Assembly (NCBI RefSeq): GCF_004010195.1 | Contig: NC_057718.1 | Span: 42,794,523-42,858,522 of the forward strand | Source: Chiloscyllium plagiosum | Taxonomy: Eukaryota | DNA length: 64,000 nucleotides | Direction: 5' to 3' | Part shown: positions 1 to 64,000 of the stretch, one piece after another | Position numbering within the stretch: the first letter of the stretch is position 1 | Layout: each line of letters opens with the position of its first letter | Made by a program: the position numbers and the translations under genes | The notes under the pieces: model-generated | What the model was told of the DNA's origin: nothing | What the model saw: only the letters and a program-made list of their open reading frames with translations | The model's database searches: none

Positions 1-264
1 GACCTCTCCGCCCCCACCCCAGTCTGACCTATCACCCTCACCTTGACCTCTTTCCACCTATCACAGTTCCGACGCCCCTCCCCCAAGTCCCTCCTCCCTA
101 CCTTTTATCTTAGCCTGCTGGACCAACTTTCCTCATTCCTGAAGAAGGGCTTATGCCCGAAACGTCGATTCTCCTGTTCCCTGGATGCTGCCTGACCTGC
201 TGCGCTTTTCCAGCAACACATTTTCAGCTCTGATCTCCAGCATCTGCAGACCTTACTTTCTCCT
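1..264 (+). mobile_element. Penelope-associated terminal repeat unit (family A) with hammerhead motif, cut by the window start
   Basis: C/T-rich tract, then CTGAAGAAGGGCTTATGCCCGAAACGTCG, then GATGCTGCCTGACCTGCTG...CCAGCATCTGCAG...CTTTCTCC. The same unit recurs at 24428-25172, 27450-27610, 33095-33293 and 53821-54037. Confidence 0.8.
135..170 (+). ncRNA. Minimal type-I hammerhead ribozyme, intact core
   Basis: CUGAAGA (139-145), extra A, stem II GGGC-UUAU-GCCC (147-158), GAAA (159-162), CG, UC (165-166). The ACGU palindrome replaces helix III. Stem I is weak (ATTC/GATT with a U-U mismatch). Confidence 0.75.
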
Positions 265-2095
265 GTAAATCCAAGATAGCAAGTTGCTTTCCTGGTGCCA
301 GGGTTAAGGACATCTTAAAACGGTCAAAACGCATTGTTAAAGGGGAATGTGTGAAACTGGAATTTGTTGTACACATTGCTTGGAACGATATAGTTAGGGA
401 AAGGGTTAAGGCTTTACAGAGCGAATGTAAGAGGTTAGGGAGAAGATTAAAAAGCAGGACCTCAAAAGGCAGTAATTTCTGGTTTACTCCTGGTGTCACG
501 TTCTAATGAGAGTAGCAATAAAAAGAGCAGATAAATCAATGGCGAAAGAGATGGTGCAACGTGCAAGAATTCAGAGTTCTGGATCACTGGGAACTCTTTT
601 GGGACAGAAAAGACCTGTTCGAAAGGAATAGGTTTCACCTGAACTGGAAGGGGACCATTATCCTGGCAGGGAGATTTGCTAGTTTTATTCCGGGAACCTA
701 AAAACTATTAGAGTGGTGGTGGGAAGGATCCTAAGCAGCAGTGAAAATAGGAAGGCAGCTGAGGATGGTTCTGAATCAGAAAACAGCAACTTAATTAGAA
801 ATGGCAAATAAGAACAAGTCAGAAAAACTCTGTAGAATTAAACTGTATTTATTTCAATATTATGGGGTCTTATAGGTAAGGCTAATGAACTCAGAGCATG
901 TATGGGAATATGGGACTGGGACATCATGACTATTAGAGATATTTGGCTAAGGGAAAGACAGGACGGTCTGCTTCATGTTCCAGATTTTAAATGCTAAATG
1001 AAGGGTAGAAATGGAGGCAAGAGAGAAAGGGGAGTGGTGTTTTGATAAAGGACAACATTGCTACTATAATCAGAGAGGATGTTTCTGAGGATTGTCCAGT
1101 GAAACTATATGGGTAGAAATGCGAAAAAAGCAGTACTGTCGGCTCCTCAATAGTCAGAGGGAAATTGAGGAGCAAATATGTAGAGAGATCTCAGATTCAT
1201 GTAAGAATAATAGGGTTGTAAATTATGGAATTTTAATTTTTCAAACATTACCTGGGACTCAAATAATGTTAATGGCTTGGATAGTGAGGAATTTGTTAAA
1301 TGTGTACTGGAGAAGTTTCTTTATCAATATGCAAATATACTGACTAGGGAGGGAACAAAATGTAACCTTCTGTTAGTAAATAAGGCAGGGCAAGTGACTG
1401 AAGTGTCAGTAGGGGAACACTTTGGGACGGGTGATCATAATTCTATAAGTTATTGAAAAGAATTAGCTTCCATAAAAGTTAAAATTCTTAATTGGAATAA
1501 GGCAAACTTGAATGGAATGAGACAAGAACTTCCAAAAGTTTATCGGAATAGACTATTTGCAAGTAAAGGGATGACTGAAAATGGGAAGCTTTCAAAGTGA
1601 GATAATGAGAATTCAGAGGCATTACATTACTGTTAGAGTGAATGTAAGACTGGAAAGTATAGGGAACAATGGATGAATAAAAATGTTGAGACTCTAGTCA
1701 AGAATAAAAAAGAATCATTTTTTGATATAAACAACTAGGATGAAGTGAATCTCGAGGAGTAAAAAGAATGTAAGGGCATTGTTAAGAGGGAAATCAGGTG
1801 GGCAAAAAGGGATTATAAGATAACCTGGGCAGAAAAGGTTAAGGGTAATCCAAAAAGATTCTCCAAGCACATTAGAAGCAGGAGAACAACTACAGAAAGA
1901 ATAGGTCCCTTAAAGATCAATAACATTGAATGCGTTGAACATCAGGAGACAAGAGAGATACTAAATGAATAGTTTGCATCAGTTTTTATACTGGAGAAAG
2001 AAATCGAGGCAGGAGAACTCAGGGAAATAAATATTGATGTTTTGAAAACAGTTCACATTACGAAAGAGCAAGTGCTAGAGGTCTTTGAAAACATA

Positions 2096-2308
2096 GTTAA
2101 AAATCACACAACACCAGGTTATAGTCCAACAGGTTTAATTGGAAGCACTAGCTTTTGGAGCGACGCTCCTTCATCAGGTGGTTGTGTGATCAGATGAAGG
2201 AGCGTCGCTCCAAAAGCTAGTGCTTCCAATTAAACCTGTTGGACTATAACCTGGTGTTGTGTGATTTTTAACTTTGTACACCCCAGTCCAACACCGGCAT
2301 CTCCAAAT
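2096..2308. mobile_element. Non-coding fold-back Penelope-derived mini-element (family B)
   Basis: Perfect ~81-bp inverted arms 2095-2175 and 2193-2273 plus a one-sided tail ending CATCTCCAAAT. 12-bp TSD TTTGAAAACATA at 2084-2095 and 2309-2320. Confidence 0.88.
2143..2183 (-). ncRNA. Hammerhead motif (family B) with G12 changed to A
   Basis: Minus strand reads CAC-CUGAUGA-A-GGAGC-GUC-GCUCC-AAAA-GC-UA-GUG: stem I CAC/GUG, AGCU palindrome, GAAA changed to AAAA. A mirror copy lies on + at 2191-2220 with CAGATGA. Confidence 0.6.
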
Positions 2309-2949
2309 TTTGAAAACATAAATATGGATAAATCTCTGGGACTTCATTAAGTGTATCTCAGGATATTGTGGAAAGTTAGGGAAGAAATTACAGGGCTCCT
2401 AGCAGAAATATTTGTATAAGCTATAACCATGGGTGAGGTGCCGGAGGATAGGATAAGTTCTTGGAAGTGATTCTGAAAGATTTGGAGAGGCAAAAACTGA
2501 TGAAGGATAGTCAGTATGGTTTTGTGCAAGAGTAATCCTGTCTCACAAACTTGATTGAGTTTTTGAGAAAGTAACCAAAATGATTGTTGAGACCAGAGCG
2601 GGAGACATTATTTACTTGGATTTTAGTAAAGCCTTTGACAAGGTTCTGCAAACTCAATCAAGTTTGTGAGACAGGATTACTCTTGCACAAAACCATACTG
2701 ACTATCCTTCATCAGTTTTTGCCTCTCCAAATCTTTCAGAATCACTTCCAAGAACTTATCCTATCCTCCGGCACCTCACCCATGGTTATAGCTTATACAA
2801 ATATTTCTGCTAGGAGCCCTGTAATTTCTTCCCTAACTTTCCACAATATCCTGAGATACACTTAATGAAGTCCCAGAGATTTATCCATATTTATGTTTTC
2901 AAAATTTGGAGATGCCGGTGTTGGACTGGGTGTACAAAGGTAAAAATCA
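2262..2949. repeat. 300-bp near-perfect inverted repeat (2262-2562 and 2650-2949)
   Basis: Reverse-complement match with only one substitution and one 1-bp indel seen; 87-bp spacer. The duplicated ORF-track peptides (2347-2529 minus and 2584-2865 plus) reflect it. Confidence 0.95.
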
Positions 2950-3095
2950 GTAAAGTTAGATCACATGGGATTCAGGATGAGCTTCCCAATTGGATGTAAA
3001 ATTGGCTTAATGGTAGGAGGTAGAGGGCAGTAGTGGAGGGTGATTTTTCAGACCTGTGACCAGTGGTGTTCCACAGGGATTGGTACAGAGTCCTT

Positions 3096-3450
3096 CACTC
3101 CCAAGAATTTGTCCAGTACTTTATCCCTCATGATCAAGACTTCTCATGATTATCTGATACCTTGGAATACTTACAATGTTCTCTAGCATGAAGAGTAATG
3201 GAAAAAATTGGCTGAACTTATCTGCCATTTCCCAGTTCTCCGTTATTAATTCCCCAATTGAATCTTCCAAGGATTCCACGCCTAGTTTAGCTACTCTCTT
3301 TTGCTTTATAAACACATGGAAACACTTGCTGTTTATTTCTATATCTTTTACTAACTTACTTCCATAATCCATTTTCTGCCCCGAACATCATTCATCTGCC
3401 TCTTTAGTCATTCACTTCTTGTTCCTAAAAAAAACATTAAATCTTTGCTG
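3096..3450 (-). mobile_element. CR1 LINE ORF2 fragment
   Basis: ORF 3121-3372 (DYGSKLVKDIEINSKCF...GELITENWEMADKFSQFF) matches the CR1 endonuclease-RT linker. Confidence 0.75.
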
Positions 3451-3599
3451 CTTTGCATACCTTCATTTTTAACCTGGATACTCTGACCATCTTTGTTACT
3501 CACCAGTAGTTTAAGTCCTTCCTTTTGTCCTATCAATAAAAAGACAACAAATCTATTTTGACCAATTACCATTCGCCTATCTGGATCATAAACAAAATG

Positions 3600-5270
3600 A
3601 TGAAAGGTGATGTAATAGCAAGCAGCACTCACGCAACAATACCCTGTTCACTGATGCTCAGCCTGAGGTCCACCAGAGTCACCTGAAACCATTGCTTTGG
3701 CCTAAATAAGGACAAAAGAGCTGAACCCCAGAGGTGAAAACAGAAACCGCTTCTCTGACATCAAGCCAGCTTTTGACTGAACATGGCATTATTGAATGAA
3801 TGAATGATCTTGTTGTCACTTGTATTTTATAGTGAGAAATACAACAAAATACAGTGAAAAGCTTTCATTTCATCACCACAATACAGTGCCATTTTGTTAG
3901 ATTAAGAATAAGAGAAAAATGAAATGATACAAGTAAAAAGAAGTCCATCTATGTTCAAGTTCCAGCTCAGCACAACCAAAGCCTCACCACACCCAACTAT
4001 TGTTGAAGTCCCTGGTCCTCGGACACCATCTTTCATCCCTGGGCCGATTCACCTCCACCACAGCCTGCTCAAACCTACCAACAACAGTGTCTCTCACCAC
4101 AGCTCACTGCAGCGATAATGCCATGATGCCCTTTTGCCTCTGCCAGCACCAGATCCAACCAACAACGAAGTCACCGATCCTCAGGCACCATCTTTCACTG
4201 CTGGAATTGCCTCACTGACATTGCCGCTGGGCTTACTCTCCCCCTGCCCCCTCCCCGCACTGGACACGCTCCAAATGAAACTGGAGTCAATGATAATCAG
4301 AACAAACTTCTATTCTGGTTGGAATTATACCTAGCACAAGGGAAGATGGTTGCAGTCTGTGAAGGGCAATCATCTCAGTTCCACAACATCGCTACAAGAG
4401 TTCTTCATTGCCTTACCCTAGGGCCAATTCAGCCATTGCATCTGTGACCTTCCTCCTATCAGAAAGTCAGAAGTGGGGATGTTCAGGGACGTCTGCGCAA
4501 TGTTTAGTACCATTCACAACTTCTCACATATTGAAGTAGTCCCTGGTAATATAAAGCAAGGTCTGGAAGCCTTTCAGGGTTACAAATGGCAATCACCATT
4601 CATGCCACTCATATGCCAAGCAATAATTGGAGTTTATCTCCCCATGACATTTAATAGTATTAATATTCAAAATCCTGAGTGTTACCATTAACCAGAAACT
4701 GAAACAGAATGGCCATAAATATATACTTGGCTACAGAGGCATGTCAGAGACTGGAAATTCGGAAGTAAATAATACACCTTGTGATGCTCCAATGCCTGTC
4801 TATCATCTACAAGGTACAAGTCACAAGTGTGATGGACTATTCTCTACTTGCATGGATGAGTGCACCTCCAACTGCACTCCAGAGGATTAATATCATTCAG
4901 GAAAAAAAACCTGCCTACTTGATGGGCATCTCTTTCAACACCTTAATGATTCACTTGCTCCACCATTGATGTACATTGGTATTTATTATCTACAAAGTAC
5001 ACTTCAGCAGCTGACCAAGGATCCTCCAACAGCACCTTCCAAATCCAGACCCTTGAGCAACCAGAAGGACAAGGGCAACAGATGCATGGGAATAGGGACC
5101 GTCCTGGCTTGGAAACTACATTGCCATTCCTTCAATATCACAGCATCAACATTCTAGAGCTCCCATTTTGGCAGCACTGTGATTGTACCTGCACAGAATT
5201 AGCTGCAGTGGTTCAAGATGACTCACTATTAGCTTCTCAAGGAAAACTGGAGATGGGTAACAAGTGAAAG
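3600..5270 (+). mobile_element. Decayed non-LTR LINE (RT and 3' end), interrupted at about 3795-4275
   Basis: RT-like GGGATGTTC...; IYKVQVTSVMDYSLLAWMSAP; 3' end CAGCACCTTCCAAA...AGAAGGACAAGGGCA...GGTTCAAGA, which recurs at 23800-24110, 31670-32635 and 42830-43150. Confidence 0.78.
3795..4275 (-). mobile_element. Retroelement fragment with (GAAT)n tail nested in the LINE
   Basis: GAATGAATGAATGA followed by AATACAGTGAAAAG; a similar start (GAATAGAACAGAATAGAA...AATACAGTGAAAAG) is at about 38520. Confidence 0.45.
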
Positions 5271-5790
5271 TCACCATAGTCCTTCCTCCAAAGCAGAGTG
5301 CCGTGGGATTTCTGTCCACTTGTCCCAACTGAATTCCTGTGATCAGGATCACTGAAGCTGTTTTTGCCAATCAGCTGGGAGAATTTCCACCTCCCTGGAC
5401 AGAGCACCTTTGTGGGAGATATAAATTACTCTAACAGACTTCACCTACCATAGTATAACAACACCAAGGGCTGCAGTATGCTTTTATATCATGTTGCAAA
5501 TTTCAAGTTTATGTGGCGCACTGAGCAAACAGCTAATGATTATTTACATCTCCTTAGGGTGTTGAAATAAAATTGTCCGTGCCAAGTCAGAACTACAATG
5601 GGCCTAGAGCATTGAACACTCCTATCGTCCAGTGTTCCAATGTCATGAATGAAGTTTCCCTATCATTTACAACTGGTATTAATATATTCACTTATTTTTG
5701 AGTGGAAGTATGGAAATGCCACTATTATGTTTACTTGAATATACAGCATGTGGCTGACAAAACAATCACCTTACTTTCTGAGCCACCGTG

Positions 5791-5836
5791 GGGCAACATC
5801 GTGACTCAGTGATTAGTACTGCTGCCTCACAGCGCC
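5791..5836 (+). mobile_element. HE1-type SINE 5' head fragment
   Basis: GGGCAACATCGTGACTCAGTGATTAGTACTGCTGCCTCACAGCGCC matches the heads of the longer SINEs at 49700 and 55224. Confidence 0.65.
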
Positions 5837-6200
5837 CTTTAGCAGCTGAGCAGGAAAACCCTGAATGATGAGTGACTAGATCCCTGTCTAATGTACTTAC
5901 AGCTCCCTGATGATGCTCAAGTGACAGACATAGCGCTAGACTCACAAGACCGGCGTGGCCCATTCTGGATTGTAGAAGGTGGGACCCTCTGGCCCTGACT
6001 GTTCTGAGCCGCAGCCTAGCTTCTCTGGTTTGGTATAAGATAGCCCTTGACTTGCTGCGCCTTGACCCTCTGACTTGAGTGAGGACCACTCTTCTTCAAC
6101 TTTGAGACATGTCTGTTTGTTTGAAATACATGCAATGTCTTTGGCATGGAAATGATTGCCATGTGATTCACATTTAACATATGTTGCTGTTTGGCACCAG

Positions 6201-6406
6201 GCCACGACATTGTTGAGCAATCCTCTGGACAGTTGAGACCATTTTGACCCAGTAAGCAACATTAGACCAAATAGGAAGGGTCTGGTATCTTGGCCTCCTC
6301 TACCACTTCTGGAGGAAGAGGACATCTTTCCTCTGCACCACCTCATTCACCAGGACCTCCAGGTATTTGTCTGCAAAGTAGGGCATCAATTTCCCTTACC
6401 TGCCAT
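6201..6406 (-). pseudogene. PIF/Harbinger Myb/SANT-like DNA-binding gene remnant
   Basis: Manual translation across a frameshift and a stop: MAGKG / KLMPYFADKYLEVLVNEVVQRKDVLFLQKW*RRPRYQTLPIWSNVAYWVKMVSTVQRIAQQCR. Fits the F...L..LV..V......LF...W..VA..V...R...QCR pattern of the family. Confidence 0.7.
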
Positions 6407-9400
6407 GATGAGAGCAAATATCTCCTCCTGTACAGGAAAGTTTGGTGCTTGTTCTGTTATATAATGGCTACTTAAATATGGAGCCGGTGCCAAAGTTTCC
6501 AGAATACCCTGGTAAATACTGTGGCAACTACGCCCACACAGGTAAGTGAGAGAATGGGCTAACCTTGAATGACCAGGACTCATAGGGGCATGGTAGATAA
6601 TTATTGAGGCGATTTTAGAATGATCATACAAGCAAACACATTAGGGTTTGCAGAGAAAATTCCTCTGTAAATCTCAACAAAAATGATAATTGGCCAATTG
6701 CTGGTAAGATTCCATTCAGGATAATTGGTTCCAATGATCCATGTGCATTTTAATGATCATTCATCTTCAATTCCCACTATATCTTCCTCTTTTTCAATCT
6801 CTTCCCTCAACATAGAATTGTTGAATGACATCCAACACAATTAAGCAAATTTGTAGTACTCTTACATTAAGCAAAGAAGCATGCTTGCACAAGACTTCCA
6901 AGCTGTTTCTAAGGTCCATTAAAGTAAGCTATGAGCTCACCTCTGCCTAATATTCCAGGAATCAGCATGCTAATTGGCCAACTTCCCTGCCTGGGACAAA
7001 GTCCTACTTCTGTAAGCTGTTGACCCATTAGATGGTTGCTGTTCTCCAGATCCAGCAACACCAATAAGAATGGAAGAGACTGTTAGAAATGCTGCCAGTA
7101 CCCCATGAGGTTCATTACTGGAGGCCAAGTTAAGTGAGGCAATTTCACTGATGCCATGCAGGCAGATGAGGAGTAGGGTTCTTTCATCAGTATAACCAAG
7201 CTGGGGGAAACAAACACATTGAGATTGATCTGGACATTAGGAAGGTCTCCATTGGTCCTAAACAGGAGGAACCAATCCAAAGTTCACTGTCAGGTTACCA
7301 GGATTTACCTGCTCATTGTATGGTATGTGCATCTATAGTGCTGTAAAACCCCACATCAGCAATGGTGGGACAAAGCTCTTAAGCAGCCATTATTCAGGCA
7401 TAATTGGCCAACGGGTGCATCATCTGACATTGACTCTACCACTGGTAAAATACAGATAGGCAAGATGATTCTACACTTCTCCATAGGATTCATTGTTCAG
7501 GTCTGCCTAGACTGCTGTTAATTGGAAATCATTGAACTGATGACAACATTCACTTTTCAGCTCTTGGCATTTTTAATAAAATACTTGACAAGTTACATTG
7601 CTGAATCAGGTGTAACAGTGCTTTAACAGCCTAATAATTGCTGAATTGCGACTGAACTGCCTCATTGATACTGAACAAAAATACTTTTTGTTTGTGGAAC
7701 ATAAAACGTTTTTGGGAAATGCATATATTTTAAAAATAACATTTCTTTAAAAAGATGTTTTGATATACTAGTACCTACCATAATCCGATGGCTATAGTTC
7801 AATCATTTATTTTATTCTCTGTAACATTTCCATTAAAAGTGAACATTCAGTGCATTTTACATCTTGGGTTGCTGTCAATGGATGTACTTTCAGGCAATTG
7901 GCTGTTTACTCTGTTTAAATAATAGCACTGTCATAGTATGCTTGGTGATCGTTTTGACTTAGTTCCGGACTCAAATGAATATAAGAAAGGGAAAATTCAT
8001 GTCAAAGAAATCATTCAATCATTATGGACAGCTTTCTTCAAGATAGGTCATGAGTATCATCACTTCATCACTGATAACGGCATCCAGGCCAATGAAACAT
8101 TCAAGGCTATCCTCATATAATATTACCGCACTGAACCACCTCTGCATGTGAGCAACTGCGAGAATCAAAACAGAACTAGTAAATTCAAATATAGTTGTTC
8201 TTAACTGATGCTATTCCTCCTGTGTAAACAAAGCTTTTAAATCACACAGGGAGAGTTTACCAGTGGCATAGCCCAATGCATTTGTTGAGATTGAGTGAAG
8301 CATGACCCCTATTAAAATGTATTCGTTTGCAGTTATTGGCTATTCAGAACCTTGCCTCTGGACATCCGTTCTACATTTTGAAATGGGAGTTTAAATTTTT
8401 AAATAGAACAGAAATGCTAAACTTTATTGCTCAGCCATTTCAAGGTAATATATTGGGCTTTTTCTTTTGTTTAGCACTTCAAAGCTCAATTAAACAGTGT
8501 ATTACAAAGGAAAGTTTTAAGTATAAAATAAGTTTTTAACACTATGACTGAAGCACTTAAGTATTTTCAAAAGCCCATTCATACTAATTGCCATTTTGTT
8601 GCCCTTAACATCAGTGTGACCTGATGAAGTTGCAAATATCCATTTGTCCACTCAGCTAAGTTCTTTAAATGTGTAGTTTTGTAGTTTCTTATTAGAATGT
8701 ATAATGTGCTTATGTAGCTTTGCTTTATACTGTAGCTATCCCAAATAGATATGATGTTTAAAATCAAAATTGCAAAAAACTAATATGTAAAATAATATGC
8801 AGGATGCCAACAAATTTGAAGACTTAATATATTCTAACTTAATATTTTCTACAAAGATTGGACCAAGGTAAACAGTATCTTTTATAACTGTCATGCAATT
8901 TACATGTCCTTTTTTTTCTAATTTAGATAAATAGAAGATGTCTATTTGCTGTTCCCTTATGTGCTGTTGCAATGTCATAGGTCACATTGGGTCAAGGAAA
9001 TGTGAATTGGTCTATTAACCCAGTGGCCTCTGTTTTGACTTATTCCTAGTAATTTTCAGCTAACAAGTACAACCATTAATATAGCATTTCTTGATAATGA
9101 TACTGTAATTACTCTTATTAGGAAGGAGACATATTGCCAAAATAAACAGTAATAATAAATAGTTTGAAATACATTAGGGGCAGGGCATAAATAAAAGCAG
9201 AACTGTGAAATTAAATCAGTCAGGGATCAAGTGAAGACATAGCACATCCCAAGGGGACAGAAGAGCTGCAAAATCAAATGGCAATTCAACACAGAATGTT
9301 TGCTGATCTCCAAGCATCCAGTTAAATGCATTAAGTAAAGTACAAGAAGACCTCTTCCTCTTTCTCAGTCTATATCAATGCTATTTGTACCGTTTACAGA

Positions 9401-9699
9401 GATTATACAAAAGATTGGGAAGTTCCTATTTGAGGAATCAAGCATGCAATCTCTAACTGTACCAGTTTGTGATTGTACAAGTCTGTTATTGTTCAATCTG
9501 TCATTGTATGAGTCCATGAATGTACTATTCTGTGATCATACAAGTTTGTGATTATGACAGTCTGCCATTTTGCCAATCTGTGGCTTTACCAACTGGACCA
9601 TAATTTGGACAACATCTAGGCTTGGGTTGACAAAAGGCAAGTAATATTGGTGGCACACAATTGCCAGGAAATGAACATCTCCAGCAAAAAAATGAACAA

Positions 9700-9975
9700 T
9701 ATAAAGACTGCGATGGGCAGAGATTTCCTCTCTCGGAGAGTTGTGAATCTTTGGAATTCCTTGCTACAAAGAGCTATGGGGGAAGAGTCCTTGTATAAAT
9801 TTAGGCTCAGGTATATAGATTCTTGAGCATAGGGGAAATAATGGGGTATTGAGAGAAGGCAGGAAAGTTTTTGTAAGGAGTGTCAGATTATCTGTGATCC
9901 TATTGAATAATGGAGCAGCTTCAAGAGGATGAATGGCTTACTCCTCTTTCTATTTCTTATGGTATTATGGTATTA
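9700..9975 (+). mobile_element. CR1 LINE 3' end
   Basis: GAGTTGTGAATCTTTGGAATTC...CTACTCCT-like hairpin region and TTCTTATGG tail. Confidence 0.75.
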
Positions 9976-9989
9976 AGTGAGAATCTAAC

Positions 9990-11645
9990 CAGGTTGGAAA
10001 TATGTAACTAGTAGAGTACCACAAGGATCAGTTCTAGGGCCTCAAATATTTTTAATCTAGATTACTGACTTGAAGGAGGGGAGAGAGTGTAATGCATCCA
10101 AACTTAGTGAGAATGCAAATATAGGTGGGAAGGTATATGGCAATGAGAATGCAAAAAAGCTCCTGTTATGGATTAGGCCAGACCATTCAAAATATTCTTG
10201 AGCAGGCAGCCCCAGACCATAACTTTGCAATTTGTTTCGATAAGTGTACAGCGAAAATTACCTGGAGTAAGTTAGCTAGGTGGACCACTCGATTTTAAAA
10301 CAGACAAAAATTTATTCACAAAATTACACAATGAAACACAAAGAACAGAATTAAAAACCCCTACAGAACTCCACCTATCCAACTAGACTTAATTATGCTG
10401 TTCCAAATATACACAACAGTCCCAATAAGCAAACTCTCTTTAAAAGAATGTATAAATGGAACACATGCTTACAGGTTGAAGTTGAAGGGCAGAAAAGAGA
10501 GAAAGAGAGAGAGTTTTCACACAGCTTCATGTCAAATTTCCAACCAGCCTAACACTAAATTAAACAGCTCAGCTCAGCTCAGCTAGAGGGCTGACCACTC
10601 CCCTTTCTTTATACAGGTCACTTCTAAAACATGACCACTTTGGCCTGAAGTCTCATCTGTTTACACATAAACAAAAGGCCTCTCAAAATCCTTTTCATCT
10701 CTGGACCAAACCCAGACTGATCAGAGCCTGGCCTGGTTTATTGCCCCTCTGAAAAAAAATCAAGGACAAAGTCTCCTTGAACCAAGGAACAGCGTTTAAC
10801 AAAAGAAAAGGGACTATCTTTGTGATACTATAAGGGGATAGAGATATAGATAGGTTCAGCAGGTGGAAATAGTCTTGGTTAGTAGAGTTAAATATAAGAA
10901 AATGTGAAACATGCACTTTGGTTAGAAGAAACAAAAAGCATACTATAACTTAAAAAAGAGAAATTCCAAAAAGTGCAATACAGAGGGATCTGAGTGTCCT
11001 TGCACAAGAAACACAAAAGTAATTAAGAAAGTCGTAACAAGGAATTTTGGGCTTAATTGATTGGGAGGTGGAGTTTAAAACTAAGGAAATCTTGTTACAA
11101 GTGTACATTGTGTTAGTGAGGCCACATCTTTATAAAAAAAAGGATACCTGCATTAGAGGCAGTTCAAAAGAGATTCCATCTAGGGGTGAAGAGCTTATCA
11201 AAATTAGCTAAGCTGGCTAGGCCTTTAATCATTAGAGTTTAATGAATGAGGGGTGATTTTATTGAAACTTACAAGATTCTGATGGTTCCTGACAGGGTAC
11301 ATGTTTCTACCAGCAAGGAAATCTCAAACTAGGGGTTAAGATTATTAATTATTATTACAGAATAAGGCACTCATTTAAAACTGAGATGGGAAGGAATTTC
11401 TTCTACCAGAGGATAATGAGTATGTAGAATTCTTTCTCCCAGAGAGTTGTGAACATTAGACAGCTGAAAAAAAATTTAAAAAAGGAGCTAGATAGAATTT
11501 TGAAATATGTGAAAGTTAGGGGCTATGACGAACTGCCACAAAACAGAAGTTGAGAGTTGGGGCAGATCGACCACAATTCTGTTGAATGTCAGGACAGGCA
11601 TGAGACAACTGGTTTCCTACTGCTCCTATTTCTTATGTTCTTCGG
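9990..11645 (+). mobile_element. Decayed CR1 LINE (RT C-half to 3' UTR) split by a solo LTR
   Basis: GTACCACAAGGATCAGTTCTAGGGCC (VPQGSVLG), later CR1 motifs, and tail CCTACTGCTCCTATTTCTTATGTTCTT. Confidence 0.82.
10164..10827 (-). mobile_element. Probable solo LTR
   Basis: ~664-bp insertion in the CR1 starting TGTTA and ending TGTGATA (TG...CA with one change). On minus there is TATAAA at about 10608 and AATAAA at about 10310. No clean TSD. Confidence 0.55.
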
Positions 11646-11917
11646 TTTTTCTGAGGAACATATGGAAACCATCAATTATCCACTATCCTCTTGTCATTCT
11701 TTTTATGTGAACCTAGCTAATGACTGATGTCAGGCTATTGGATGATGAAGGCCATCACAGCTAAGGCCAATTATAAATTTGACCTAATGGCCTCAAGTTA
11801 GGAGTTACTGGATAGCAATTCCTCATTGAAGGTGATAGGCAGAATCTTTCACCCTCGCTTGTGACCTGTTTGAAGATGTCGAATGCACTTAATCACTTTT
11901 GAGCATGATGGGTACAC

Positions 11918-11956
11918 ACCGACACCACTCTTCCAACCGACACCACTCTTCCAACC
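11918..11956. repeat. 18-bp tandem duplication
   Basis: ACCGACACCACTCTTCCA twice, then ACC. Confidence 0.9.
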
Positions 11957-14751
11957 TCCACCCAATAACATCCTGGGTGAGAAGGTCATGGTCATCCTTC
12001 CTGCATTGCCACCTATTGAGACCCTGACCATGGGTGTGCACAGCAAGTAAACCAGTGCAAGCTGTATGTTGTCTCCCAAAAGGGACAGAGGTGTATCTGC
12101 CTTTCAAAATCCAGCAGTGCTCAATGAATGGACCTAGCATTGGAAAGGTAGGAGGCCCCACGGAGAGCCAATCCTACCTTCACTTGCTACTGACCCTTGC
12201 CAACTCTCCTTCACTACCTACTCCACAAATCACTTTGCACAACCCTGAAGGTTATCATTCTGGCAGCAGATACATCTCCCCAATAACACTGTTGGCCTCT
12301 GGTTAACCAACAGCTCTCAGTAGTGGGACCTCCAGTCTTGGGCTCCTGATTCTGTCAAAAGGGCCACTGCTAGTCTTTTACCTGACTGATTTACTCAGTT
12401 TTGAAGAGCCTTCCCCAGAGGAGGTGATAGAGTTGAAAGTGAGATCACTGTCACCTCCCCAAGTTTTGGCCCAATGAGATCAGTTGAGGCACCCGAGATA
12501 ACTTATCACAGCATATGCTTAAAATTTGCTAATTATGTAACTTATTATCACACCTAATAATACATTTACTACATGATAATTCTGCTAGTTCTTTATAAAT
12601 AGTCCAATGAGAGGCTTCTCACAATTAGGTCTAAAATGCAGCTATAATTGTAGATTATCTTTAACGTTAATTTTCTTTTTCAATAAAAAAAAGCCTTCCA
12701 AACAATGAAGCTACAACAGTTAGGAAGCAGACTGATGGGTTGCAGATTGCCAAAGCATTAAATTATGGTAAAGAGGAAATGTTTGTCTGAACATTCTTGC
12801 ATATAACTTCAAATGCAGTGTAATCTTTTTGGAGCTGATTCATGATGCAGAATTAAGATTTATTTTGTGCACTGATGCTAATCAATATTAGACCTGGTAA
12901 ATGGACACACAAACTTGCACTGTCATAAACAGCCTCAAAACTGGCCCACGAGTCTTGACGAAATTTATTATATCAACTATGTGTAACAGCATTACAACTC
13001 AAAAATGTCTTCACATTAAGCACGATCAGTTGATGGAAAGAGGTTTCCAGATAGAATACAATTCCAGATAGGGAAAACCCAGGGAATAATGTAAGAGCAG
13101 TTGGATGCCATGATAGCAAGACTGCAGTCTTCTTGATGAATGAGTTAAGGTAGGTTAAATTGCCTTTATCATTGTTATCTCATGATCTTTTCAATTGGTT
13201 AGTCTGTTTATAAAATGAAAATAGTAATCTTATATTTTATTGTTTATTTGGTTTTCTATTCTAAAAATGTTTCATCTTTGAAGGATAGTGACTGAGGAAG
13301 ATTGGTTTGAATCCAATTTCAGAGTTGAGTATTGAATGAAACAGCTCCTTCAATGTTCAGCCATAAATTCACAATAACATTGCTTAGAAATGCACCAGCA
13401 TGAGCCCACCTCCTGAAGAGGGACAGTGAATAATATCATAAATTTGAAATAAATCTCCACAAATCAACAATAAGGTGCATATGTACATCAATACATGTGG
13501 ATCAATACTTTATGGAAACTGTCCATGTTTTCTTTAAAATCAGGTAATAAAAAGAGATTTCACAATGCTTTTACTGTGGTTTTAGACTAATTTTGCAGTG
13601 AGACATTTCATCCTTCTATTCTACCTTGGATAGTAATGGACATCCAAATTTCCAGAAACTTAGTTCAAATGTTATTGATGTGCTGTGAATAGGCAGCTTC
13701 ATTCAGAAACTGTATTGAGTACTTCCTGTCCTGTTACAGTGTGGATTAGATTAGTTAAGAATATATTTTAGGTGACACCAAAGTCCCAGGAAATGATGTT
13801 TTCAGTGATTCACACCACACTATCATTTGCAGGAACTTTTGATCTCCCTTTGTATTCTTTCCTCCTATCATTAAAGTGAAACAATTAATTCCATAACCAT
13901 GGATGCTCACATGCACACAAACATACAAAACACTCCTCCCCCACTCCACCTTTAAAGTTGATTGTGAGTTTTCCAGATCAGTGCTGCTTCAATCACAGCT
14001 GCCACCTTGTACTACTGTTAAAGAATGGCTTTGGTGGGCTTTCTAATTTAAACATCTATTGCCATTTTATCTCCCATTATTTTCATTCCGCTGTGAGCAT
14101 AACTGTGAGGGTATTTATTGATTAGTGTGCAATGTTATACTATAATTCATAAAGATCTGTAGGAAAAGGAATTCCTTCAAATGATAAGGATCATTTACTT
14201 TTTTGTGTGCTTAGTATTGGGCAAATGCTTTACAAGCATGGTACTGAAGGCATTTTTTTTTACCAAGAATCAGCAGTCACTTTTAGGTTTATTTATACTT
14301 TTACATAGCTCCGTTAGGAAAACCATTGGATTCACTTTCTGCTCATTAATGCAAATTTTAATCAGTTCCTCATAAAGTTTTAGCTTAAATTTGCTTTTGA
14401 AGATTTTCAGGAATGCAATGGGGTAAGTTTTTGTCTCACCGTTATGGCATATTCCTCCAGCTAAATAGTCTGCTCCTTTCTTCTTTTTTGGCAGAAAATC
14501 CTGAAAATGGAAGTGAATCTGAAGAGTAGATCCCAGATTTTTTTCAAGCCCAGCCATTCATCAGTCTTGGAACCCAATAAAATCAGTAGAGAATTTACAT
14601 TCAGTGGCTTGTTACAATTATGACATTGTACTCACTTTGAAGAGGTACATTCATGAAGATTTGAAACAAGGGCTAGACAATTTTACTTACTTGTGTTAGA
14701 AGGAAGCGCTCCAAAAAATAAACATTCTCTGTGAAAGTCAACTCTGGGGTT

Positions 14752-14951
14752 ATGATTTGGAGATGCCGGTGTTGGACTGGGATGTACAAAGTTAAAAATC
14801 ATAGGTTATAGTCCAACTGGTTTAATTGGAAGCACACTAGCTTTTGGAGCACTGCTCCTTCATCCCCTTGATGAAGGAGTGGCTCTTCACAAGCTAGTGT
14901 GCTGCCAATTAAATCTTTTGGACTATAACCTGGTGTTGTGTGATTTTTAAT
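14752..14951. mobile_element. Fold-back Penelope-derived mini-element (family B), older copy
   Basis: Same sequence as 2096-2308 in the opposite orientation, with diverged arms and two decayed hammerhead motifs (about 14837-14864 minus, 14869-14897 plus). 9-bp TSD TCTGGGGTT at 14743-14751 and 14952-14960. Confidence 0.85.
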
Positions 14952-15934
14952 TCTGGGGTTGAGATACTGGGTTTTATGAAGGGAAAGAAAACAAAAAGTC
15001 AACAGTTGAGAGTTCAGAATTACTTTGGATTGGGTCCAGTAAATTAGGAATAATAATATTAAGTATATATGTGAAACATGTTTTTTAGTTGTGTTAAAAA
15101 TAGAAGAGGAAAATTTTGCTATGTAATTTTAAAATATGCCTACAAAAAATAGTGTTTAGTCAATTGTGATTTTCATCTGTTTGTTACAGTGAAAGTCTTA
15201 AAATCTTAATTGTTTTTGTGTCTTCCTTTCAACTATCAACTGGAAATTGAATTGTCTTTTTAAAGATTAACACAGTCTCGACGGAGATCATAAATGGGTT
15301 TAGCATTATCTGCCTCAGCATTCACTGTCCTTAGCTGTGTGTTCTGTAGCACTGACCATTCAATGCAGCATAAATAAACTCAATGAAGTAGGAAATGCCA
15401 CTTGGCCCAGCAAGTCCATTTATTTTGCAATCTATCCCATTACAGTTTCTAAATCATCATTTAATTTCCTCTGAGAAATATCTGATTGTCAAGGCAAATG
15501 AACTGAACTGCAGATGATCTGGCTATCCCAACAAATCTACTATTTAATCTGTTCTTGCTTTGAATCTGTTCTACACATCTTCTGTTCCCTGAAAGACAAA
15601 CTCTCCGAGGGTATATGGTATGATTTAGTGGTCTCAACACAGCGCTTCATGTGATAGCAGAATATATCAAGAATTGGGGCAGGGAGGTGAATGTGTTATT
15701 TTCCATGCACCATAGATATATGCTCCCATTAGGCAAGGTGAAAGTCTATCAATACTAAATAGTAAAATTTATCCCTAATCTCATTCAAGGCTTGTTAATT
15801 TTAAACCTCCCCCAGGATTTGCTTCCTACTCTCCCAGTGAAAAGTTTAGTGCCTGCTTTTTTATTGCTGTTGTCAAATCTTTGCTCAGGTTTCAACAATG
15901 TTAGCACAGGTGACTGCTTTTAGAAAAAATGATC

Positions 15935-16270
15935 GTGTAGGATACTTCATGCTGTGCATTCACCTTTTCAGATCAGGTTCAAATCCAGCACAGCCTTTCT
16001 GGATGAAAGGCTTTTCCATCAGCTGGCACTAATGAATCCAAACGAAAATAAATATGGTCAATTTTATCCTAGTTCTTAGTAAGTGTAGACCTCCAGTACA
16101 AAATAGCCCCATTATTAAAATGGGAAAACTTACTCAGAAAAATCATTGGAGGTAGTTATGGGGAACAGAAAGATTCATGCTGGTGTGGTAGAGGACCAAT
16201 CTTCTGAGGTTGGTGCTAATGTCCACTGTGAGATGATAGCTTTACTCTGAATCTGGCTTTACTTTACTGA
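15935..16270 (+). mobile_element. Ancient tRNA-derived SINE resembling LF-SINE
   Basis: B-box GGTTCAAATCC and colinear blocks TTCACCT, GAAAG...CCATC, CCTAGTTCTTAGT...CCAGTACAAAA, AGCTTTACTCTG, resembling the LF-SINE consensus as I recall it. Confidence 0.5.
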
Positions 16271-18756
16271 CTCAGAAATATTTAATTTTTCTGTATGAAA
16301 TAGGAAAATGTTCAAATCACCCCATTAACTCACACACACATCCCTTGCATATGTCCCTTTCTATGTTGTGCAGAATGCAACATACTGCCATTATTCTACA
16401 GAGGTTACCCCTCAGCGCACATAGAATTAACAAGTTTGACGTTCCTATCCAACTCAGCAAATTAAATCACAGAATATACTGCATTTAATTTTCATTCCCA
16501 TGTTTCACCCATATACACCCTCGAGTGACTTAAGCACAAAGAAACTTGACAATTTGACTTGAGCTGTGACCAGCTGATAGAATCAGAGAAAGGCAGCCTA
16601 CCACACATTCGCTGGTTCTGTCCTTCAACTGGCTCCATATACTCTAATTCATTTTTCCTACTCCCTTTAATATTCATCTTCTTCAAATACATATACAATC
16701 CCTTTTCAATTCATACAATACTTTCTCTCCAATACCCATTTGTGGCAACATTTTTTTTGCTGAAAATGTAGACACTAAAAATTGCTGAATTCCATCTCCC
16801 CCACCATCGTTCTTCTCCTTAGTCTACTACCCCTGAATACTGAGTCACACAATTTAGCACTTTTTACCATTTCAAAACCTTCCGTAATTCTTAAACCTTT
16901 GTTAGATTTCACTCTGAAGCTGTTCTAATCTGGTGTAGAAGGTAAGTTATCAAGCCATTCTTTAAGAATAGAATTTCTCATTTCAGGTATTCTTCAAATG
17001 AAACTTTGCTGTATCCTCTCCATTGTTTCAGCGTATTTCCTATAATAGGGTGCCCAAAGCAGCAAGGAGGCAATCAGACTCTGAAATGACCAATATTTTG
17101 CTCCTTCCTTTACATCCAATGACTCAAAGTTACTTTTGTCTTTCATATAACATTTCTAATCTATGGATCTCTTGTACAGAACTCCCTCTTCTTGGATCAT
17201 TAAGACTTTTAAAATTTAATCTAATTAGCAACTTTGTCAAATATAAGCCACTCAATTATTTGTACTAATTTGCTATGCAATATCGCTATATATTTTCTTA
17301 ACTGAACAGTCTTCCTCATAATTTGTTTTTGCCTATTAATTTATTAGAATCAGTAATCTGGGTATCATTTGTCCTTTATTTGCAAAGGCCAGCAGCAGTC
17401 TGGAAGATTGGGAGACTTTTAGAGATCAAAGTTCCCAAAAATGTATTATAAAGAACAAAAATAAATAATGAAAGAAAACTAGCACAAAATATTAAAAATG
17501 TATAGTAAAAGCACCCATAAGTATGTAAAAGTAACGAGAATAGCTGAAGGGAATGTTGGCTCTTGGAGGATGAGACTAGGAAATAATAGTGGAGACATTA
17601 AATCAATATTTTTAACAGTGGGAGACAGTAGTACCATCCCAGTATAAACAGGTGATGTAGAGGTTTTAGAAAGAGAGGAATTTACATCAATCATCATTAC
17701 TAGGGAAGAAGTAGTGAACAAGCTATTGGGATTGAAGGCAGACAAGTCCACAGGGTCGGATGGCCTATTTCCTAGAGTCTGAAAAGATGTGGCAACATAG
17801 ATGGTAGATCCATTGGTTATAATGTACCAAAATATTCTTGATACGGGATAAGTATGTGGATTGCTAAATAACTGATGTAATGTACTTATTCCAAAAGGGA
17901 GGAGGGCAGAAAGTAGGAAACTACAGAGCAGCTAGTTTAATCTGTCATTGGGAAATTTTTGGAATTCATTATTAGGTAAATAATAGCAGGACATTTGGAA
18001 ATTCAAAGTGCAATCCATCAGTAAGCCCATTTTTATGAAGGATAAATCACGTTGTTAGAGTGCTTGAAGATGTAACAAATAAAATGGATAATTGGGATCC
18101 AGTAGATGGAGTATATCTAGATCTCCAGAAAGCACTTGATAAGGTGCCACAAAAAAGTTAATATGTAAGATAAGACCAAATGGGGTTAGGGTTAATTTAT
18201 TAGTTTGGACAGGCAATTAACTAACCAACACAAAGTAGAGAGTAGGGATAAATGGGTCTTTTTCTTGTTGGCAAGGCTCAACTATTCAGAAAAGTTATAC
18301 AAGGATGTTGCCAGGGTTGTAGAGTTTGAGCTGGTGGGATAAGCTAAATAGGCTGGGGCTATTTTCCCAGGAGTGTCAGAGCTGATGGTGACCTTGATAT
18401 GGTTTATAAAATCATGAGGGGCATGGGTAGAGTAAATAGACAAGGTCCTTTCCCTGGAGTTGGGGAATCCAAATCGAGAGTGCATTGGCTTAGGGTGAGA
18501 GGGCTAAGTTTTAAAAGGGACCTAAGGTGCAACTTTTTCACGCAAATGGGTGGTGCATGTATGGAATGAGCTGCCAGATAAAATAGTGGAGGCTGATACA
18601 ATTACAACATTTAAAAGGTAACTGGATGGGTATATGAATAGGAAGGATTAGAGGAACATGGGCCAAGGGGGATTAGATTAGCGAGTTTTGAGAAGATTTA
18701 TAGCTCAGGTTGAGGTTCTGAATGTAGGTTTGCTCGCTGAGCTGGGAGGTTCATTT

Positions 18757-18796
18757 CCAGATGTTTTATCACCCTAATAGGTAACATCTTCAGTGG
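18757..18796 (-). ncRNA. Decayed hammerhead motif in the Penelope terminal repeat (family C)
   Basis: CCA-CUGAAGA-U-GUUACCU-AUU-AGGGUGAU-AAAA-CA-UC-UGG; stem I CCA/UGG; CpG-type changes from GAC-GAAA-CG-UC. Confidence 0.6.
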
Positions 18797-18919
18797 GCCT
18801 CAGGTGAAGCAGTGTACATGATTCCTGCTTTCTATTTATATGTTTGGATTTCTTTGGGTTGGTGATGTTATTTCCTGTGGTGATGTCATTTCCTGTTCTT
18901 TTTCTTAGGGGATGATAGA

Positions 18920-19637
18920 TGGGGTCTAACTCGATGTGTTTGTTGATAGAGTTCTGGTTAGAATACCAATGCTTCTAGGAATTCTCATGTGTTCTCTGTT
19001 TGGCTTGTCCTAAGATGTATTGTGTTGTCCCAGTCAAAGTGATGTCCTTCCTTATCTGTATGTAAGGATACTAGTGAGAGAGGGTCATGTCGTTTTGTGG
19101 CTAGTTGGTGGTCATGTATCCTGGTGGCTAGTTTTCTGCCTGTTTGTCCAACGTAGTTTTCGTTACAGTTCTTGCACGGTATTTTGTAAATGACATTAGT
19201 TTTGCTTGTTGCCTGTATAGGGTCTTTCAGGTTCATTAGCTGCTGTTTTAGTGTGTTGGTGGGTTTGTGGGCTACCACAATGCCAAAGGGTCTGAGTAGT
19301 CTGACAGTCATTTTGAAGATGTCTTTGATGTAGGGGAGAGTGGCTAGGGTTTCTGGACGTGTTTGTCTGCTTGTTTGGGTTTGTTGCTGAGAAATCGGCG
19401 GACTGTGTTCACTGGGTACCCATTCTTTTTGAATACACAGTATAGGTGATTTTCCTCTGCTCTGCATAGTTCCTCTGTGCTGCAGTGTGTGTTGGTTTGT
19501 TGAAATAATGTTCTGATGCAGCTTTGTTTTTGGACGTTGAGATGATTGCTTTTGTAGTTCAATATTTGGTCTGTACGTGTTGTTTTCCTGTAGACACTGG
19601 TTTGAAATTGCCCCCTTGACTGTCCGCTCTACTGTGA
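18920..19637 (-). pseudogene. Penelope-like RT C-terminal region and GIY-YIG endonuclease, frameshifted
   Basis: NYKSNH...SCIRTLF...FKKNGYP (ORF 19344-19562), then LPYIKD...NVIYKIPCKNCNENYVGQTGRKLATRIHDH...HHFDWDNT (ORF 18985-19716). Confidence 0.92.
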
Positions 19638-19759
19638 CTATCACCCCCTGAGAAAAAGAACGGGAAATGACATCATCACAGGAAATGACATCACCAACCC
19701 AAAGAAACCCAAACATATAAATAGAAAGCAGGAATCATGTACACTGCTTTGCCTGTGTC

Positions 19760-19799
19760 CCACTGAAGATATAACCTAGTAGGGCGACAAAACATCTGG
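19760..19799 (+). ncRNA. Decayed hammerhead motif in the inverted Penelope terminal repeat (family C)
   Basis: CCA-CUGAAGA-UAUAACCUAGUAGGGCGAC-AAAA-CA-UC-UGG. Confidence 0.55.
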
Positions 19800-20964
19800 A
19801 AATGAACCTCTCAGCTCAGCGAGCAAACCTACATCCAGGGATTAGATTAGGTTAGGATTATCTGGTCAGCATGGACAAGTTGGACCAAAGGGTCTGTTTT
19901 GGTGCTGTACATCTCTGTGACTCTACTTGGTGCCACAGGGTTCAGTTCTCATGTCGCAACTATTTATAATCTATGTTAAGGACTTTGATGCAGGGATAGA
20001 AGGTACTCTAACCACATTTGCAGATAACATTAAATTAAGTTGGAAAGTAAGTTGGAATAAAGAAAGAAGAAATGTAGACGTGGATATGAATAGGGGAAAG
20101 TTTGGCAGAGGGAGTTTAATATGGATAAGTGTGAGGTTATCCATTTTGATTGTAAGAATAGAAAGACAACTTTTTATCTAAATGGAGAAAAACTTTAGAA
20201 TACGTTGGTGTCGAAGATATGGGTATCCTTCTGCATGAATCACAGAAGACTAGTCCATAGGTGCAGCAGGTAATAAGGAGTGCAAATGGAATGTTGACAT
20301 TGATTGAAAAAGGAATACAGTATAAGGGTAGAGAAGTGTTGCTGCAGCTGAATAAGGCATTTGTGAGACTGCATCTGGAGTATTGGGTATAACTTTGTCT
20401 TTTATGCTTGAGGAGGGATGTAGTTGCACTGAATGCAGTCAGAGGAGTTTTACTAAATTGATTCCAGAGATGAGAGTTTGTCTTATGAAGAGAGATTGAG
20501 GAGTTAGGTCTTTATTCTCTCAAGTTTTGAAGAATGAGAGGAGATTTATTGGGGGTATATAAGAGGTAGATGTGGAGAAGAAGCTTCTTCTTGTGGGTAG
20601 CCTGGGCACAGAGGTCACAGTTTTAGAATAAGGATAGCAGATTTAAAACGGAAAGGAGGAGAAATTGATTTTCTGAAAGGATTGTGCATCCATGGAATTT
20701 ATTGACCTCAGAGTGTAAGTAAATTTAAGAAGCAATAGACTGATAGTTAGTAATGCGTCTAAGGGTTATGGAGACCGAACAGGAAAATGGAGTTGAGGCT
20801 AAAATTAAGTCAAACATAATCATATTGAATGGTGGAGTAGGCTCGAGAGATTGAATTGGATACTTCTGCCCCTATTTGTTACGTTATGTTGTAATATTAT
20901 AAGTACACAAATTTTAAGAAGTTCAGGGCACACCAATTTAAGTCCCCTTGCCATTTCTAATAAG

Positions 20965-21170
20965 TTAGTTAGCTAGCTCAATTGGTTGGCCAAGTGATTT
21001 GTACTCCAGGGTGACAACAGTTCAGTTCCTACATCAGCTGATGTTACCATGAAGAGCTTTCTTTGCCTGAAATGTGGCAGCCCTCATGTTAAAACACCAG
21101 CAGTCATTTCTCTTTCTAATGAGAGAGCTGCCTCTGGACTGGTATGACTATGGTGACTTTATCTTTACTT
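20965..21170 (+). mobile_element. Decayed short tRNA-like SINE
   Basis: A-box-like TAGCTCAATTGG, GTTCAGTTCC, and tail GACTATGGTGACTTTATCTTTACTTT. Confidence 0.5.
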
Positions 21171-23664
21171 TTTATCCCAATATTGCCTTAATTTTTCTAC
21201 CAAATATCTCATCATCAAATAATTTCTGAAAATTCACATATGCAACAACTACCATTTTCCCTTTACCTACATACTTCCAATTTTTTTTTTCAATTAAGTG
21301 TTCTAACTTGTCTATGGACTTCAGATGGGTGTTTTTATAAGCTTGTATGGCATTTGCTTGTGTGCATCTGTTATTTTACAACTAACTGTGTACCTGAATC
21401 TTTGATGTCTTGACAGTGAAGACGTTTCCAAAAGAGTTTACCAACAAATGAAGTGAAACTAAACATTTAGGGAAGAACTGTATTTGAATTTCCATTCTGG
21501 ATTATGTTTCATATCTTTATTGTTGATTTCACCATATTTTTCACATCGGGACTCAGCAACTCAAAAAGGTTGCCAATGGCTTTGTGGAAAGCACCTTAAC
21601 ATTTGTTATATTGCACCCATGAACTTTACACCTTGTAAGCAACATCTATTTAGTCTATACCTGTACTAGGTTCTAATGCAGTTCTTAGAGGTAATAAGAC
21701 TAAGGACAGTGAGATAACGTTCTTGTCCCAACAGGCTCAATTGATTCCCAATTCTTACTGAAGGTTGAATTAAAACCGACAAGCCTCTGAATACAAGTCA
21801 TTTGTGTTCCAAGTAGTGCCACAAGGCTCCCCTACACTAAAAAAAACTGTTTAATGCAGCAAAGGCAGGTTTTGCTGGGCTTCAAATGATAATGTGAGTT
21901 ATTCTATGTGATACAGCTGCTATCTTCTTTGACAATCTGCTCAAAGTACCCTTCGCCTCATGACAAGGTTGGAATATGTAAAAGAGAAGGGTCTGCAGAT
22001 TTGATTCCTGATTATTTTAAAAAGTATCCCATCTCCGCCTAATTAAATTAATACCATCCCTTTAAATACAGCTTTTCTAGCTTTTATAGCTAAGGCTTTA
22101 TGTTTTAAAATGTTTTAATTAGCACAGAGACAATTTACAACGAGAATGCCTCTGGTTTGTGTCTTAACAATACACTTGCTTCCTCATTTGTATTCTAGAC
22201 ATTATTGTTGGAGGTAAGTCATCCGATTTATCATTTAGAGAAAGCACATGTTCAAAAAGTCAGCACTGGATATTAAATGATGATTGTCTGCAATGTATTT
22301 TCTTCCTAACACCCACAATGACAATTTCACCTTATTCTTCATTCCATTTAAGTTTAAGTGAGAGGTCTTTAACATACTAAAATGAGATTCAGTGCATTGT
22401 CTAGCAGAACATCACGTTTCACAGGCTTCATTTAGTCAATTACAGAGGGAACAATAAAGTTTATCAACCTGCAGAAGCATCATATCACACAATTTATTAC
22501 AAAAATAAAAATGAAGTTATGCATTTCAAAGGGCCCCAAGATAATTTCTACATTTACTAACCAGCTGCTATTAAATCTAAATATTTACTAGCCAGCCAGG
22601 CTTTTTGAATTCTATGCCAAAATTAAGCCTTCTTTGATTCAACATGTGCAATTATTAAAATTCTGATATATTTTCTCATTCCACACAATTAATATAAACT
22701 GGAAATAATTTATGGTATTAATAACTAGATTAGCTCCTTTTTCATTTAACATTCAATAATAAAAGAGAATCCTGTTGGCTTGTTGATAATTCATGAGCAT
22801 TTTTTGACCAGCATACATGAAGTACATCAAGACCACTGAGTGTGAGTGAAAGATGCATGGAGCCACAATGGTAACATGAGGTAAGGTAAGTGACATATTA
22901 ATGATAGGTCATTTAAAGATGAATGTGTGAGGACAGAGTTTGCTATATAGAACCATAGAATTAAATGAAGGTTTTAAAAGACTTTTTTTCATATTTGTCC
23001 ATGGGTTGTAGACATCAATGGATAGGCTTTTGGTTATTCCCAACCCTAATTGTTTAAATGGTAATTAAGAGTCAACCATACTGCAGTGGATCTGGAGTCA
23101 TACGTAGGCCAGACCAGACAGGGATGCTTGATTTCCTTCCTTAGTTCAAGTAATGGTATCTGCCACCTCCACCCAACCTGACCTGCATTTAATTTTTCTC
23201 ATTATTACGCAATTGAGCATATTTATACAATAACTGCTATAAAACAGAGGGAGATATATATATGGTGGATCTGTCTGAAATACAGTAATTGAGACATCAT
23301 ATCAGATCAAGACTTAGGAAATTACAGCTCATTTGACCATCAAAATCTTCTTCTGCAAATCTGAAGATTTTAGCCAAACTGTGAGATCTGTACCACAGAT
23401 TAGTCAATCAACAGACCAAAATAATTGTGACAAATTTGTAACATTAGACCAATACCATGTACTTCTAAGACCTCATCTTTCAAGCATTTATCTGTAAGAG
23501 GATGTTGGCAGCTTCTTCTATTCCTTGGATTCCTAGGACTTGGCCTAACTTCCTCCCGAGTTATGAAAGATGGGAAAGAGGATACAATCTCAAAAACCAT
23601 TATTTCACTTCCAAATTGCCTATAGTATTAACCACGGCAATTCAGACTAACAATAACACTATAG

Positions 23665-24400
23665 CTATACGAAAGAGAATGTGCATTTATGGAGTATTTT
23701 CCATTGCCACAGGATGCCCCAATTGTTGCACAGCGAACAAAGTGCACTCACTCTTGTGATGTAGGAAATGTGACAGCCAATGTGCACACAGTGATTCACC
23801 AAAATCCACCAAAGATCCTTAGACAGCACCTTCCAAACTGACTTCTATCTAGAAAGATGAGGGTAGCAGATACATAGAACGCCACAACCTGCAAGTTCGC
23901 CTCCAAGCCACTCACCATCCTGACTTGGAAATAAACTGCTGTTTCTTCAAGTTGCTGTGCCAAAATCCTGGAATCCCCTCCCTTAAGGCCATCATGTGTG
24001 GACTACAGCAGCTCAAGAAGGCAGATCACCACCATCTTCTCAAGGACAACTAGAGACGGGCAATAAGTGCTGGCCAGACAGCATCACCTATGTGCCATGA
24101 GTGAATTGAAAAACAATATCTCCCCCAAATAATTTCAAGTGATCAGGTTAGCTATTCCTTTGTGACCTTAACTTAAAGATAAACTTTTTTTCAGTGTATC
24201 AGAGAGAACTCTATTATTACTCTTCAAGATAGTGCTATGGGATTTTTAATGTCCCTCTGAGAAGTCTGATGGGACCTTGGTTTAAGGTCTCATCTGCAAG
24301 ACAACACCTTCAACAGTATTGTAGTGCCTCAGTACTTCTCTGGATTGACAGCTTAGATTTTGATCTCAAGCAAGAACATGCCTACTTAAAATGCATAAGT
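23665..24400 (-). mobile_element. Deu-domain (SacSINE1/AmnSINE-like) SINE interrupted by a LINE 3' fragment
   Basis: CTCTTCAAGATAGTGCTATGGGATTTTTAATGTCC...GGTTTAAGGTCTCATCTGCAAGAC...CCTCAGTACT matches the reverse strand of the Deu core as recalled. Confidence 0.6.
23800..24110 (+). mobile_element. LINE 3' end (same family as 3600-5270)
   Basis: GACAGCACCTTCCAAA...CTCACCATCCTGACTTGGAAAT...CTCAAGAAGGCAG...GGGCAATAAGTGCTGGCC. Confidence 0.8.
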
Positions 24401-24427
24401 CATAAGTTGACACTATATTTGCCACTA

Positions 24428-25172
24428 GGAGAAACTGAGGACTGCAGATGCTGAAGATCAGAGTCAAAGGGTTTGGTGCAGGAAAAGCACATCAGGTCAG
24501 GCAGCATCTGAGGAGCAGGAGAATCGACATTTCGAGCACAAGCTCTTCATCAGAAAAGAGGGGGTGGCCCAAGGGGGCAGAGAGATAGATGGGAGTGGGG
24601 TGGGACTGGGGAGTGAAGGCAGCTGGGAATGTGATAGGTAGACAAAGGTGAAGGTGATGGTGATAGGTTGGAGAGGAGGGTGGAGTGGATAGGTGGGAAG
24701 GAAGATGGACTATTATGACAGTTCAAGAATGCAGTGCCGGGCTGGAAGGTTGCATCTGGGATAAGGTTGGGGTGGGGGAGGCGAAACGGGGAAACTGGTG
24801 AATTCCATATTACTCAGGATCGAGGTGGATTTCACCATCGATGCCGAGTAATGTGAATTTCACCAGTTTCCTCATTTCCCCTCCCCCCACCTTAACCCAG
24901 ATCCAACCTTCCAACTTGGCACCGTCCTCTTGAACTGCCCATCTTCCTTCCCATCTATCCGCTCCACCCTCCTCTTCAACATATCACCTTCACCCCTACC
25001 TTCATCTACCTATTGCATTCCCTGCTACCTTCCCCCACCCTCCTCCCATCTATCTCTCAGCCACGTTGAGCCACCCCTCATTCCTGATAAAGAGCCTATG
25101 TTCGAAACATCAACTCTCCTACTCCTCGGATGCTACCTGACCTGTTGTGCTTTTCCAGCACCACACTCTTCA
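24428..25172. mobile_element. Large fold-back Penelope-derived element (family A) with two opposing hammerhead motifs
   Basis: Imperfect inverted arms about 24455-24815 (G-rich) and 24845-25172 (C-rich). Ribozyme motifs at 24521-24556 (minus) and 25084-25112 (plus, CTGATAA and GAAACATC, decayed). Confidence 0.82.
24521..24556 (-). ncRNA. Minimal hammerhead motif, core nearly intact
   Basis: CUGAUGA-A-GAGC-UUGU-GCUC-GAAA-UG-UC-GAUUC. Stem II is GAGC/GCUC against GGGC/GCCC in other copies, a compensatory pair change. Confidence 0.68.
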
Positions 25173-27177
25173 ATACCTTTGCCACTGCCCAGGGAGCTCC
25201 TATGTTTCCATAGTGGATGTAGTTGACAGATCAGATGTGTTCTTGAGATTCCGCAATGTGGCCTCCCCAGATCTCAAGGGAATCTCCAGCATCCAGCCCA
25301 ATCCTGTACCCTTGTGTCCATTGCTGATATCTGCTGTGGCCAATTGACTGATTCTAACCAGAACTGGTACGATGCCATAGTATTTATAAGCCAATTTTCA
25401 CTGATGACTTAAGATGCTCATTAGTGATGTGGAGATTTCAGTTCAGTGATCTCCTGTGATAATCCTATTGCTTCAAAACAATAATGTCTATGACGTGGGT
25501 GACTATAAATTGATTGTTGAGAAAAATGTAACCCTTTGTATGCTGGTCCTACCAGTCTGAAATTGTATACATTAGAAAATTCAGCTCAGATAATACAGGG
25601 AAACTGATTGCTGTGATAGATTTAAATTGATCCAAGAAATGGTGTATTAAGTTAGTGATGTGTGCTAAAAGTTGTATTAGTATACAATGTCAAGACGTTT
25701 AATATGCTTAGAGTGCTGTATGAGAATGAAGAATGATATATGGGAAGAAAGAAAGTTACATGGGGTTAAAGAGAGGTGTGTGGGATAGGCTATGGTTTAT
25801 GAAGTTATAGAGGAGTGTATAGATTTAGATAACAATTTATAGTATGAAAGAAACATGCATGGGGTGAAAGGGGGCTATATAATATTACAGAAAGATTTAT
25901 GGAGTAATCACAGTTTATGGGTTAAGTGTTTTGTTTTAATTAAGAAATCAAGACAAGATGCCAAGACACCACCAAGGTTGAAAAGAGTAAAGAGAAGATA
26001 AGCAAATTGAGAAATGGTGATTCTGTGCTGGAAGGCTTAGTTTTAAAATCCTTAAATATTGACAACAATGAGAATTTTTGACTAATTCAAAAGAATGATT
26101 CAAATTGATCAGGGTGTAGTGAGAAAGAAACAGATTTAATATGCATATTTGGAGCTAAGATTAGATAAGAGTGAATTAGTACTGGACATGGATGTATGAA
26201 TGAAATAGAGATAAACATACCAAATGGCCAACATAGTTTAGAAGATCTGAAAGTGAGAGGGGAAATCATGTATGGATATGGTCATTTTTATTATAATACA
26301 TGAAAAGGTAGAGTTAGGAAAGCCCTACCAATTAAGAACAATATTTAAACTGGACAGTTGTGATCTTTGCAAAGAGTTCAGAACTGCAGGCAGAGGAAGT
26401 GTTTGCCACAATACGATAATTGAGCATATTGGAGGTAGTTTTATGAAGACAGTAAATTAAACAACTAGAGATAAGAAATATTAGTAGTTGACCTGACTTG
26501 TGAGGGGCATGAACACTGTTCTGTGAATGAGAAAAGAAACAAATTCATTGAGACAATGAAGGGTGCAGAGAAGAAGTAGAGATTCTGATATTGTAAAGTA
26601 AGAGGAAAAGAGCTTGTGAGAACTAACAGTGCTGGAATTTAAAACTGATTAATGCAGAGTGGAATTACTGGTAGATGAGATTGGATGATGAATAGAATAA
26701 GTCATAGATGTGGGGAGATATGGAATCACAGAATGGTGTATGAGATAATGAGGGATGTGTGGAGTTAGTAGGTGATATATTATGAGTTAACAATCAGTGT
26801 TAAGAAAGATTGATAAATAAGTACAATACATTGGAATGAAAATAGAATTACATTAACATAGCATACAGCAGGCCTGAAAACAGTAAGATTTAAATGGAAT
26901 TAATCTGATTTTTAGGAAAATATAAATAAATTAAGGAGTTGATTTTCCTAATGAATGCAACAATACAATAAAAATTTGACAGAAGCCACATATTATGAGA
27001 TGAGTCAAAATTTGATCTACTTATGATTAAGTTGAAATTTATGAATTAACTCAATGTTTCTGAAAATCTTTCAAAATAACAATCTACAAATAGAAGCTCA
27101 TGTGCAGCTTGTATACTTATAGCTTTCCAAAACATGAAATCTGTGACATTAAAGATGGCAACAGGTATCAATATATT

Positions 27178-27445
27178 TAGAGTAGATTACCTACAGGCTC
27201 TTCAACCCATCAAGTCCACACGACCCTCCAAAGAGTAACCCACCCAGACCCAATTCCCCTCTGGCTAATGCTGCTCACACCACAGGCAATTCACCTGCCT
27301 GGCACATCTTTGGACTATGGGAGGAAACCCATGCAGACACGGGGAGAATGTGCAAACTTCACACAGTGACCCAAGGCTGGAATTGAACCTGGGACCCCGG
27401 TGCTGTGAGGCAGCAATGCTAACCACTGAGCCACCATGCCAACCC
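27178..27445 (-). mobile_element. HE1-type SINE
   Basis: Reverse strand of GGCATGGTGGCTCAGTGGTTAGCATTGCTGCCTCACAGCACC...GGTTCAATTCC, with V-SINE-like core and CR1-like tail. Confidence 0.88.
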
Positions 27446-27449
27446 TATT

Positions 27450-27610
27450 GTCAATAGATATGCAGCTGGAAAAGCACAGCAGGTCAGAAAGTATCTGAGG
27501 AAATGGAATATCAACATTTTGGACTCAAATGCTATCTGACGTTTTGTGCTCTTCCAGCTTCACATCTATTGACTCTGACTTCCAGCATTTGCAGTCCTTA
27601 ATGTCTCCTA
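27450..27610. mobile_element. Short fold-back family A element with the centre deleted
   Basis: CAATAGAT...GCTGGAAAAGCACA pairs with TGTGCTCTTCCAGC...ATCTATTG; tail CCAGCATTTGCAGTCCT. Confidence 0.7.
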
Positions 27611-27959
27611 GATATGGAGACATTTCTAGTAAAAGCTGATTTGGGAAATTAATATGTATTAATTTCAACAAACCTGATATATTGTCAAATGGAAAAAATT
27701 AGAGATAGGAACTGACCATATTGCATCAATTTTACAAACATGAAGTGGGCACAATTTAGCTATATATTGAGAAGTAAAATCCCAATACCCTAAGGACACC
27801 AGAAAATGTTCAATCTGAATCTTGACCATTCTTTAGCTATGCCTAAAGCCAGCTAGCTTTAACAGCAGTTAGATTACTTACATTGTAAATGAGCAATGTA
27901 TAGAGACAGTAGTCACATCTGCCAAGCACAGGATTCTTCAACGCCCAATATGGCCAAAG

Positions 27960-28048
27960 TCAGAAGTCACACAACACCAGGTCATAGTCCAACTAGTTTA
28001 TTTGAAATCACAAGCTTTCGGAGCGCTGCTCTTTCATCAGGTAAAGTC
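27960..28048 (-). mobile_element. Family B monomer with hammerhead motif at 28010-28043
   Basis: Minus strand AC-CUGAUGA-A-AGAGC-AGC-GCUCC-GAAA-GC-UU-GU; GAAA is intact, AAGCUU palindrome; flank matches 2101-2140. Confidence 0.72.
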
Positions 28049-28449
28049 TAAGCAGTAATCAGCAGCTATGGGTCAATTTAAAGGAAACTCTGACAACCTT
28101 CATGTGTAGTAAGGAGAAGCAGAGCTACTCAATAACTAAACAGCTTTTGAATGTTTCCAATTGCTTATTTAGAATGTCTCCTGGGATTTAACTTCAGGCT
28201 GCCACCAGTGAACCAAATGGTCTGATATCCTTAAAACAAGTGCATGGCTAGCAAGTGGATACATGACAGCTGCGGGTAGATCATGCAGAGTTCTTATTGA
28301 GGTCTAAGATCCAATTTTGGACTGACCACATACTTTCTACTTGGGTTTGTGCAGTACTAATTCTAAGCAAAAATTGAGCACTGAAAATTTTCCACTCCAG
28401 ATAGTATTGCTGTAACATTGAAACAGAAACTGAAATAACATAACTAAAC

Positions 28450-29230
28450 ATATCTCTTTTATAGTCAGGTAATCTTACATCAAATACATTTAGAGAAGTT
28501 GTGCACAGATTACATAGTTTTCTACAATGGGTGACTATTGTACTACCAATCTTGCTGATTAAATTGGAAGCATGATTCCATTTAACCAACAGATGCATTA
28601 ATGTTCATTTTGAACAATTGAGTGTGGAATGTCCCAGCATCAGAATTATCAACACTTATGGATTTGAAACCAAGAATAAAAGACCATTTTCTCAATTTAA
28701 TGACACATTAGTATACCAACTCCAGCAAATGTGACAGTACATGTGGAGAGATTTAACCATATGAGCTTAATGTTGCAAAATGACTAAGTCCAACAATACC
28801 ACGGTGTTTTAATGTTTGAACAGAAAAAAAATTACATGGAATAAACACTTTTCCCCTCCAGATATATAACTGCTCATTACGCTGGAACAGTACCCAAACA
28901 GCACAAGTATGTTAGTGGAACAGTATACTCATGTATTGCAGTAAAGTCGGTATATTTCCATGGACGTTCGCCATGGAGGAGTATCTCAGAGTGTCTTGTT
29001 GGAAGTAGCACTACAAGCTCAATGCTGCATTGATCATTCAGTAGAGGCATAGAAATTGAGAGAAAGTTTATGGATGTAAAGACATTAACCAGCCTGTGGT
29101 CCACAATACAAAATAAATGGGTAAAGTACGCAGGGTAGAAAGAATGTTCTCATACTATTTCATATTGATGATACTTCATATCAAGGTCATCAACTTTGCA
29201 ATATTTTGGAAGTGCCACCTTAGAAATGAA
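28450..29230 (-). mobile_element. Strongly decayed LTR-retroelement integrase region
   Basis: Fragments RPWKYTDFT and NSDAGTFHT resemble integrase PW....DF and SD.G..F motifs. Confidence 0.4.
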
Positions 29231-29309
29231 AGGACTTGACAGTACAATGGCATATGGTATGATGACATGAGGCTCCTTACTGAAGAATACACCAATATGT
29301 CCTTTTCCC

Positions 29310-30475
29310 CTGACTTACTCACTCACTCTCACTCCTTTGAATTATTTCACTCAGTTAATCAATCACTCAACTCATTTACTTAATCAATCAATGTTTAATT
29401 CACCCAAGTAATCACACATTCATCCCATTAATCACAATTCACTCAATTAGTGATTCATTCACAACTAATCACACATTCACTCAAGAAATAACTTCATTAA
29501 GCTTTCATCAATATCTTAACTAATTCACTCAATGGTCACTCATTTACACAATCAAGTATTCACACATTGTTTATGTTAATCACGGTCAGCATGTCACTTA
29601 AATACTCACTCAAACACTGGAGTGAATATTATGGAGGTGATGGTATTGGGAACCTGTTGGTAGGAACTTCCCACTCACAAAGAGCTACTGGGCTATTCAG
29701 AGGCAGACAGTTTGCTTGGTCAACTGCACCACCAGTGAAGCTGTGGTTGCTGTTGGAACAATACTTACCAAACACTCAGGATCACAATGTGACTAGGCCA
29801 GATATAGGTGATAATGGGAGGGGTTATTTTTAGAGACAGGGGATCAGCAGCAAGGACAAATGAGTGACTGTTAAGAACTTCCCACAGCCTTTCCCAATGT
29901 TGGGACCGAATGTCTTCAAATGAGAGACCACACCAATCTCCCAAACCAATTTCTTCTAGTATCACAAACAACCAAACACATTTACTTATTGTGTTCCTGC
30001 ATGGTGACAGGCTCATTGCTGCTGTATTAAACCCAATGGCAGTGGCAAAAAGCACTTAATTGGGCATCAATCATCTCTTAAGGGTCTCAATTGGTGGTAG
30101 GAGAGGAAGGCCTCGGGGCCTTTCTATCATTAAACTTGCCTCACTTCCTCCAAACTCATGATGGGAATGCATAAAATACCAGCTACTCATATACTCATTC
30201 AATCACTCACTCAACTAATGTCTCATTCACTCAATTAATCACTCAATTAATCATTCATTCACTCAATCACTCTTTCACTCAATTAGTCACTGTTTTACTC
30301 AATTCATCCAATGTCTAATTCTCTCAATCTCTTCTCATTCAAGTAATAAATCATCCATCACTCATTCAACCAATCACTCATTCACAAAATCAATCACTTA
30401 ATTGTTCATCCACTCAATTACTAATTTATTCAATTAATTACTCAATGCTAAATTAACTGCCCATTCATTCAAACA
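29310..30475. repeat. Degenerate (CACT/TCAA/CATT)n low-complexity tract split by a MITE-like insertion
   Basis: G-poor tracts at 29310-29612 and 30185-30475. The insert (about 29618-30183) has imperfect inverted ends GAATATTATG / CATAAAATAC. Confidence 0.7.
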
Positions 30476-31669
30476 AATTCTATAGCACTAATACTTAAAG
30501 ATGTGAACAATACTTATAATGGTTTAATTAGGCTGAGCCAGTCAGGACAGTTTTGGACTCCTAGAAGTCTGACTTGTCTGTTACTAAGGTCTGTACCGAG
30601 AATTATTTTATAATAAACACATGATTGCTGTTTTGAAACAGATTTGCATGATCCCGTATTTGCTCTCACTTACAATAGAATCAAATATTGTGGTCATGGA
30701 CAGCATTCTTGAATCCTTAAAACATTTATCTTAGTCACTTTTTTGAAGAAGCGTGGTATCAGATTTCCCAAGAAATGTTTGCGGCAATTACATTTAAAGG
30801 AGTCAATTCCTCTTCTTCACTTCGACCTATAATATTTAAAATTACAATTAAGAATGATAAGAAATACAATCAAAAATCCTGGAAATACTCAGTATTTCTG
30901 GCAGCATCTGTGAGGGAAGAAAACAAAATTATTGTTCCAGGTCTGCAGAGACAGAGAGATAGAGGGAGTTTGATTGTCTTTTCATTTAGAAAACTTCTTT
31001 GCACAGTTGTAGCAACAGTTGGGAAGCTATCATGTTAGTCTCTCGAAGGTAGTAAGGACAAAAACTGTTGATGTTTCCATTTCCAGATTGCTTTTCGTTA
31101 GCCTCTGTGGAAAGAACATTTCTGTAGTTGTCAGGTTGGAACAGGAATAGGTGCAGCTGTGATTATCTCTATCGTCAAAATGCCCATTTGAAATCAGACT
31201 TACAGATAAAGACTAGGCATGTGGATGAGATATCAGAGTGCTGTATGTGTTTATTCAACTGTATTGTAGACACATTAATTTCTGGTTGAGGCAGTTAGCA
31301 AATGGAGAAAATTGTAGATGATTTTATAGATAATGAGAAACAACATAAATGCGTGGCTAGTAATATATCTACCTGGTGTGGTGTCTGTTTAAAAGTGTGT
31401 CTCAGGAAAGTGGTACAATGCCATATCTCTAGGTCAGTCTTGCCTCCACAGTGTGATTGGATCAAAATAACAGGGCAGGGAGTATGTGGGGACAGCAGAC
31501 TAGCAGACAATTTTGAGGCATTGTTGTAGTTTGGCAGGAGATCAAGTTTTATATTTACCAATATTTAAATATCTTGTAATTTTAAAATATACCATATTCT
31601 TAGTGCTTCAGTCTGCTGAGTTTGCATTTTAGAGTGACGTGCATTAAAGGAATTATTCTTCCTCCTTTT

Positions 31670-32635
31670 TCACCAGGACATTTCTGTAGGAGTACCCCAA
31701 GGTAGTACTCTAGCGCCAACCATCTTCAGCTGTTTCATAAATGACCTTCCCTCCATTGTAAGGTCAGAAGTAGGGATGTTCGCTGATGATTGCACAATAT
31801 TTAGTGCCATTTGTCATTCCTCAGATACTGAAATGACCTGTCTATACATGCAGCAAAAAAAGAAAACATCCAGGCTTGGGCTGATAAATAGAAAAAATAT
31901 TTACCTCACACAAGTACCTGACAATGACCATTTTCAATAAGAGAGAATCTAACCATTGCCTTTTGACATTTAACAGCATTACAATTGCTGAGTCCCCCAC
32001 TATTAACATCCTAAGGATTACTATTGAGCAGAACAGAACTGGATGAGCTATATCAAAAATGTGCTGACACGGGCAAGTCAGAGGCTGGGAATTCTATGCT
32101 AACTAACTCACCTCCTGACTCCTCACAGACTATATAATCTACAAGGCACAAATCAGGGGTGTCTTGGCAATTGTTGTGTCTTCATGGATGATTGCAACAC
32201 TAACAACACTCAAAACCTGACACCATCCAGGGCAAAGCAACCTGTTTGTTTGGCATCCCAATTACCACTTCCAACTTTCACTCCCTTCACCACAGATACA
32301 CCGTGGATACAATGCAGTAACTCACCAAGCCTCCTTCAGAAGTACCTTTGAACCAATGATCTCTTCTGCTTGGAAGGTCAAGGGGAGCAGGTGCATGGGA
32401 ACACTCCTTTCTGCATGTTATCCTCCAAGGCAGATGCTGTCTAATTTGGAAGGACATCATTGTTCCTTCACTATCACTAGGTCAAAATTCTGGAACTCCC
32501 TTTGTAACAGCACTTTGTATGTCTGTAAACCCCAAGGGCTCCAAGAATTCAAAAAGGCAGCTCATCATGATATTCTCCAGGGCAGAAGCATGGGAAATAA
32601 ATGCCAGTAATGCCAACATTCCATGAATTAATAAA
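31670..32635 (+). mobile_element. LINE RT C-half and 3' end (same family as 3600-5270)
   Basis: GVPQGSTLAPTIFSCFINDLP...MFADD readable at 31689-31790. Confidence 0.85.
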
Positions 32636-33094
32636 ATAAAGCTCGAGGAAGTAGACAAGATAATTAATTGAATAAAACACATCAGAGGTCAAGTTGTTTA
32701 AGTCTGTAACCTATCTTTGAACACAGGTAGGGGATGTTACAGTGCAAAGCTCAGGTGTAGCTCACACAAGCTCTTTTACATTAGCTCATTTAACCACTTG
32801 TCACTTGTTGCCTGTTGAGTTCTGTAATTGATTATTTTAATGATAAAGTAGTTTAGTTCTTCACATTTTATTGAAAATGGAACCAACAATTTGGCCTAGA
32901 CAGTTCATGTTACAGGAAGTTTGATGTGCCAGCTTGGTGGGGTGCAGTTTTCTCCTTCTGCATGTTTGAGAGTGAGTTCTTAATTGTAACCTGTTCAATT
33001 GAGGAAATGTACTTTTAAAGAGTTAAATGCAGTTAAGTGAATCAGGGAGAGAAAGAGAAAGAAAACCAAATATTCAGTCATACGTATAGACAAG

Positions 33095-33293
33095 TAGAAA
33101 GTGAGGACTACAGATGCTGGAGAGTCAGAGTCGAAAACTATGACACTGGAAAAACCCTTCATCATGAAAAGTCTATGCCCAAAACGTCGACTCTCCGGCT
33201 CCTTGGATGATGCCAGACCTGCTCAAAATACATGCATAGATAATTGTATGCTATTGTTGCAGTGCTTTTTCCAGCACCACACTTTGTGACTCT
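33095..33293. mobile_element. Decayed fold-back family A element
   Basis: AAAGTGAGGACTACAGATGCTGGAG head; decayed ribozyme ATGAAAAGTCTATGCCCAAAACGTCG; TTTTCCAGCACCACACT. Confidence 0.7.
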
Positions 33294-36200
33294 ATGACTC
33301 ATACAAATAGGCTGTCCACTGTGGGTTACAGAGAGATTTAGTTCAATTGCTTTTTTGCTACCTTGGTCAAGGAATAATGGCTGGTGCTGGGAAAGATCTT
33401 AAATTGAACACAAATATGAATCCATCAGAAGACTAACATATCTGGTAGACCACTCTTCCTAGTAAAGTTAAGATTGATGCTGTACCAGTAACACTACACT
33501 TTACTAAAGCAGCCACATTTTCCATTAGATAATGCTGCTCTAAAAAATCAAATCTTATAGGCATTACTCAAACCAGTTGCAATCAGTTATATAAGCACAC
33601 TAGGAGGAAAATTGAATGTGGGGTCAATATGATCATTTTTCTGTTCTCTTGTGCATTAATCCAAACTTCCTTCATTTTTGATGATGACAACTGTCACTGC
33701 AGAGAAGGAAAAAATCAACTAGCTGACTGTAAAATATTTGGCTGCGACCAGTAGGTATGTAATTGGATAACTGCTGTGGTAACACTGCTTTCAGTTACCA
33801 TCAATGGCAAAATCCCCCAGAAGATATTAATTGGACTAGATTTAAAACAAAATTAAAAATTAAATCTGTATAGATCAATGTAAAGGCATTGTATGATGCC
33901 CTGACACTATAATTTGGATTGAACTTTCACTGATTAATTATTATAAGAGTTTGCACTGCAACAATAGCATACAATTATCTATGCATGTATTTTGAGAATG
34001 CAAAAACTAAACCTGTAAACACCTACAAACTAGTAGCCTTTTGAAATTTCCTGTTTCATAAAGATAACGGAAATGTCAGAAATCATTACATAAGTTCAGC
34101 AGTGGTGCCTTGTATTTTTGTTATATGTCAGAACCATCAGATTGCAATTCCCTTCCCTGTTGAGACTGACAAAGGTGGAAAGGAGTACATTAAAGTGTAT
34201 TTATCCACATTGAAATCTGTTCTAATCAGTCTTAAGGTATCAATTTCAATTGAATAAATGTGAAAGATACTTTAAGAAAATGGATAGAGAATAGTGAATC
34301 TAATAGAATTCCATTATATTTTACACTGAAGAGTTCTGTAGCATTATTATTAAAAGGCAGTACTCCTTCTTGCACTTTCCAAGTGCTTGTGAAAATTTAA
34401 CCCAGCTGCAAGTAATAAACAGTTCTCTATTTAATGCATCCCACTTATAGGATTTACTGGCTTCAGCAAAAGTTAGCAGAATTCCGTTATGATGTTTTGT
34501 GCAAATTGCTTATTTCTGAAATGACTACTATGCTTTTAAAGGAAGATGATAACCTAATTTTAATTTTTTGTAAATAGTTAATAGAGTTCCATTCAGCAGT
34601 CAGTTATTTGCCCAAATTCTCCTTCGTGTTTGTGCAAGTATTTCAAGTTGTTTTAATATGCAGCTGTGGATGGAATTAACCTTAGTTTGTAAAGCATGCA
34701 CAAAAATGACTTATATATTCCTATATAATCACAGGACCTCTTTTTCTAGCAAGAAACACTAGCTAAGATGCCTAAGGCCAGAATCAGTTTTAAATAATTT
34801 CCACAACTATGCAGTGTATTTGAAATGTTACACACAGGGACGAATCTCCAATGCAGAAACTTGCTGTAGTTTATTCGTGCAATATTTGTTTTACCTTAGA
34901 ATTCACATTTAAGCAAGATTAAAATAAATTCTGCTCTGGCTGAAATACTCTTCTGTCAGTCAGTTAAAACTTTTGTTTAATCCTGGAGTATAAAGCAAGT
35001 TGAAAGCATTTCAGTTTTATCTGGAATATTGGGGCTACAGCCTCAAGACATTGATCTGGTTTTGACTGGCAACTTGCCTCCGCAAATGGAGGAAGCAGAT
35101 TGCCTCTTGCCTGCATGCTCCGAAGAGGTACTGATTTAATAACAGTGGACAAGCGGCTGGGAGCTGGGCTGTCAGCCTGTCACAGGCTGACAAATCTGTT
35201 GTTCATATGCAGGCAGGGTGCACTGATAGACTGCCATCATTGGCATCCAACCACTGCAGGCACGCAAACGTTAGCAAGCTCTCCAGCACTCAGCAATACT
35301 CCTCTCATCTTTGTTTCCTTTGAGAGCATCAGAGAAAAAAAAGACATCAACCCACATCTCAAGAGGGTCACTTATCAATGATGGAGATATTGAGTTGGAA
35401 TTGTCAGTCACTGCTGAATCTTCCATTAAGTGCTGAAGTGATCAAAAAATAAACCAGTAAGTTATTAAAGAAACGATATAAACAAAGACAGTGTTTTGCA
35501 AGTGTCAAAAATGAAACCCACATAGCTTTGTCATAACCTTGATATTTATGGTAAGGATAAACACTTAATCAAATAACTTGATAAAATCATGATGTATATT
35601 TGCAATATTATGGTTATTTGTCTGTAAATGGTTGTCAAAACCGTTGTGTTAATCAGAAAGTATGAATGTTATTACCAATAGAAATGAAATGTGAAATAAG
35701 GTCTATAAACATACTTATCCTCCATTTCCTGTTACATTTATTATTTGGCATCCTGTTCCAGCTGGAAACGAAGTAAGACAGTGTGTATCATAGACTTTTG
35801 CCTTATTGCTAGAAATGAAACAAAGCAGCACTTAAATAAGTTGGATGGACACTTTATGTCCATATGGTACTCTATCTGGAATCTGGGCCAAGAAATGCAA
35901 AAGTCACCTACTTAGGGCAAGTGAGTTCAAATACCATATAGTCCCGAGGCTTAAACTCTCAACCTTCTGTTTCAGAATCAAGCATTGACCCATTTCAGCT
36001 GGTAGGTCACATTACCAACAAGTACATTTGATTAACATATGTGCAGAATTGGACAACAACTATCCATAGGGATTCCTTATTTAGGCACAGGTAGGTATTT
36101 ATCAATTTTTTTGATATTTAGATTGAAGTTTCAAAAATGATATCAGTTGACTTTTAATCATTTTATTTTGAAGATGCTCAGACATTACATATTCATTGTT

Positions 36201-39200
36201 TTCTTCATTGAATCTGAATATAACTTTTGCAACAGAAAAATGGCCAGCACACAATGAACTCCAATTATTTTGGAATTGCATAAACATGGATTTCACAAAG
36301 TTATCAAAATAGTTTTATCCTGGAATGAGGTGTGAGAAGATCAAAAATGCTTTGTTCTAATGTAACTTTTAAAATTTCAGATTCAATTTATTAAAGATTC
36401 AGAATTTCAAATTATCCTATCAATGAAAAATCCAGGTTGCCTGCATTGCCTTTTGTCACAAAATGTTAGACTGATATAAATATAACAGGTGCAAGGGAAT
36501 CATATAAATATTCTAAAAAATAATAATATGAATAACAACCACTTTTTCCCAGGTGAAACACCTAGTTACTGCAATTTGTTTTAATAAACATTTATTTCCC
36601 TTTTTGGATTGTTTTCAAATATATATTTGGAGTTTTCATTGAATTTATATGACCCTCTGCTTTAAATTAAATATTACTCTCTGCCCAGCCAACTGTGAAA
36701 CCTTTGATTTGCTACCTTGGAAGAGGTAGGAGTTCAAAGGTTGAAGCCACACATTGCTTTACTTTCTAGCAGTCAGATGCAGCACATATCCACCAGCCCG
36801 AATACAAATGGTCTCCATTTGCCCAACAGGCAGTGATAATGAATTGGCTGATGCTGCTTCAACCACTTATTTGCCCCACTTCATTCAACTCGCATAGCGG
36901 AAAGGAATATTTATTACAGGCCTGTTGAAATGAAAGGCTTTTACATTTTAATGAGCACTAAATAGGCACAAAGAAATATTGTTCATTAGCTGTAATCTGT
37001 GGAATTGCTTGAGTGAATTTCCTTTGGAGGCCGGTTTAAACTGTTCACTCAAGTAAAGCAGTTTGTATGATAATTAAGGGAGCATTTCTCTGTCAACATC
37101 TGTGCTGCTATTTATAAGACTGAAGACAGCTGATTACTCCACCAGTGCAGCTCTAGGAAGACAGACTTTTTTCACCCTCGGAAACAATTCTGTCCACCAT
37201 TGCGTGATACAAAGAATTATCTTTCTGACATCTCTTCATTAATCATATCATAGCTTCACAATGCTGGGAGATGCAAGCTGCTCGGCAGATGAGAGTGGCA
37301 TGCTGCGCTGATAGGCTCACCCCAGACGTGGGGTAGGAATACCGCAGCTGTTGCTGCCATCATCCACAAACTTATCACTGTTTCTTCACATGATGCCAAA
37401 CTAGTGAGGCCGAGGGCCACATTTTCTGGATCAATAATAAGCCCATGGCCTGAGAAAGCAGAGCTGATTTCTACTAAATAAATAACTATTTATTTGTTCC
37501 CTCACATGAATTCTTGCTGTGATTACAGTATTGTGTGAGTGTGCCAGACTTACAAATGGCTGCTATATGGGAATGTTCTGGTTTCATTACGGATATTCTG
37601 TAACCTGGAGACGTTATGATGGGTTCTGGATTGCACGTATCAATCCTGCAGCTGAAACATCTGCTCCACCACCCATACTTTTGGCCAAGCTCTGCTTTCA
37701 GAGTTTCCAAATTCTCGGTAACAGTGAGCACATTTTGGCAATCAGGGTCGAATCAATGTTTGGCACCAGCTTTTCAGAGTTGTCTCAGCAATTGCCTTTG
37801 AACTGTTGAGATGCCTGCTGCTCTATGAAATAATTTCTTCCAACCGAGTGATTAATAAAGATCCAAGCAAGGGGCTCCCCCAAAGACTTAGTAAATGCAC
37901 TGGCTAGAGTAGAAGTGAGGCACAAAGAGAGGGAGGACTCAGGTTTCTCTGTGCCAACTTAACTGTTCTTATTAAGAATGGCAAAGGAAAGGGAAAATTG
38001 GTCACTGTATGCCTTGGCTAGGGAGGGGAAAAATCAGCCAGGTTTCCCATTCCTGATTGTAATCCAATAACTATTGTTGGAAAGTGTGTATATGTGAACA
38101 TCAGTTAAAGATAGGTTCAGGTCTAACTAATAATCCCTGGGATCAAACAACCTGACAATATTTCACTGTCTAGGCACACATATGAAAATATTTTATTTAA
38201 CAAGACACCGGAGAGCATTTTGTGTTTACAGAAGCATAACACAGCATAAGTAGATGCTTGCAGGAGAGAAGGAGAAATTATAAAAACAAGCAACACACAT
38301 TAAATATATATATGCGCATATACAACATTTCAGGAGTGATTCAGGAGGCTGTCATCTAATTAATGGGCTAGCTCAGATTTAGTTGTGACTATCATAGTTT
38401 ATGATATCATCAGAACCTCTTGATTAAATTGATGCCTTGTAATCATTGCTAACAACCTCTCTTCTCTTTTTCACTTTAGACTGTCTCAATTGAATGACCA
38501 AATCCAGACTCATGGCTGAAACAGAATAGAACAGAATAGAAATTTACTGTTGTTTTACATGAAAAATACAGTGAAAAGTTTTGTAAGTTGCCCTACCACA
38601 CTACCTCAATGACAGAAGTCATACATAATGATACAAAAAAATGTAAAATTAAGACAAAGTTCATCACAGTTCAGTTACCAGCTCCCGGCCTTGGGAAAGC
38701 AAATTTAGGAACAATGGAATACCCTCAGACTGCCAGGCCGGGCTATTGGATACTAGGCCGGAATCCTCTGCCAAAGAAGAACACCATGTCGCGCCAAGAC
38801 CAACACTCCTGGACAAGCACTGCAGGAAGCAAGTACAGTGATATTCCATCATGTTGTTCTGATGTTCTAATGTGTGTGGCCTTGGAATCCACAGTTAACT
38901 TCTGACCTCACAGAGTATGCCCAGGTATTTTGCACGTGTGCATGTCACAGAATCTGGTATGATGGCCTGAACACTAACACCAGATTGTGTCCATAATCTT
39001 TTCCAGATTTTGAGATTGAGGCTGAGAGGTTATCTTGGCTCTAATGCATCTAAAGTTTCATCTGAATTAAATGTAAATGGTGGCACTAATAAATTATGTG
39101 AGTTTTCTTGGCTCCTCTTTGTGCATTGCCTGTCTGTAGAAAACATGTGTTTTTGGAATCTAAGTTAACAAATTGCTATTCTTAATCGAGGGCTGTCTTT

Positions 39201-39959
39201 TAATGATAGCATTAATTTTATTATCTTTATTTACTATTTCATATTGGTTTTTCTGCATAATTATTCTCTATCTGCAAAAAGTGTTGATTATAGATACTGA
39301 AAAATGAGAAGACCAAGTTACGTCAACTTCCCAATGTTTTCTACATTTTCTAGCCAACCTCACAGATATCAAAGGTTGATCACCCTAACCCCCAAAGGCA
39401 GGATATTCATAGTGCAGGAGAAACTGCTTTCCAGCTCCTTAGAACTTAATAGAGAACAGTGAGCTGAGATAAGACGTATGGGCCTTCAAACTGAGTTGGG
39501 GTAAATATGCAAGCAAAAACTTGCTAAATGGGAATGGGAAGTGAGACCCAAGCTTTATAGGTTGTATGTGAGAGGTAGAAACCAGAAATGCACCCATAGT
39601 GTTAGAAATTTGATGCATTCTCCAGATTCCACAAGCTCCAGCATGATTGGATAATACTGACACATGTGATCCCAGTGTAAGTATGGTTTTTATTTAATCT
39701 GTAGACAGTCAGGGATTATAGCTTTTGTATTTCTTTTCTAAACTATTTCCTGATGAAGTTTTACAATACAAATTTATTTTGCACAGATGTCGAGCTGCAG
39801 CAAAGTTGTTTCACCAGCTGCCAAACACCGTTCTAACCAGATTGCTCAGCTTGAGTATTTGATTGGGCATCCCAATTACTGTTATGGTTTGGAGGAGGAA
39901 TAGTTCAGGCAGATGGAAGAGAGGAAACTGCAATTGTTCTCCAGGCATCTGGCACTCAC

Positions 39960-40170
39960 TCAGCATTGGCCCAGGAATCACATTAGCAAACCCAGAACAG
40001 CTACTCAGTCATGTCTGTAGAGACCTGTTTATGCCGGCCGAGGGTTTCCTCCACATTTGCACCTACAAAGATGAATCACTGAATCACAAATGTGTTATAG
40101 TGCAGAAATAATTTGCTCCATGATCACTGAAATCCCCTGTCCTCGCGCTGCTGAGCCATAACAATGGAAA
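39960..40170 (+). pseudogene. Possible Harbinger transposase N-terminal remnant
   Basis: SYSVMSVETCLCRPR ... EIICSMITEI resembles the SY..MSE.QC..RLR motif of HARBI1-like proteins. Confidence 0.35.
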
Positions 40171-41116
40171 TGGAAGTAACTTTGGGTGAATCCTTCCAGG
40201 CATCTACAGCGGACCAATATCAGATGAGTAAGGGGAAATGAAGACTGGCATTCAAAAGGTGATTGGGTCCCTTCTATTTGGCTGAGGGTTTTTATAAATT
40301 CCTGGGGATGTATGTTTCACCCGCTGGGCAAGCATTTATTGCCATCCCTAATTGGCTTTAAGACGATAGTGATGAGATCCCTACTTGAAGCCCTGCAATT
40401 CTTGGGGCATAGGCATACCCACAAAGTTGTGCGGCTGGAGAATATGTCGAGAAGTAACGGAGTGACACAGAACCTGAGTAGGGCAACAAGTTAAACATAA
40501 ATTAATTGCAGATTTATTTCCAGAATTGTTGCATGAAATTTTGAGCTAATAGCAATGAAAGGCAGCTTCAATTAGGCAGAATACTTTTGGTAATGGGATC
40601 ACTTATTAGAAAGACATGATAAAACTGTTCACTGGAGCTACTAGTGGAGTTTTTCAGTGAGACTCCTATTAAGTGGTGACTGACACATCAATCTTGCTGT
40701 TTGTTTACAAGTCAAGTTAGACAATATAACTGTGTGATACCGCTCCTGTGAACCAGATTTGTCGGCCTGCATGTACAATCCAGCAGTTAGACCTGAAATT
40801 GCACCAAATGTTGGATCTATTTTTCCAATGTCAAGTTGCACCAAAGTATCATTGCAACATAAATTGCATCTGCCCAAATGTAAAAACAGTTGTTTTCCAT
40901 GTAAGAGCCTGAGGTAATTGGAACAGAGCCAATAGAACCTCTAGGTGCTATGGCAAAGAAATAGAAAAGTCAAAGAAAAAAACTGTTTTCCTTCAGAGTG
41001 AGGCTGGGGAATGCAAGGTAAGCAAGATAGCTCTCTGTCCTGTACATTTTAAAATTAATTCACTGAAATTACTCTCTTGAGAGTCTAAACTGCCTCAAAC
41101 ATCTCCCTTCTCACAG

Positions 41117-41340
41117 ATGACTGATTCACAAAAGAAGGTCAGGAAGAGAGCATTTAACTTTGCTGATGAGAACCTGCAGGCCTTCGTAGATAAGGTAAGA
41201 GGACAGGCACAGCCAGCTCAACCTTCTCTTCCTATCCCAGCACTCATGTGATCACAGGAGGTGGCTTTGGACAGAGGTGGCAAAGGCACTGAGTAACACA
41301 TCAGTAACTCCCAGGATGGCCGAGGGGTGTTGCAGAAATA
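41117..41340 (+). pseudogene. PIF/Harbinger Myb/SANT-like gene remnant
   Basis: MTDSQKKVRKRAFNFADENLQAFVDKV, then after a frameshift HRRWLWTEVAKALSNTSVTPRMAEGC. Confidence 0.68.
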
Positions 41341-41871
41341 CTCAAACACCAGGCTCGAACAAGGAATGTAAGAAAACTAACAATGCCATAACATTTTCTC
41401 TTGCTCACTTTAAGCATCCCATTTGGATGAAAGAAGCTGACTGGTAATCATTTTGCTAACGACATACTTTCTTCCCCCACCGCCCCATTCCCATCAGGTG
41501 CAGAGCTGCAGCTCCAGACTCTTAAAGGGCTACAAGCTGAAAAGTATCAGTTTTACATTTTACAGCATAACTGCATAAAGCATCCACTGTTGGGTCTTCA
41601 TGTTGCAAACTATGAAGGGGGCTGCTCTTTGCCTATAAGACTGTATAACAGGCCACTTGATGCCATCCACTTAAACAGATGCCTCCCTGTAGACACACAA
41701 TGTGCCTTACTTGGGCTTCAACACTACATAACCTCTGCCTTTTCTGGCTCCTGTCCTCAGTGTGTCAACTTAGAAAAGTTGGACACGGCATTTAGTCCAA
41801 TGGCAATTCTTGTCAGACTTTTTCCTGGAGTGCATTGAAGCAGTCCAATTCATCCATGCCGACGAGATGTT

Positions 41872-42290
41872 TTGAAATAGACTCTGTCTATTTATCCTAT
41901 CTATGCCCCTCATGATTTTATGAACCTCTATAATGTCACCCCTCAGCCTCCGATGCTTCAGGAAAAACAGCCCCAGTCTATTTAACCTCTCCCTATATCT
42001 CAAATCCTCCAACCCTGGCAACATCATTGTACATCTTTTCTGAACTCTTTCAAGTTTCATAACATCTTTCTGATAGGAAGGAAACCAGAATTGCACACAA
42101 TATTCCAAAAGTGGCCTAATCAATGTCCTGGACAGCCACAACATGACCTCCCAACTCCTGTACTCAATATTCTGACCAATAAAGGAAAGCATACCAAACA
42201 CTTTCTTCGCTATCCTATCTAATTGCAACTCCACTTTCAAGGAGCTATGAACTTTATCCAAATACCTGAAATAGCTCTTCAACAACCAAT
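41872..42290 (-). mobile_element. CR1 LINE RT C-terminal fragment with open frame
   Basis: ORF 41770-42285: LIRPLLEYCVQFWFPSYQKDVMKLERVQKR...RLRGDIIEVHKIMRG. Confidence 0.92.
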
Positions 42291-42829
42291 GATTCCTTCA
42301 GTTATTAGTCAGTATACACATGAATGTGAGTGTACCTTTTCTCTGCCTAGCCTGTCGGATGCAGTGGGATGTTAGCAACCACAGCAGCAGGTTTTATGCT
42401 TTGTCACCAATTATCTGTTCTTCCACCAGATACCCATTCCTGAGCATTCATGCATGTATTCAATATCTGACACTTCTGCAATTGTAAGGGCAAAGTTGAG
42501 CGAACAGGCCAACAATATAAGTGCCTCATTTAGACCTCTTCATCCTCTGTCACCAAGTTACTTGGTGCCCATTATGGATTACTTTGTATGATGTGGGAAA
42601 GAGCCTTGAGCCCATGGAGGGTATAGTCTCTCATCATCATCCTCTCAAGCCAATTCTTTAGCGTCTTGAATGAGGCTTATATTATTGGACTCCAAATCTG
42701 AATGACAGCAGACACAGTGCAGACTAACAAACCTGCATCTTCCCTTCCACTCTCAATCCTCAAGACACATCCTCAGATCATCGTGGAACTCTCATTCATT
42801 CCACAGTGGATACAGCCTCCTCAACCTTA

Positions 42830-43150
42830 GACATCTCCCTTGAAAACCACCACTTTGAATGTCTAGATGAACAAGGACAGAAACCACCATCAGCAATCTT
42901 CCCTCCTAGTCATACACCATTATGATCTGGAAATATATCATCATCCCTGGGTCAAAAGCCTGAAATACCATACTGAGCAGCACTATGGGTGTATCTTCAT
43001 CACTAACTGCAGTGGTTTAAGAAAGTGATTCATCACCAACACCTCAAGGGCAAACCCAGATGAGAAATAGTGAGTGTGGCGACACCGGAAACCTAGGCGA
43101 AACCTAGCTGCTTTTGCTAATGAGACCCGTATCTCATGAATGAATTAAAA
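42830..43150 (+). mobile_element. LINE 3' end (family of 3600-5270)
   Basis: GGAAATATATC...CTGGGTCAAAAGCCTG...CTGCAGTGGTTTAAGAA...CATGAATGAAT. Confidence 0.65.
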
Positions 43151-43734
43151 TAATTCTCCATTGAATTATCTCCTTTGAATACAGACCCCAACTTTAGGAT
43201 AAGAGTGCAAGTACACTTAATCCAAAGGAAAATTGGAACAATTTTCTTCTCAATTTGGCAAATCAATCCTATTATTCAAAACTAAAAATGTTTCAAAACT
43301 TTCTTGTTAGGATTATTTTGAACTGCTAAGTTTACTATTGATATGAACTGGTTGGATTCACAGCTTCTGTGCTCTATATCCCATACAAGGTTTCATCATG
43401 CAGAACCATCTTCTAACCATCTTCTAACTTTTATTAAATGCTGCCATGTGGGAATAGTTATCAAATGACTTTAGTGTATGGAAGGTGGTCATATCGTGGA
43501 GGAAACTTTAAAGGGAGAACTTTACTCCTTCTAATATCAGACTTGCTGAGAATAATCTGATGGATGGGAAAGGAAAAATATTGTGGCTGCCCAGCCTTGT
43601 TGGAGACTTAAGGATACCAAAGTTATGGAGTAATTGAAAATTATCATGGGCAGAGGGAATCTAGTGGCAGAGAAATCCCAAAGGTTTCTTGACGGACCTT
43701 GGAAGAATACTTCTGCCTCTCCTGACCCCCATGG

Positions 43735-44395
43735 GCATGGGTGTCACGACTGGGGCCAGCATTTATTGCCCATTGTGAAGCCTCTTTGAGGAGATGATGT
43801 GAACTGTCTTCTTAAACTTTCCGGTGTCGCCACACTCACTATTGCTGTTAGCATGGGACTCCCAGGAGTTTCACCTATTGTCAGCGAATACGTGGTGATA
43901 AAGTTCCAAGTCAGAAAGGTATGTGATTTAAAAAGGAGCGTTCAAAGTGGTGGTGCACCACTCCTCTGCTCCCTTCTAGGTGGAAGAGATTACAATTTTG
44001 GAAAGTACTGTTGTAGGGGACTTGATGTTTATTTGCAGTGCATTTTATAGATGGTACAGTCTGCTGCCATGTGTATCGGAGAGACTGAATGGTAACGATG
44101 GAAGGTGGGATGATAATCAGGACGTTGCATGGTCTTGAATGGTATCGATCCTTTTGACTGTTGTTGGAGCTGCACTCATACAGGCAAGGATAGTATACCT
44201 TTATACTCCTGAGTCATGCCTTGTAAATAGTGGTTTCATTACCACCATTATTGAGACTAGAATTTAATTCCAAATATCCTCATTGAATTTTAGTTTTCAA
44301 TAATAGCCTGGTGAGATTTGAGCTTCTGTCCCCATAACATTAGTGAAGGTCTTTGGGTTGCTAGGCCAGTGACATTGCCACTATACCACCAACAA
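43735..44395 (-). mobile_element. LINE 3' region (related family), reverse orientation
   Basis: GGCCAGCATTTATTGCCCA...GTGAACTGTCTTCTTAAAC...GTTGTTGGAGCTGCACTCAT. Confidence 0.7.
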
Positions 44396-46129
44396 CCTTA
44401 AAGAGGTCATAATTTCTGTATAATGTTGTGAAAAAAGTAGTTGTCTCCTGCAGCAGACTTAGACATTGAAGGAATCTGTCATTATAAAAAACATAAATTA
44501 TGGAATGAAATGGAAGCTTCATACTGTAAGTGACATAAAATGATGTGTGAGTTTGTTGAAAGTTATAATTGGAACAGAATTGTATTAAGGGTTTGGTGGG
44601 GGACTTAAATTTATTACGTTATTATACAAAATTGTAAAAGCAGCTTGAAGCAAGTCACTGCTGTGATAGTTGGTAGTCAAAGGAATTGGAAGGATGATGG
44701 TTTTTCATAAGATCTGGACCATTTTGAGGAGCTAAAGGGTGTCTATAATTACAAGGCAACTGGGCCACAGAGGAGATAGAGTGACAGAAGTGGTATGAAA
44801 TGTCAGACTTTGAAGGCTGTAGTTTGAAGAGCAATGTAACTGATGGTATCATGAATTAATAAAGTAACTCACACTGGCCCATAAGAGACGTTATCCAGTT
44901 GACATTGTATCGTCAGTGCACTGAACAGAGCCACAGAATAAACAAGTATTCAGCAATTAAAATATTTAATTTATTTGCACTATAAATTTGTTGCAATAGT
45001 TAAATCATGTGAAAATGATATCAATGAAAATCAACACAACCTAAAGTTGGTGCAAACCAAATAATTTTTACTATTTAAAAATAAGGAGTACTATTTCAAT
45101 GCTGAAATGTTTTTGTAAGTAACTCCATTTGTACTTCGCAAAAGTTTTTCTTTCTTTTTTGATATCATCTTACTGTTACTATTGTTAACGTGTCCCAGGA
45201 GGTTAATGTAATTTCTTAATCACTGTCTCATCTCCTGGATTTCAGTCTTTATCACAGTGGGAACAATAAAGTTTCAACAGACAGCAGCATGAGAAAGGTT
45301 TAAAGAACATTGAATCTCATAAGTGCAGTAAAGCTGCACTGGGAACAGAAATATTGCTGTTGCATTAATGTTCTGACTGCACTCCACTGACTGACACACT
45401 CTGTATGAGTGATACTGGGGATCTTGGGAATGAAAGCTTTATACTTTTCCTCCATGAAGTACATTTTTTTATTATGTGCTTTGCAAATGAGTGCTGTACA
45501 GTTTAATAAGAAAGTACACTTCAGTAATATTAGCTCTTCACTTATTAAAAGAGTCCAGGCTCTTTCAGTGGAACTATTCTTCAATAAAAGGTAATTCTGT
45601 GACTTTTAATGATAGGAGCAGTATGTCACACCTTGCCTTTTATGGCACAAAGAAAGTCTACTGTATTTTTATATTTCCTGTAAATATAGTCCACTCCAAA
45701 TAAATGGACACCTGACCAAACAGAATTCTAATCCAAGCATGGAATTACAACACACCAAATCATCACCCTGTCTCTTCAATTGTACAGTAATTATGATCTA
45801 AGAATGACTGAAGCAAAAAGTGCTTGAGCCTTAGCATTTTTAAAATGCTGAGCAAATTAGGCACATTAAATGAAAATATAGCTGTATTGAAGTGCCATTT
45901 GGCAGCCATTAAGTCTAAATTTGCCCCATAATCAAAAAAAAACTTTACCTCTGCATGCAGAGCTTGCTTGTAATGATGTTTTGGGACCAAATGGTTCATC
46001 ACTGTGTTCTTCACTGTGATAAGCTGTTGTATCAAAAATGTACCTATAATGTGCTAAAACCAAAACTTGTTTGTAGATCATTTTTTGCAGACAGCATGGG
46101 ATTGAATGCCACATTGCTTATGAGCCATC

Positions 46130-46460
46130 GAGTCATAGAATCATACAGCACAGAAACAGACCCTTCAGCCCAACTAGTCCATGCCAAACATAATCCCAAA
46201 GTAAACTAATCCCACCTGGCCCATATCCCTCCAAACCTTTCCTATTCGTGTACTTATTCAAATGTCTTTTAAATGTTGTAATTATACCCAGATCCACCAC
46301 TTCCTCAGGAAGTTCTTGCACACGTGAACTACCCTCTGCGTAAACAATCTCCCCCTCATGTCTTTTTTAAAGATATATCTTGTCTCACCTTAAAAATGCG
46401 CTGCCTAGCTTTGAAATCCCCCATCCTAGGTTAAAGAAATCTACCATTAACCATATATCT
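46130..46460 (-). mobile_element. CR1 LINE 3' end
   Basis: GAGTCATAGAATCATACAGCACAGAAACAGACCCTTCAGCCC tail; ELPEEVVDLGIITTFKRHLNKY. Confidence 0.85.
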
Positions 46461-47029
46461 ACTGGATTTTAACAATGTCAATGAAGATTAACAGTGCAAT
46501 GTAGATTAGGCGAGGGTTGAGATATCTATAACTACTTGAATAATAGGCTTTTGTAAACAGGAACTTTGACACTGGATTCAGGAGCCTTTCCTGAAGTTTG
46601 GCTGCTCTGAACAAATTTGCTACCGCCTGCGATTTGAGGCTAACCAAAGTTACATGGGATCAAAAAGTTCATTTGTGTGACTCAACCTCTTGGGTGAAAT
46701 TGACGCTATGGGCTGGTAAGGTTGTCAACTGTCACTCTAGAGTGTGCATCTGGCAGCATCTGGCAACATCTGCCATTTTCCCGGAAGCAAACTGTTTTGT
46801 AAGCAAAGCTCACGAGACAGAGTTGAAATCTGTACTCTTGGAGGCATGCTTCTCATTGAAGATTAATGCTCCTGAACCTACACTGAAGTGCCAGCTGCTA
46901 TTATTGCTGCTATTTAATGTGTCAAAACCTCCTGGGATCTCACCATTTTTAAAATCTTCTCCAATGTGTTTTCTTGATGATGATTCCTTCATCATCATTC
47001 CATTCTCTTGTGAAGTTATCTGAAGGGTT

Positions 47030-48760
47030 CTGTAATGGTTGCCAGGTTAGTCAAAAATTTTGATAACTAATTCACTATACCAAAAACTGTGAAGAGTATT
47101 GACTGATATTGAAATGGCGAACCCTATAATGACTTTAGTCTTTTGAGAATCAGCCATTATACCTTTGCTATTGACAATAATAGAATGGATTATTTGGAGC
47201 ATTCATACTCATTATTGAGCTAATGGCCTTCTACTTTTAAATGGGATAGTACTTTGCGCAGTTTTTGATCATGCTGTTCAACCATTGCCCATGGATTATT
47301 CCTTTGGTAAATGACTCGCAAAGACTTTGCAAAACATTTTATATAGTTAATTGAAAACTGCTGGGGCAGATGCAATTCCCAACAATAATCCTATAAAACA
47401 AAATTATTCAAAAGGAGTTATAGGAAGTAACTAATCTTAATTATTCATCCAATGGCACATGCCATAATCTACTATTTGTTTCATGATACTCAGCTTTTGG
47501 ATAGTTTATCTCGATTCCTGTCAATTTTAAAAGTAAGGTTTCTCTCAATGCCATCTTGTTGAGCTGTGAAAGGTCAACAAATATTCTAATGCTACTGTTC
47601 AGCCTGGGAACCATGTTCAATCTCTGCTGGCAGTTTTCTGATAAGGGAAATAATGCCCATGTATGAAATTTCTCAACCTCAGGGATGCAGAACCTTCCTG
47701 GCAATATAAGTATGTAAGGGTTTCACGTCTTTCTTCATTGTAATATGACATTAAGTGTTTAACCTTTCTAACCCTTCAAATAAATTGCAATGTTTCTTTT
47801 CCAATGAATGCCTAAGCTTGTGTTGCTTAACCACTTCCATCTTTTTGAGTGAAATTGAGTTCAATACATGTCTTTCTATTCAGCGATGAGAATTCTGAGT
47901 TGTGCAGTGCTTACAGGTTTTCTAAAATTTGGTGTCCCCTATGTTGGAAGGTGTTTGTCGCTTTAACATTAAGTGCATTGCCTCCTGTACCCATGTTATT
48001 GGATGTCTGTAATCTGTACATAATATTGTTACAACTAAAGCTCATTATCTGATCATATTGTGACACTTCATTCTGTGTTTAACTTGAAATTTGTAAGATG
48101 CACATTAACATCAATGTTACCTTGCCAAAACTTTTGATCTGATTCCCTTAGGATTATTTTATTTGTCTTCTACTGAATGCTGTCCTATATCATTTAGTTA
48201 TTTTTGCTTTTGTTTCTCTCCTATGGAATACTGTTTGGTACATTTTCTGAAAGTGAACTACTGTTTTACAATTAAAGCATTTAGATTTAATTAACTAGCT
48301 GAGCACTGTCTGGGAATTCTTTGCTCAGTGGCATTGACAAGAGTAGAGTCTGGTGTCTATCTAGCCCAATTAATTAAGTTATTATGTGTCTTTTGTGGTT
48401 CTATGTCTTAAAAATGAATAGATTCCAAAGCCTTATATGTTAGGTTTGATTTTCTCCCCTCATAATTAGTTTGTCTTGCTTCCAGTCTCATGCTTCAGTT
48501 ACTGTAAGAATGATGTTCAATAGAGTCAAGTCTTCTTTGGACTATAATAAATCTGACAAGGAGTCATCAGGAATGTCTACAATTATTTATGCCATGGCTT
48601 CCTAATATGAATAGGTATTTTATCTTCTAGAAAGGTTTTTAGTTTCCAGTGTTTTGTTGCTATTCTGAAGGAGTTCTTGTTTTTTCCAGTTTTCATCAAA
48701 GATTTCTGCATATTTGCAGCTGTAATGAAGGGTTCCCACTTTTTTGTGGCTGCAATGTTG
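47030..48760 (-). mobile_element. Decayed Ty3/Gypsy gag-pol
   Basis: In order on minus: gag IIVDIPDDSLSDLL*SKEDLTL (~48560), Zn-knuckle KCFNCKTVVHF (~48260), protease VNVHLTNFKLNTE*SVT (~48090), RT VPRLNSSIRIFVDLSQLNK...LWHVPLDE, ITPFE*FCF..L..GIASAP, EQHDQKLRKVL. Confidence 0.82.
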
Positions 48761-49699
48761 GTTTTCCTCTCACTTTTTTTTAACAGATGAAATGGTGAAT
48801 TCCCATCTTACACATGTGTAATGCTGTCTCCCAAAAAAATTCTGTGCTAGAGAATCACTCACTTCTTTAAATTACCCAATACTCACCTGCTTAAATTGAC
48901 TGAATGTGCAATTTCCCAATAGTTCACTACCAGAATTTGTGAGTTCCTCTCATGCCCCTGTTCATCACTTTTATTACCACGCATGTCTCATGTTATCCAA
49001 ATGGTCTGCTAGTGGTGCCTGATCTGAGCTGCAAGTTATTTTTAAGATTCTCTCACTTTCAACTCAAATTTACTGCATCATTTAGTTTCCCCTTTCCCAG
49101 TGAATTTTAGTTTAATCTACTGCAATCGACAGTGTATCTTTAGTCACTGGCTGAAAACAGAATCAAGACCGCTCCCACAGATCACTACCTCACAATGCAA
49201 CCTGTACCTCTACCTTGGAGCTGCAGATTTCTTCCATTTCATCACATTAACTGTCAGGTACGAAATGCTCCCTGTCATTCTTTGAGATTTGCCCTCAGTG
49301 TTGTGTATGCCATGATGTTTTTGAAAGAGTTCATTGGTTTCAGCAATCATCAGTGCCCTTGAAGTCAATGGGTTACCAGTATATTTGCCTCTTTTGAACA
49401 GGTGCTAATAAATAAATCTGTAGATCACACGCTTATCACCATGTTGAAAGAATTGCCATCCATGTCTTCTAAGTGTGTGTGATTTTAGGGGTTCATGAGG
49501 TCTGGTGTATGTTTGAGATAGCCACTTTCTGATCTAACGAGAAGAGACTTGTAGGGTTAACAATATGTAATTTATTGCATGTCTGCAAAAGTTCATAGTT
49601 AAAATAATAAGATCTACTTTATGACAGAGACGGTTAGGAGGATGTAGCATTAAGTCTGTGTCTCAGAGAGTCTTACATTATTTGTCAAGTCCCCACATT

Positions 49700-50053
49700 G
49701 GGCAGCATGTGGCAGAGTGGTTAGCACTACTGTCTCACAGCACCATGGATCCAGGTTTGAATCCAGCTTTGTGTGACTGTGTGGAGTTTGCATGTTGTCC
49801 CTGTGTCTGCATGTATTTCCACCAGGTACTCCAGTTTTCTCCCACAGTCAAAGATATGCAGGTTAGATGGATTGGTCATGCTAAATTTCTCCATAGTGTC
49901 ACAGAGATGTGCAGGCTAGATGGATAAGGTGTTAGAAATGCAGGGTTATAGGGAAAAGGGTAGGGAGCTGGGTTTGGGTGGGATGCTCTTTGGAGAATCA
50001 ATGCACAGTAGATGGGCTGAATGGCTCTTTTTGCACTGTAAGAATTCTATGAT
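49700..50053 (+). mobile_element. HE1-type SINE, near full length
   Basis: GGGCAGCATGTGGCAGAGTGGTTAGCACT (A box), GGTTTGAATCC (B box), CTGTGTGGAGTTTGCA core, CR1-like tail GCACTGTAAGAATTCTATGAT. Confidence 0.88.
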
Positions 50054-50129
50054 ATCATCTTTATGGGGTAATGCTCAATGCAATCAATCAGTTACTTCAG
50101 ACACAGATATAAGTTTTTATCCTAAAATA

Positions 50130-50560
50130 GGGAAACAACACAACCGATTCACACGCAGCCAGATGCTACTAACTGCAATGAGATAAATAACAAGTTAATC
50201 TTTACTTCATAATACTGGTCAAGGATAAATGTTGATTCAGGGCACTATAGAAATCCTGCTGTCCTTGGAATAGTGATATGGAATCATTCCCAAGAACCTG
50301 TGAGAGCACATGCATCGTTTCTATAACATTTTATCCGTGGATTGGAAATGCCGACAGGTCTCAGTGCTAGATAATGTTAAGACACTGGAAGAGGATTTTT
50401 ACTTTTGCATTCTGCTTCAAAACCCAGAAATCCGTTGTGTTACCAGTGAGCCAAGACATACGCTGCCTGCATTACAATGGTGACTACCTTTCAAAAAGTA
50501 TTTAATTGCCTATAAAGTGCTTTGCAACATCCTAAGGTTGTGACAGGTGCTTTATTATCT
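50130..50560. mobile_element. Deu-domain SINE fragments in both orientations
   Basis: Similar to 24130-24400; 3' piece GCATTACAATGGTGACTACCTTTCAAAAAGTA...TAAAGTGCTTTG at about 50465-50555. Confidence 0.5.
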
Positions 50561-51319
50561 GATGTTTTCTCGTTCATATTATATCAGATTGCACATTATT
50601 GCCCAGGGCCCCAGAAAACCCTGTGTGAAGTAACAATTTATGTGTATGTCTTCCAATTCAATGCATTATCTTCACTACATTTGGTGTGATCTACTCTTGT
50701 TGAATGAACAAAATAATTAATCAATTGCAGCTCTAAGGACTAAGTTAGTTCACTATAAATATAAACTGAACCAGTCACTTAGCATTCTCTAAGTTTGTAC
50801 TATTTCTCTCAGGAACTGATGAAATATAAAATAGCACCAGAATAGTCTTCATACAAGATATAACTGTTTTTTTCTGCACTTTCCAAGCAAAATTGGACAT
50901 GAAATTACATCAATTTTATCAGTTTCACTGTGATCCTACTACAAACTAATAAACTCTAGTTTCTCAGAATTTCACCCGATATTATCTCTTCTGGTGAGTT
51001 TTTTTCCCATCATTGCCTTCAACCATCCTTCTATAACCCTATCTGGTCCAGTTCTCCCCCTTATCCCTGTATACACGAGGAGCCAGCCTTTATCCTGTTT
51101 GAATCCCACCAAACTTCTCTTTCCTTATTTTGACTATCTTAATTGTCCTCTTATTAAATGATTACTTAGCTGCATTTTTGATCGTTTAGATGCTGCCTGG
51201 CACATAGACAATTAACAGTTTTCAAGCTTAATTATTATCTTTGCAGAAGTGATATGCCACTTCAACGTGATGGTTCTCGAGTGTTGTATCTCTGTCTTAA
51301 AAAGAAGCTCCATCAGACC

Positions 51320-52239
51320 TTCAGTGAGAGGCTATAGTGTGACCAAGAGAATTCATGAGTTCTTGCATGAGCAGCGCGTAAGACCAAAGACAGAAAAGCC
51401 AAGGTGGAAATGAGGTGTGGTGGAGGGTTAGGGGATAGGCGTTGAATAGCATGGTTTGAAGGCATGAGCCACAGGACAGTGAAGTGAGGAGAACATTTGT
51501 GGACAGAACAAATTTTAACATAGAAACTTTTGAATAGTTTCCCTGATCTAGAATTAACAGGACTATAAGAAGTGAGGACTAGTGTTTTGCAAAGAGATCA
51601 TCTTAAAGCTAATCTGTGCATTTCTACAAAGGCGTTCTCCTGGACATATGCCTCAAGGCTACAGGCTCCACAAATACATAGACTATGCTTCTTCCTCTTC
51701 ATGCTCCCACAAACGTTTAATACAATGCAACCAATTTTTCCGTCTTTGCCTGAAAAAAATGCATTTTCTACACTCTTCTTCAGTCTAGATAGTTCTTTGA
51801 TTCTATTTTATCAAGGTCCATAAGCATATCTAGATACCATTCTGCTCTCACCTTCTCCATCTAAATGATCCATTTAGAAATGACAAGGCCTCCCCCACCC
51901 TGTTTTCATCTTCCATCCCCACTAGCCTCCAGATGATCTGTGATTTCTATTAGCTTTAAGATCTCTTGACAAAACACTGGTCTTCATTTCTTATAGTCCT
52001 GTTAATTCTAGATCAGGGGAACTATTCAAAAATGTCTATGTTAAAATTTGTTTCATCAACAAATGTTCTTCTTACCTCACTGTCCTGTGGCTCATACCTT
52101 CAAACCATGCTACTCATCCCTCATCCCTCGACCTTCCACCACACCTCATTTCCACCTCGGCTTTTCTGTCTTTGGTCTTATGCGCTGTTCATGCAAGAAC
52201 TCATGAATTCTCTTGGTCACACTATAACCTCTGACTGAA
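51320..52239. repeat. ~290-bp diverged inverted repeat (51320-51613 and 51949-52239)
   Basis: Reverse-complement match with scattered mismatches; near-identical ORF-track peptides at 51321-51521 minus and 51966-52238 plus. Confidence 0.92.
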
Positions 52240-52444
52240 AGATGCCTTGAGGAACTTTAGACAGCAGCAAACTTACCTCACTCCACTTTGTAAGTTCTTT
52301 TTCAAGCATCTTCCAAAACATTGTCATTGACTTACTTAGAAATGTGCACACTCCTTTTTTTTACATTACTTTATTTGGATGATCTTTATAAATAATGCAG
52401 CATTATCAGCTCCCTCTTTTTGTTTCTTAAAAAACCTATTTACA

Positions 52445-53235
52445 GGTAACTAGTATGCTGGCCTTCACAGTTAGAGGATCCAAGTACAGAAGCAGCGATG
52501 TCTTGTTGCAAGTACAGAGGGCATTGACGAGACCAGACATGGAATATTGAGTGCGGTTTTGATCTCCCTATCTAAAGAAAGATGTTCTTGCTATAGAAGT
52601 GAAGATTTACTAGACTGATTCCTGGGATTGTATGATTGATGTATGGGGAGAGGTTGAATCAATTTAGGATTTTATTTGCTAAAGTTCAGAAGAGTGAGGG
52701 GTGGTATCTCATAGACAGGGCCAATTGCTGGAAGAAGGTTTTGATGATGTAGAGACCAGAACCAGAGGTCACAGTTTAAGGATACAGGGCACACCATTTA
52801 GGACTGAGATGAGGAACTATTGCTTTACTCAGAGTGGTGAGTCAGCCAAGCAGTCAAGGCCAATATATTAACTGTAACAATTGTGGATGCTGTAAATCAG
52901 AAACAACTGAAGTTGCTGGAAACCTCAGCAGGCCAGGCAGCATCTGTGCAGAAAAGTCAGAGTTAACATTTCAGGTCCAGTGCCCCTTCCTCAGAATCTT
53001 CACAGATGCTGCCAGATCTGCGGAGCTTTTCCAGAAACTTCTGTTTTTGTTTATGAAGGCCAAAATATTGTATGCTTTCAAGAAGGAATTGGATATAGCA
53101 TGTGAGAGTCAAGGGATCAATGGATTTGGGGGAAAGGTAGGAACAGCTTTTGATATGGATGATCATAATAAATGGCAGGGCAGGCTTCAAGGGCCAAATG
53201 ACCTATTGCTTACTCATATTTTCTCTGGTTCTATG
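52445..53235 (+). mobile_element. Decayed CR1 3' region with nested fold-back element
   Basis: GAGACCAGACATGGAATATTG, AGAACCAGAGGTCACAGTTTAAGGATA, and 3' UTR GGGCCAAATGACCTA. Confidence 0.8.
52870..53055. mobile_element. Fold-back family A-related mini-element with hammerhead motif at 52960-52996 (minus)
   Basis: 14-bp TSD AAGGCCAA(T/A)ATATT at 52856-52869 and 53056-53069. Minus strand UU-CUGAGGA-A-GGGGC-ACUG-GACCU-GAAA-UG-UU-AA. Confidence 0.78.
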
Positions 53236-53820
53236 TTTCCAGGGAACCTAAAAGTGTCAGCTGTGTGATGTTATTTACTTCCCAGTTTTCAGATCTGATG
53301 AATCTACACCCAAAATAATTCTGTTTTTTGATTTTTATGTGAAGCATTGATATTGTATTCTGCTTGAATTTATCAACTTGTGTGCAGTAGATTTTTGCAG
53401 CATCCTGCAGTACCAAATGTTGTCACTGCCCACATTAGTCATTGTCAGAATTGCCTTTTTGGAGAATGGATGGGCTGGGAGGAATGTTGTTTTGGTCAGT
53501 CAATGTCAAGGAAGATGATATTAGTTAGTGGCATAATGACATTGAACTGTTTTTGACGAGCTCTGGTTACAGACTGATGTTAGTTGCCTTTCATTTTTGC
53601 ATGGTCTTTAATAGCACTGTGTTATTTGGATCAAGGCTGAAGGCCTTCAACTACTGGTAGTTTCATTTAGAGTAGCATGACTGATATAATTGGTGTTCTT
53701 TTATATATCAGTCAGATTCCTTGTTCAGACAGATATCTTGAAGTTTATTAACAACACTAAACGCTTACATGGCTCCTATTTCACAGATTTACACACATCA
53801 TCTGGATTCTAAATTTATTG

Positions 53821-54037
53821 ATTTGAGAGTGTGGTGCTGGAAAAGCACACCAGGTCACGCAGCATCCAAGAAGCAGGAGAATCGACGTTTCAGGCAAAAC
53901 TTACCAGAATTCTGATGAAGGGCTTTTGCCTGAAACGTCAATTCTCCTGCTCCTCAGATGCTGCCCAACCTGCTGTGCTTTTCCATTACCACACTCTCGA
54001 CTCTAATCTCCAGCATTTGTAGTCCTCACTTTCACCC
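53821..54037. mobile_element. Fold-back family A mini-element
   Basis: 13-bp TSD TCTAAATTTATTG at 53808-53820 and 54038-54050; arms about 53825-53899 and 53924-53998. Confidence 0.88.
53906..53945 (+). ncRNA. Minimal type-I hammerhead ribozyme, best-formed copy
   Basis: Stem I AGAAUU/AAUUCU (6 bp), CUGAUGA (53912-53918), A, stem II GGGC-UUUU-GCCU, GAAA, CG, UC; predicted cut after C53939. Confidence 0.78.
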
Positions 54038-54883
54038 TCTAAATTTATTGGTGTTACTGGACATTATACACACATGTAACTGACTAATTTAATACATTAC
54101 ACTGACTCCATGATACATAGAGTGTGTCTAAAGTTGAAGAAGGTACATTTATACCAGAACATCACATGTTGTGGTATCATGTAACCATCTTAAAAGTACA
54201 GGCCTGACTGGTCTGGAATCTGTACCATGATGCAACAGTTGCAGAGTATAGCAGGCAACCAAGATCCAGGACATTGGTGGGTTGTATTTCAATAATTCAC
54301 CAGACAATAGAAGTGCTTTTTCAGTAGCCCGTTCCAAAAATGGTGACCAACCTGCTGTTGGTCATCTGTTGAAAGGTATTAGTGCATGTGTGTCATGCAT
54401 ATGCTGGGAACATGCAGAGTGACAGGATGTAACACCACTCAGAATGCAACTCTGATTTGGTGCTGGACTTGACATTTGGATCACACATGTCCTATCAATG
54501 CCCTCATGAGAACCCTGCCTGTTTTATTTCAAAGCCTTAGCAGGGGCTTCTTTCGAATTAAAAAGATGGTTACAGTAAAGAACAGGGTCCCTTAATCCTG
54601 ACATGTCCTTTGATTTATTAGGACCTTGTATGTGTGAAGAGGTTTTCCCTCCTGTTACCATTTATTCTTCTGCCATTCACTTTAAAATGGTGTCCTCCAC
54701 TTATCAATCCTTCTATCAATGGGAAATGTTTCACCCTATCTATCTTCCAAAAGCCATCATCATTTTCCATACAGCTAGTGGATTTAATCTCAGCTTTCTC
54801 TTCTCTAAGGAAAACAGAATCAACTTCTCCAGCCCATCTACACAGCTGATGAATCTCATTCTGGGGTAATTCTCACATATCTA

Positions 54884-55224
54884 TAGATTCCCTACAGTGT
54901 GGAAACAGACCTTTTGGCCCAACAAGTCCACACCAACCCTCCAAAGAGTATCCCACCCAGACCCATTCCCCCTACCCTATAGTTACTCCTGACTAAAAGG
55001 CCTAACTTACACATCCTGAACACTATGGGCAACTTAGCATCGCCAAATCACGTAATCTGCACATCTTTGGATTGTGGAAAGAAACCGGAGCACCTTGAGG
55101 GAACCCACATAGACACATGGAGAATGTGCAAACTCCACACAGACAGTGTCCCGAGGCTGGAATCAAACCCAGGTCCCTGGCACTGTGAGGCGGTAGTATT
55201 AACCACTGAGCCACTGTGCCGCCC
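54884..55224 (-). mobile_element. HE1-type SINE, full length
   Basis: Reverse strand of GGGCGGCACAGTGGCTCAGTGGTTAATACT...GGTTTGATTCC...; tail CCACACTGTAGGGAATCTA. Confidence 0.9.
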
Positions 55225-55364
55225 CATTGTACTCTACTCCTTTGCCTTCATTCTCCTCATTAATGTGGTTCACAGGTTTGAACACAATGGCCTGGATTTT
55301 CATAGAGACAGCAGACTCTGTGGCAGGTGAAAGAGTGTCACATTGTGAGCCTGACTGACTATGA

Positions 55365-55860
55365 TAACTTGTGTGAAGAATTACACCGACAACTGATTTA
55401 GGATTGTCAGTTGGGCTTGGAGTATGACACAGTTTTGTGTACTAGATTCTATACATATTAGTACACAAGGCCTCATTCTTGATAGATAGAAGGAACATCA
55501 ACACACATTGCCTGTTTCAACTCAACAAAATAGGTAACAGCCATTTGTTTGTTCATTTCTCAAGACAGTGCTCTGACTACTCAGTCAATCTGCCAGGCTT
55601 AAAATGTAAGCAAAGCATTGTAGTGATCTGTTAACATCATTTATTGATACATTCTCCATGGCACTGACTCTCCCAAGCAGAGTCCACTTGTCCATGTGCT
55701 AATCAGCATATTCCTTTCACACAGTCTAAATATTACTGTTCTCCTTGAATTGATATTCTTGCAAATTGTCTGGATGAGTGCAATATGAAAAGTTTTCACA
55801 ACATGTCTCTTTTTCAACAATAGTCAAGTTCTGTATAACCAAATGACTATTTGTAAAACT
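55365..55860 (+). mobile_element. Old Penelope-like 3' end with decayed hammerhead (family D)
   Basis: FRIVSWAWSMTQFCVLDSIHISTQGLILDR*KE resembles the GIY-YIG C-terminus; TTGTC-TGGATGA-GTGCAATAT-GAAA-AGTTTT-CACAA at 55766-55801. Confidence 0.5.
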
Positions 55861-56289
55861 CTTTATCTTGTGTGAATAAATATGGTACAATTGGCAAAAG
55901 CGATCAGAGACTCAGAGCTGTCAATCAAGCCAAGTTTCTTTTATGGGGATCAATTGTTTCAACAGTCTAATGGAGACCTGGGATTTCAGCCAAGAATTTG
56001 CAAAGCACCTTGGAACATTTCATAACTTTAAAAGCATCAAATAACTATAAGTTGTTATTGTTTTCTGAGCAGAGTTAGCAGACATATGCATGTTGTGTTG
56101 GAAAGAATTCTGAAAAACTGTTGGAGACAGAAGGAAGTGGTGCTGATTTTTCCCAAAGAGATGCCATGTTGTTTCAAAACCCAACAGCTTACCCAAAGTC
56201 CAGAGGGCTATAATAGGTATCTTCCCTGGGATGCAACATGACAGAAAAATGTAATACATGCAGCAGTGAGAGTACACAGAGGAATGAGG

Positions 56290-57130
56290 ATTCTCTGTAG
56301 AAGGTTATACTGACCTAAGATTTTTCAGGAGCATCTTGTCTGCCTTCACCTCAGCAATAGCAGTGTCTGAGGAAGACACAATTCACAGTGAGGTGACAAC
56401 TGAACTATATCATCCCCTTCAACTAATGTGCTGTTGCAGGAGAGTAAGGACAGTACTGACAGTGGCCACGAGGTCACTGTTTCATCAATTCTAATACCAG
56501 TGGAACTTTCAAAACTACAATAGGCTCTATTGCCAACTATTCATAAGTAGGTGTGCACCAATGTATCAGGTAGATAACAGCAATGCAAAAAAAGCATTGC
56601 AAGATCTTTTCTCTGACCAGTAGGAACTGGGAGGAGCATTCATGTGCCTTTGTCAGTATTGGGGATTTCCTGAGATACGGGCCTCTATTGGCTGCATGCA
56701 TATGGCTCTGGGGTGTTGCACGTCAATAATGAAATGATTGGATCTTCAAGATCCATTAAAGAGTAACTTACTCTGCACTTGTGCAATGACACTCCTCAAC
56801 CACCAGATCAATTTGTTATGGCATGCATGCAATAGGAACCATTTTGGTATCAGGCTCATTCTGGATCAAATCACTGCCATCTAAAACAATAGTTCCATTG
56901 TCTGGAATATTTAGTAAATTTGGGAGGGGTGTTGTGCAGGATGCCCTCCAATACATGGAGAGAGTGTCACCAGATTGGTGGTGGATTGCTGTATGCTTGA
57001 CAATATGACTGTCAGGTGAACACACCCTTTGCTTTTGTTGAGGACTTCAGGAGAAGGAGGGGATGATGTTTTTGGAACCTAGCACTGTGGGCTGAGCAAT
57101 TCATGAGTGGTTAATCAGATCACAGTTCCA
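56290..57130 (+). pseudogene. HARBI1-like Harbinger transposase remnant
   Basis: Colinear fragments across frameshifts: QCLR, VTTELYH, SGTF, GVHQCIR*IT, GFPEIRASIGCMHMAL (cf. GFP.V.GAIDCTH), DALQYMERVS (cf. G.LQY.P..VS). Confidence 0.7.
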
Positions 57131-57899
57131 TTAAAATCGCTGCCTATCTCTCCATAAGGAAATCCATGCTGCAGGCATCATGGCTGAACATTAGTGTTTA
57201 AAGGGGCTCTCACAACAATCCAGCAAGCTGTACTCCAGCATCATGTGGGATAGTGACAGTGTCTCTTGACTCCATGGAACATGAGCTTGCTGTTCTCTCT
57301 CAGGGTGGTGGCATTTATATTCTGACCACTGTCACTCTGTCAATGTCATTGTTGTTGCCTGACAGCTAGTTAACCCAGATCTTGCTGTCCTTGCTGAGGT
57401 GCTACAGTGTAACTCAAAGCTCCTGGTATTTGTCCTTCACTACTCTTTGTGGTCTCTGGACAAAGTGGATGTTGTGATCATTCAGGAGTGAAGTTAATCC
57501 CTCCAGCTCCAAAGTAAGATTGAAGTTACTTAAAAAATACTGACCCCATAGGTCAAGATGATCCGTGACAATGTCTCTGATTTGTCAACTTTCTCACACC
57601 ATATGTTATCATCTTTGTGGACAAGGCATTTTGACTGAAAGATTTTCTCAAGAAGGATGTCCCCTCTGTGCAGCAAGACAACCACCAACACAATGTCAAT
57701 CCTCTGAAGCAGGTTCTGTCAGCAAAATCCTGTCTACTGTAATATTATGACACCAAGAAAACCTGGTTCTCAAAATGGATGCATTGCCAAAAAAAAACGA
57801 AAGCAGTTTACAAAATGAGGAACCTGTTGTTTTACTTTTCAAAAACCCTGTCATCTATCCAGGCCAACAATTCCAATATACAGCATGAAATTTTAGCTC

Positions 57900-58800
57900 A
57901 GTTATTCAGCATCAGATGGTTTCTCTGATAGCTATCTTTCAAGAAATTCTCCATTGACACAGATCATTAGGCCTTAGAGATAATATGCCACTAGCCGCTA
58001 ATGAGTACACCAGCACATTTCCGGCATTGTCTTGTCAAGGTGCAAGGATGTGACATTGAAGTGGCACAAGCTAGGTGCCAGGATAGTTATTAAAATAAAA
58101 TGATGAATTACAGATGCCGATGATCTGAACAAAAACAGGAATTGCTGGAGAAACTCAGTAGGTTCTGCAGCATCTGTGGAGAGAAAACAGACTCAGTGTT
58201 GATCTGGGTAACCCTTATTCAGTCCTGATAAAATTTCAAATACACTGCTAAATTTCCAACCCAAAGACGACACAAAGTCTAAGATATTCCTGTTGATCTA
58301 TATGTTGATGCTCTGGACTATGACACTAAACGTGTCCACTAGGTAGATCTGTCACTCTTTGGCCAGCGTCAGTGAGAACAATTGTGATGGTCTGACAGCA
58401 ATAAACAAAATCTGAGAAGAGTCATTCACTTTGGCCATACAGAGATGCATTTGACATACGCACAACATGTCATTTTCAAGAAAAAAGAAGCCCTAATCTC
58501 AAAAGCATTCCACCAAGGAATCATGTCTATGTTACACCAAGTCGATTGAACACACAGGATGGCTACCATGTGAACCAGGGCCCAGGCCAAGGATGAAACA
58601 GGATATTCAACAATTTGTGAATGCATGTGAGGCATACCAAATGCAGCAACCCAGCAATGGAGGGAGCTTCTACACTCATTCAATGTCCCATCCATTCCTT
58701 TGACAAAATTAGCAACAGATCTTTTTATCGTGCATGGTCGAGGATACTTTTAAGACACCATTATGTCAGCATGTCTTTAAGAGACATTCACAATATTATC
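57900..58800 (+). mobile_element. Decayed Gypsy RNase H/integrase remnant with a nested family A-related fragment (about 58095-58225)
   Basis: TDH*ALEII (RNase H); IMSMLHQ...PRMKQDIQQFVNACEAYQ (HHCC-like); VPSIPLTKLATDLF (integrase core start). Confidence 0.7.
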
Positions 58801-59313
58801 ATTGTATCTCAGCATGTAACCTGAGGATATAATGATCTCATACTTCAACTTAACCTCTGATCACTTGAAGGATAACAAGCTAATGAAAGCATGCTGCTCT
58901 GTTGTAATCTAAGAGTTTGATGTTAGCCAAGACACTTATGTGGATGTGAATGTAATATTTGTATATCATTGTTTGTACTAAAAATCTGTTGGATTCTTCC
59001 AGACAACAATACCCCATGCCCAGTTTATGCTACAAAGGATAACACAATTATCACCATATCAGGCAAAATACCCTAATACACTCACACCAGAAGGCATATT
59101 CATTGACCTTGCTCACTTGGGTTAAGTCATTGAACCTTATGCAACACTGCAGCTAGACCCTCAGTGTGAAACCCCTGAAGTGGACCTTTGTGGATACTTG
59201 CTCTCATTGCCGTTGCATTGTTTGCATGATAGAGTTTCCTGGCCTCTGTGGGAACATCACTTCTCTCCAGATGCATTACTAAGATCTCAAACGTTGCATC
59301 TGAGAACCTGGGA

Positions 59314-59342
59314 GCTCTCTCTCTCTCTCTCTCTCGCTCTCT
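59314..59342. repeat. (CT)n microsatellite
   Basis: CTCTCTCTCTCTCTCTCTCTCTCGCTCTCT-type run. Confidence 0.9.
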
Positions 59343-60500
59343 GACTTGCTGCCCTACTGGGACTCTTATTTACTGAAACACTGTCAGGGTTGGATCTACC
59401 AACTGCTGCTAACTGCACTCCTCTTTAAAAATGTAGGCAATCTTTAGGAAATGCAAGCCTGCTTTACACCTCATGTGCCAGCATGCATCAGGACTCACCG
59501 CTGAACATGCAACCAGTCACCAGCATGCTTTGCATTGGACTGTACGCAACAGTCATCAAGATGAAATGATAGTGTAATGTTTGCGTGCTGCCTGCTCCAT
59601 TTCAACCAAGTGCAAAGTTGTCAGGCATAATGATTTCTGGGCCTGTAAACCAGTACTACACAACTTTTAATTTGTTTGCTCTTGTTTATAAAGTGTCATT
59701 GTGGTTACTACATTCCTAGAATAAACAGTTAGGTCTAATTTGTGCTTTACACTTTCATAAAGATGTCCAAATGATTAAAAAATGATATAGACAACACTAT
59801 TATAGCTGGCAGAGATAATTGTACAAAAGAAAATTCTTTTTTTTTTGATGTTGCAATTACATTAATGATTCAGTACAGATTTCTGAATGGCATTACATGA
59901 ATCTTAAGGCTTGCCTATAGTATAGATTTATTCTGTCTTAAGATAGTTGATCTCTGTGAGATAGCAACGTTGTCCACTCTGAAGGGAGGAAAACTGATCA
60001 GCAGAGTGACAATCAATTGAAGTATAGCTGATCACTGAGCAGCCCTGTAAACCACACATCCCCAGGCTACAATGTCATAATAAAAAGATAAATTAGCCTA
60101 GGTCACCTATTACTTCATTATTTTCTGCTCCAGTTGAATTTCCACAACAAAGATACTCTGATTTGTGATATTTGTTGGTATGTATTATTCTACACCTTTC
60201 AAAATTGTTTCTTTTACCTCATAAATCATGAAATTCCATTCACAGGAGGGCAACTTTATCCCAAATTTCTGTCAGTGTTGTTTCATAAGTTTGAGTAGGG
60301 GTGATGATGAGAGAGTTGCTCTGTGATTTTCCTACTTCCCATTTCTGGTGTAGCTAAAACTTGGAATTTGTGAAATCCTGGAGCTAATCTCTGTATGTCA
60401 TGTCACCATGGACTGGGTCACAAATATACTGCGCCTACCTACCTGGTCTTTTGTAACGTGCTAAAGAGCTCCATCTATATCACAGATAGTGAGGAGATCC

Positions 60501-61588
60501 AGTTATTGTTAATTAATTCATGAATGTATGTAAATGATCATGTTTGGACTAAGATACATTCTTCTTGCCTGGTCATGCTCACATAAGAACATAGGAGGGT
60601 CATTAGCCCTCAAGCCTGATCTATCAATTCAATGAGTTCATATGATCTGTGACCTTTGGCTAATGAAGTTAGTAATCACAGATTTATTTGTGAAATAGAT
60701 TTCTAATCTTTCAACACCCTTTGCATGTCGAAGTGAACAATCTGCCTCTAAACTTTAGACAAAGCCATTTAGGCCTGGACTCCTCAGCCAGTAAAAATAG
60801 TATCTCTCTATCCATCCTTTCAAGTCCACTTAATGCCTTGAAAGTTTTGATTGAATCACTCATTAATTTTCTACATTCCAGGGAATACAACACTACTAGG
60901 TGTAATCTATCTTCATAACTTAACCCTTGGAGACAAGGTATCATTCTGGTAAATCTACACTGCACTACTTCAAAGGTCACCATATCGTTCCGATGGTACT
61001 GTGCCCAGAGCTGCTCACAGTACTCCAGGTGGGCTCTAACCAGGGATTTGTAGATCTGTAGCATAACATCTATCCCCTTGTGGTGCTTGTATTAATTAAT
61101 ATTGATAAAGGTCAAGAATTTGCAATTTTGGCAGAAACGGTGTTGTCCTGACCCAGTGAAGGGGCCACCTGCAGTTTGACTGATGTTACTTATGTGTTCT
61201 GGAATGACTTATACAGATGTGGAGAGAAGATTTTTTATGCTGTATGTACAATGATTTTCTATTAATAACCCTATCCCTGATAAAAATGTGTGCAGATCAT
61301 TAGATAGGAAATGACAATAGTCTGTACAGCAGATCATATGGAGTTGAGGCATCAAAGATAATACTGGCCTTGGATAAAAACAGAAAATGTTGAAACACTC
61401 AGCAGGTCATACAGCATCTGTGAAAAGAGAAACAGGTAACATTTAGGCTGATGATCTTGTATATGTGCTGATATGTCCTGATGTGGATTCTAAGGTGGTG
61501 GCTAGTTATTGTTAATTAATTCAGGAATGTATGTAAATGATCATGTTTGGAGTAAGATACGTTCTTCTTACCTTGTCATGCCCACATA
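60501..61588. repeat. 85-bp direct repeat pair (60501-60585 and 61504-61588)
   Basis: AGTTATTGTTAATTAATTCA...CACATA twice; 6 mismatches counted, no indels. Confidence 0.93.
60582..61080 (-). mobile_element. 5'-truncated CR1 3' end
   Basis: ORF 60711-61064 (YKSLVRAHLEYCEQLWAQ...RFTRMIP); tail CATAAGAACATAGG. Confidence 0.9.
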
Positions 61589-64000
61589 TCTTGACTGGTA
61601 ATGTCAAGATACCTAAGCATCAAGCTTCTGTTATTATATCTAACTTTAGTTATGCTGTCTGTTCAGAACCATAATACTGTTATCCCGCTCATCTTTCATT
61701 AGGTTCCACATTAAAGGCAATGAAAATCAAGAAATTATGAAGTGCACAAAAAACTTCAAGAATGAAGTTCCATTCAATGTAAAATTGCATGGAGCAAAAT
61801 GCAGCCAAATGTGCATAAAAGCTCAAACTAACACAAAAGAAGCATAAACCAATGATCCTCTAAGAAGCCCCAAAAACATCAAACAAGGAACAAAACAGAT
61901 CTGGTGCAGCCACATTGTGAAATTCCACCCAGGTCACTCAGAACCACAAATCTGCAAGTCTCAAATAAAACCTATAATTTAGGCTGCAAAATTGTACAAT
62001 CAGAGTCTTAGATAGGTCAAAGTGTCAATTGTGTAAAAAGCCATATTTGTTATACTATAATGATTACTATCTGGTACTAAATTTCCTTATTGTTGAAAAG
62101 CTATATATTTTTGTATGTGATATATTTTAGCATAAGCAAAGCAATAAGAAAGCTACTCAGTTTTGTTAGAGTATGGCAATATCCTTCAAGAGTGCTTTAG
62201 TTCACCTCTGTATAGCTGGGGCTTTCTCTCTTAACCAAGTGATGTTTAACGGAAATTATAAGTGTGTGGATATCAGGTGAAGTTAGAACTAGATTCAGAA
62301 TGTTGCTTCCATGCTCATTTAGTAATATTCATTGTAAAAATTAAAACAAGGAGGATAGTGATGAGGCTGAATTACCAGAGGGTGACTGAATTTGATCCTT
62401 GGTTTGTACAAATTAACTGAGATTATGGAATCATAAAACAGCATGTGGTCAGCACTTCAAGAAAATAAGGGAGAAAATTGAAAAAAATATATGAATTTGC
62501 TTTGAAAACCTTTCAGAGAACTCAGACTCAAGAACACAGCTTTGATTTTCCTTCAAACTCAGCTACCTTCTGTGGATGATTTTCACAGGGGAACAATCAA
62601 AGATGAAAATAATTTGTATTGCTTTTGTCAGAACAGATGATTCACTGAGGATTGACAATGCTATAGAAAGAAATATCATCCACTTGTCTGAAAATACACT
62701 TCTAAGTGAACTTATTTTTTTTTAATCTGTTGATTTTCTTTGGATGATTTTCATTCGGCTGCAGATTTCAACCAAGAAAAATAATCTGTAAATTATTACA
62801 GGTGGAGTCAGTCAATTTTAGGTATCCTTTCGAACACTTTTATTAGGAATTGGGTAACACAGGTGTTGAATTTTATATATTGTAAATATACTAACCTATT
62901 TTCTGTATAAAATTATAAAGCTAATAAGAAATTACACAGAAAAATTGAAAACTCAACTCATATAGCAACAAGCAGACAGGGTATAAGAAAATCTTTATTT
63001 TCCTTTTTCTAGCCAATCTATTTGATAGCAATGCTTCAATGGCTGTCATAAACTTGGCAGTAGAAAGTATCTCCATCCTGCTATCACTTTTATTGGGCAT
63101 AAATCACTCTTGGTTAGAAGTTTTATGCCCAAATCCGTTTACTGTCCTTGTTCGTAGTCTTTAAATTAATATTTATAAGCTGTTCACAGCACAGAGAGCT
63201 GCAGCAGTATATTCTTTGCTCGAGTTTAGTTTGTGCTGAATTCCCTCCTTGACCACTGACTCTACTTAATTACTAATAACCCCTTTTCACTCATTGTCAT
63301 TCATTGTCGCCCCCAACACACAAATCATAGCTTTTTGTGTTGTTTTAGCAGGAGGGACCTGAACTTTAGTAAAGTGTGTGGTGTAATTTATATGAGAAAT
63401 AGCTAAGCATTGATGCATGAAATAGAAGGTATCTTAACCACTTTATCACCTCAAGAACAGAAGTCTGAGGTTTGGGAATCTCATGTTTACTGTAAAATGA
63501 GTTACCTTAATAGAAGGCATCACCTTGATATTATCAATAGGAACCAGTGAATCTACTACATTTTATAAAGCCACCTAACCAATATCTGTGCAGCATATGT
63601 TTCCACAGAGACTGTGTTTGACTGAAATTGTTTTTCATCTATTTGTGAATTAAATAACAACTGTAGGATATGCAGATCTTTCATCAGTATGGTTTGATTG
63701 CTTTCTTTTTACAGCAAACATTTACTATAACTGTAGTGAGTTCAGAGACCCTGGCTGCCATAGTGACTACGAGCAAAGAGGCTGGTTCATGAAATATTGT
63801 TGATTCATGACAGGGAGGAGAGGAGAGTGTCTGCTTTTGAAAGCTTTTTATATTGCTTAACAAGAATGGATTCCCTGATTCTTCCCTCTAAAATTCTGGA
63901 TATAAAGATACTTGCCTTGAGGTTATTACATGCCTGAAAGGAAATTTTTAATGTAAATTAGAGGAATTACAGTGGTATGGAATAAGCAGATAATCGTGTT

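Follow-up and report, generated by a model that had tools for sequence, protein, structure and literature searches.

The presence of a hammerhead ribozyme at the 3' ends of Penelope-like retroelements is a known arrangement, described in 2014 for the pseudo-LTRs of metazoan elements (Cervera and de la Pena, 2014; PMC4209133). In the portions of that work covered here, the published hammerheads share with those of the shark the core, the extra base before G10.1, the G10.1-C11.1 pair, the palindromic 15.2-16.2 stretch and the position in a terminal repeat, and the copies are likewise mostly solitary and truncated, with some opposite-strand pairs. The short stem I is a less clear match: it has 4-5 bp in the published hammerheads (2 bp in D. 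virilis), and the commonest shark family has a U.U mismatch in it. Cleavage and circles as template are proposed there, whereas for the short shark copies the breakpoints favour a linear RNA that was not cut.

In the covered portions of a study on the PAc element of Anolis carolinensis (Frangieh et al., 2024; PMC11167929), the Poseidon protein makes a nick in each DNA strand and extends both, initiates reverse transcription within the RNA, uses uncleaved RNA as template and assists its own ribozyme. The shark copies resemble PAc in having two fixed 3' ends that form a tail, probably in the extension of both target strands from a mainly unprocessed RNA template, and, in the one RNA run that was informative, in showing no reads that stop at the cut site. 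Unlike that in vitro work on one Poseidon element, the shark offers genomic junctions in the tens of thousands, most of them from Neptune-type families; no 5' breakpoint map was found in the covered portions of the PAc study. Like the Neptune and Penelope/Poseidon clades, in the passages covered (Arkhipova et al., 2013; PMC3846280; Craig et al., 2021; PMC8557442), the shark elements combine a reverse transcriptase (RT) with a GIY-YIG endonuclease at the C terminus, and show an inverted 5'-truncated partner and a tail of 30-40 bp; in keeping with these clades, the linker zinc motif occurs in shark family A and is absent from family C. The terminal repeat of rotifer Pen2a carries TATA and initiator-like sequences, as we propose for the shark; inserts of 90-135 nt that start at one point make up a very high proportion in the shark, which those passages do not describe. 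The function of the hammerhead in Penelope-like elements is still described as unclear (Craig et al., 2021). Non-LTR retrozymes, as far as the source was covered, are likewise hammerhead-bearing, non-coding derivatives of Penelope terminal repeats, but are defined by a tandem arrangement in which every unit carries a hammerhead and reach at most 14,255 copies (axolotl), in contrast to the dispersed single copies and inverted pairs of the shark (Li, Clavereau and Pollet, 2026; bioRxiv 10.64898/2026.07.22.740005).

The kind of motif is already known; what matters here is its scale and the pile-up of 5' ends. Neither hammerhead counts for sharks nor an account of such a pile-up was found in the literature searched, with subscription journals, Repbase/Dfam and some supplements outside the search, and no shark was found named in the portions of text and supplement of PMC4209133 that were searched.

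Hammerhead-derived sites in the window

In the window, the 64,000-nt stretch of shark DNA analysed here, the first-pass annotation had seen about a dozen hammerhead ribozymes, at 14 sites. Thirteen align to four repeat families (A to D); the remaining one, 55770..55801 (+), CTGGATGAG.., matches no family, has no stem II and is not a hammerhead. The sites are hammerhead-derived, far above chance, yet to call them ribozymes overstated their condition: 2/13 are intact (139+ and 53912+), and these are also the 2/14 passing a strict descriptor. The core is retained in 5/13, with the palindrome or a stem damaged in three (24553-, 28040- and 52994-), and is broken or cut off in eight (2177-, 2191+, 14864-, 14869+, 18793-, 19763+, 25084+ and 33165+). 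Because 2177/2191, 14864/14869, 18793/19763 and 24553/25084 are paired arms, the 13 sites amount to nine insertion events; one target duplication of 9-13 bp, identified by eye, lies around each of these four two-arm insertions.

Among 100 dinucleotide shuffles of the window, the strict descriptor gave no hit in 94, one in five and two in one. The window count by itself is therefore only modestly above chance, and it is the genome-wide counts that are decisive in showing that the motif exceeds it. A scan of the window with Rfam returned no hammerhead match at E<=1, and its matches to mir-515 and similar models are merely the inverted pairs.

At the start of the window lies the 3' end of a family A1 (Neptune-type) element (2..264, +), intact and 97% to the subfamily consensus, which comprises 3' UTR, minimal hammerhead and long tail and extends past the window start. 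Its core occupies 139-166 (+), with a predicted cut after 166, within a hammerhead (135..170, +) that has stem II GGGC/GCCC, palindrome ACGU and a weak stem I, in which 135-138 face 167-170 as C-G, U-A, U.U and A-U. A TTATCT box at 105..110 (+), conserved among the A subfamilies and a candidate TATA-position element, stands 30 nt upstream of position 135, an A that is the commonest start of copies.

Family A further contributes an older head-to-head pair with 3' UTR at 24428..25169 (stem II GAGC/GCUC; 24553- core only, 25084+ broken; 9-bp target duplication 24418-24426 / 25178-25186), a pair with a broken core at 33093..33223 (33165+), and a head-to-head pair at 53824..54036 with an intact hammerhead at 53912-53939 and a 13-bp duplication (53808-53820 / 54038-54050). 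Family B forms head-to-head pairs at 2096..2308 (2177- and 2191+, G12 changed to A in both; 12-bp duplication 2084-2095 / 2309-2320) and 14754..14955 (14864- and 14869+, broken cores; 9-bp duplication 14743-14751 / 14952-14960), and a single copy at 27955..28042 (-; site 28040-) that keeps the core with G10.1 changed. The family C (Penelope/Poseidon-type) representative is a truncated element with inverted terminal repeats (18683..19838, -) that holds the broken sites 18793- and 19763+ and is flanked by a 13-bp duplication (18669-18681 / 19838-19850). [quoted passage not shown] In the family D pair at 52894..53056 (52994-) the core is kept and CpG decay has removed the palindrome. Absent from the first-pass annotation were a family A pair in decay that lacks a complete core (27458..27609) and, from family D, a partial copy (30857..30952, -), a copy with a broken core (58128..58229, -) and a tail alone (61376..61444, -). 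The stem II GUUACC/GGUGAC reported earlier is a family consensus; neither window copy carries that pairing, one having GUUACC/GGUGAU with G12 lost and the other AUAACC/GGCGAC.

Genome-wide load, structure and parent elements

The expectation of a very large load held in the whole genome: the core pattern has 167,821 matches in 3.56 Gb versus 1,299 in the control, and exact family patterns have 64,334, 6,837, 483 and 354 matches versus 0 in the controls. Intact cores number about 160,000-170,000, some 20-40 times the published vertebrate highs of 2014 (~4,000 in coelacanth and ~9,000 in Xenopus tropicalis, in the portions of PMC4209133 covered), counted under different descriptors. Fragments are estimated at ~1.1 million, and ~4% of the sampled DNA falls within the short aligned stretch; a reversed sample passed through the pipeline gave 0 hits. 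The majority of copies are broken, 53/368 sampled fragments being intact.

By sequence, these are type-I hammerheads in minimal form, of the kind found in Penelope-like elements, as first suggested, with the core, the G10.1-C11.1 pair and the palindrome all present. Among 274 motifs from loci partly picked by pattern, position 10.1 is G in 273, although the descriptor does not impose it, and its partner 11.1 is C in 240 and U in 33. The palindromic 15.1-16.1 stretch has no loop and reads ACGU in families A, C and D and AGCU in B; CpG decay has harmed it in many copies (74/173 in A). Stem I has 4 bp in D and in subfamily A3, and 3 covarying bp in B and C; in most A copies it consists of 2 bp, the U.U mismatch and 1 bp. 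Both stems covary between families and subfamilies: counting copies, not events, stem I pair 3 of family C is U-A in 41, C-G in 39 and G-C in 8, and stem II pair 2 is G-C in 49 and A-U in 13 copies of D, and G-C in 152 and A-U in 5 of A. Pair counting over 12 family-A copies, weak alone, found 90% of cells paired and three pairs altered on both sides. Cleavage as dimers through the palindrome is the model in the literature and is only predicted for the shark copies. Folding was uninformative for so small a ribozyme, both with RNAcofold on seven references, where the active dimer was never the best fold, and as monomers (z-scores -0.9, -2.3, -0.9, +1.4 and +0.1).

All four families almost certainly derive from the 3' ends of Penelope-like retroelements, to judge by what lies upstream of them. 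One family A locus (L374) combines RT, a linker with C-x4-C-x2-C, GIY-YIG and a hammerhead of A type; there and in two C-type loci (L116, L139), RT, GIY-YIG and hammerhead follow in this order. B (L174, L055), D (L194) and C (L118 and the window) each have the end of a GIY-YIG gene upstream; in B and D the endonuclease end alone is linked to the hammerhead. The families had been called unrelated, which is wrong in part: the tails of A and D are homologous, and all four sit behind Penelope-type GIY-YIG genes. Nor are they independent non-coding or SINE-type elements, as had been supposed, but truncated 3' ends of protein-coding ones. The Neptune linker motif C-x2-5-C-x2-C reads CNRRRCNTC in L374 and L376 (family A), leaves a decayed trace in B (L174) and is absent in C, and for D no linker was seen; this motif also occurs in Nematis, according to the literature portions covered. 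The clade names Neptune and Penelope/Poseidon are based on such motifs. A first look at the genome gave 41,383 candidates for A-type RT and 73,306 for C-type endonuclease. The 15 RT-bearing loci, 11 of them with assembly gaps, yielded no full-length element with both direct terminal repeats.

In A the 3' ends of copies gather near +63 and +98, in B near +58 and +90, and in C near +42 and +76; these two fixed end points 30-35 nt apart correspond to a tail of 30-40 nt, the D reference being too short for this comparison. About half of the sampled fragments (191/368) are in head-to-head pairs, and each of five window pairs has one target duplication of 9-13 bp. Among simple young copies, an automatic test found a duplication of at least 7 bp in only 8/36 (null mean 0.4).

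Breakpoints at the hammerhead's 5' edge

In this one shark genome the 5' ends of the copies accumulate at the hammerhead's own 5' edge. Genome counts for A1 show the base 5' of ATTC missing in 7,337 copies and present in 19,595; 27% of the copies reaching the base at the hammerhead 5' edge end there, ~30 nt downstream of the TATA-like box. At the cut site a purine replaces C17 in 258 copies versus C in 28,032, roughly 1%, with true breaks in 13 of 20 inspected among the 258, by a test that is blind to circles cut and then religated. With the pile-up at the 5' edge and about 1% at the cut site, the copies were therefore likely made from uncut RNA.

In an unbiased 1.17-Mb sample, family A had 76 breaks over 1,558 nt at risk in the interval from +10 to -10; the corresponding figures are 4/1,296 immediately upstream, 17/3,822 for the tail and 12/1,198 near the cut site, where the rate is about twice background. 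Over the same interval the sample gave 16/465 for B and 12/216 for D; family C had no pile-up there (0/252, 14 copies), and its pattern-picked copies alone gave 8/31 breaks at -1 to -18. The pile-up persists in copies that have no inverted partner nearby (28/71), and break positions scatter across 20 nt. Between families its upstream edge, at about -6 (D), -5 (A), -9 to -13 (B) and -17/-18 (C), tracks a TATA-like box at about -30, -33 to -35, -39 and -46, respectively; in A the box is TTATCT and no textbook TATA.

Several other sources of such ends were considered. Long copies with a substitution, as expected of an unknown subfamily, account for 1/40 at the -3 break and 7/30 at the next base, so this artefact is minor at the peak. 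An extra 5' G is enriched (61/100 among the matches listed; 15/28 versus 6/25 in simple insertions, p=0.048), but it mostly belongs to the target duplication or a fold-back junction and so does not demonstrate a copied cap. In D. virilis an intron end coincides with helix I, as far as the source was covered; a spliced leader was ruled out in the shark because the flanks 5' of the break share no exon, being unique target DNA or the inverted arm. In the one informative RNA run, family-A sequence is present on both strands, read ends at 135 are loose and no transcription start with many molecules beginning together was seen; the same run, insensitive in this respect, showed neither RNA ends nor a read-depth step at the cut site.

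Template, start site and competing readings

The copies are short, mostly decayed insertion remnants, probably reverse-transcribed from uncut RNA, from an initiation point inside the tail to the likely 5' start; that this point is a transcription start just 5' of the hammerhead is a step we favour by a narrower measure. A box at the TATA position of the terminal repeat, with an initiator, would start transcription there. Reverse transcription would begin inside the RNA, in the tail, on the uncut template, and the enzyme would run off the RNA 5' end to leave hammerhead-plus-tail inserts of 90-135 nt; two cDNAs, one per nicked strand, may join into the inverted pairs. Selection would have acted on the ribozyme in the active parents; in the copies it is likely inactive. 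The junctions would then be an in vivo record of short copies made almost wholly from RNA in which the adjacent hammerhead had made no cut, or none that persisted. The copies stop at a single spot resembling a promoter start site, which yields a base-level prediction, and such a start would explain why many copies are ribozyme and tail alone. A more speculative and rather doubtful reading is that this is the largest known hammerhead load, in shark genomes, with junctions recording the Penelope cycle including a template jump. Tail-primed reverse transcription would stop at the capped 5' end before the uncut hammerhead, like strong-stop cDNA; the hammerhead would serve as terminal redundancy, the cut at the downstream copy setting the RNA 3' end; and cDNA would jump across the shared 30-odd bases to give long copies, while failed jumps would leave the tiny and inverted inserts, which number in the hundreds of thousands.

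The same pile-up could arise, on a Penelope origin, if a folded or protein-bound hammerhead ejected the enzyme just past it on read-through RNAs. A stall at an RNA structure is expected upon entry, on its 3' side, and there the break rate is just 0.010 per nt. The range of breaks (+10 to -10) and the A1 peak at the final paired base of stem I agree with such ejection, as does the help that the protein gives to hammerhead folding in the covered portions of PMC11167929, but the family differences in upstream edge match the TATA-like box, not stem I, and the sharpest peak is in the family with the weakest stem I; we regard ejection as possible but unlikely. Less probable still is that end-joining made the pile-up, by microhomology (..AT versus ATTC) or palindrome fold-back without a template end. 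Many simple junctions do have 1-4 nt of microhomology, 20/40 and 15/30 of the junctions looked at are inverted, and ATT is preferred by the Poseidon endonuclease (PMC11167929, portions covered); against this, the A1 AT sites at +15, +47 and -31 have no peak, B and D pile up though they lack ATTC, and simple insertions pile up likewise.

Two readings depart further from the preferred one, copying from uncut RNA of Penelope-like parents. Independent SINE-like or retrozyme-like families spreading via self-cleaved circular RNA would suit the absence of coding sequence from most copies, and non-LTR retrozymes derived from Penelope terminal repeats are reported in one chondrichthyan (bioRxiv 10.64898/2026.07.22.740005, portions covered). 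This is largely refuted here and very improbable: upstream of every family stand a Penelope 3' UTR and coding region that run into a GIY-YIG gene, in place of a tRNA-like head with an internal Pol III promoter; window copies are single or head-to-head, with no tandem units carrying a hammerhead each; ARAGORN found no tRNA genes in the window; and the 5' ends do not fall at the cut site. That the host cuts its own transcripts with dispersed hammerheads is the least credible of all, even with ~160,000 intact motifs and family-A transcripts from both strands. The missing read-depth step speaks against it, as does the damaged palindrome CpG in A copies, and published cleavage is low or protein-dependent in the portions covered. 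The copies decay as if unselected: the core is slightly better kept than the tail overall (28/887 versus 141/2,901 mutated positions, p=0.032), but the difference is gone once decay is compared per base type.

Hammerhead sites and families in the window

All 14 sites that the first-pass annotation had presented as about a dozen hammerheads were read individually and the window (42794523-42858522 of its contig) was aligned to family references, counting positions in an element from the C of CUGANGA (+1; the preceding base is 0). By alignment, 13 of the 14 are members of four families: 139+, 24553-, 25084+, 33165+ and 53912+ belong to family A, 2177-, 2191+, 14864-, 14869+ and 28040- to family B, 18793- and 19763+ to family C, and 52994- to family D. 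The last, 55770+, could be assigned to no family and is withdrawn as a hammerhead site. The proposed set holds as family membership, but only two sites are intact; in three more the core survives while the palindrome or a stem is damaged, and in eight the core is broken or cut off. A strict descriptor gave two matches in the window (100 shuffles gave none in 94 cases, one in five and two in one), and an Rfam scan of the window returned no hammerhead match. By reading, four neighbouring site pairs are each the two arms of one insertion, with a single target duplication of 9-13 bp apiece, so that the listed sites represent nine insertion events. Additional decayed fragments are present in the window.

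In all four families, walking upstream along the copies ends at the end of a GIY-YIG endonuclease gene, which contradicts the suggested SINE-type or independent non-coding origin. For the window copies, both SINE identity and tandem retrozyme identity were rejected. Locus L374 starts with reverse transcriptase (RT; Pfam RVT_1, E 1.8e-6, narrowly short of the cut-off), followed by a linker of the form C-x4-C-x2-C, then GIY-YIG (E 8.7e-5) and after it a hammerhead of A type; a linker of this type is described as a mark of Neptune and Nematis in the available text of PMC8557442. The linker is missing from family C, whose RT is connected with endonuclease and hammerhead at two further loci, L116 and L139; from its motifs, not from a tree, we call this family Penelope/Poseidon-type. 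A family C remnant in the window consists of GIY-YIG sequence flanked by inverted repeats. One of the retroelement proteins has its closest named relatives in Stegostoma tigrinum (60% identity) and in Chiloscyllium punctatum (71% across parts), which makes a carpet shark the likely host at the level of the group. Four families are recognised as proposed, but they are not unrelated: the tails of A and D are homologous and all four lie behind GIY-YIG genes.

In the sample fragments, the 3' ends of A, B and C copies form two clusters 32-35 nt apart, like the tail known from Penelope-like elements (PMC11167929, PMC8557442), and head-to-head pairs hold 191 of the 368 sampled fragments. The layout corresponds to the arrangement published in 2014 for these elements (PMC4209133). 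Judged by sequence, the window hammerheads belong to a known class, the minimal hammerheads in Penelope terminal repeats; all sequence features of this class that were tested were found, apart from stem I, which is marginal.

Fold, decay and genome-wide load

Between families stem II varies in length and sequence with pairing kept, the palindrome takes two forms, ACGU and AGCU, and the two strands of stem I co-vary. The descriptor leaves base 10.1 free, and 273 of 274 motifs have G there. Compensatory variants within families occur at stem I pair 3 in C, stem II pair 2 in D and stem II pair 2 in A, counted over subfamily copies and not independent events. The covariation proposed as a check on the stems is seen between families and at these three pairs, but most remaining within-family pairs gave no signal. 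In the commonest family, A, stem I is weak, and 134 of 173 copies carry a U.U mismatch in it; L157 is a natural intact copy in which stem I is perfect. The folding programs did not recover the active form. Loci L116, L163, L176, L171 and L152 hold additional Poseidon-type subfamilies that are absent from the window and have hammerhead variants of their own, with stem II of the GUCACC/GGGGAC and GUUAUC/GGUAAU types and a different stem I.

Differences from consensus number 28/887 in the core and 141/2,901 in the invariant tail (p=0.032), and the two rates are similar once split per base type; CpG sites, the palindrome among them, are the most damaged positions. Decay in the inserted copies is much like that expected of unselected DNA, and selection on the fold would therefore have acted in the active parents.

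The expectation of a very large ribozyme-derived load is borne out. In 3.56 Gb of assembly, exact matches to the family patterns number 64,334 for A, 6,837 for B, 483 for C and 354 for D, and the reversed controls give none; a family-free pattern, CTGANGA-N11-21-GAAACGTH, blind to stem pairing and excluding family B, has 167,821 matches versus 1,299 in the control. Unbiased sampling of 120 pieces of ten kb each (1,171,609 called bases; ten pieces adjoin the window) yielded 368 fragments. Of these, 53 are intact, 53 keep only the core, 136 are broken and 126 are partial; together they cover 3.9% of sampled bases, and the reversed sample yielded none in the same pipeline. Extrapolation from these 1.17 Mb gives about 161,000 intact motifs per genome (121,000-210,000, Poisson limits only) and about 1.1 million fragments. 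Cervera and de la Pena counted about 4,000 in coelacanth and about 9,000 in Xenopus tropicalis with a descriptor unlike ours (PMC4209133, accessible part).

The head-to-head pairs at 2091-2277, 14803-14931 and 53820-54003 are predicted to form RNA hairpins of 60-85 bp in either direction of transcription, and such pairs produce false Rfam microRNA matches. With about half of some one million fragments paired, they could give rise to double-stranded RNA in large amounts.

Where copies begin

Reverse transcription of Poseidon starts within the tail in vitro, according to the available text of PMC11167929, and tail-primed copying of RNA that had already been cut should therefore give copies starting at +29. 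Genome-wide, the base before the A1 tail (A1 is a Neptune-type A subfamily) is C17, after which the cut is predicted, 28,032 times and a purine 258 times. Of 20 purine cases inspected, six were point changes and one was a deletion, and the other 13 were breaks that included several fold-backs; allowing for flank composition, A1 copies starting at the cut site amount to about 1%.

Breaks concentrate at the hammerhead's 5' edge. With identity of 85% or more required (144 of the 209 fragments of family A qualify), the unbiased sample gives family A a break rate of 0.049 per nt from +10 to -10, compared with 0.010 around the cut site and 0.003-0.006 elsewhere; the rates from +10 to -10 are 0.034 in B and 0.056 in D, and family C, with 14 copies, had no break in 252 nt at risk. 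Genome-wide, a foreign base precedes the A at -3 in 7,337 of the 26,932 A1 copies that reach it, and about 3,572 more diverge one base farther on. A bias in end-joining, a less likely rival, could also produce such a pile-up: among 40 of these junctions inspected, 20 were inverted and most others adjoin a target duplication, the microhomology there being 1-4 nt. The pile-up persists in copies with no near inverted partner (28 of 71), and no comparable peak was found at other AT sites in A1.

Each family has a conserved TATA-like box upstream of the core; it reads TATAAA in families B and C, TATAAAA in two of three D copies read, and TTATCT in all four A subfamilies. Box and upstream edge of the pile-up stand at about -30 and -6 respectively in D, at -33 to -35 and -5 in A, at -39 and -9 to -13 in B, and at -46 and -17/-18 in C (the C edge from 31 pattern-picked copies only); the edge shifts with the box. 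A less likely rival explanation is that the enzyme drops off at the folded ribozyme; an edge that follows the box and not stem I speaks against it. The peak base stands in TCATTC in A and TCAGTT in D, both of which we take to match the initiator consensus. The rotifer Penelope terminal repeat carries TATA and initiator-like sequences (PMC8557442, PMC3846280, available text), and the Drosophila Penelope element is described, in the part accessible, with an internal, TATA-less promoter. We propose that the template RNA's 5' end would sit at the pile-up and the enzyme would run off that end, and that joining of two cDNAs, one per nicked strand, would give the inverted pairs. Ahead of the peak base G is in excess, as copying of a cap would give; as the G is mostly target-encoded or due to fold-back, it was rejected as evidence and left out of the case. 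Religated post-cleavage circles, invisible to the breakpoint test, may template longer copies.

In run X21, one sample of raw single-cell poly(A) reads, 2,018 of 12,955,460 records match (X22, 0 of 8,328,510), on both strands and with loose ends at window 135, 224 and 262-264, which are genomic copy boundaries. Across the cut site the X21 reads show no step, nor do molecule ends pile up, a weak test because they probably derive mostly from copies inside host transcripts.

The breakpoint pattern agrees with uncleaved RNA as the main template, as for Poseidon in vitro (PMC11167929, available text), and bears on hammerhead function, called unclear by Craig et al. in the accessible part of PMC8557442. 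The kind of element is already known; the shark copy number and the breakpoint pattern are the parts for which we found no published account, repeat databases and several supplements lying outside the search.

Other repeats in and beyond the window

Positions 2282-2562 and 2650-2930 form a 281-bp inverted repeat, 100% identical with 87 nt spacing, that copies the end of the family B tail together with apparent LINE-type RT DNA, a likeness we presume; unless it is an assembly artefact, it is an inverted duplication of very recent date. A 38-nt piece in the family A tail of 33165 (33222-33265) has a perfect inverted copy 700 bp off (33953-33996), either a templated insertion or an assembly artefact. 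The 280-bp inverted repeats at 51320-51599 and 51960-52239 are 89% alike around a 360-bp spacer, and this element has no hammerhead match and no clear open frame.

A degenerate low-complexity tract of about 1.1 kb at 29350-30440 is rich in TCAC/TCAA/TCAT. Another dispersed family (27360-27445, 49709-49852 and 55067-55225; also 27193, 46156 and 54905) is, we assume, probably a SINE of sharks whose tail derives from a LINE; ARAGORN found no tRNA in the window. Open frames on the minus strand at 41770-42297 and 60711-61091, with no Pfam match, presumably resemble the C-terminal portion of the reverse transcriptases of CR1-type LINEs, and 85-bp direct repeats (60501-60585 and 61504-61588; 93% alike, 1,003 bp apart) flank a LINE-like fragment. 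Outside the window, at L367:4789-8124, a Neptune-type RT frame continues stop-free into about 30 exact 26-codon tandem repeats, either a minisatellite born within a Penelope-like gene or an assembly artefact.

Follow-up and report, generated by a model that had tools for sequence, protein, structure and literature searches.

Insertions of endonuclease-bearing Penelope-like elements (PLEs) are described as carrying an inverted, 5'-truncated copy set head to head, a tail of 30-40 bp at one end, target-site duplications (TSDs) of about 10 bp (8-10 bp) and inverted repeats of copy-dependent size (Arkhipova et al. 2013, PMC3846280; Craig et al. 2021, PMC8557442), and the layout of inverted pLTR plus tail is also found in Schostak et al. 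2008 (PMC2377424). Minimal type I hammerheads with a short stem I, an extra base before stem II and a loopless palindromic stem III were described in PLE terminal repeats, and opposite-strand pairs of them, 100-700 bp apart, were ascribed to truncated PLEs (PMC4209133). For the purified protein of one PLE, Poseidon of Anolis carolinensis (PAc; Frangieh et al. 2024, PMC11167929), the reported properties are cutting and extension of both strands at AT-rich DNA, two internal starts of reverse transcription that bracket an AC-rich tail, and activity with dead hammerheads.

The palindrome at 2096-2308 of the window (the whole stretch of 64,000 nucleotides from Chiloscyllium plagiosum analysed here) follows the published PLE layout: a 36-nt tail stands on one end only, with two types of 3' end in the family, the inverted copy is 5'-truncated and of variable length, and the short TSD lies at an AT-rich site (12 of 12 bases identical and 9 of 12 A/T; no empty site was seen). 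Unlike the published insertions, it consists of only two stubs, of 91 and 116 nt, without an ORF and with arms still identical. By its sequence the palindrome appears to be two 5'-truncated copies of a PLE terminal repeat placed head to head, one of them tailed. The best explanation is that an endonuclease-bearing PLE produced the element in one insertion event, young and without coding capacity, and we consider it very probable that 2096-2308 is a young inert PLE stub of which the centre was made at this insertion.

The layout as such is already published for PLEs, and the locus is a neat example of a known pattern. The literature searched, in which subscription papers including several early PLE ones are poorly covered, gave no title that deals with PLE twin priming or with palindromic PLEs of sharks, which is no proof of novelty. 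As a dead stub of a described kind the locus itself carries little weight, but the class of stubs is a large natural record of an unsolved PLE step, the making of the inverted copy and the tail, and the arm lengths, tail side and subfamily markers across young copies can separate twin priming from fold-back self-priming.

Layout of the palindrome and its relatives in the window

The arms of the palindrome form, as the original prediction stated, a perfect inverted repeat of 81 bp (2095-2175 against 2193-2273, fully complementary); base 2095 is the final base of the TSD, so that 80 bp of the arm pairing lie within the element of 213 bases. Perfect inverted repeats in 10 shuffled windows reached at most 11-12 bp as against 81 bp here, and the RNA fold of the palindrome gave z = -23.9. 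The 17-nt loop of the original prediction has the right size (2176-2192) but is not a separate loop, since 2176-2186 continues the left arm with 11 nt of upstream family sequence without counterpart in the tail arm, which leaves just 2187-2192 as filler. The one-sided tail and the exact 12-bp TSD were both recovered as predicted, and so was the lack of coding capacity, the longest ATG-started ORF inside being 10 codons; with its tail the right stub extends over 116 nt (Table 1). At position 2086 both TSD copies carry T, where other LINE records often have A. The right junction (2287-2388) was matched in run X2, which may be the assembly's own sample, and none of the contigs listed spanned either the loop or the left junction. 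MITEs have terminal inverted repeats flush with both TSD copies; identification of the palindrome as a MITE was rejected, since the tail separates the right arm from the TSD. Pfam gave nothing informative for 7 fragments of flank plus element. Rfam gave 0 matches in the window at the gathering threshold; the best sub-threshold matches were generic hairpin models, none of them a hammerhead, and the sub-threshold miRNA and sRNA matches reflect the hairpin alone.

Table 1. Coordinates of the palindrome, its parts and related features in the window.
Feature	Position	Strand	Remarks
Left TSD	2084-2095		12 bp; identical to 2309-2320
Tail-less inverted copy of PLE terminal repeat	2096-2186	-	91 nt; family contigs align 2095/2097-2186 in three runs
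Junction filler	2187-2192		6 nt
Direct copy of terminal repeat	2193-2272	+	truncated inside hammerhead core
PLE tail	2273-2308	+	36 nt; A+C 67%; single arm only
Right TSD	2309-2320		12 bp; X2 contig covers 2287-2388 with 0 differences
Minimal type I hammerhead motif	2146-2180	-	3-bp stem I; CUGAUGA intact; extra A; 5-bp stem II; palindromic 4-nt stem III
Broken hammerhead motif	2191-2222	+	2 mismatches to core pattern
Poly(A) hexamer	2229-2234	+	ATTAAA here, AATAAA in about half of family depth; mirror 2134-2139, - strand
Older sibling palindrome	14752-14948	-	tail on left; different subfamily (2-nt insertion in both arms)
Tail-less monomer, more distant subfamily	27955-28042	-	ambiguous 6-bp TSD
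In-window control, unrelated PLE of like layout	18678-19838	-	201-bp arms; 36-nt tail on one arm; 13-bp TSD
Second stub family, copies	125-263, 24428-25177, 27450-27607, 33097-33292, 52880-53052, 53825-54036, 58128-58182, 61376-61422		
Old frame-broken host LINE	1089-3090	+	ends approximate; short broken frames
Local inverted duplicate of 2262-2562	2650-2949	-	281 bp identical; two errors in last 20 nt; LINE resumes at 2950
Local inverted copies (template)	33222-33265 (33953-33996), 43063-43091 (43818-43846), 51320-51613 (51949-52239)		

Penelope origin, which the original prediction had put forward, is supported by the combination of inverted truncated copy, one-sided tail and TSD, and by the like layout of the control element at 18678-19838, of which the inverted arms carry hammerhead motifs and enclose a piece of GIY-YIG ORF (18985-19734, - strand; Pfam E = 0.0012, 19.6 bits, under the cut-off of 22.6). 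For the palindrome itself the assignment to PLEs is made from the terminal repeat, because the ORF of its family was not found: no RT or endonuclease ORF linked to this family was detected in the window, where tblastn matched only the 18-19 kb element. Both predicted relatives exist. The sibling palindrome is 81% identical, in reversed orientation, with 11 of 12 TSD bases matching; its arms are 81-84% alike, its centre is its own and different, and its tail arm has an 8-nt gap that is absent from its other arm. The monomer (83-85% identity) retains an intact hammerhead core with the first pair of stem II mismatched. In addition, the layout recurs in a second family at 24428-25177, 53825-54036 (with a short palindrome as its centre) and 52880-53052, with TSDs of 9-14 bp; this hammerhead-bearing stub family is abundant in the window, and its copies are often palindromic with a one-sided tail.

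Junctions, outer ends and the proposed route of insertion

Four of the 24 runs listed were used, three DNA contig sets and the RNA run X21. The contigs of the DNA runs (organism A for X1 and X2, organism B for X12) and the reads of X21 were aligned to 1750-2690 at 88% likeness, the DNA runs giving 67,181, 97,279 and 75,168 aligned contigs, mostly on the element; X2 and X12 exceeded the counters, depth does not equal copy number, and the joint sides comprised only 21-30 nt. In all three runs contig ends accumulate at two places: 2274-2277, where the family sequence continues without a break, and 2308, where the end of the reference copy accounts for part of the pile-up. The family thus has two types of outer end about 36 nt apart, one with and one without the tail. 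Among the 15 joints listed of 1,047, 13 link left arm to right arm, all at different positions. The depth at the loop base 2192 relative to 2204 was 0.05%, 0.6% and 0.1% in the three runs, less than 1% of the family depth, and therefore this centre is not a common family feature. The arm-arm junction was most likely made at the insertion. Comparison of junctions between copies, as proposed together with the original prediction, favours its alternative of truncated insertions, given the two outer-end types, the variable junctions and the rare loop; the other alternative, a self-propagating family carrying this loop, found no support in the depth at 2192 or in the sibling, of which the centre indeed differs, as had been remarked for the two loops.

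Some junctions recur, since three joints were seen in all three runs, and several joints have a depth of 50-430, and one of 2,355, as against 4-20 for most single-locus contigs listed; amplified sub-lineages are therefore possible. This recurrence bears on the proposal of a non-autonomous palindromic family, in which the whole hairpin would be transcribed and re-inserted as a unit by PLE proteins acting in trans. It is in favour of such a family that the depths of the joint from 2182 to 2262 (2,355 in X1, the deepest) and of that from 2124 to 2225 (in all three runs) are worth many single copies, that a 3-nt insertion variant behind 2192 reaches a depth of 331 in 5 contigs of X2, and that PLE terminal repeats can mobilise cargo in trans (PMC3846280). 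We nevertheless hold it unlikely, because the present centre amounts to at most 0.05-0.6% of the family depth, the sibling differs in both centre and subfamily, the recurrent junctions, which carry 2-5 nt of microhomology or sit on a snap-back site, can arise repeatedly, and an 80-bp stem is predicted to block folding and processing. A related speculation, to which we give a low but real chance, is that some fold-back junctions have been copied whole, ribozyme-dead palindromic PLE stubs being re-mobilised in trans with the present copy as a singleton or a founder. If true, such stubs would be the retro-transposed counterpart of MITEs, the recurrent junctions of high depth and the tail-to-tail joint described below would be their traces, and perfect palindromes would, while young, give rise to inverted duplications next to them, of which 2650-2949 would be an example.

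A tail-to-tail joint from 2275 to 2308, on opposite strands and with a side of 50 nt, was observed in 20 contigs of X2 and in none of X1 and X12; palindromes in tandem, an element inserted into a copy of itself and an effect of the library are candidate causes. Neither viral nor metagenome contigs contained an exact match to a 23-nt family pattern, and 10 viral-contig matches of a 16-nt pattern were dropped as chance hits with only 16-22 bases matching.

For the preferred reading, a stub with its centre made at insertion, we propose the following route. The target was duplicated over 12 bp, and PLE copies have, as observed in the family, two types of outer end, with and without the tail. Both 3' overhangs of a 12-nt staggered cut would then prime reverse transcription on element RNA, followed by head-to-head end-joining, a step that we favour by a modest margin over even chances. 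Initiation at the tail-distal start would give the right arm of 116 nt and initiation at the tail-proximal start the left arm of 91 nt, and both cDNAs would halt near the 5' edge of the hammerhead, with the 6-nt filler left at the join. The polarity fits this twin priming because both outer ends are 3' ends of the element. At the left primer end 4 of 5 bases pair with the RNA at the tail-less start. Since the tail-less arm holds 11 nt that are missing from the tail arm, it was not copied from the tail arm as it stands. The behaviour of PAc is alike in the two starts bracketing an AC-rich tail, the AT-rich targets, the cutting and extension of both strands and the dispensable hammerhead cleavage, but PAc belongs to a different family and the main text of that report leaves head-to-head products unexplained (PMC11167929); the twin-priming reading is ours and should be taken as such.

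Fold-back self-priming shares the PLE origin and competes only with the twin-priming step. Here the cDNA would fold near the hammerhead and extend into a hairpin, of which the centre is later trimmed, and the palindromes seen at inverted junctions led Arkhipova et al. 2013 (PMC3846280) to infer self-priming of this kind. Identical arms, G12 included, are naturally expected from it. Four of the 13 arm-arm joints (2180-2182 to 2260-2264), including the deepest, coincide with the pairing predicted for snap-back, a short palindrome forms the centre of 53825-54036, and snap-back accounts for 4 of the 6 filler bases. In the DNA fold of 2096-2192 these 4 of 6 filler bases are paired (z -3.0, 2 of 200 shuffles), as compared with z -1.3 and 22 of 200 shuffles without the filler; the first 4 nt of the filler could faintly hint at the product expected in this model from snap-back extension of the left cDNA. 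However, the tail-less arm is the longer one at the 5' end, which requires an extra later deletion, likewise in 6 of 7 loci of an unrelated family (see below), and the 8-nt gap in the tail arm of the sibling is absent from its other arm. Fold-back is thus a possible but clearly less probable origin of the present centre, and both twin priming and fold-back may operate.

The unrelated family came from a motif pattern search of metagenome contigs, with an intact motif required on one arm, which yielded 63 stretches, none similar in sequence to the palindrome element. Junctions were scored for 30 of the 63, all from one family, and several of the other 33 resemble chance matches in bacterial genes. 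Of the 30 records 11 have an inverted arm; once two pairs of records had been merged these came to 9 loci, no two of which share a junction pair, although individual ends are used more than once (+28 in two and -11 in three cases). In all 7 loci with both outer ends visible the tail occurs on one arm and not on the other, and in 6 of these 7 scorable loci it sits on the arm that is shorter at its 5' end. Eighteen of the 30 records, three of which look like one locus, start 7-17 nt upstream of the core, near the 9 nt of the palindrome; this clustering may mark an RNA 5' end or a stop of reverse transcription. Many unrelated animal PLE-type repeats with a hammerhead-then-AATAAA layout were observed among the stretches L011-L073 (e.g. 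L021 1322-1367, L029 1-1145 and L028 1-1375). In L029, from a further unrelated family, a GIY-YIG ORF (E 4e-07) precedes the motif layout by about 410 nt, and in L028 the motif is head to head with an RT ORF (RVT_1, E 1.7e-11), while Pfam gave nothing informative for 3 of the 5 metagenome ORFs.

Hammerhead motifs, poly(A) site and family RNA

Of the hammerhead motif that the original prediction placed on each strand, the layout is present on both, but the motif is damaged on both. On the - strand A replaces G12 at 2156 while CUGAUGA and stem I are kept; on the + strand A stands for G12 (2212) and for U4 (2192), and the 5' strand of stem I is missing. The combination expected of an active ribozyme, stems I and II plus an intact core of CUGAUGA and GAAA, is thus absent from both strands of this copy, and the complete motif is found in 0 of 5 family arms within the window; at the family level a minimal hammerhead does lie in the terminal repeat. 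Lunse et al. are said to have described the dimer cleavage of hammerheads. Compared with the minimal hammerheads of PMC4209133, the motifs agree in the short stem I, the extra base before stem II and the loopless palindromic stem III, but G12 is lost from both copies, U4 and stem I are lost from one, and only some 15 nt separate the two motifs. In the hammerhead, G12 acts as the general base (PMC6155905).

G at 2212, the mirror of 2156, accounts for 61-65% of the family DNA depth, and G12 was retained in 1,144 of 1,446 + first-mate RNA reads (79%). The G12 change stands in mirror image on both arms, with five other CpGs of the element unaltered, which suggests a ribozyme-dead template; later homogenisation would look alike. 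In the proposed route the template had probably already undergone the G12 change, so that a ribozyme-dead RNA would have been mobilised. That a young copy shows the loss of G12 in mirror image agrees with the in vitro finding of a dispensable hammerhead cleavage.

RNA was analysed from run X21, a single 3'-end single-cell poly(A) library, of which 12,955,460 records (about 2% of the run) were read; 2,839 reads aligned, 90 of them at 99% likeness or above, and 99% continued into other sequence. RNA reads cross the predicted cleavage site, cleaved products being invisible in such a library. Loose poly-T ends were found at 2119 (675 reads) and 2122 (520 reads), by symmetry 2249 and 2246, i.e. 12-15 nt past the hexamer and ahead of a GU/U-rich tract (about 2253-2269), at the level of the family and not of this locus. 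That the loose ends fall into three classes (571, 343 and 179 reads) suggests a small number of source loci, with read copies of one molecule as another possibility. Polyadenylation thus makes use of a site within the family repeat, 23-60 nt upstream of both outer ends. An RNA ending at this site lacks the template for either outer end, which would fit internal initiation in vivo, so far shown for one purified element (PMC11167929). In palindromic copies the poly(A) region 2229-2269 and its mirror 2099-2139 provide one site per strand, probably masked by pairing.

The original prediction also envisaged a long dsRNA hairpin from either strand, as a possible siRNA or ADAR substrate, and a likeness to ambisense retrozyme RNAs. 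The hairpin is physically possible, but X21, one 3'-end single-cell run of low power, gave no support for it. The predicted energy of the hairpin through both arms is -161.7 kcal/mol as against -7.8 kcal/mol for hammerhead stems I and II, and in a read-through RNA both motifs would, by this prediction, be sequestered in the 80-bp stem. As the last step of the proposed route the insertion would thus be inert, any transcript through both arms pairing its own hammerhead and poly(A) signal into that stem. The reading of the locus as a functional ambisense ribozyme or as a gene for hairpin RNA, be it retrozyme-like, a source of siRNA or a substrate of ADAR, could appeal to this very stable predicted hairpin, to the presence and polyadenylation of family RNA, and to the small RNAs reported for PLEs in rotifer and Drosophila. 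We regard it as highly improbable: both hammerhead cores are broken, the motifs are opposed and not tandem, the Rfam gathering score is not reached, 99% of the aligned RNA reads continue into other sequence, and the flank bins hold a depth of 0-12 that comes from other LINE copies. Within the low power of X21 no locus-specific transcript was detected (almost no flank coverage), and the proposed check for A-to-I editing gave no A>G excess (A>G/T>C site counts of 36/35 as against 30-34/28-31 in DNA). With broken cores, opposed motifs and a hairpin that outweighs the hammerhead stems, the analogy to ambisense ribozymes and retrozymes fails. Non-LTR retrozymes, as described by Li et al. (bioRxiv 10.64898/2026.07.22.740005), consist of directly repeated tandem units and carry two or more complete type I hammerheads; the palindrome is alike in being non-coding, PLE-derived and of the type I hammerhead class, but it is a single inverted pair without a complete motif, and identification as a retrozyme was rejected.

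The neighbouring inverted duplication and other repeats

The palindrome is inserted in an old LINE, which we take to be CR1-like from an RT-type motif at 2559-2648, without confirmation by Pfam; no other copies of this LINE segment were found within the window. A longer perfect inverted repeat of 281 bp (2282-2562 against 2650-2930), which includes the tail and the right TSD, had been missed in the original prediction. The duplicate at 2650-2949 contains 12 nt of the palindrome arm, the tail, the TSD and 242 nt of LINE, and it is younger than the insertion because it contains tail and TSD. Its origin as a retrotransposed 3' transduction was rejected, there being no TSD and no poly(A), and similar local inverted copies being present elsewhere. 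The contig evidence for the duplicate is mixed (depths 13, 8.2 and 8.1, with one contig departing from the reference at 2521), and an assembly effect behind it is possible.

These observations bear on a secondary origin of the perfect arms, in which local template switching, or else assembly and polishing, would have homogenised an insertion of greater age. Such an origin gains from the adjoining of two perfect inverted repeats, of 81 and 281 bp, from the CpG-type change mirrored in both arms, and from a 199-nt X2 contig that matches 2388-2521 and then continues for 65 nt off the reference, at a depth of 8.2 that is not twice the 8.1 of the spacer contig, though 2287-2388 has 13. It appears improbable, since the TSD is identical at 12 of 12 bases and, among the 40 rows listed (282 others), no element position differs from more than about 80% of the DNA family depth, whereas the flanking LINE differs at many positions from more than 90% of it; the duplicate moreover carries errors at its junction and is followed by continued LINE sequence, a pattern shared with three further local inverted copies in the window.

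Those three further copies lie 335-726 bp from their templates. The 44-bp copy at 33222-33265 is 100% identical, lies inside a PLE stub and shows microhomologies of 2 and 4 nt. The association between fold-back stubs and local inverted duplications was not significant (2 of 4 events, rough P = 0.09). At the return point of the duplicate 2650-2949 the LINE sequence resembles the end of the palindrome arm.

Other repeats in the window include a degenerate low-complexity array of short TCAC/TCAT-type units at 29345-30438, a dispersed and presumably SINE-like repeat at 27320-27445, 49709-49852 and 55067-55225 (about 75-80% alike), and an 85-bp direct repeat at 60501-60585 and 61504-61588, 93% alike, of which the two copies are 1,003 bp apart.

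Follow-up and report, generated by a model that had tools for sequence, protein, structure and literature searches.

The 217-bp element in this stretch of shark DNA (the window, 64 kb in all) raises the question of whether a hammerhead motif lying within an inverted repeat is an active ribozyme governed by its own antisense arm. The element is flanked by a 13-bp TSD, TCTAAATTTATTG, whose two copies match at 13/13 positions (Table 1). Its inverted arms (53820-53899 and 53924-54003, 80 nt) are about 85-85.5% complementary, and 23/24 positions pair between 53876-53899 and 53924-53947. The first-pass annotation described these parts accurately: the TSD, the 80-nt inverted arms, an intact minimal core, a 6-bp stem I and a stem II closed by G·U. 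It went on to propose the best candidate for a still-active ribozyme, with the arm as a built-in off switch. Our analysis leads to a different answer: the element is a real feature of a known kind, and a dead copy.

Table 1 Parts of the 217-bp element and its flanks (window positions; PLE stub numbering takes C3 of the hammerhead core as +1)
Feature	Position	Strand	Description
Left target-site duplication	53808..53820	.	13 bp, AT-rich
Inverted short arm	53821..53899	-	Antisense PLE stub, ~+91 back to +13, no tail
Junction	53900..53911	.	Decayed antisense core copy plus AATT
Type I minimal hammerhead	53912..53945	+	CUGAUGA through 3' strand of stem I
Remaining sense arm	53946..54002	+	PLE pLTR 3' part, paired with left arm
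One-sided tail of PLE insertions	54003..54037	+	~35 nt
Right target-site duplication	54038..54050	.	

The core opens with CUGAUGA at 53912-53918, followed by an extra A (A9a, 53919) absent from the earlier description. Stem II (GGGC/GCCU, 53920-53931, loop UUUU, closing pair G53920·U53931) is followed by GAAA at 53932-53935, CG, U53938 and C53939, the predicted cut site. Stem I pairs AGAAUU (53906-53911) with AAUUCU (53940-53945) over 6 bp. Stem III is a palindromic ACGU whose single pair and 2-nt loop make the motif dimer-only, dependent on another free copy. The defining features of PLE minimal hammerheads (CUGANGA, the extra base 9a, GAAA, UH and the palindromic 15.1-16.1 region) are present, except that the conserved G10.1-C11.1 pair is G·U in this copy. 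This position is G-C in 27/36 sampled cores and 19/29 relatives, and G10.1·U11.1 is CpG decay of a conserved G-C pair that is specific to the 217-bp copy, not family-wide. Another register of stem II, with A53919-U53931 paired and no extra base, had a probability of 0.001 and was rejected.

A relaxed minimal-hammerhead descriptor found 3 sites in the 64-kb window, compared with a mean of 0.175 (maximum 2) in 40 mononucleotide shuffles; the motif exceeds chance expectation, and with its core elements intact the earlier identification of a hammerhead is borne out. Rfam returned 0 matches across the window at the gathering score, and a local search at E<=10 returned 7 sub-threshold hairpin-type rows, none of them a hammerhead. 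As Rfam models need a fuller fold, a missing match is no evidence against the motif.

The 28-nt core occurs exactly 22,898 times in the 3.56-Gb genome, compared with 0 occurrences of a reversed control. A sample of 864 kb, made up of 80 blind-chosen 10-kb stretches (800 kb) plus the window and including 20 kb of N, held 147 family segments in 95 insertions, of which 51 were single-segment groups and 33 were head-to-head hairpins. The 217-bp hairpin is a single old member of a population of Penelope-type stubs that numbers in the tens of thousands. The parent is known from partial copies: longer copies carry a GIY-YIG domain (Pfam E 1.6e-5), and in three loci (L136, L147 and L148) the domain and the core share a strand, the domain ending ~220 bp upstream of the core with the same pLTR next. 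In locus L131, an RT-like piece, GIY-YIG and the core follow one another in that order, the RT piece matching Pfam RVT_1 only at E 0.22. The sequence belongs to the pLTR of an element with a C-terminal GIY-YIG endonuclease, as in EN+ PLEs, and an inverted 5'-truncated copy, a one-sided tail of 30-40 bp and a TSD are likewise found, as in EN+ PLE insertions.

Further copies lie elsewhere in the window. A 745-bp head-to-head hairpin of the same family (24427-25170) has a degenerate TSD and reaches the end of the GIY-YIG ORF, and three more decayed hairpin stubs of the same or a related family occupy 27465-27608, 33096-33223 and 52886-53033. The copy at 139-166 (+) has the core CUGAAGA, an intact G10.1-C11.1 pair and native upstream sequence; its stem II is free (p 0.98) and its stem I is only the native 2 bp. 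At 2177 and 28040 (-) lies a second PLE-type hammerhead family with different flanking sequence, whose stem II (GGAGC/GCTCC), palindrome (AGCT) and stem I (CAC/GTG) covary with those of the first. An identical 62-nt stretch at 2497 and 2715, on opposite strands ~220 bp apart, is an unrelated inverted repeat. A scan of 103/105 frames of at least 75 aa in the window, which short exons would escape, recognised no host exon; its sole match was a LINE-type reverse transcriptase fragment at 31638-31937 (+) (Pfam RVT_1, E 1.6e-8).

The sampled hairpins record how such copies were built. A long arm (ending past +100) was joined to a short arm in 32/33 head-to-head pairs, a count in which one row is truncated where its locus stops and ends lost to erosion may pass as short. 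TSD-like matches of at least 8 bp flanked 27/33 hairpins in a search run without a shuffle control. Non-majority letters were common to the arms of one hairpin at 4.7%, compared with 1.5% between hairpins, and the junction strings, centred approximately, differed in 33/33; the tail was found on either side and arm length reached ~370 bp. The letter sharing and the distinct junctions indicate that each hairpin was built at its insertion from one source element. The TSD had been taken to show that the whole hairpin inserted as a unit: it does support one insertion event, but a hairpin RNA as template does not fit junctions that differ and arms that range from tens to hundreds of bases.

The 5' ends of insertions cluster at -7 to +6 (62/147), where the parent sequence reads TCATTC, an initiator-like word. 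Promoters with an Inr have been described for pLTRs in passages of PMC2377424 and PMC3846280. A pile-up of 5' ends at the cut site, the footprint expected of in vivo cleavage, was rejected: only 3/147 fell at +28 to +31, with no excess (p 0.48), in BLAST-derived ends that are noisy by a few bases and can be extended by palindromic joints. In a list of 913 junctions, 10 among the first 100, counted by eye, ended exactly at the cut site, a class inflated by 2-nt microhomology. The position of the 5' ends before the core, and not at the cut site, indicates that the templates were mostly uncut RNA.

We conclude that the 217-bp copy is very probably a dead end, an old insertion in which two short PLE stubs lie head to head between the copies of a 13-bp TSD. 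Its hammerhead is predicted to be permanently buried and likely never cuts at the locus. In this process, the element endonuclease would have nicked both target strands ~13 bp apart, and each nick would have primed cDNA on element RNA, one from a distal internal start (+126, with the tail) and one from a proximal start (+91, without it). Both cDNAs would then have been extended to the 5' terminus of the RNA, slightly upstream of CUGAUGA, and been joined end to end. This joint would have produced the mirror arm, along with the 6-bp stem I, as by-products, and neither would be a selected part. In vitro, a PLE protein from a lizard nicks both target strands and extends them from two internal starts that bound the tail (PMC11167929), and these activities would give exactly the long/short hairpin product.

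The best-surviving alternative, unlikely but a serious contender, retains the PLE origin and the dead end and derives the inverted arm from fold-back self-priming or a template switch of a single cDNA. Palindromic junctions are read as self-priming on an antisense template in part of PMC3846280, and it would agree with this that both arms derive from one source element and that the junctions carry short microhomologies and filler; self-priming alone, however, does not explain two fixed outer ends, one long and one short, in 32/33 pairs (binomial p 4e-9 against independent choice). Priming from two nicks is the preferred reading. That the hairpin is a non-autonomous MITE- or retrozyme-like unit, transcribed and re-inserted whole, would account for the many copies with a similar 200-230 bp outline and TSDs, yet it is improbable given the 33 distinct junctions, the tail on either side, arms of up to ~370 bp and solo arms that are equally common (51/95 groups single). 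Nor was a near-identical daughter of the 217-bp copy found among 40 relatives scored, or tandem units of the non-LTR retrozyme type.

Stem I is 2 bp in 29/36 intact sampled cores and 6 bp in 2/36, and each of the two 6-bp cores lies at a joint and is locked. In the 217-bp copy, the 5' strand of stem I (53906-53911) is not the parent's: it is made of joint sequence and of the antisense arm's decayed inner end, and the parent reads CUCAUUC or UUUAUUC at this place. In the parent sequence (L031-L059), an upstream CCUUUAU can pair with AUGAAGG of the core, and in read-through RNA this native 7-bp hairpin would be a rival to the hammerhead fold.

Nearest-neighbour folding, which ignores chaperones, ADAR editing and tertiary contacts and so yields predictions, placed the hammerhead fold of the full element 28.9 kcal/mol above the ensemble at 37 C (P 4e-21) and 32.1 kcal/mol above it at 25 C. 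The 24-nt arm by itself gave a gap of 23.8 kcal/mol, and the probability of stem II was at most 0.02 in 7/7 growing transcript prefixes. A + strand read-through transcript is predicted to make the arm first, and the arm to capture the emerging core; the - strand of the element has no intact core. For the isolated fragment, the predicted probabilities were 0.79 for stem I and 0.99 for stem II. A modelled dimer of the 217-bp copy scored -15.7 kcal/mol compared with -10.5 for a native copy, 5 better, and its hammerhead fold was still 11 kcal/mol above the dimer's minimum. The claims that the arm out-competes the catalytic fold and that the isolated fragment folds more favourably than do copies retaining the native 2-bp stem I thus agree with predicted folding. 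The off switch fares differently: a conformational switch would be expected to have alternative folds close in energy, or else a kinetic window in which the active fold can form, and the models gave a 28.9 kcal/mol gap and no window in 7/7 prefixes. With a gap of ~29 kcal/mol and an arm that lies upstream and is made first, no ON state is predicted, and the antisense arm is best called a permanent lock arising by accident, as modelled here.

Published activities bear on what the freed motif might do. Isolated PLE minimal hammerheads are inactive as monomers and have low activity as dimers (PMC4209133, in part); PLE hammerheads cleave as dimers according to Lunse et al., as cited in a passage of PMC6765202; and the lizard PLE motif cut only with protein, public reads having no RNA ends at the site (PMC11167929). 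Once excised, the fragment could well show weak cleavage in vitro as a dimer. An active ribozyme with the arm as a selected, reversible off switch is the least probable reading, and most improbable in itself: an intact core, an unusually long stem I (2/36), good predicted pairing in isolation, a dimer fold 5 kcal/mol more stable than the native copy's, 10 arm-to-arm mismatched positions that weaken the hairpin slightly and the protein assistance seen in vitro (PMC11167929) are outweighed by the predicted gap and co-transcriptional capture, a stem III that demands a second free copy of a motif inactive as monomer and weak as dimer (PMC4209133), a stem I 5' strand foreign to the parent, CpG-type decay that includes G10.1-C11.1, and the same arm, with varied breakpoints, in 33/95 sampled insertions.

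The locus also shows its age. Its arm identity ranks 26th of 33 hairpins, 25 having better-matched arms, and it differs from the majority of 29 relatives at 6/75 and 10/124 arm/tail positions (16/199), with CpG changes at 53931 and 53940 among the differences. None of 40 relatives scored exceeded 86% identity to the element. In contigs of a related organism, 29 and 26 element letters were joined to flanks, both under the 31-letter bridging rule, and flanks differ by ~3%; this does no more than suggest that the insertion is older than the split. As an old copy that has lost G10.1-C11.1, is fully sequestered in the predicted fold and is surpassed elsewhere by better pre-folded ribozymes, the element does not hold its place as the best candidate for a still-active ribozyme.

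A joint-type start of stem I is found in 658 cores genome-wide; in the first 30 of these 658 as listed, stem I was at least 5 bp in 11 and 16-30 bp in 4. In hairpins L063, L066, L077 and L087 (core at ~1504 of each locus), the arm reaches no further than the cut site, giving a stem I of 16-30 bp with stem II free; the 10 cut-site junctions counted above are of exactly this type. These four have predicted probabilities of 0.98 for stem I and 1.00 for stem II, among 8 loci chosen for folding in which 3 others were locked and 1 lacked stem I. An arm of this type is predicted to set up the ribozyme, not to block it, and on the same models such copies, together with the unlocked window copy at 139, are better active candidates than the 217-bp element.

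We tentatively suggest a broader picture, possible though short of probable, in which the PLE insertion cycle has left its fossil record in the shark stubs: both nicked strands would prime cDNA at two fixed internal positions of uncut RNA, synthesis would run off at an initiator lying 3-4 bases ahead of the ribozyme, and the breakpoint would fix the fate of the copy. An arm covering the core would lock it, as in the 217-bp copy and most others; an arm ending at the cut site would give a 16-30 bp stem I and perhaps a hundred or so pre-folded ribozymes stronger than the parent's that, acting as dimers or helped by PLE protein, could cleave host transcripts. The 217-bp locus itself matters little, as one decayed copy of a very abundant repeat. 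A switch, if true, would have been a rare natural regulated hammerhead in a vertebrate, and the evidence is against it. The long/short coupling and the 5' ends before the cut site make PLE priming testable in a huge sample, and in vivo PLE hammerhead cutting is likewise testable in the shark genome from family statistics.

Literature searches, with Repbase/Dfam and subscription papers outside their scope, returned no description of shark PLE hammerheads, and sharks are not named among metazoan PLE hammerhead hosts in the available text of PMC4209133 (Cervera & de la Pena 2014). The D. virilis-type minimal hammerheads described there resemble the shark family in being type I, in the extra base between 9 and 10.1, in the palindromic 2-nt helix III insertion and in a short native helix I; unlike them, the 217-bp copy has G·U for G10.1-C11.1 and a junction-made 6-bp helix I. 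Opposite-strand hammerhead pairs 100-700 bp apart were already reported in the same paper.

The layout of an inverted truncated copy, a one-sided tail and a TSD is already in print for EN+ PLEs, in passages of PMC3846280 (Arkhipova 2013) and PMC8557442 (Craig 2021). The units described there likewise have a head-to-head inverted 5' copy that falls short of the direct one by roughly the length of the tail, with a tail at one end only, a TSD and an AT-rich target. In contrast to them, the shark element has no ORF and consists of two stubs only, 217 bp in all, its TSD is 13 bp compared with 8-10 bp in the rotifer cases, and its copy number is far higher. Non-LTR retrozymes (PMC7229834; bioRxiv 10.64898/2026.07.22.740005, both in part) are also non-coding, PLE-related and equipped with a type I hammerhead, but they are tandem head-to-tail units with two usable ribozymes, whereas the shark element comprises just one pair, arranged head to head, and its only intact core is sequestered. 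The in vitro system of Poseidon from Anolis carolinensis (PAc; Frangieh 2024, PMC11167929) shares two internal RT starts bounding the tail, nicking and extension of both strands, and uncut RNA as the main template, with no RNA ends at the cut site. Unlike in PAc, GIY-YIG is preceded in the shark parent by a cysteine-rich linker, a feature tied to Neptune/Nematis in PMC8557442.
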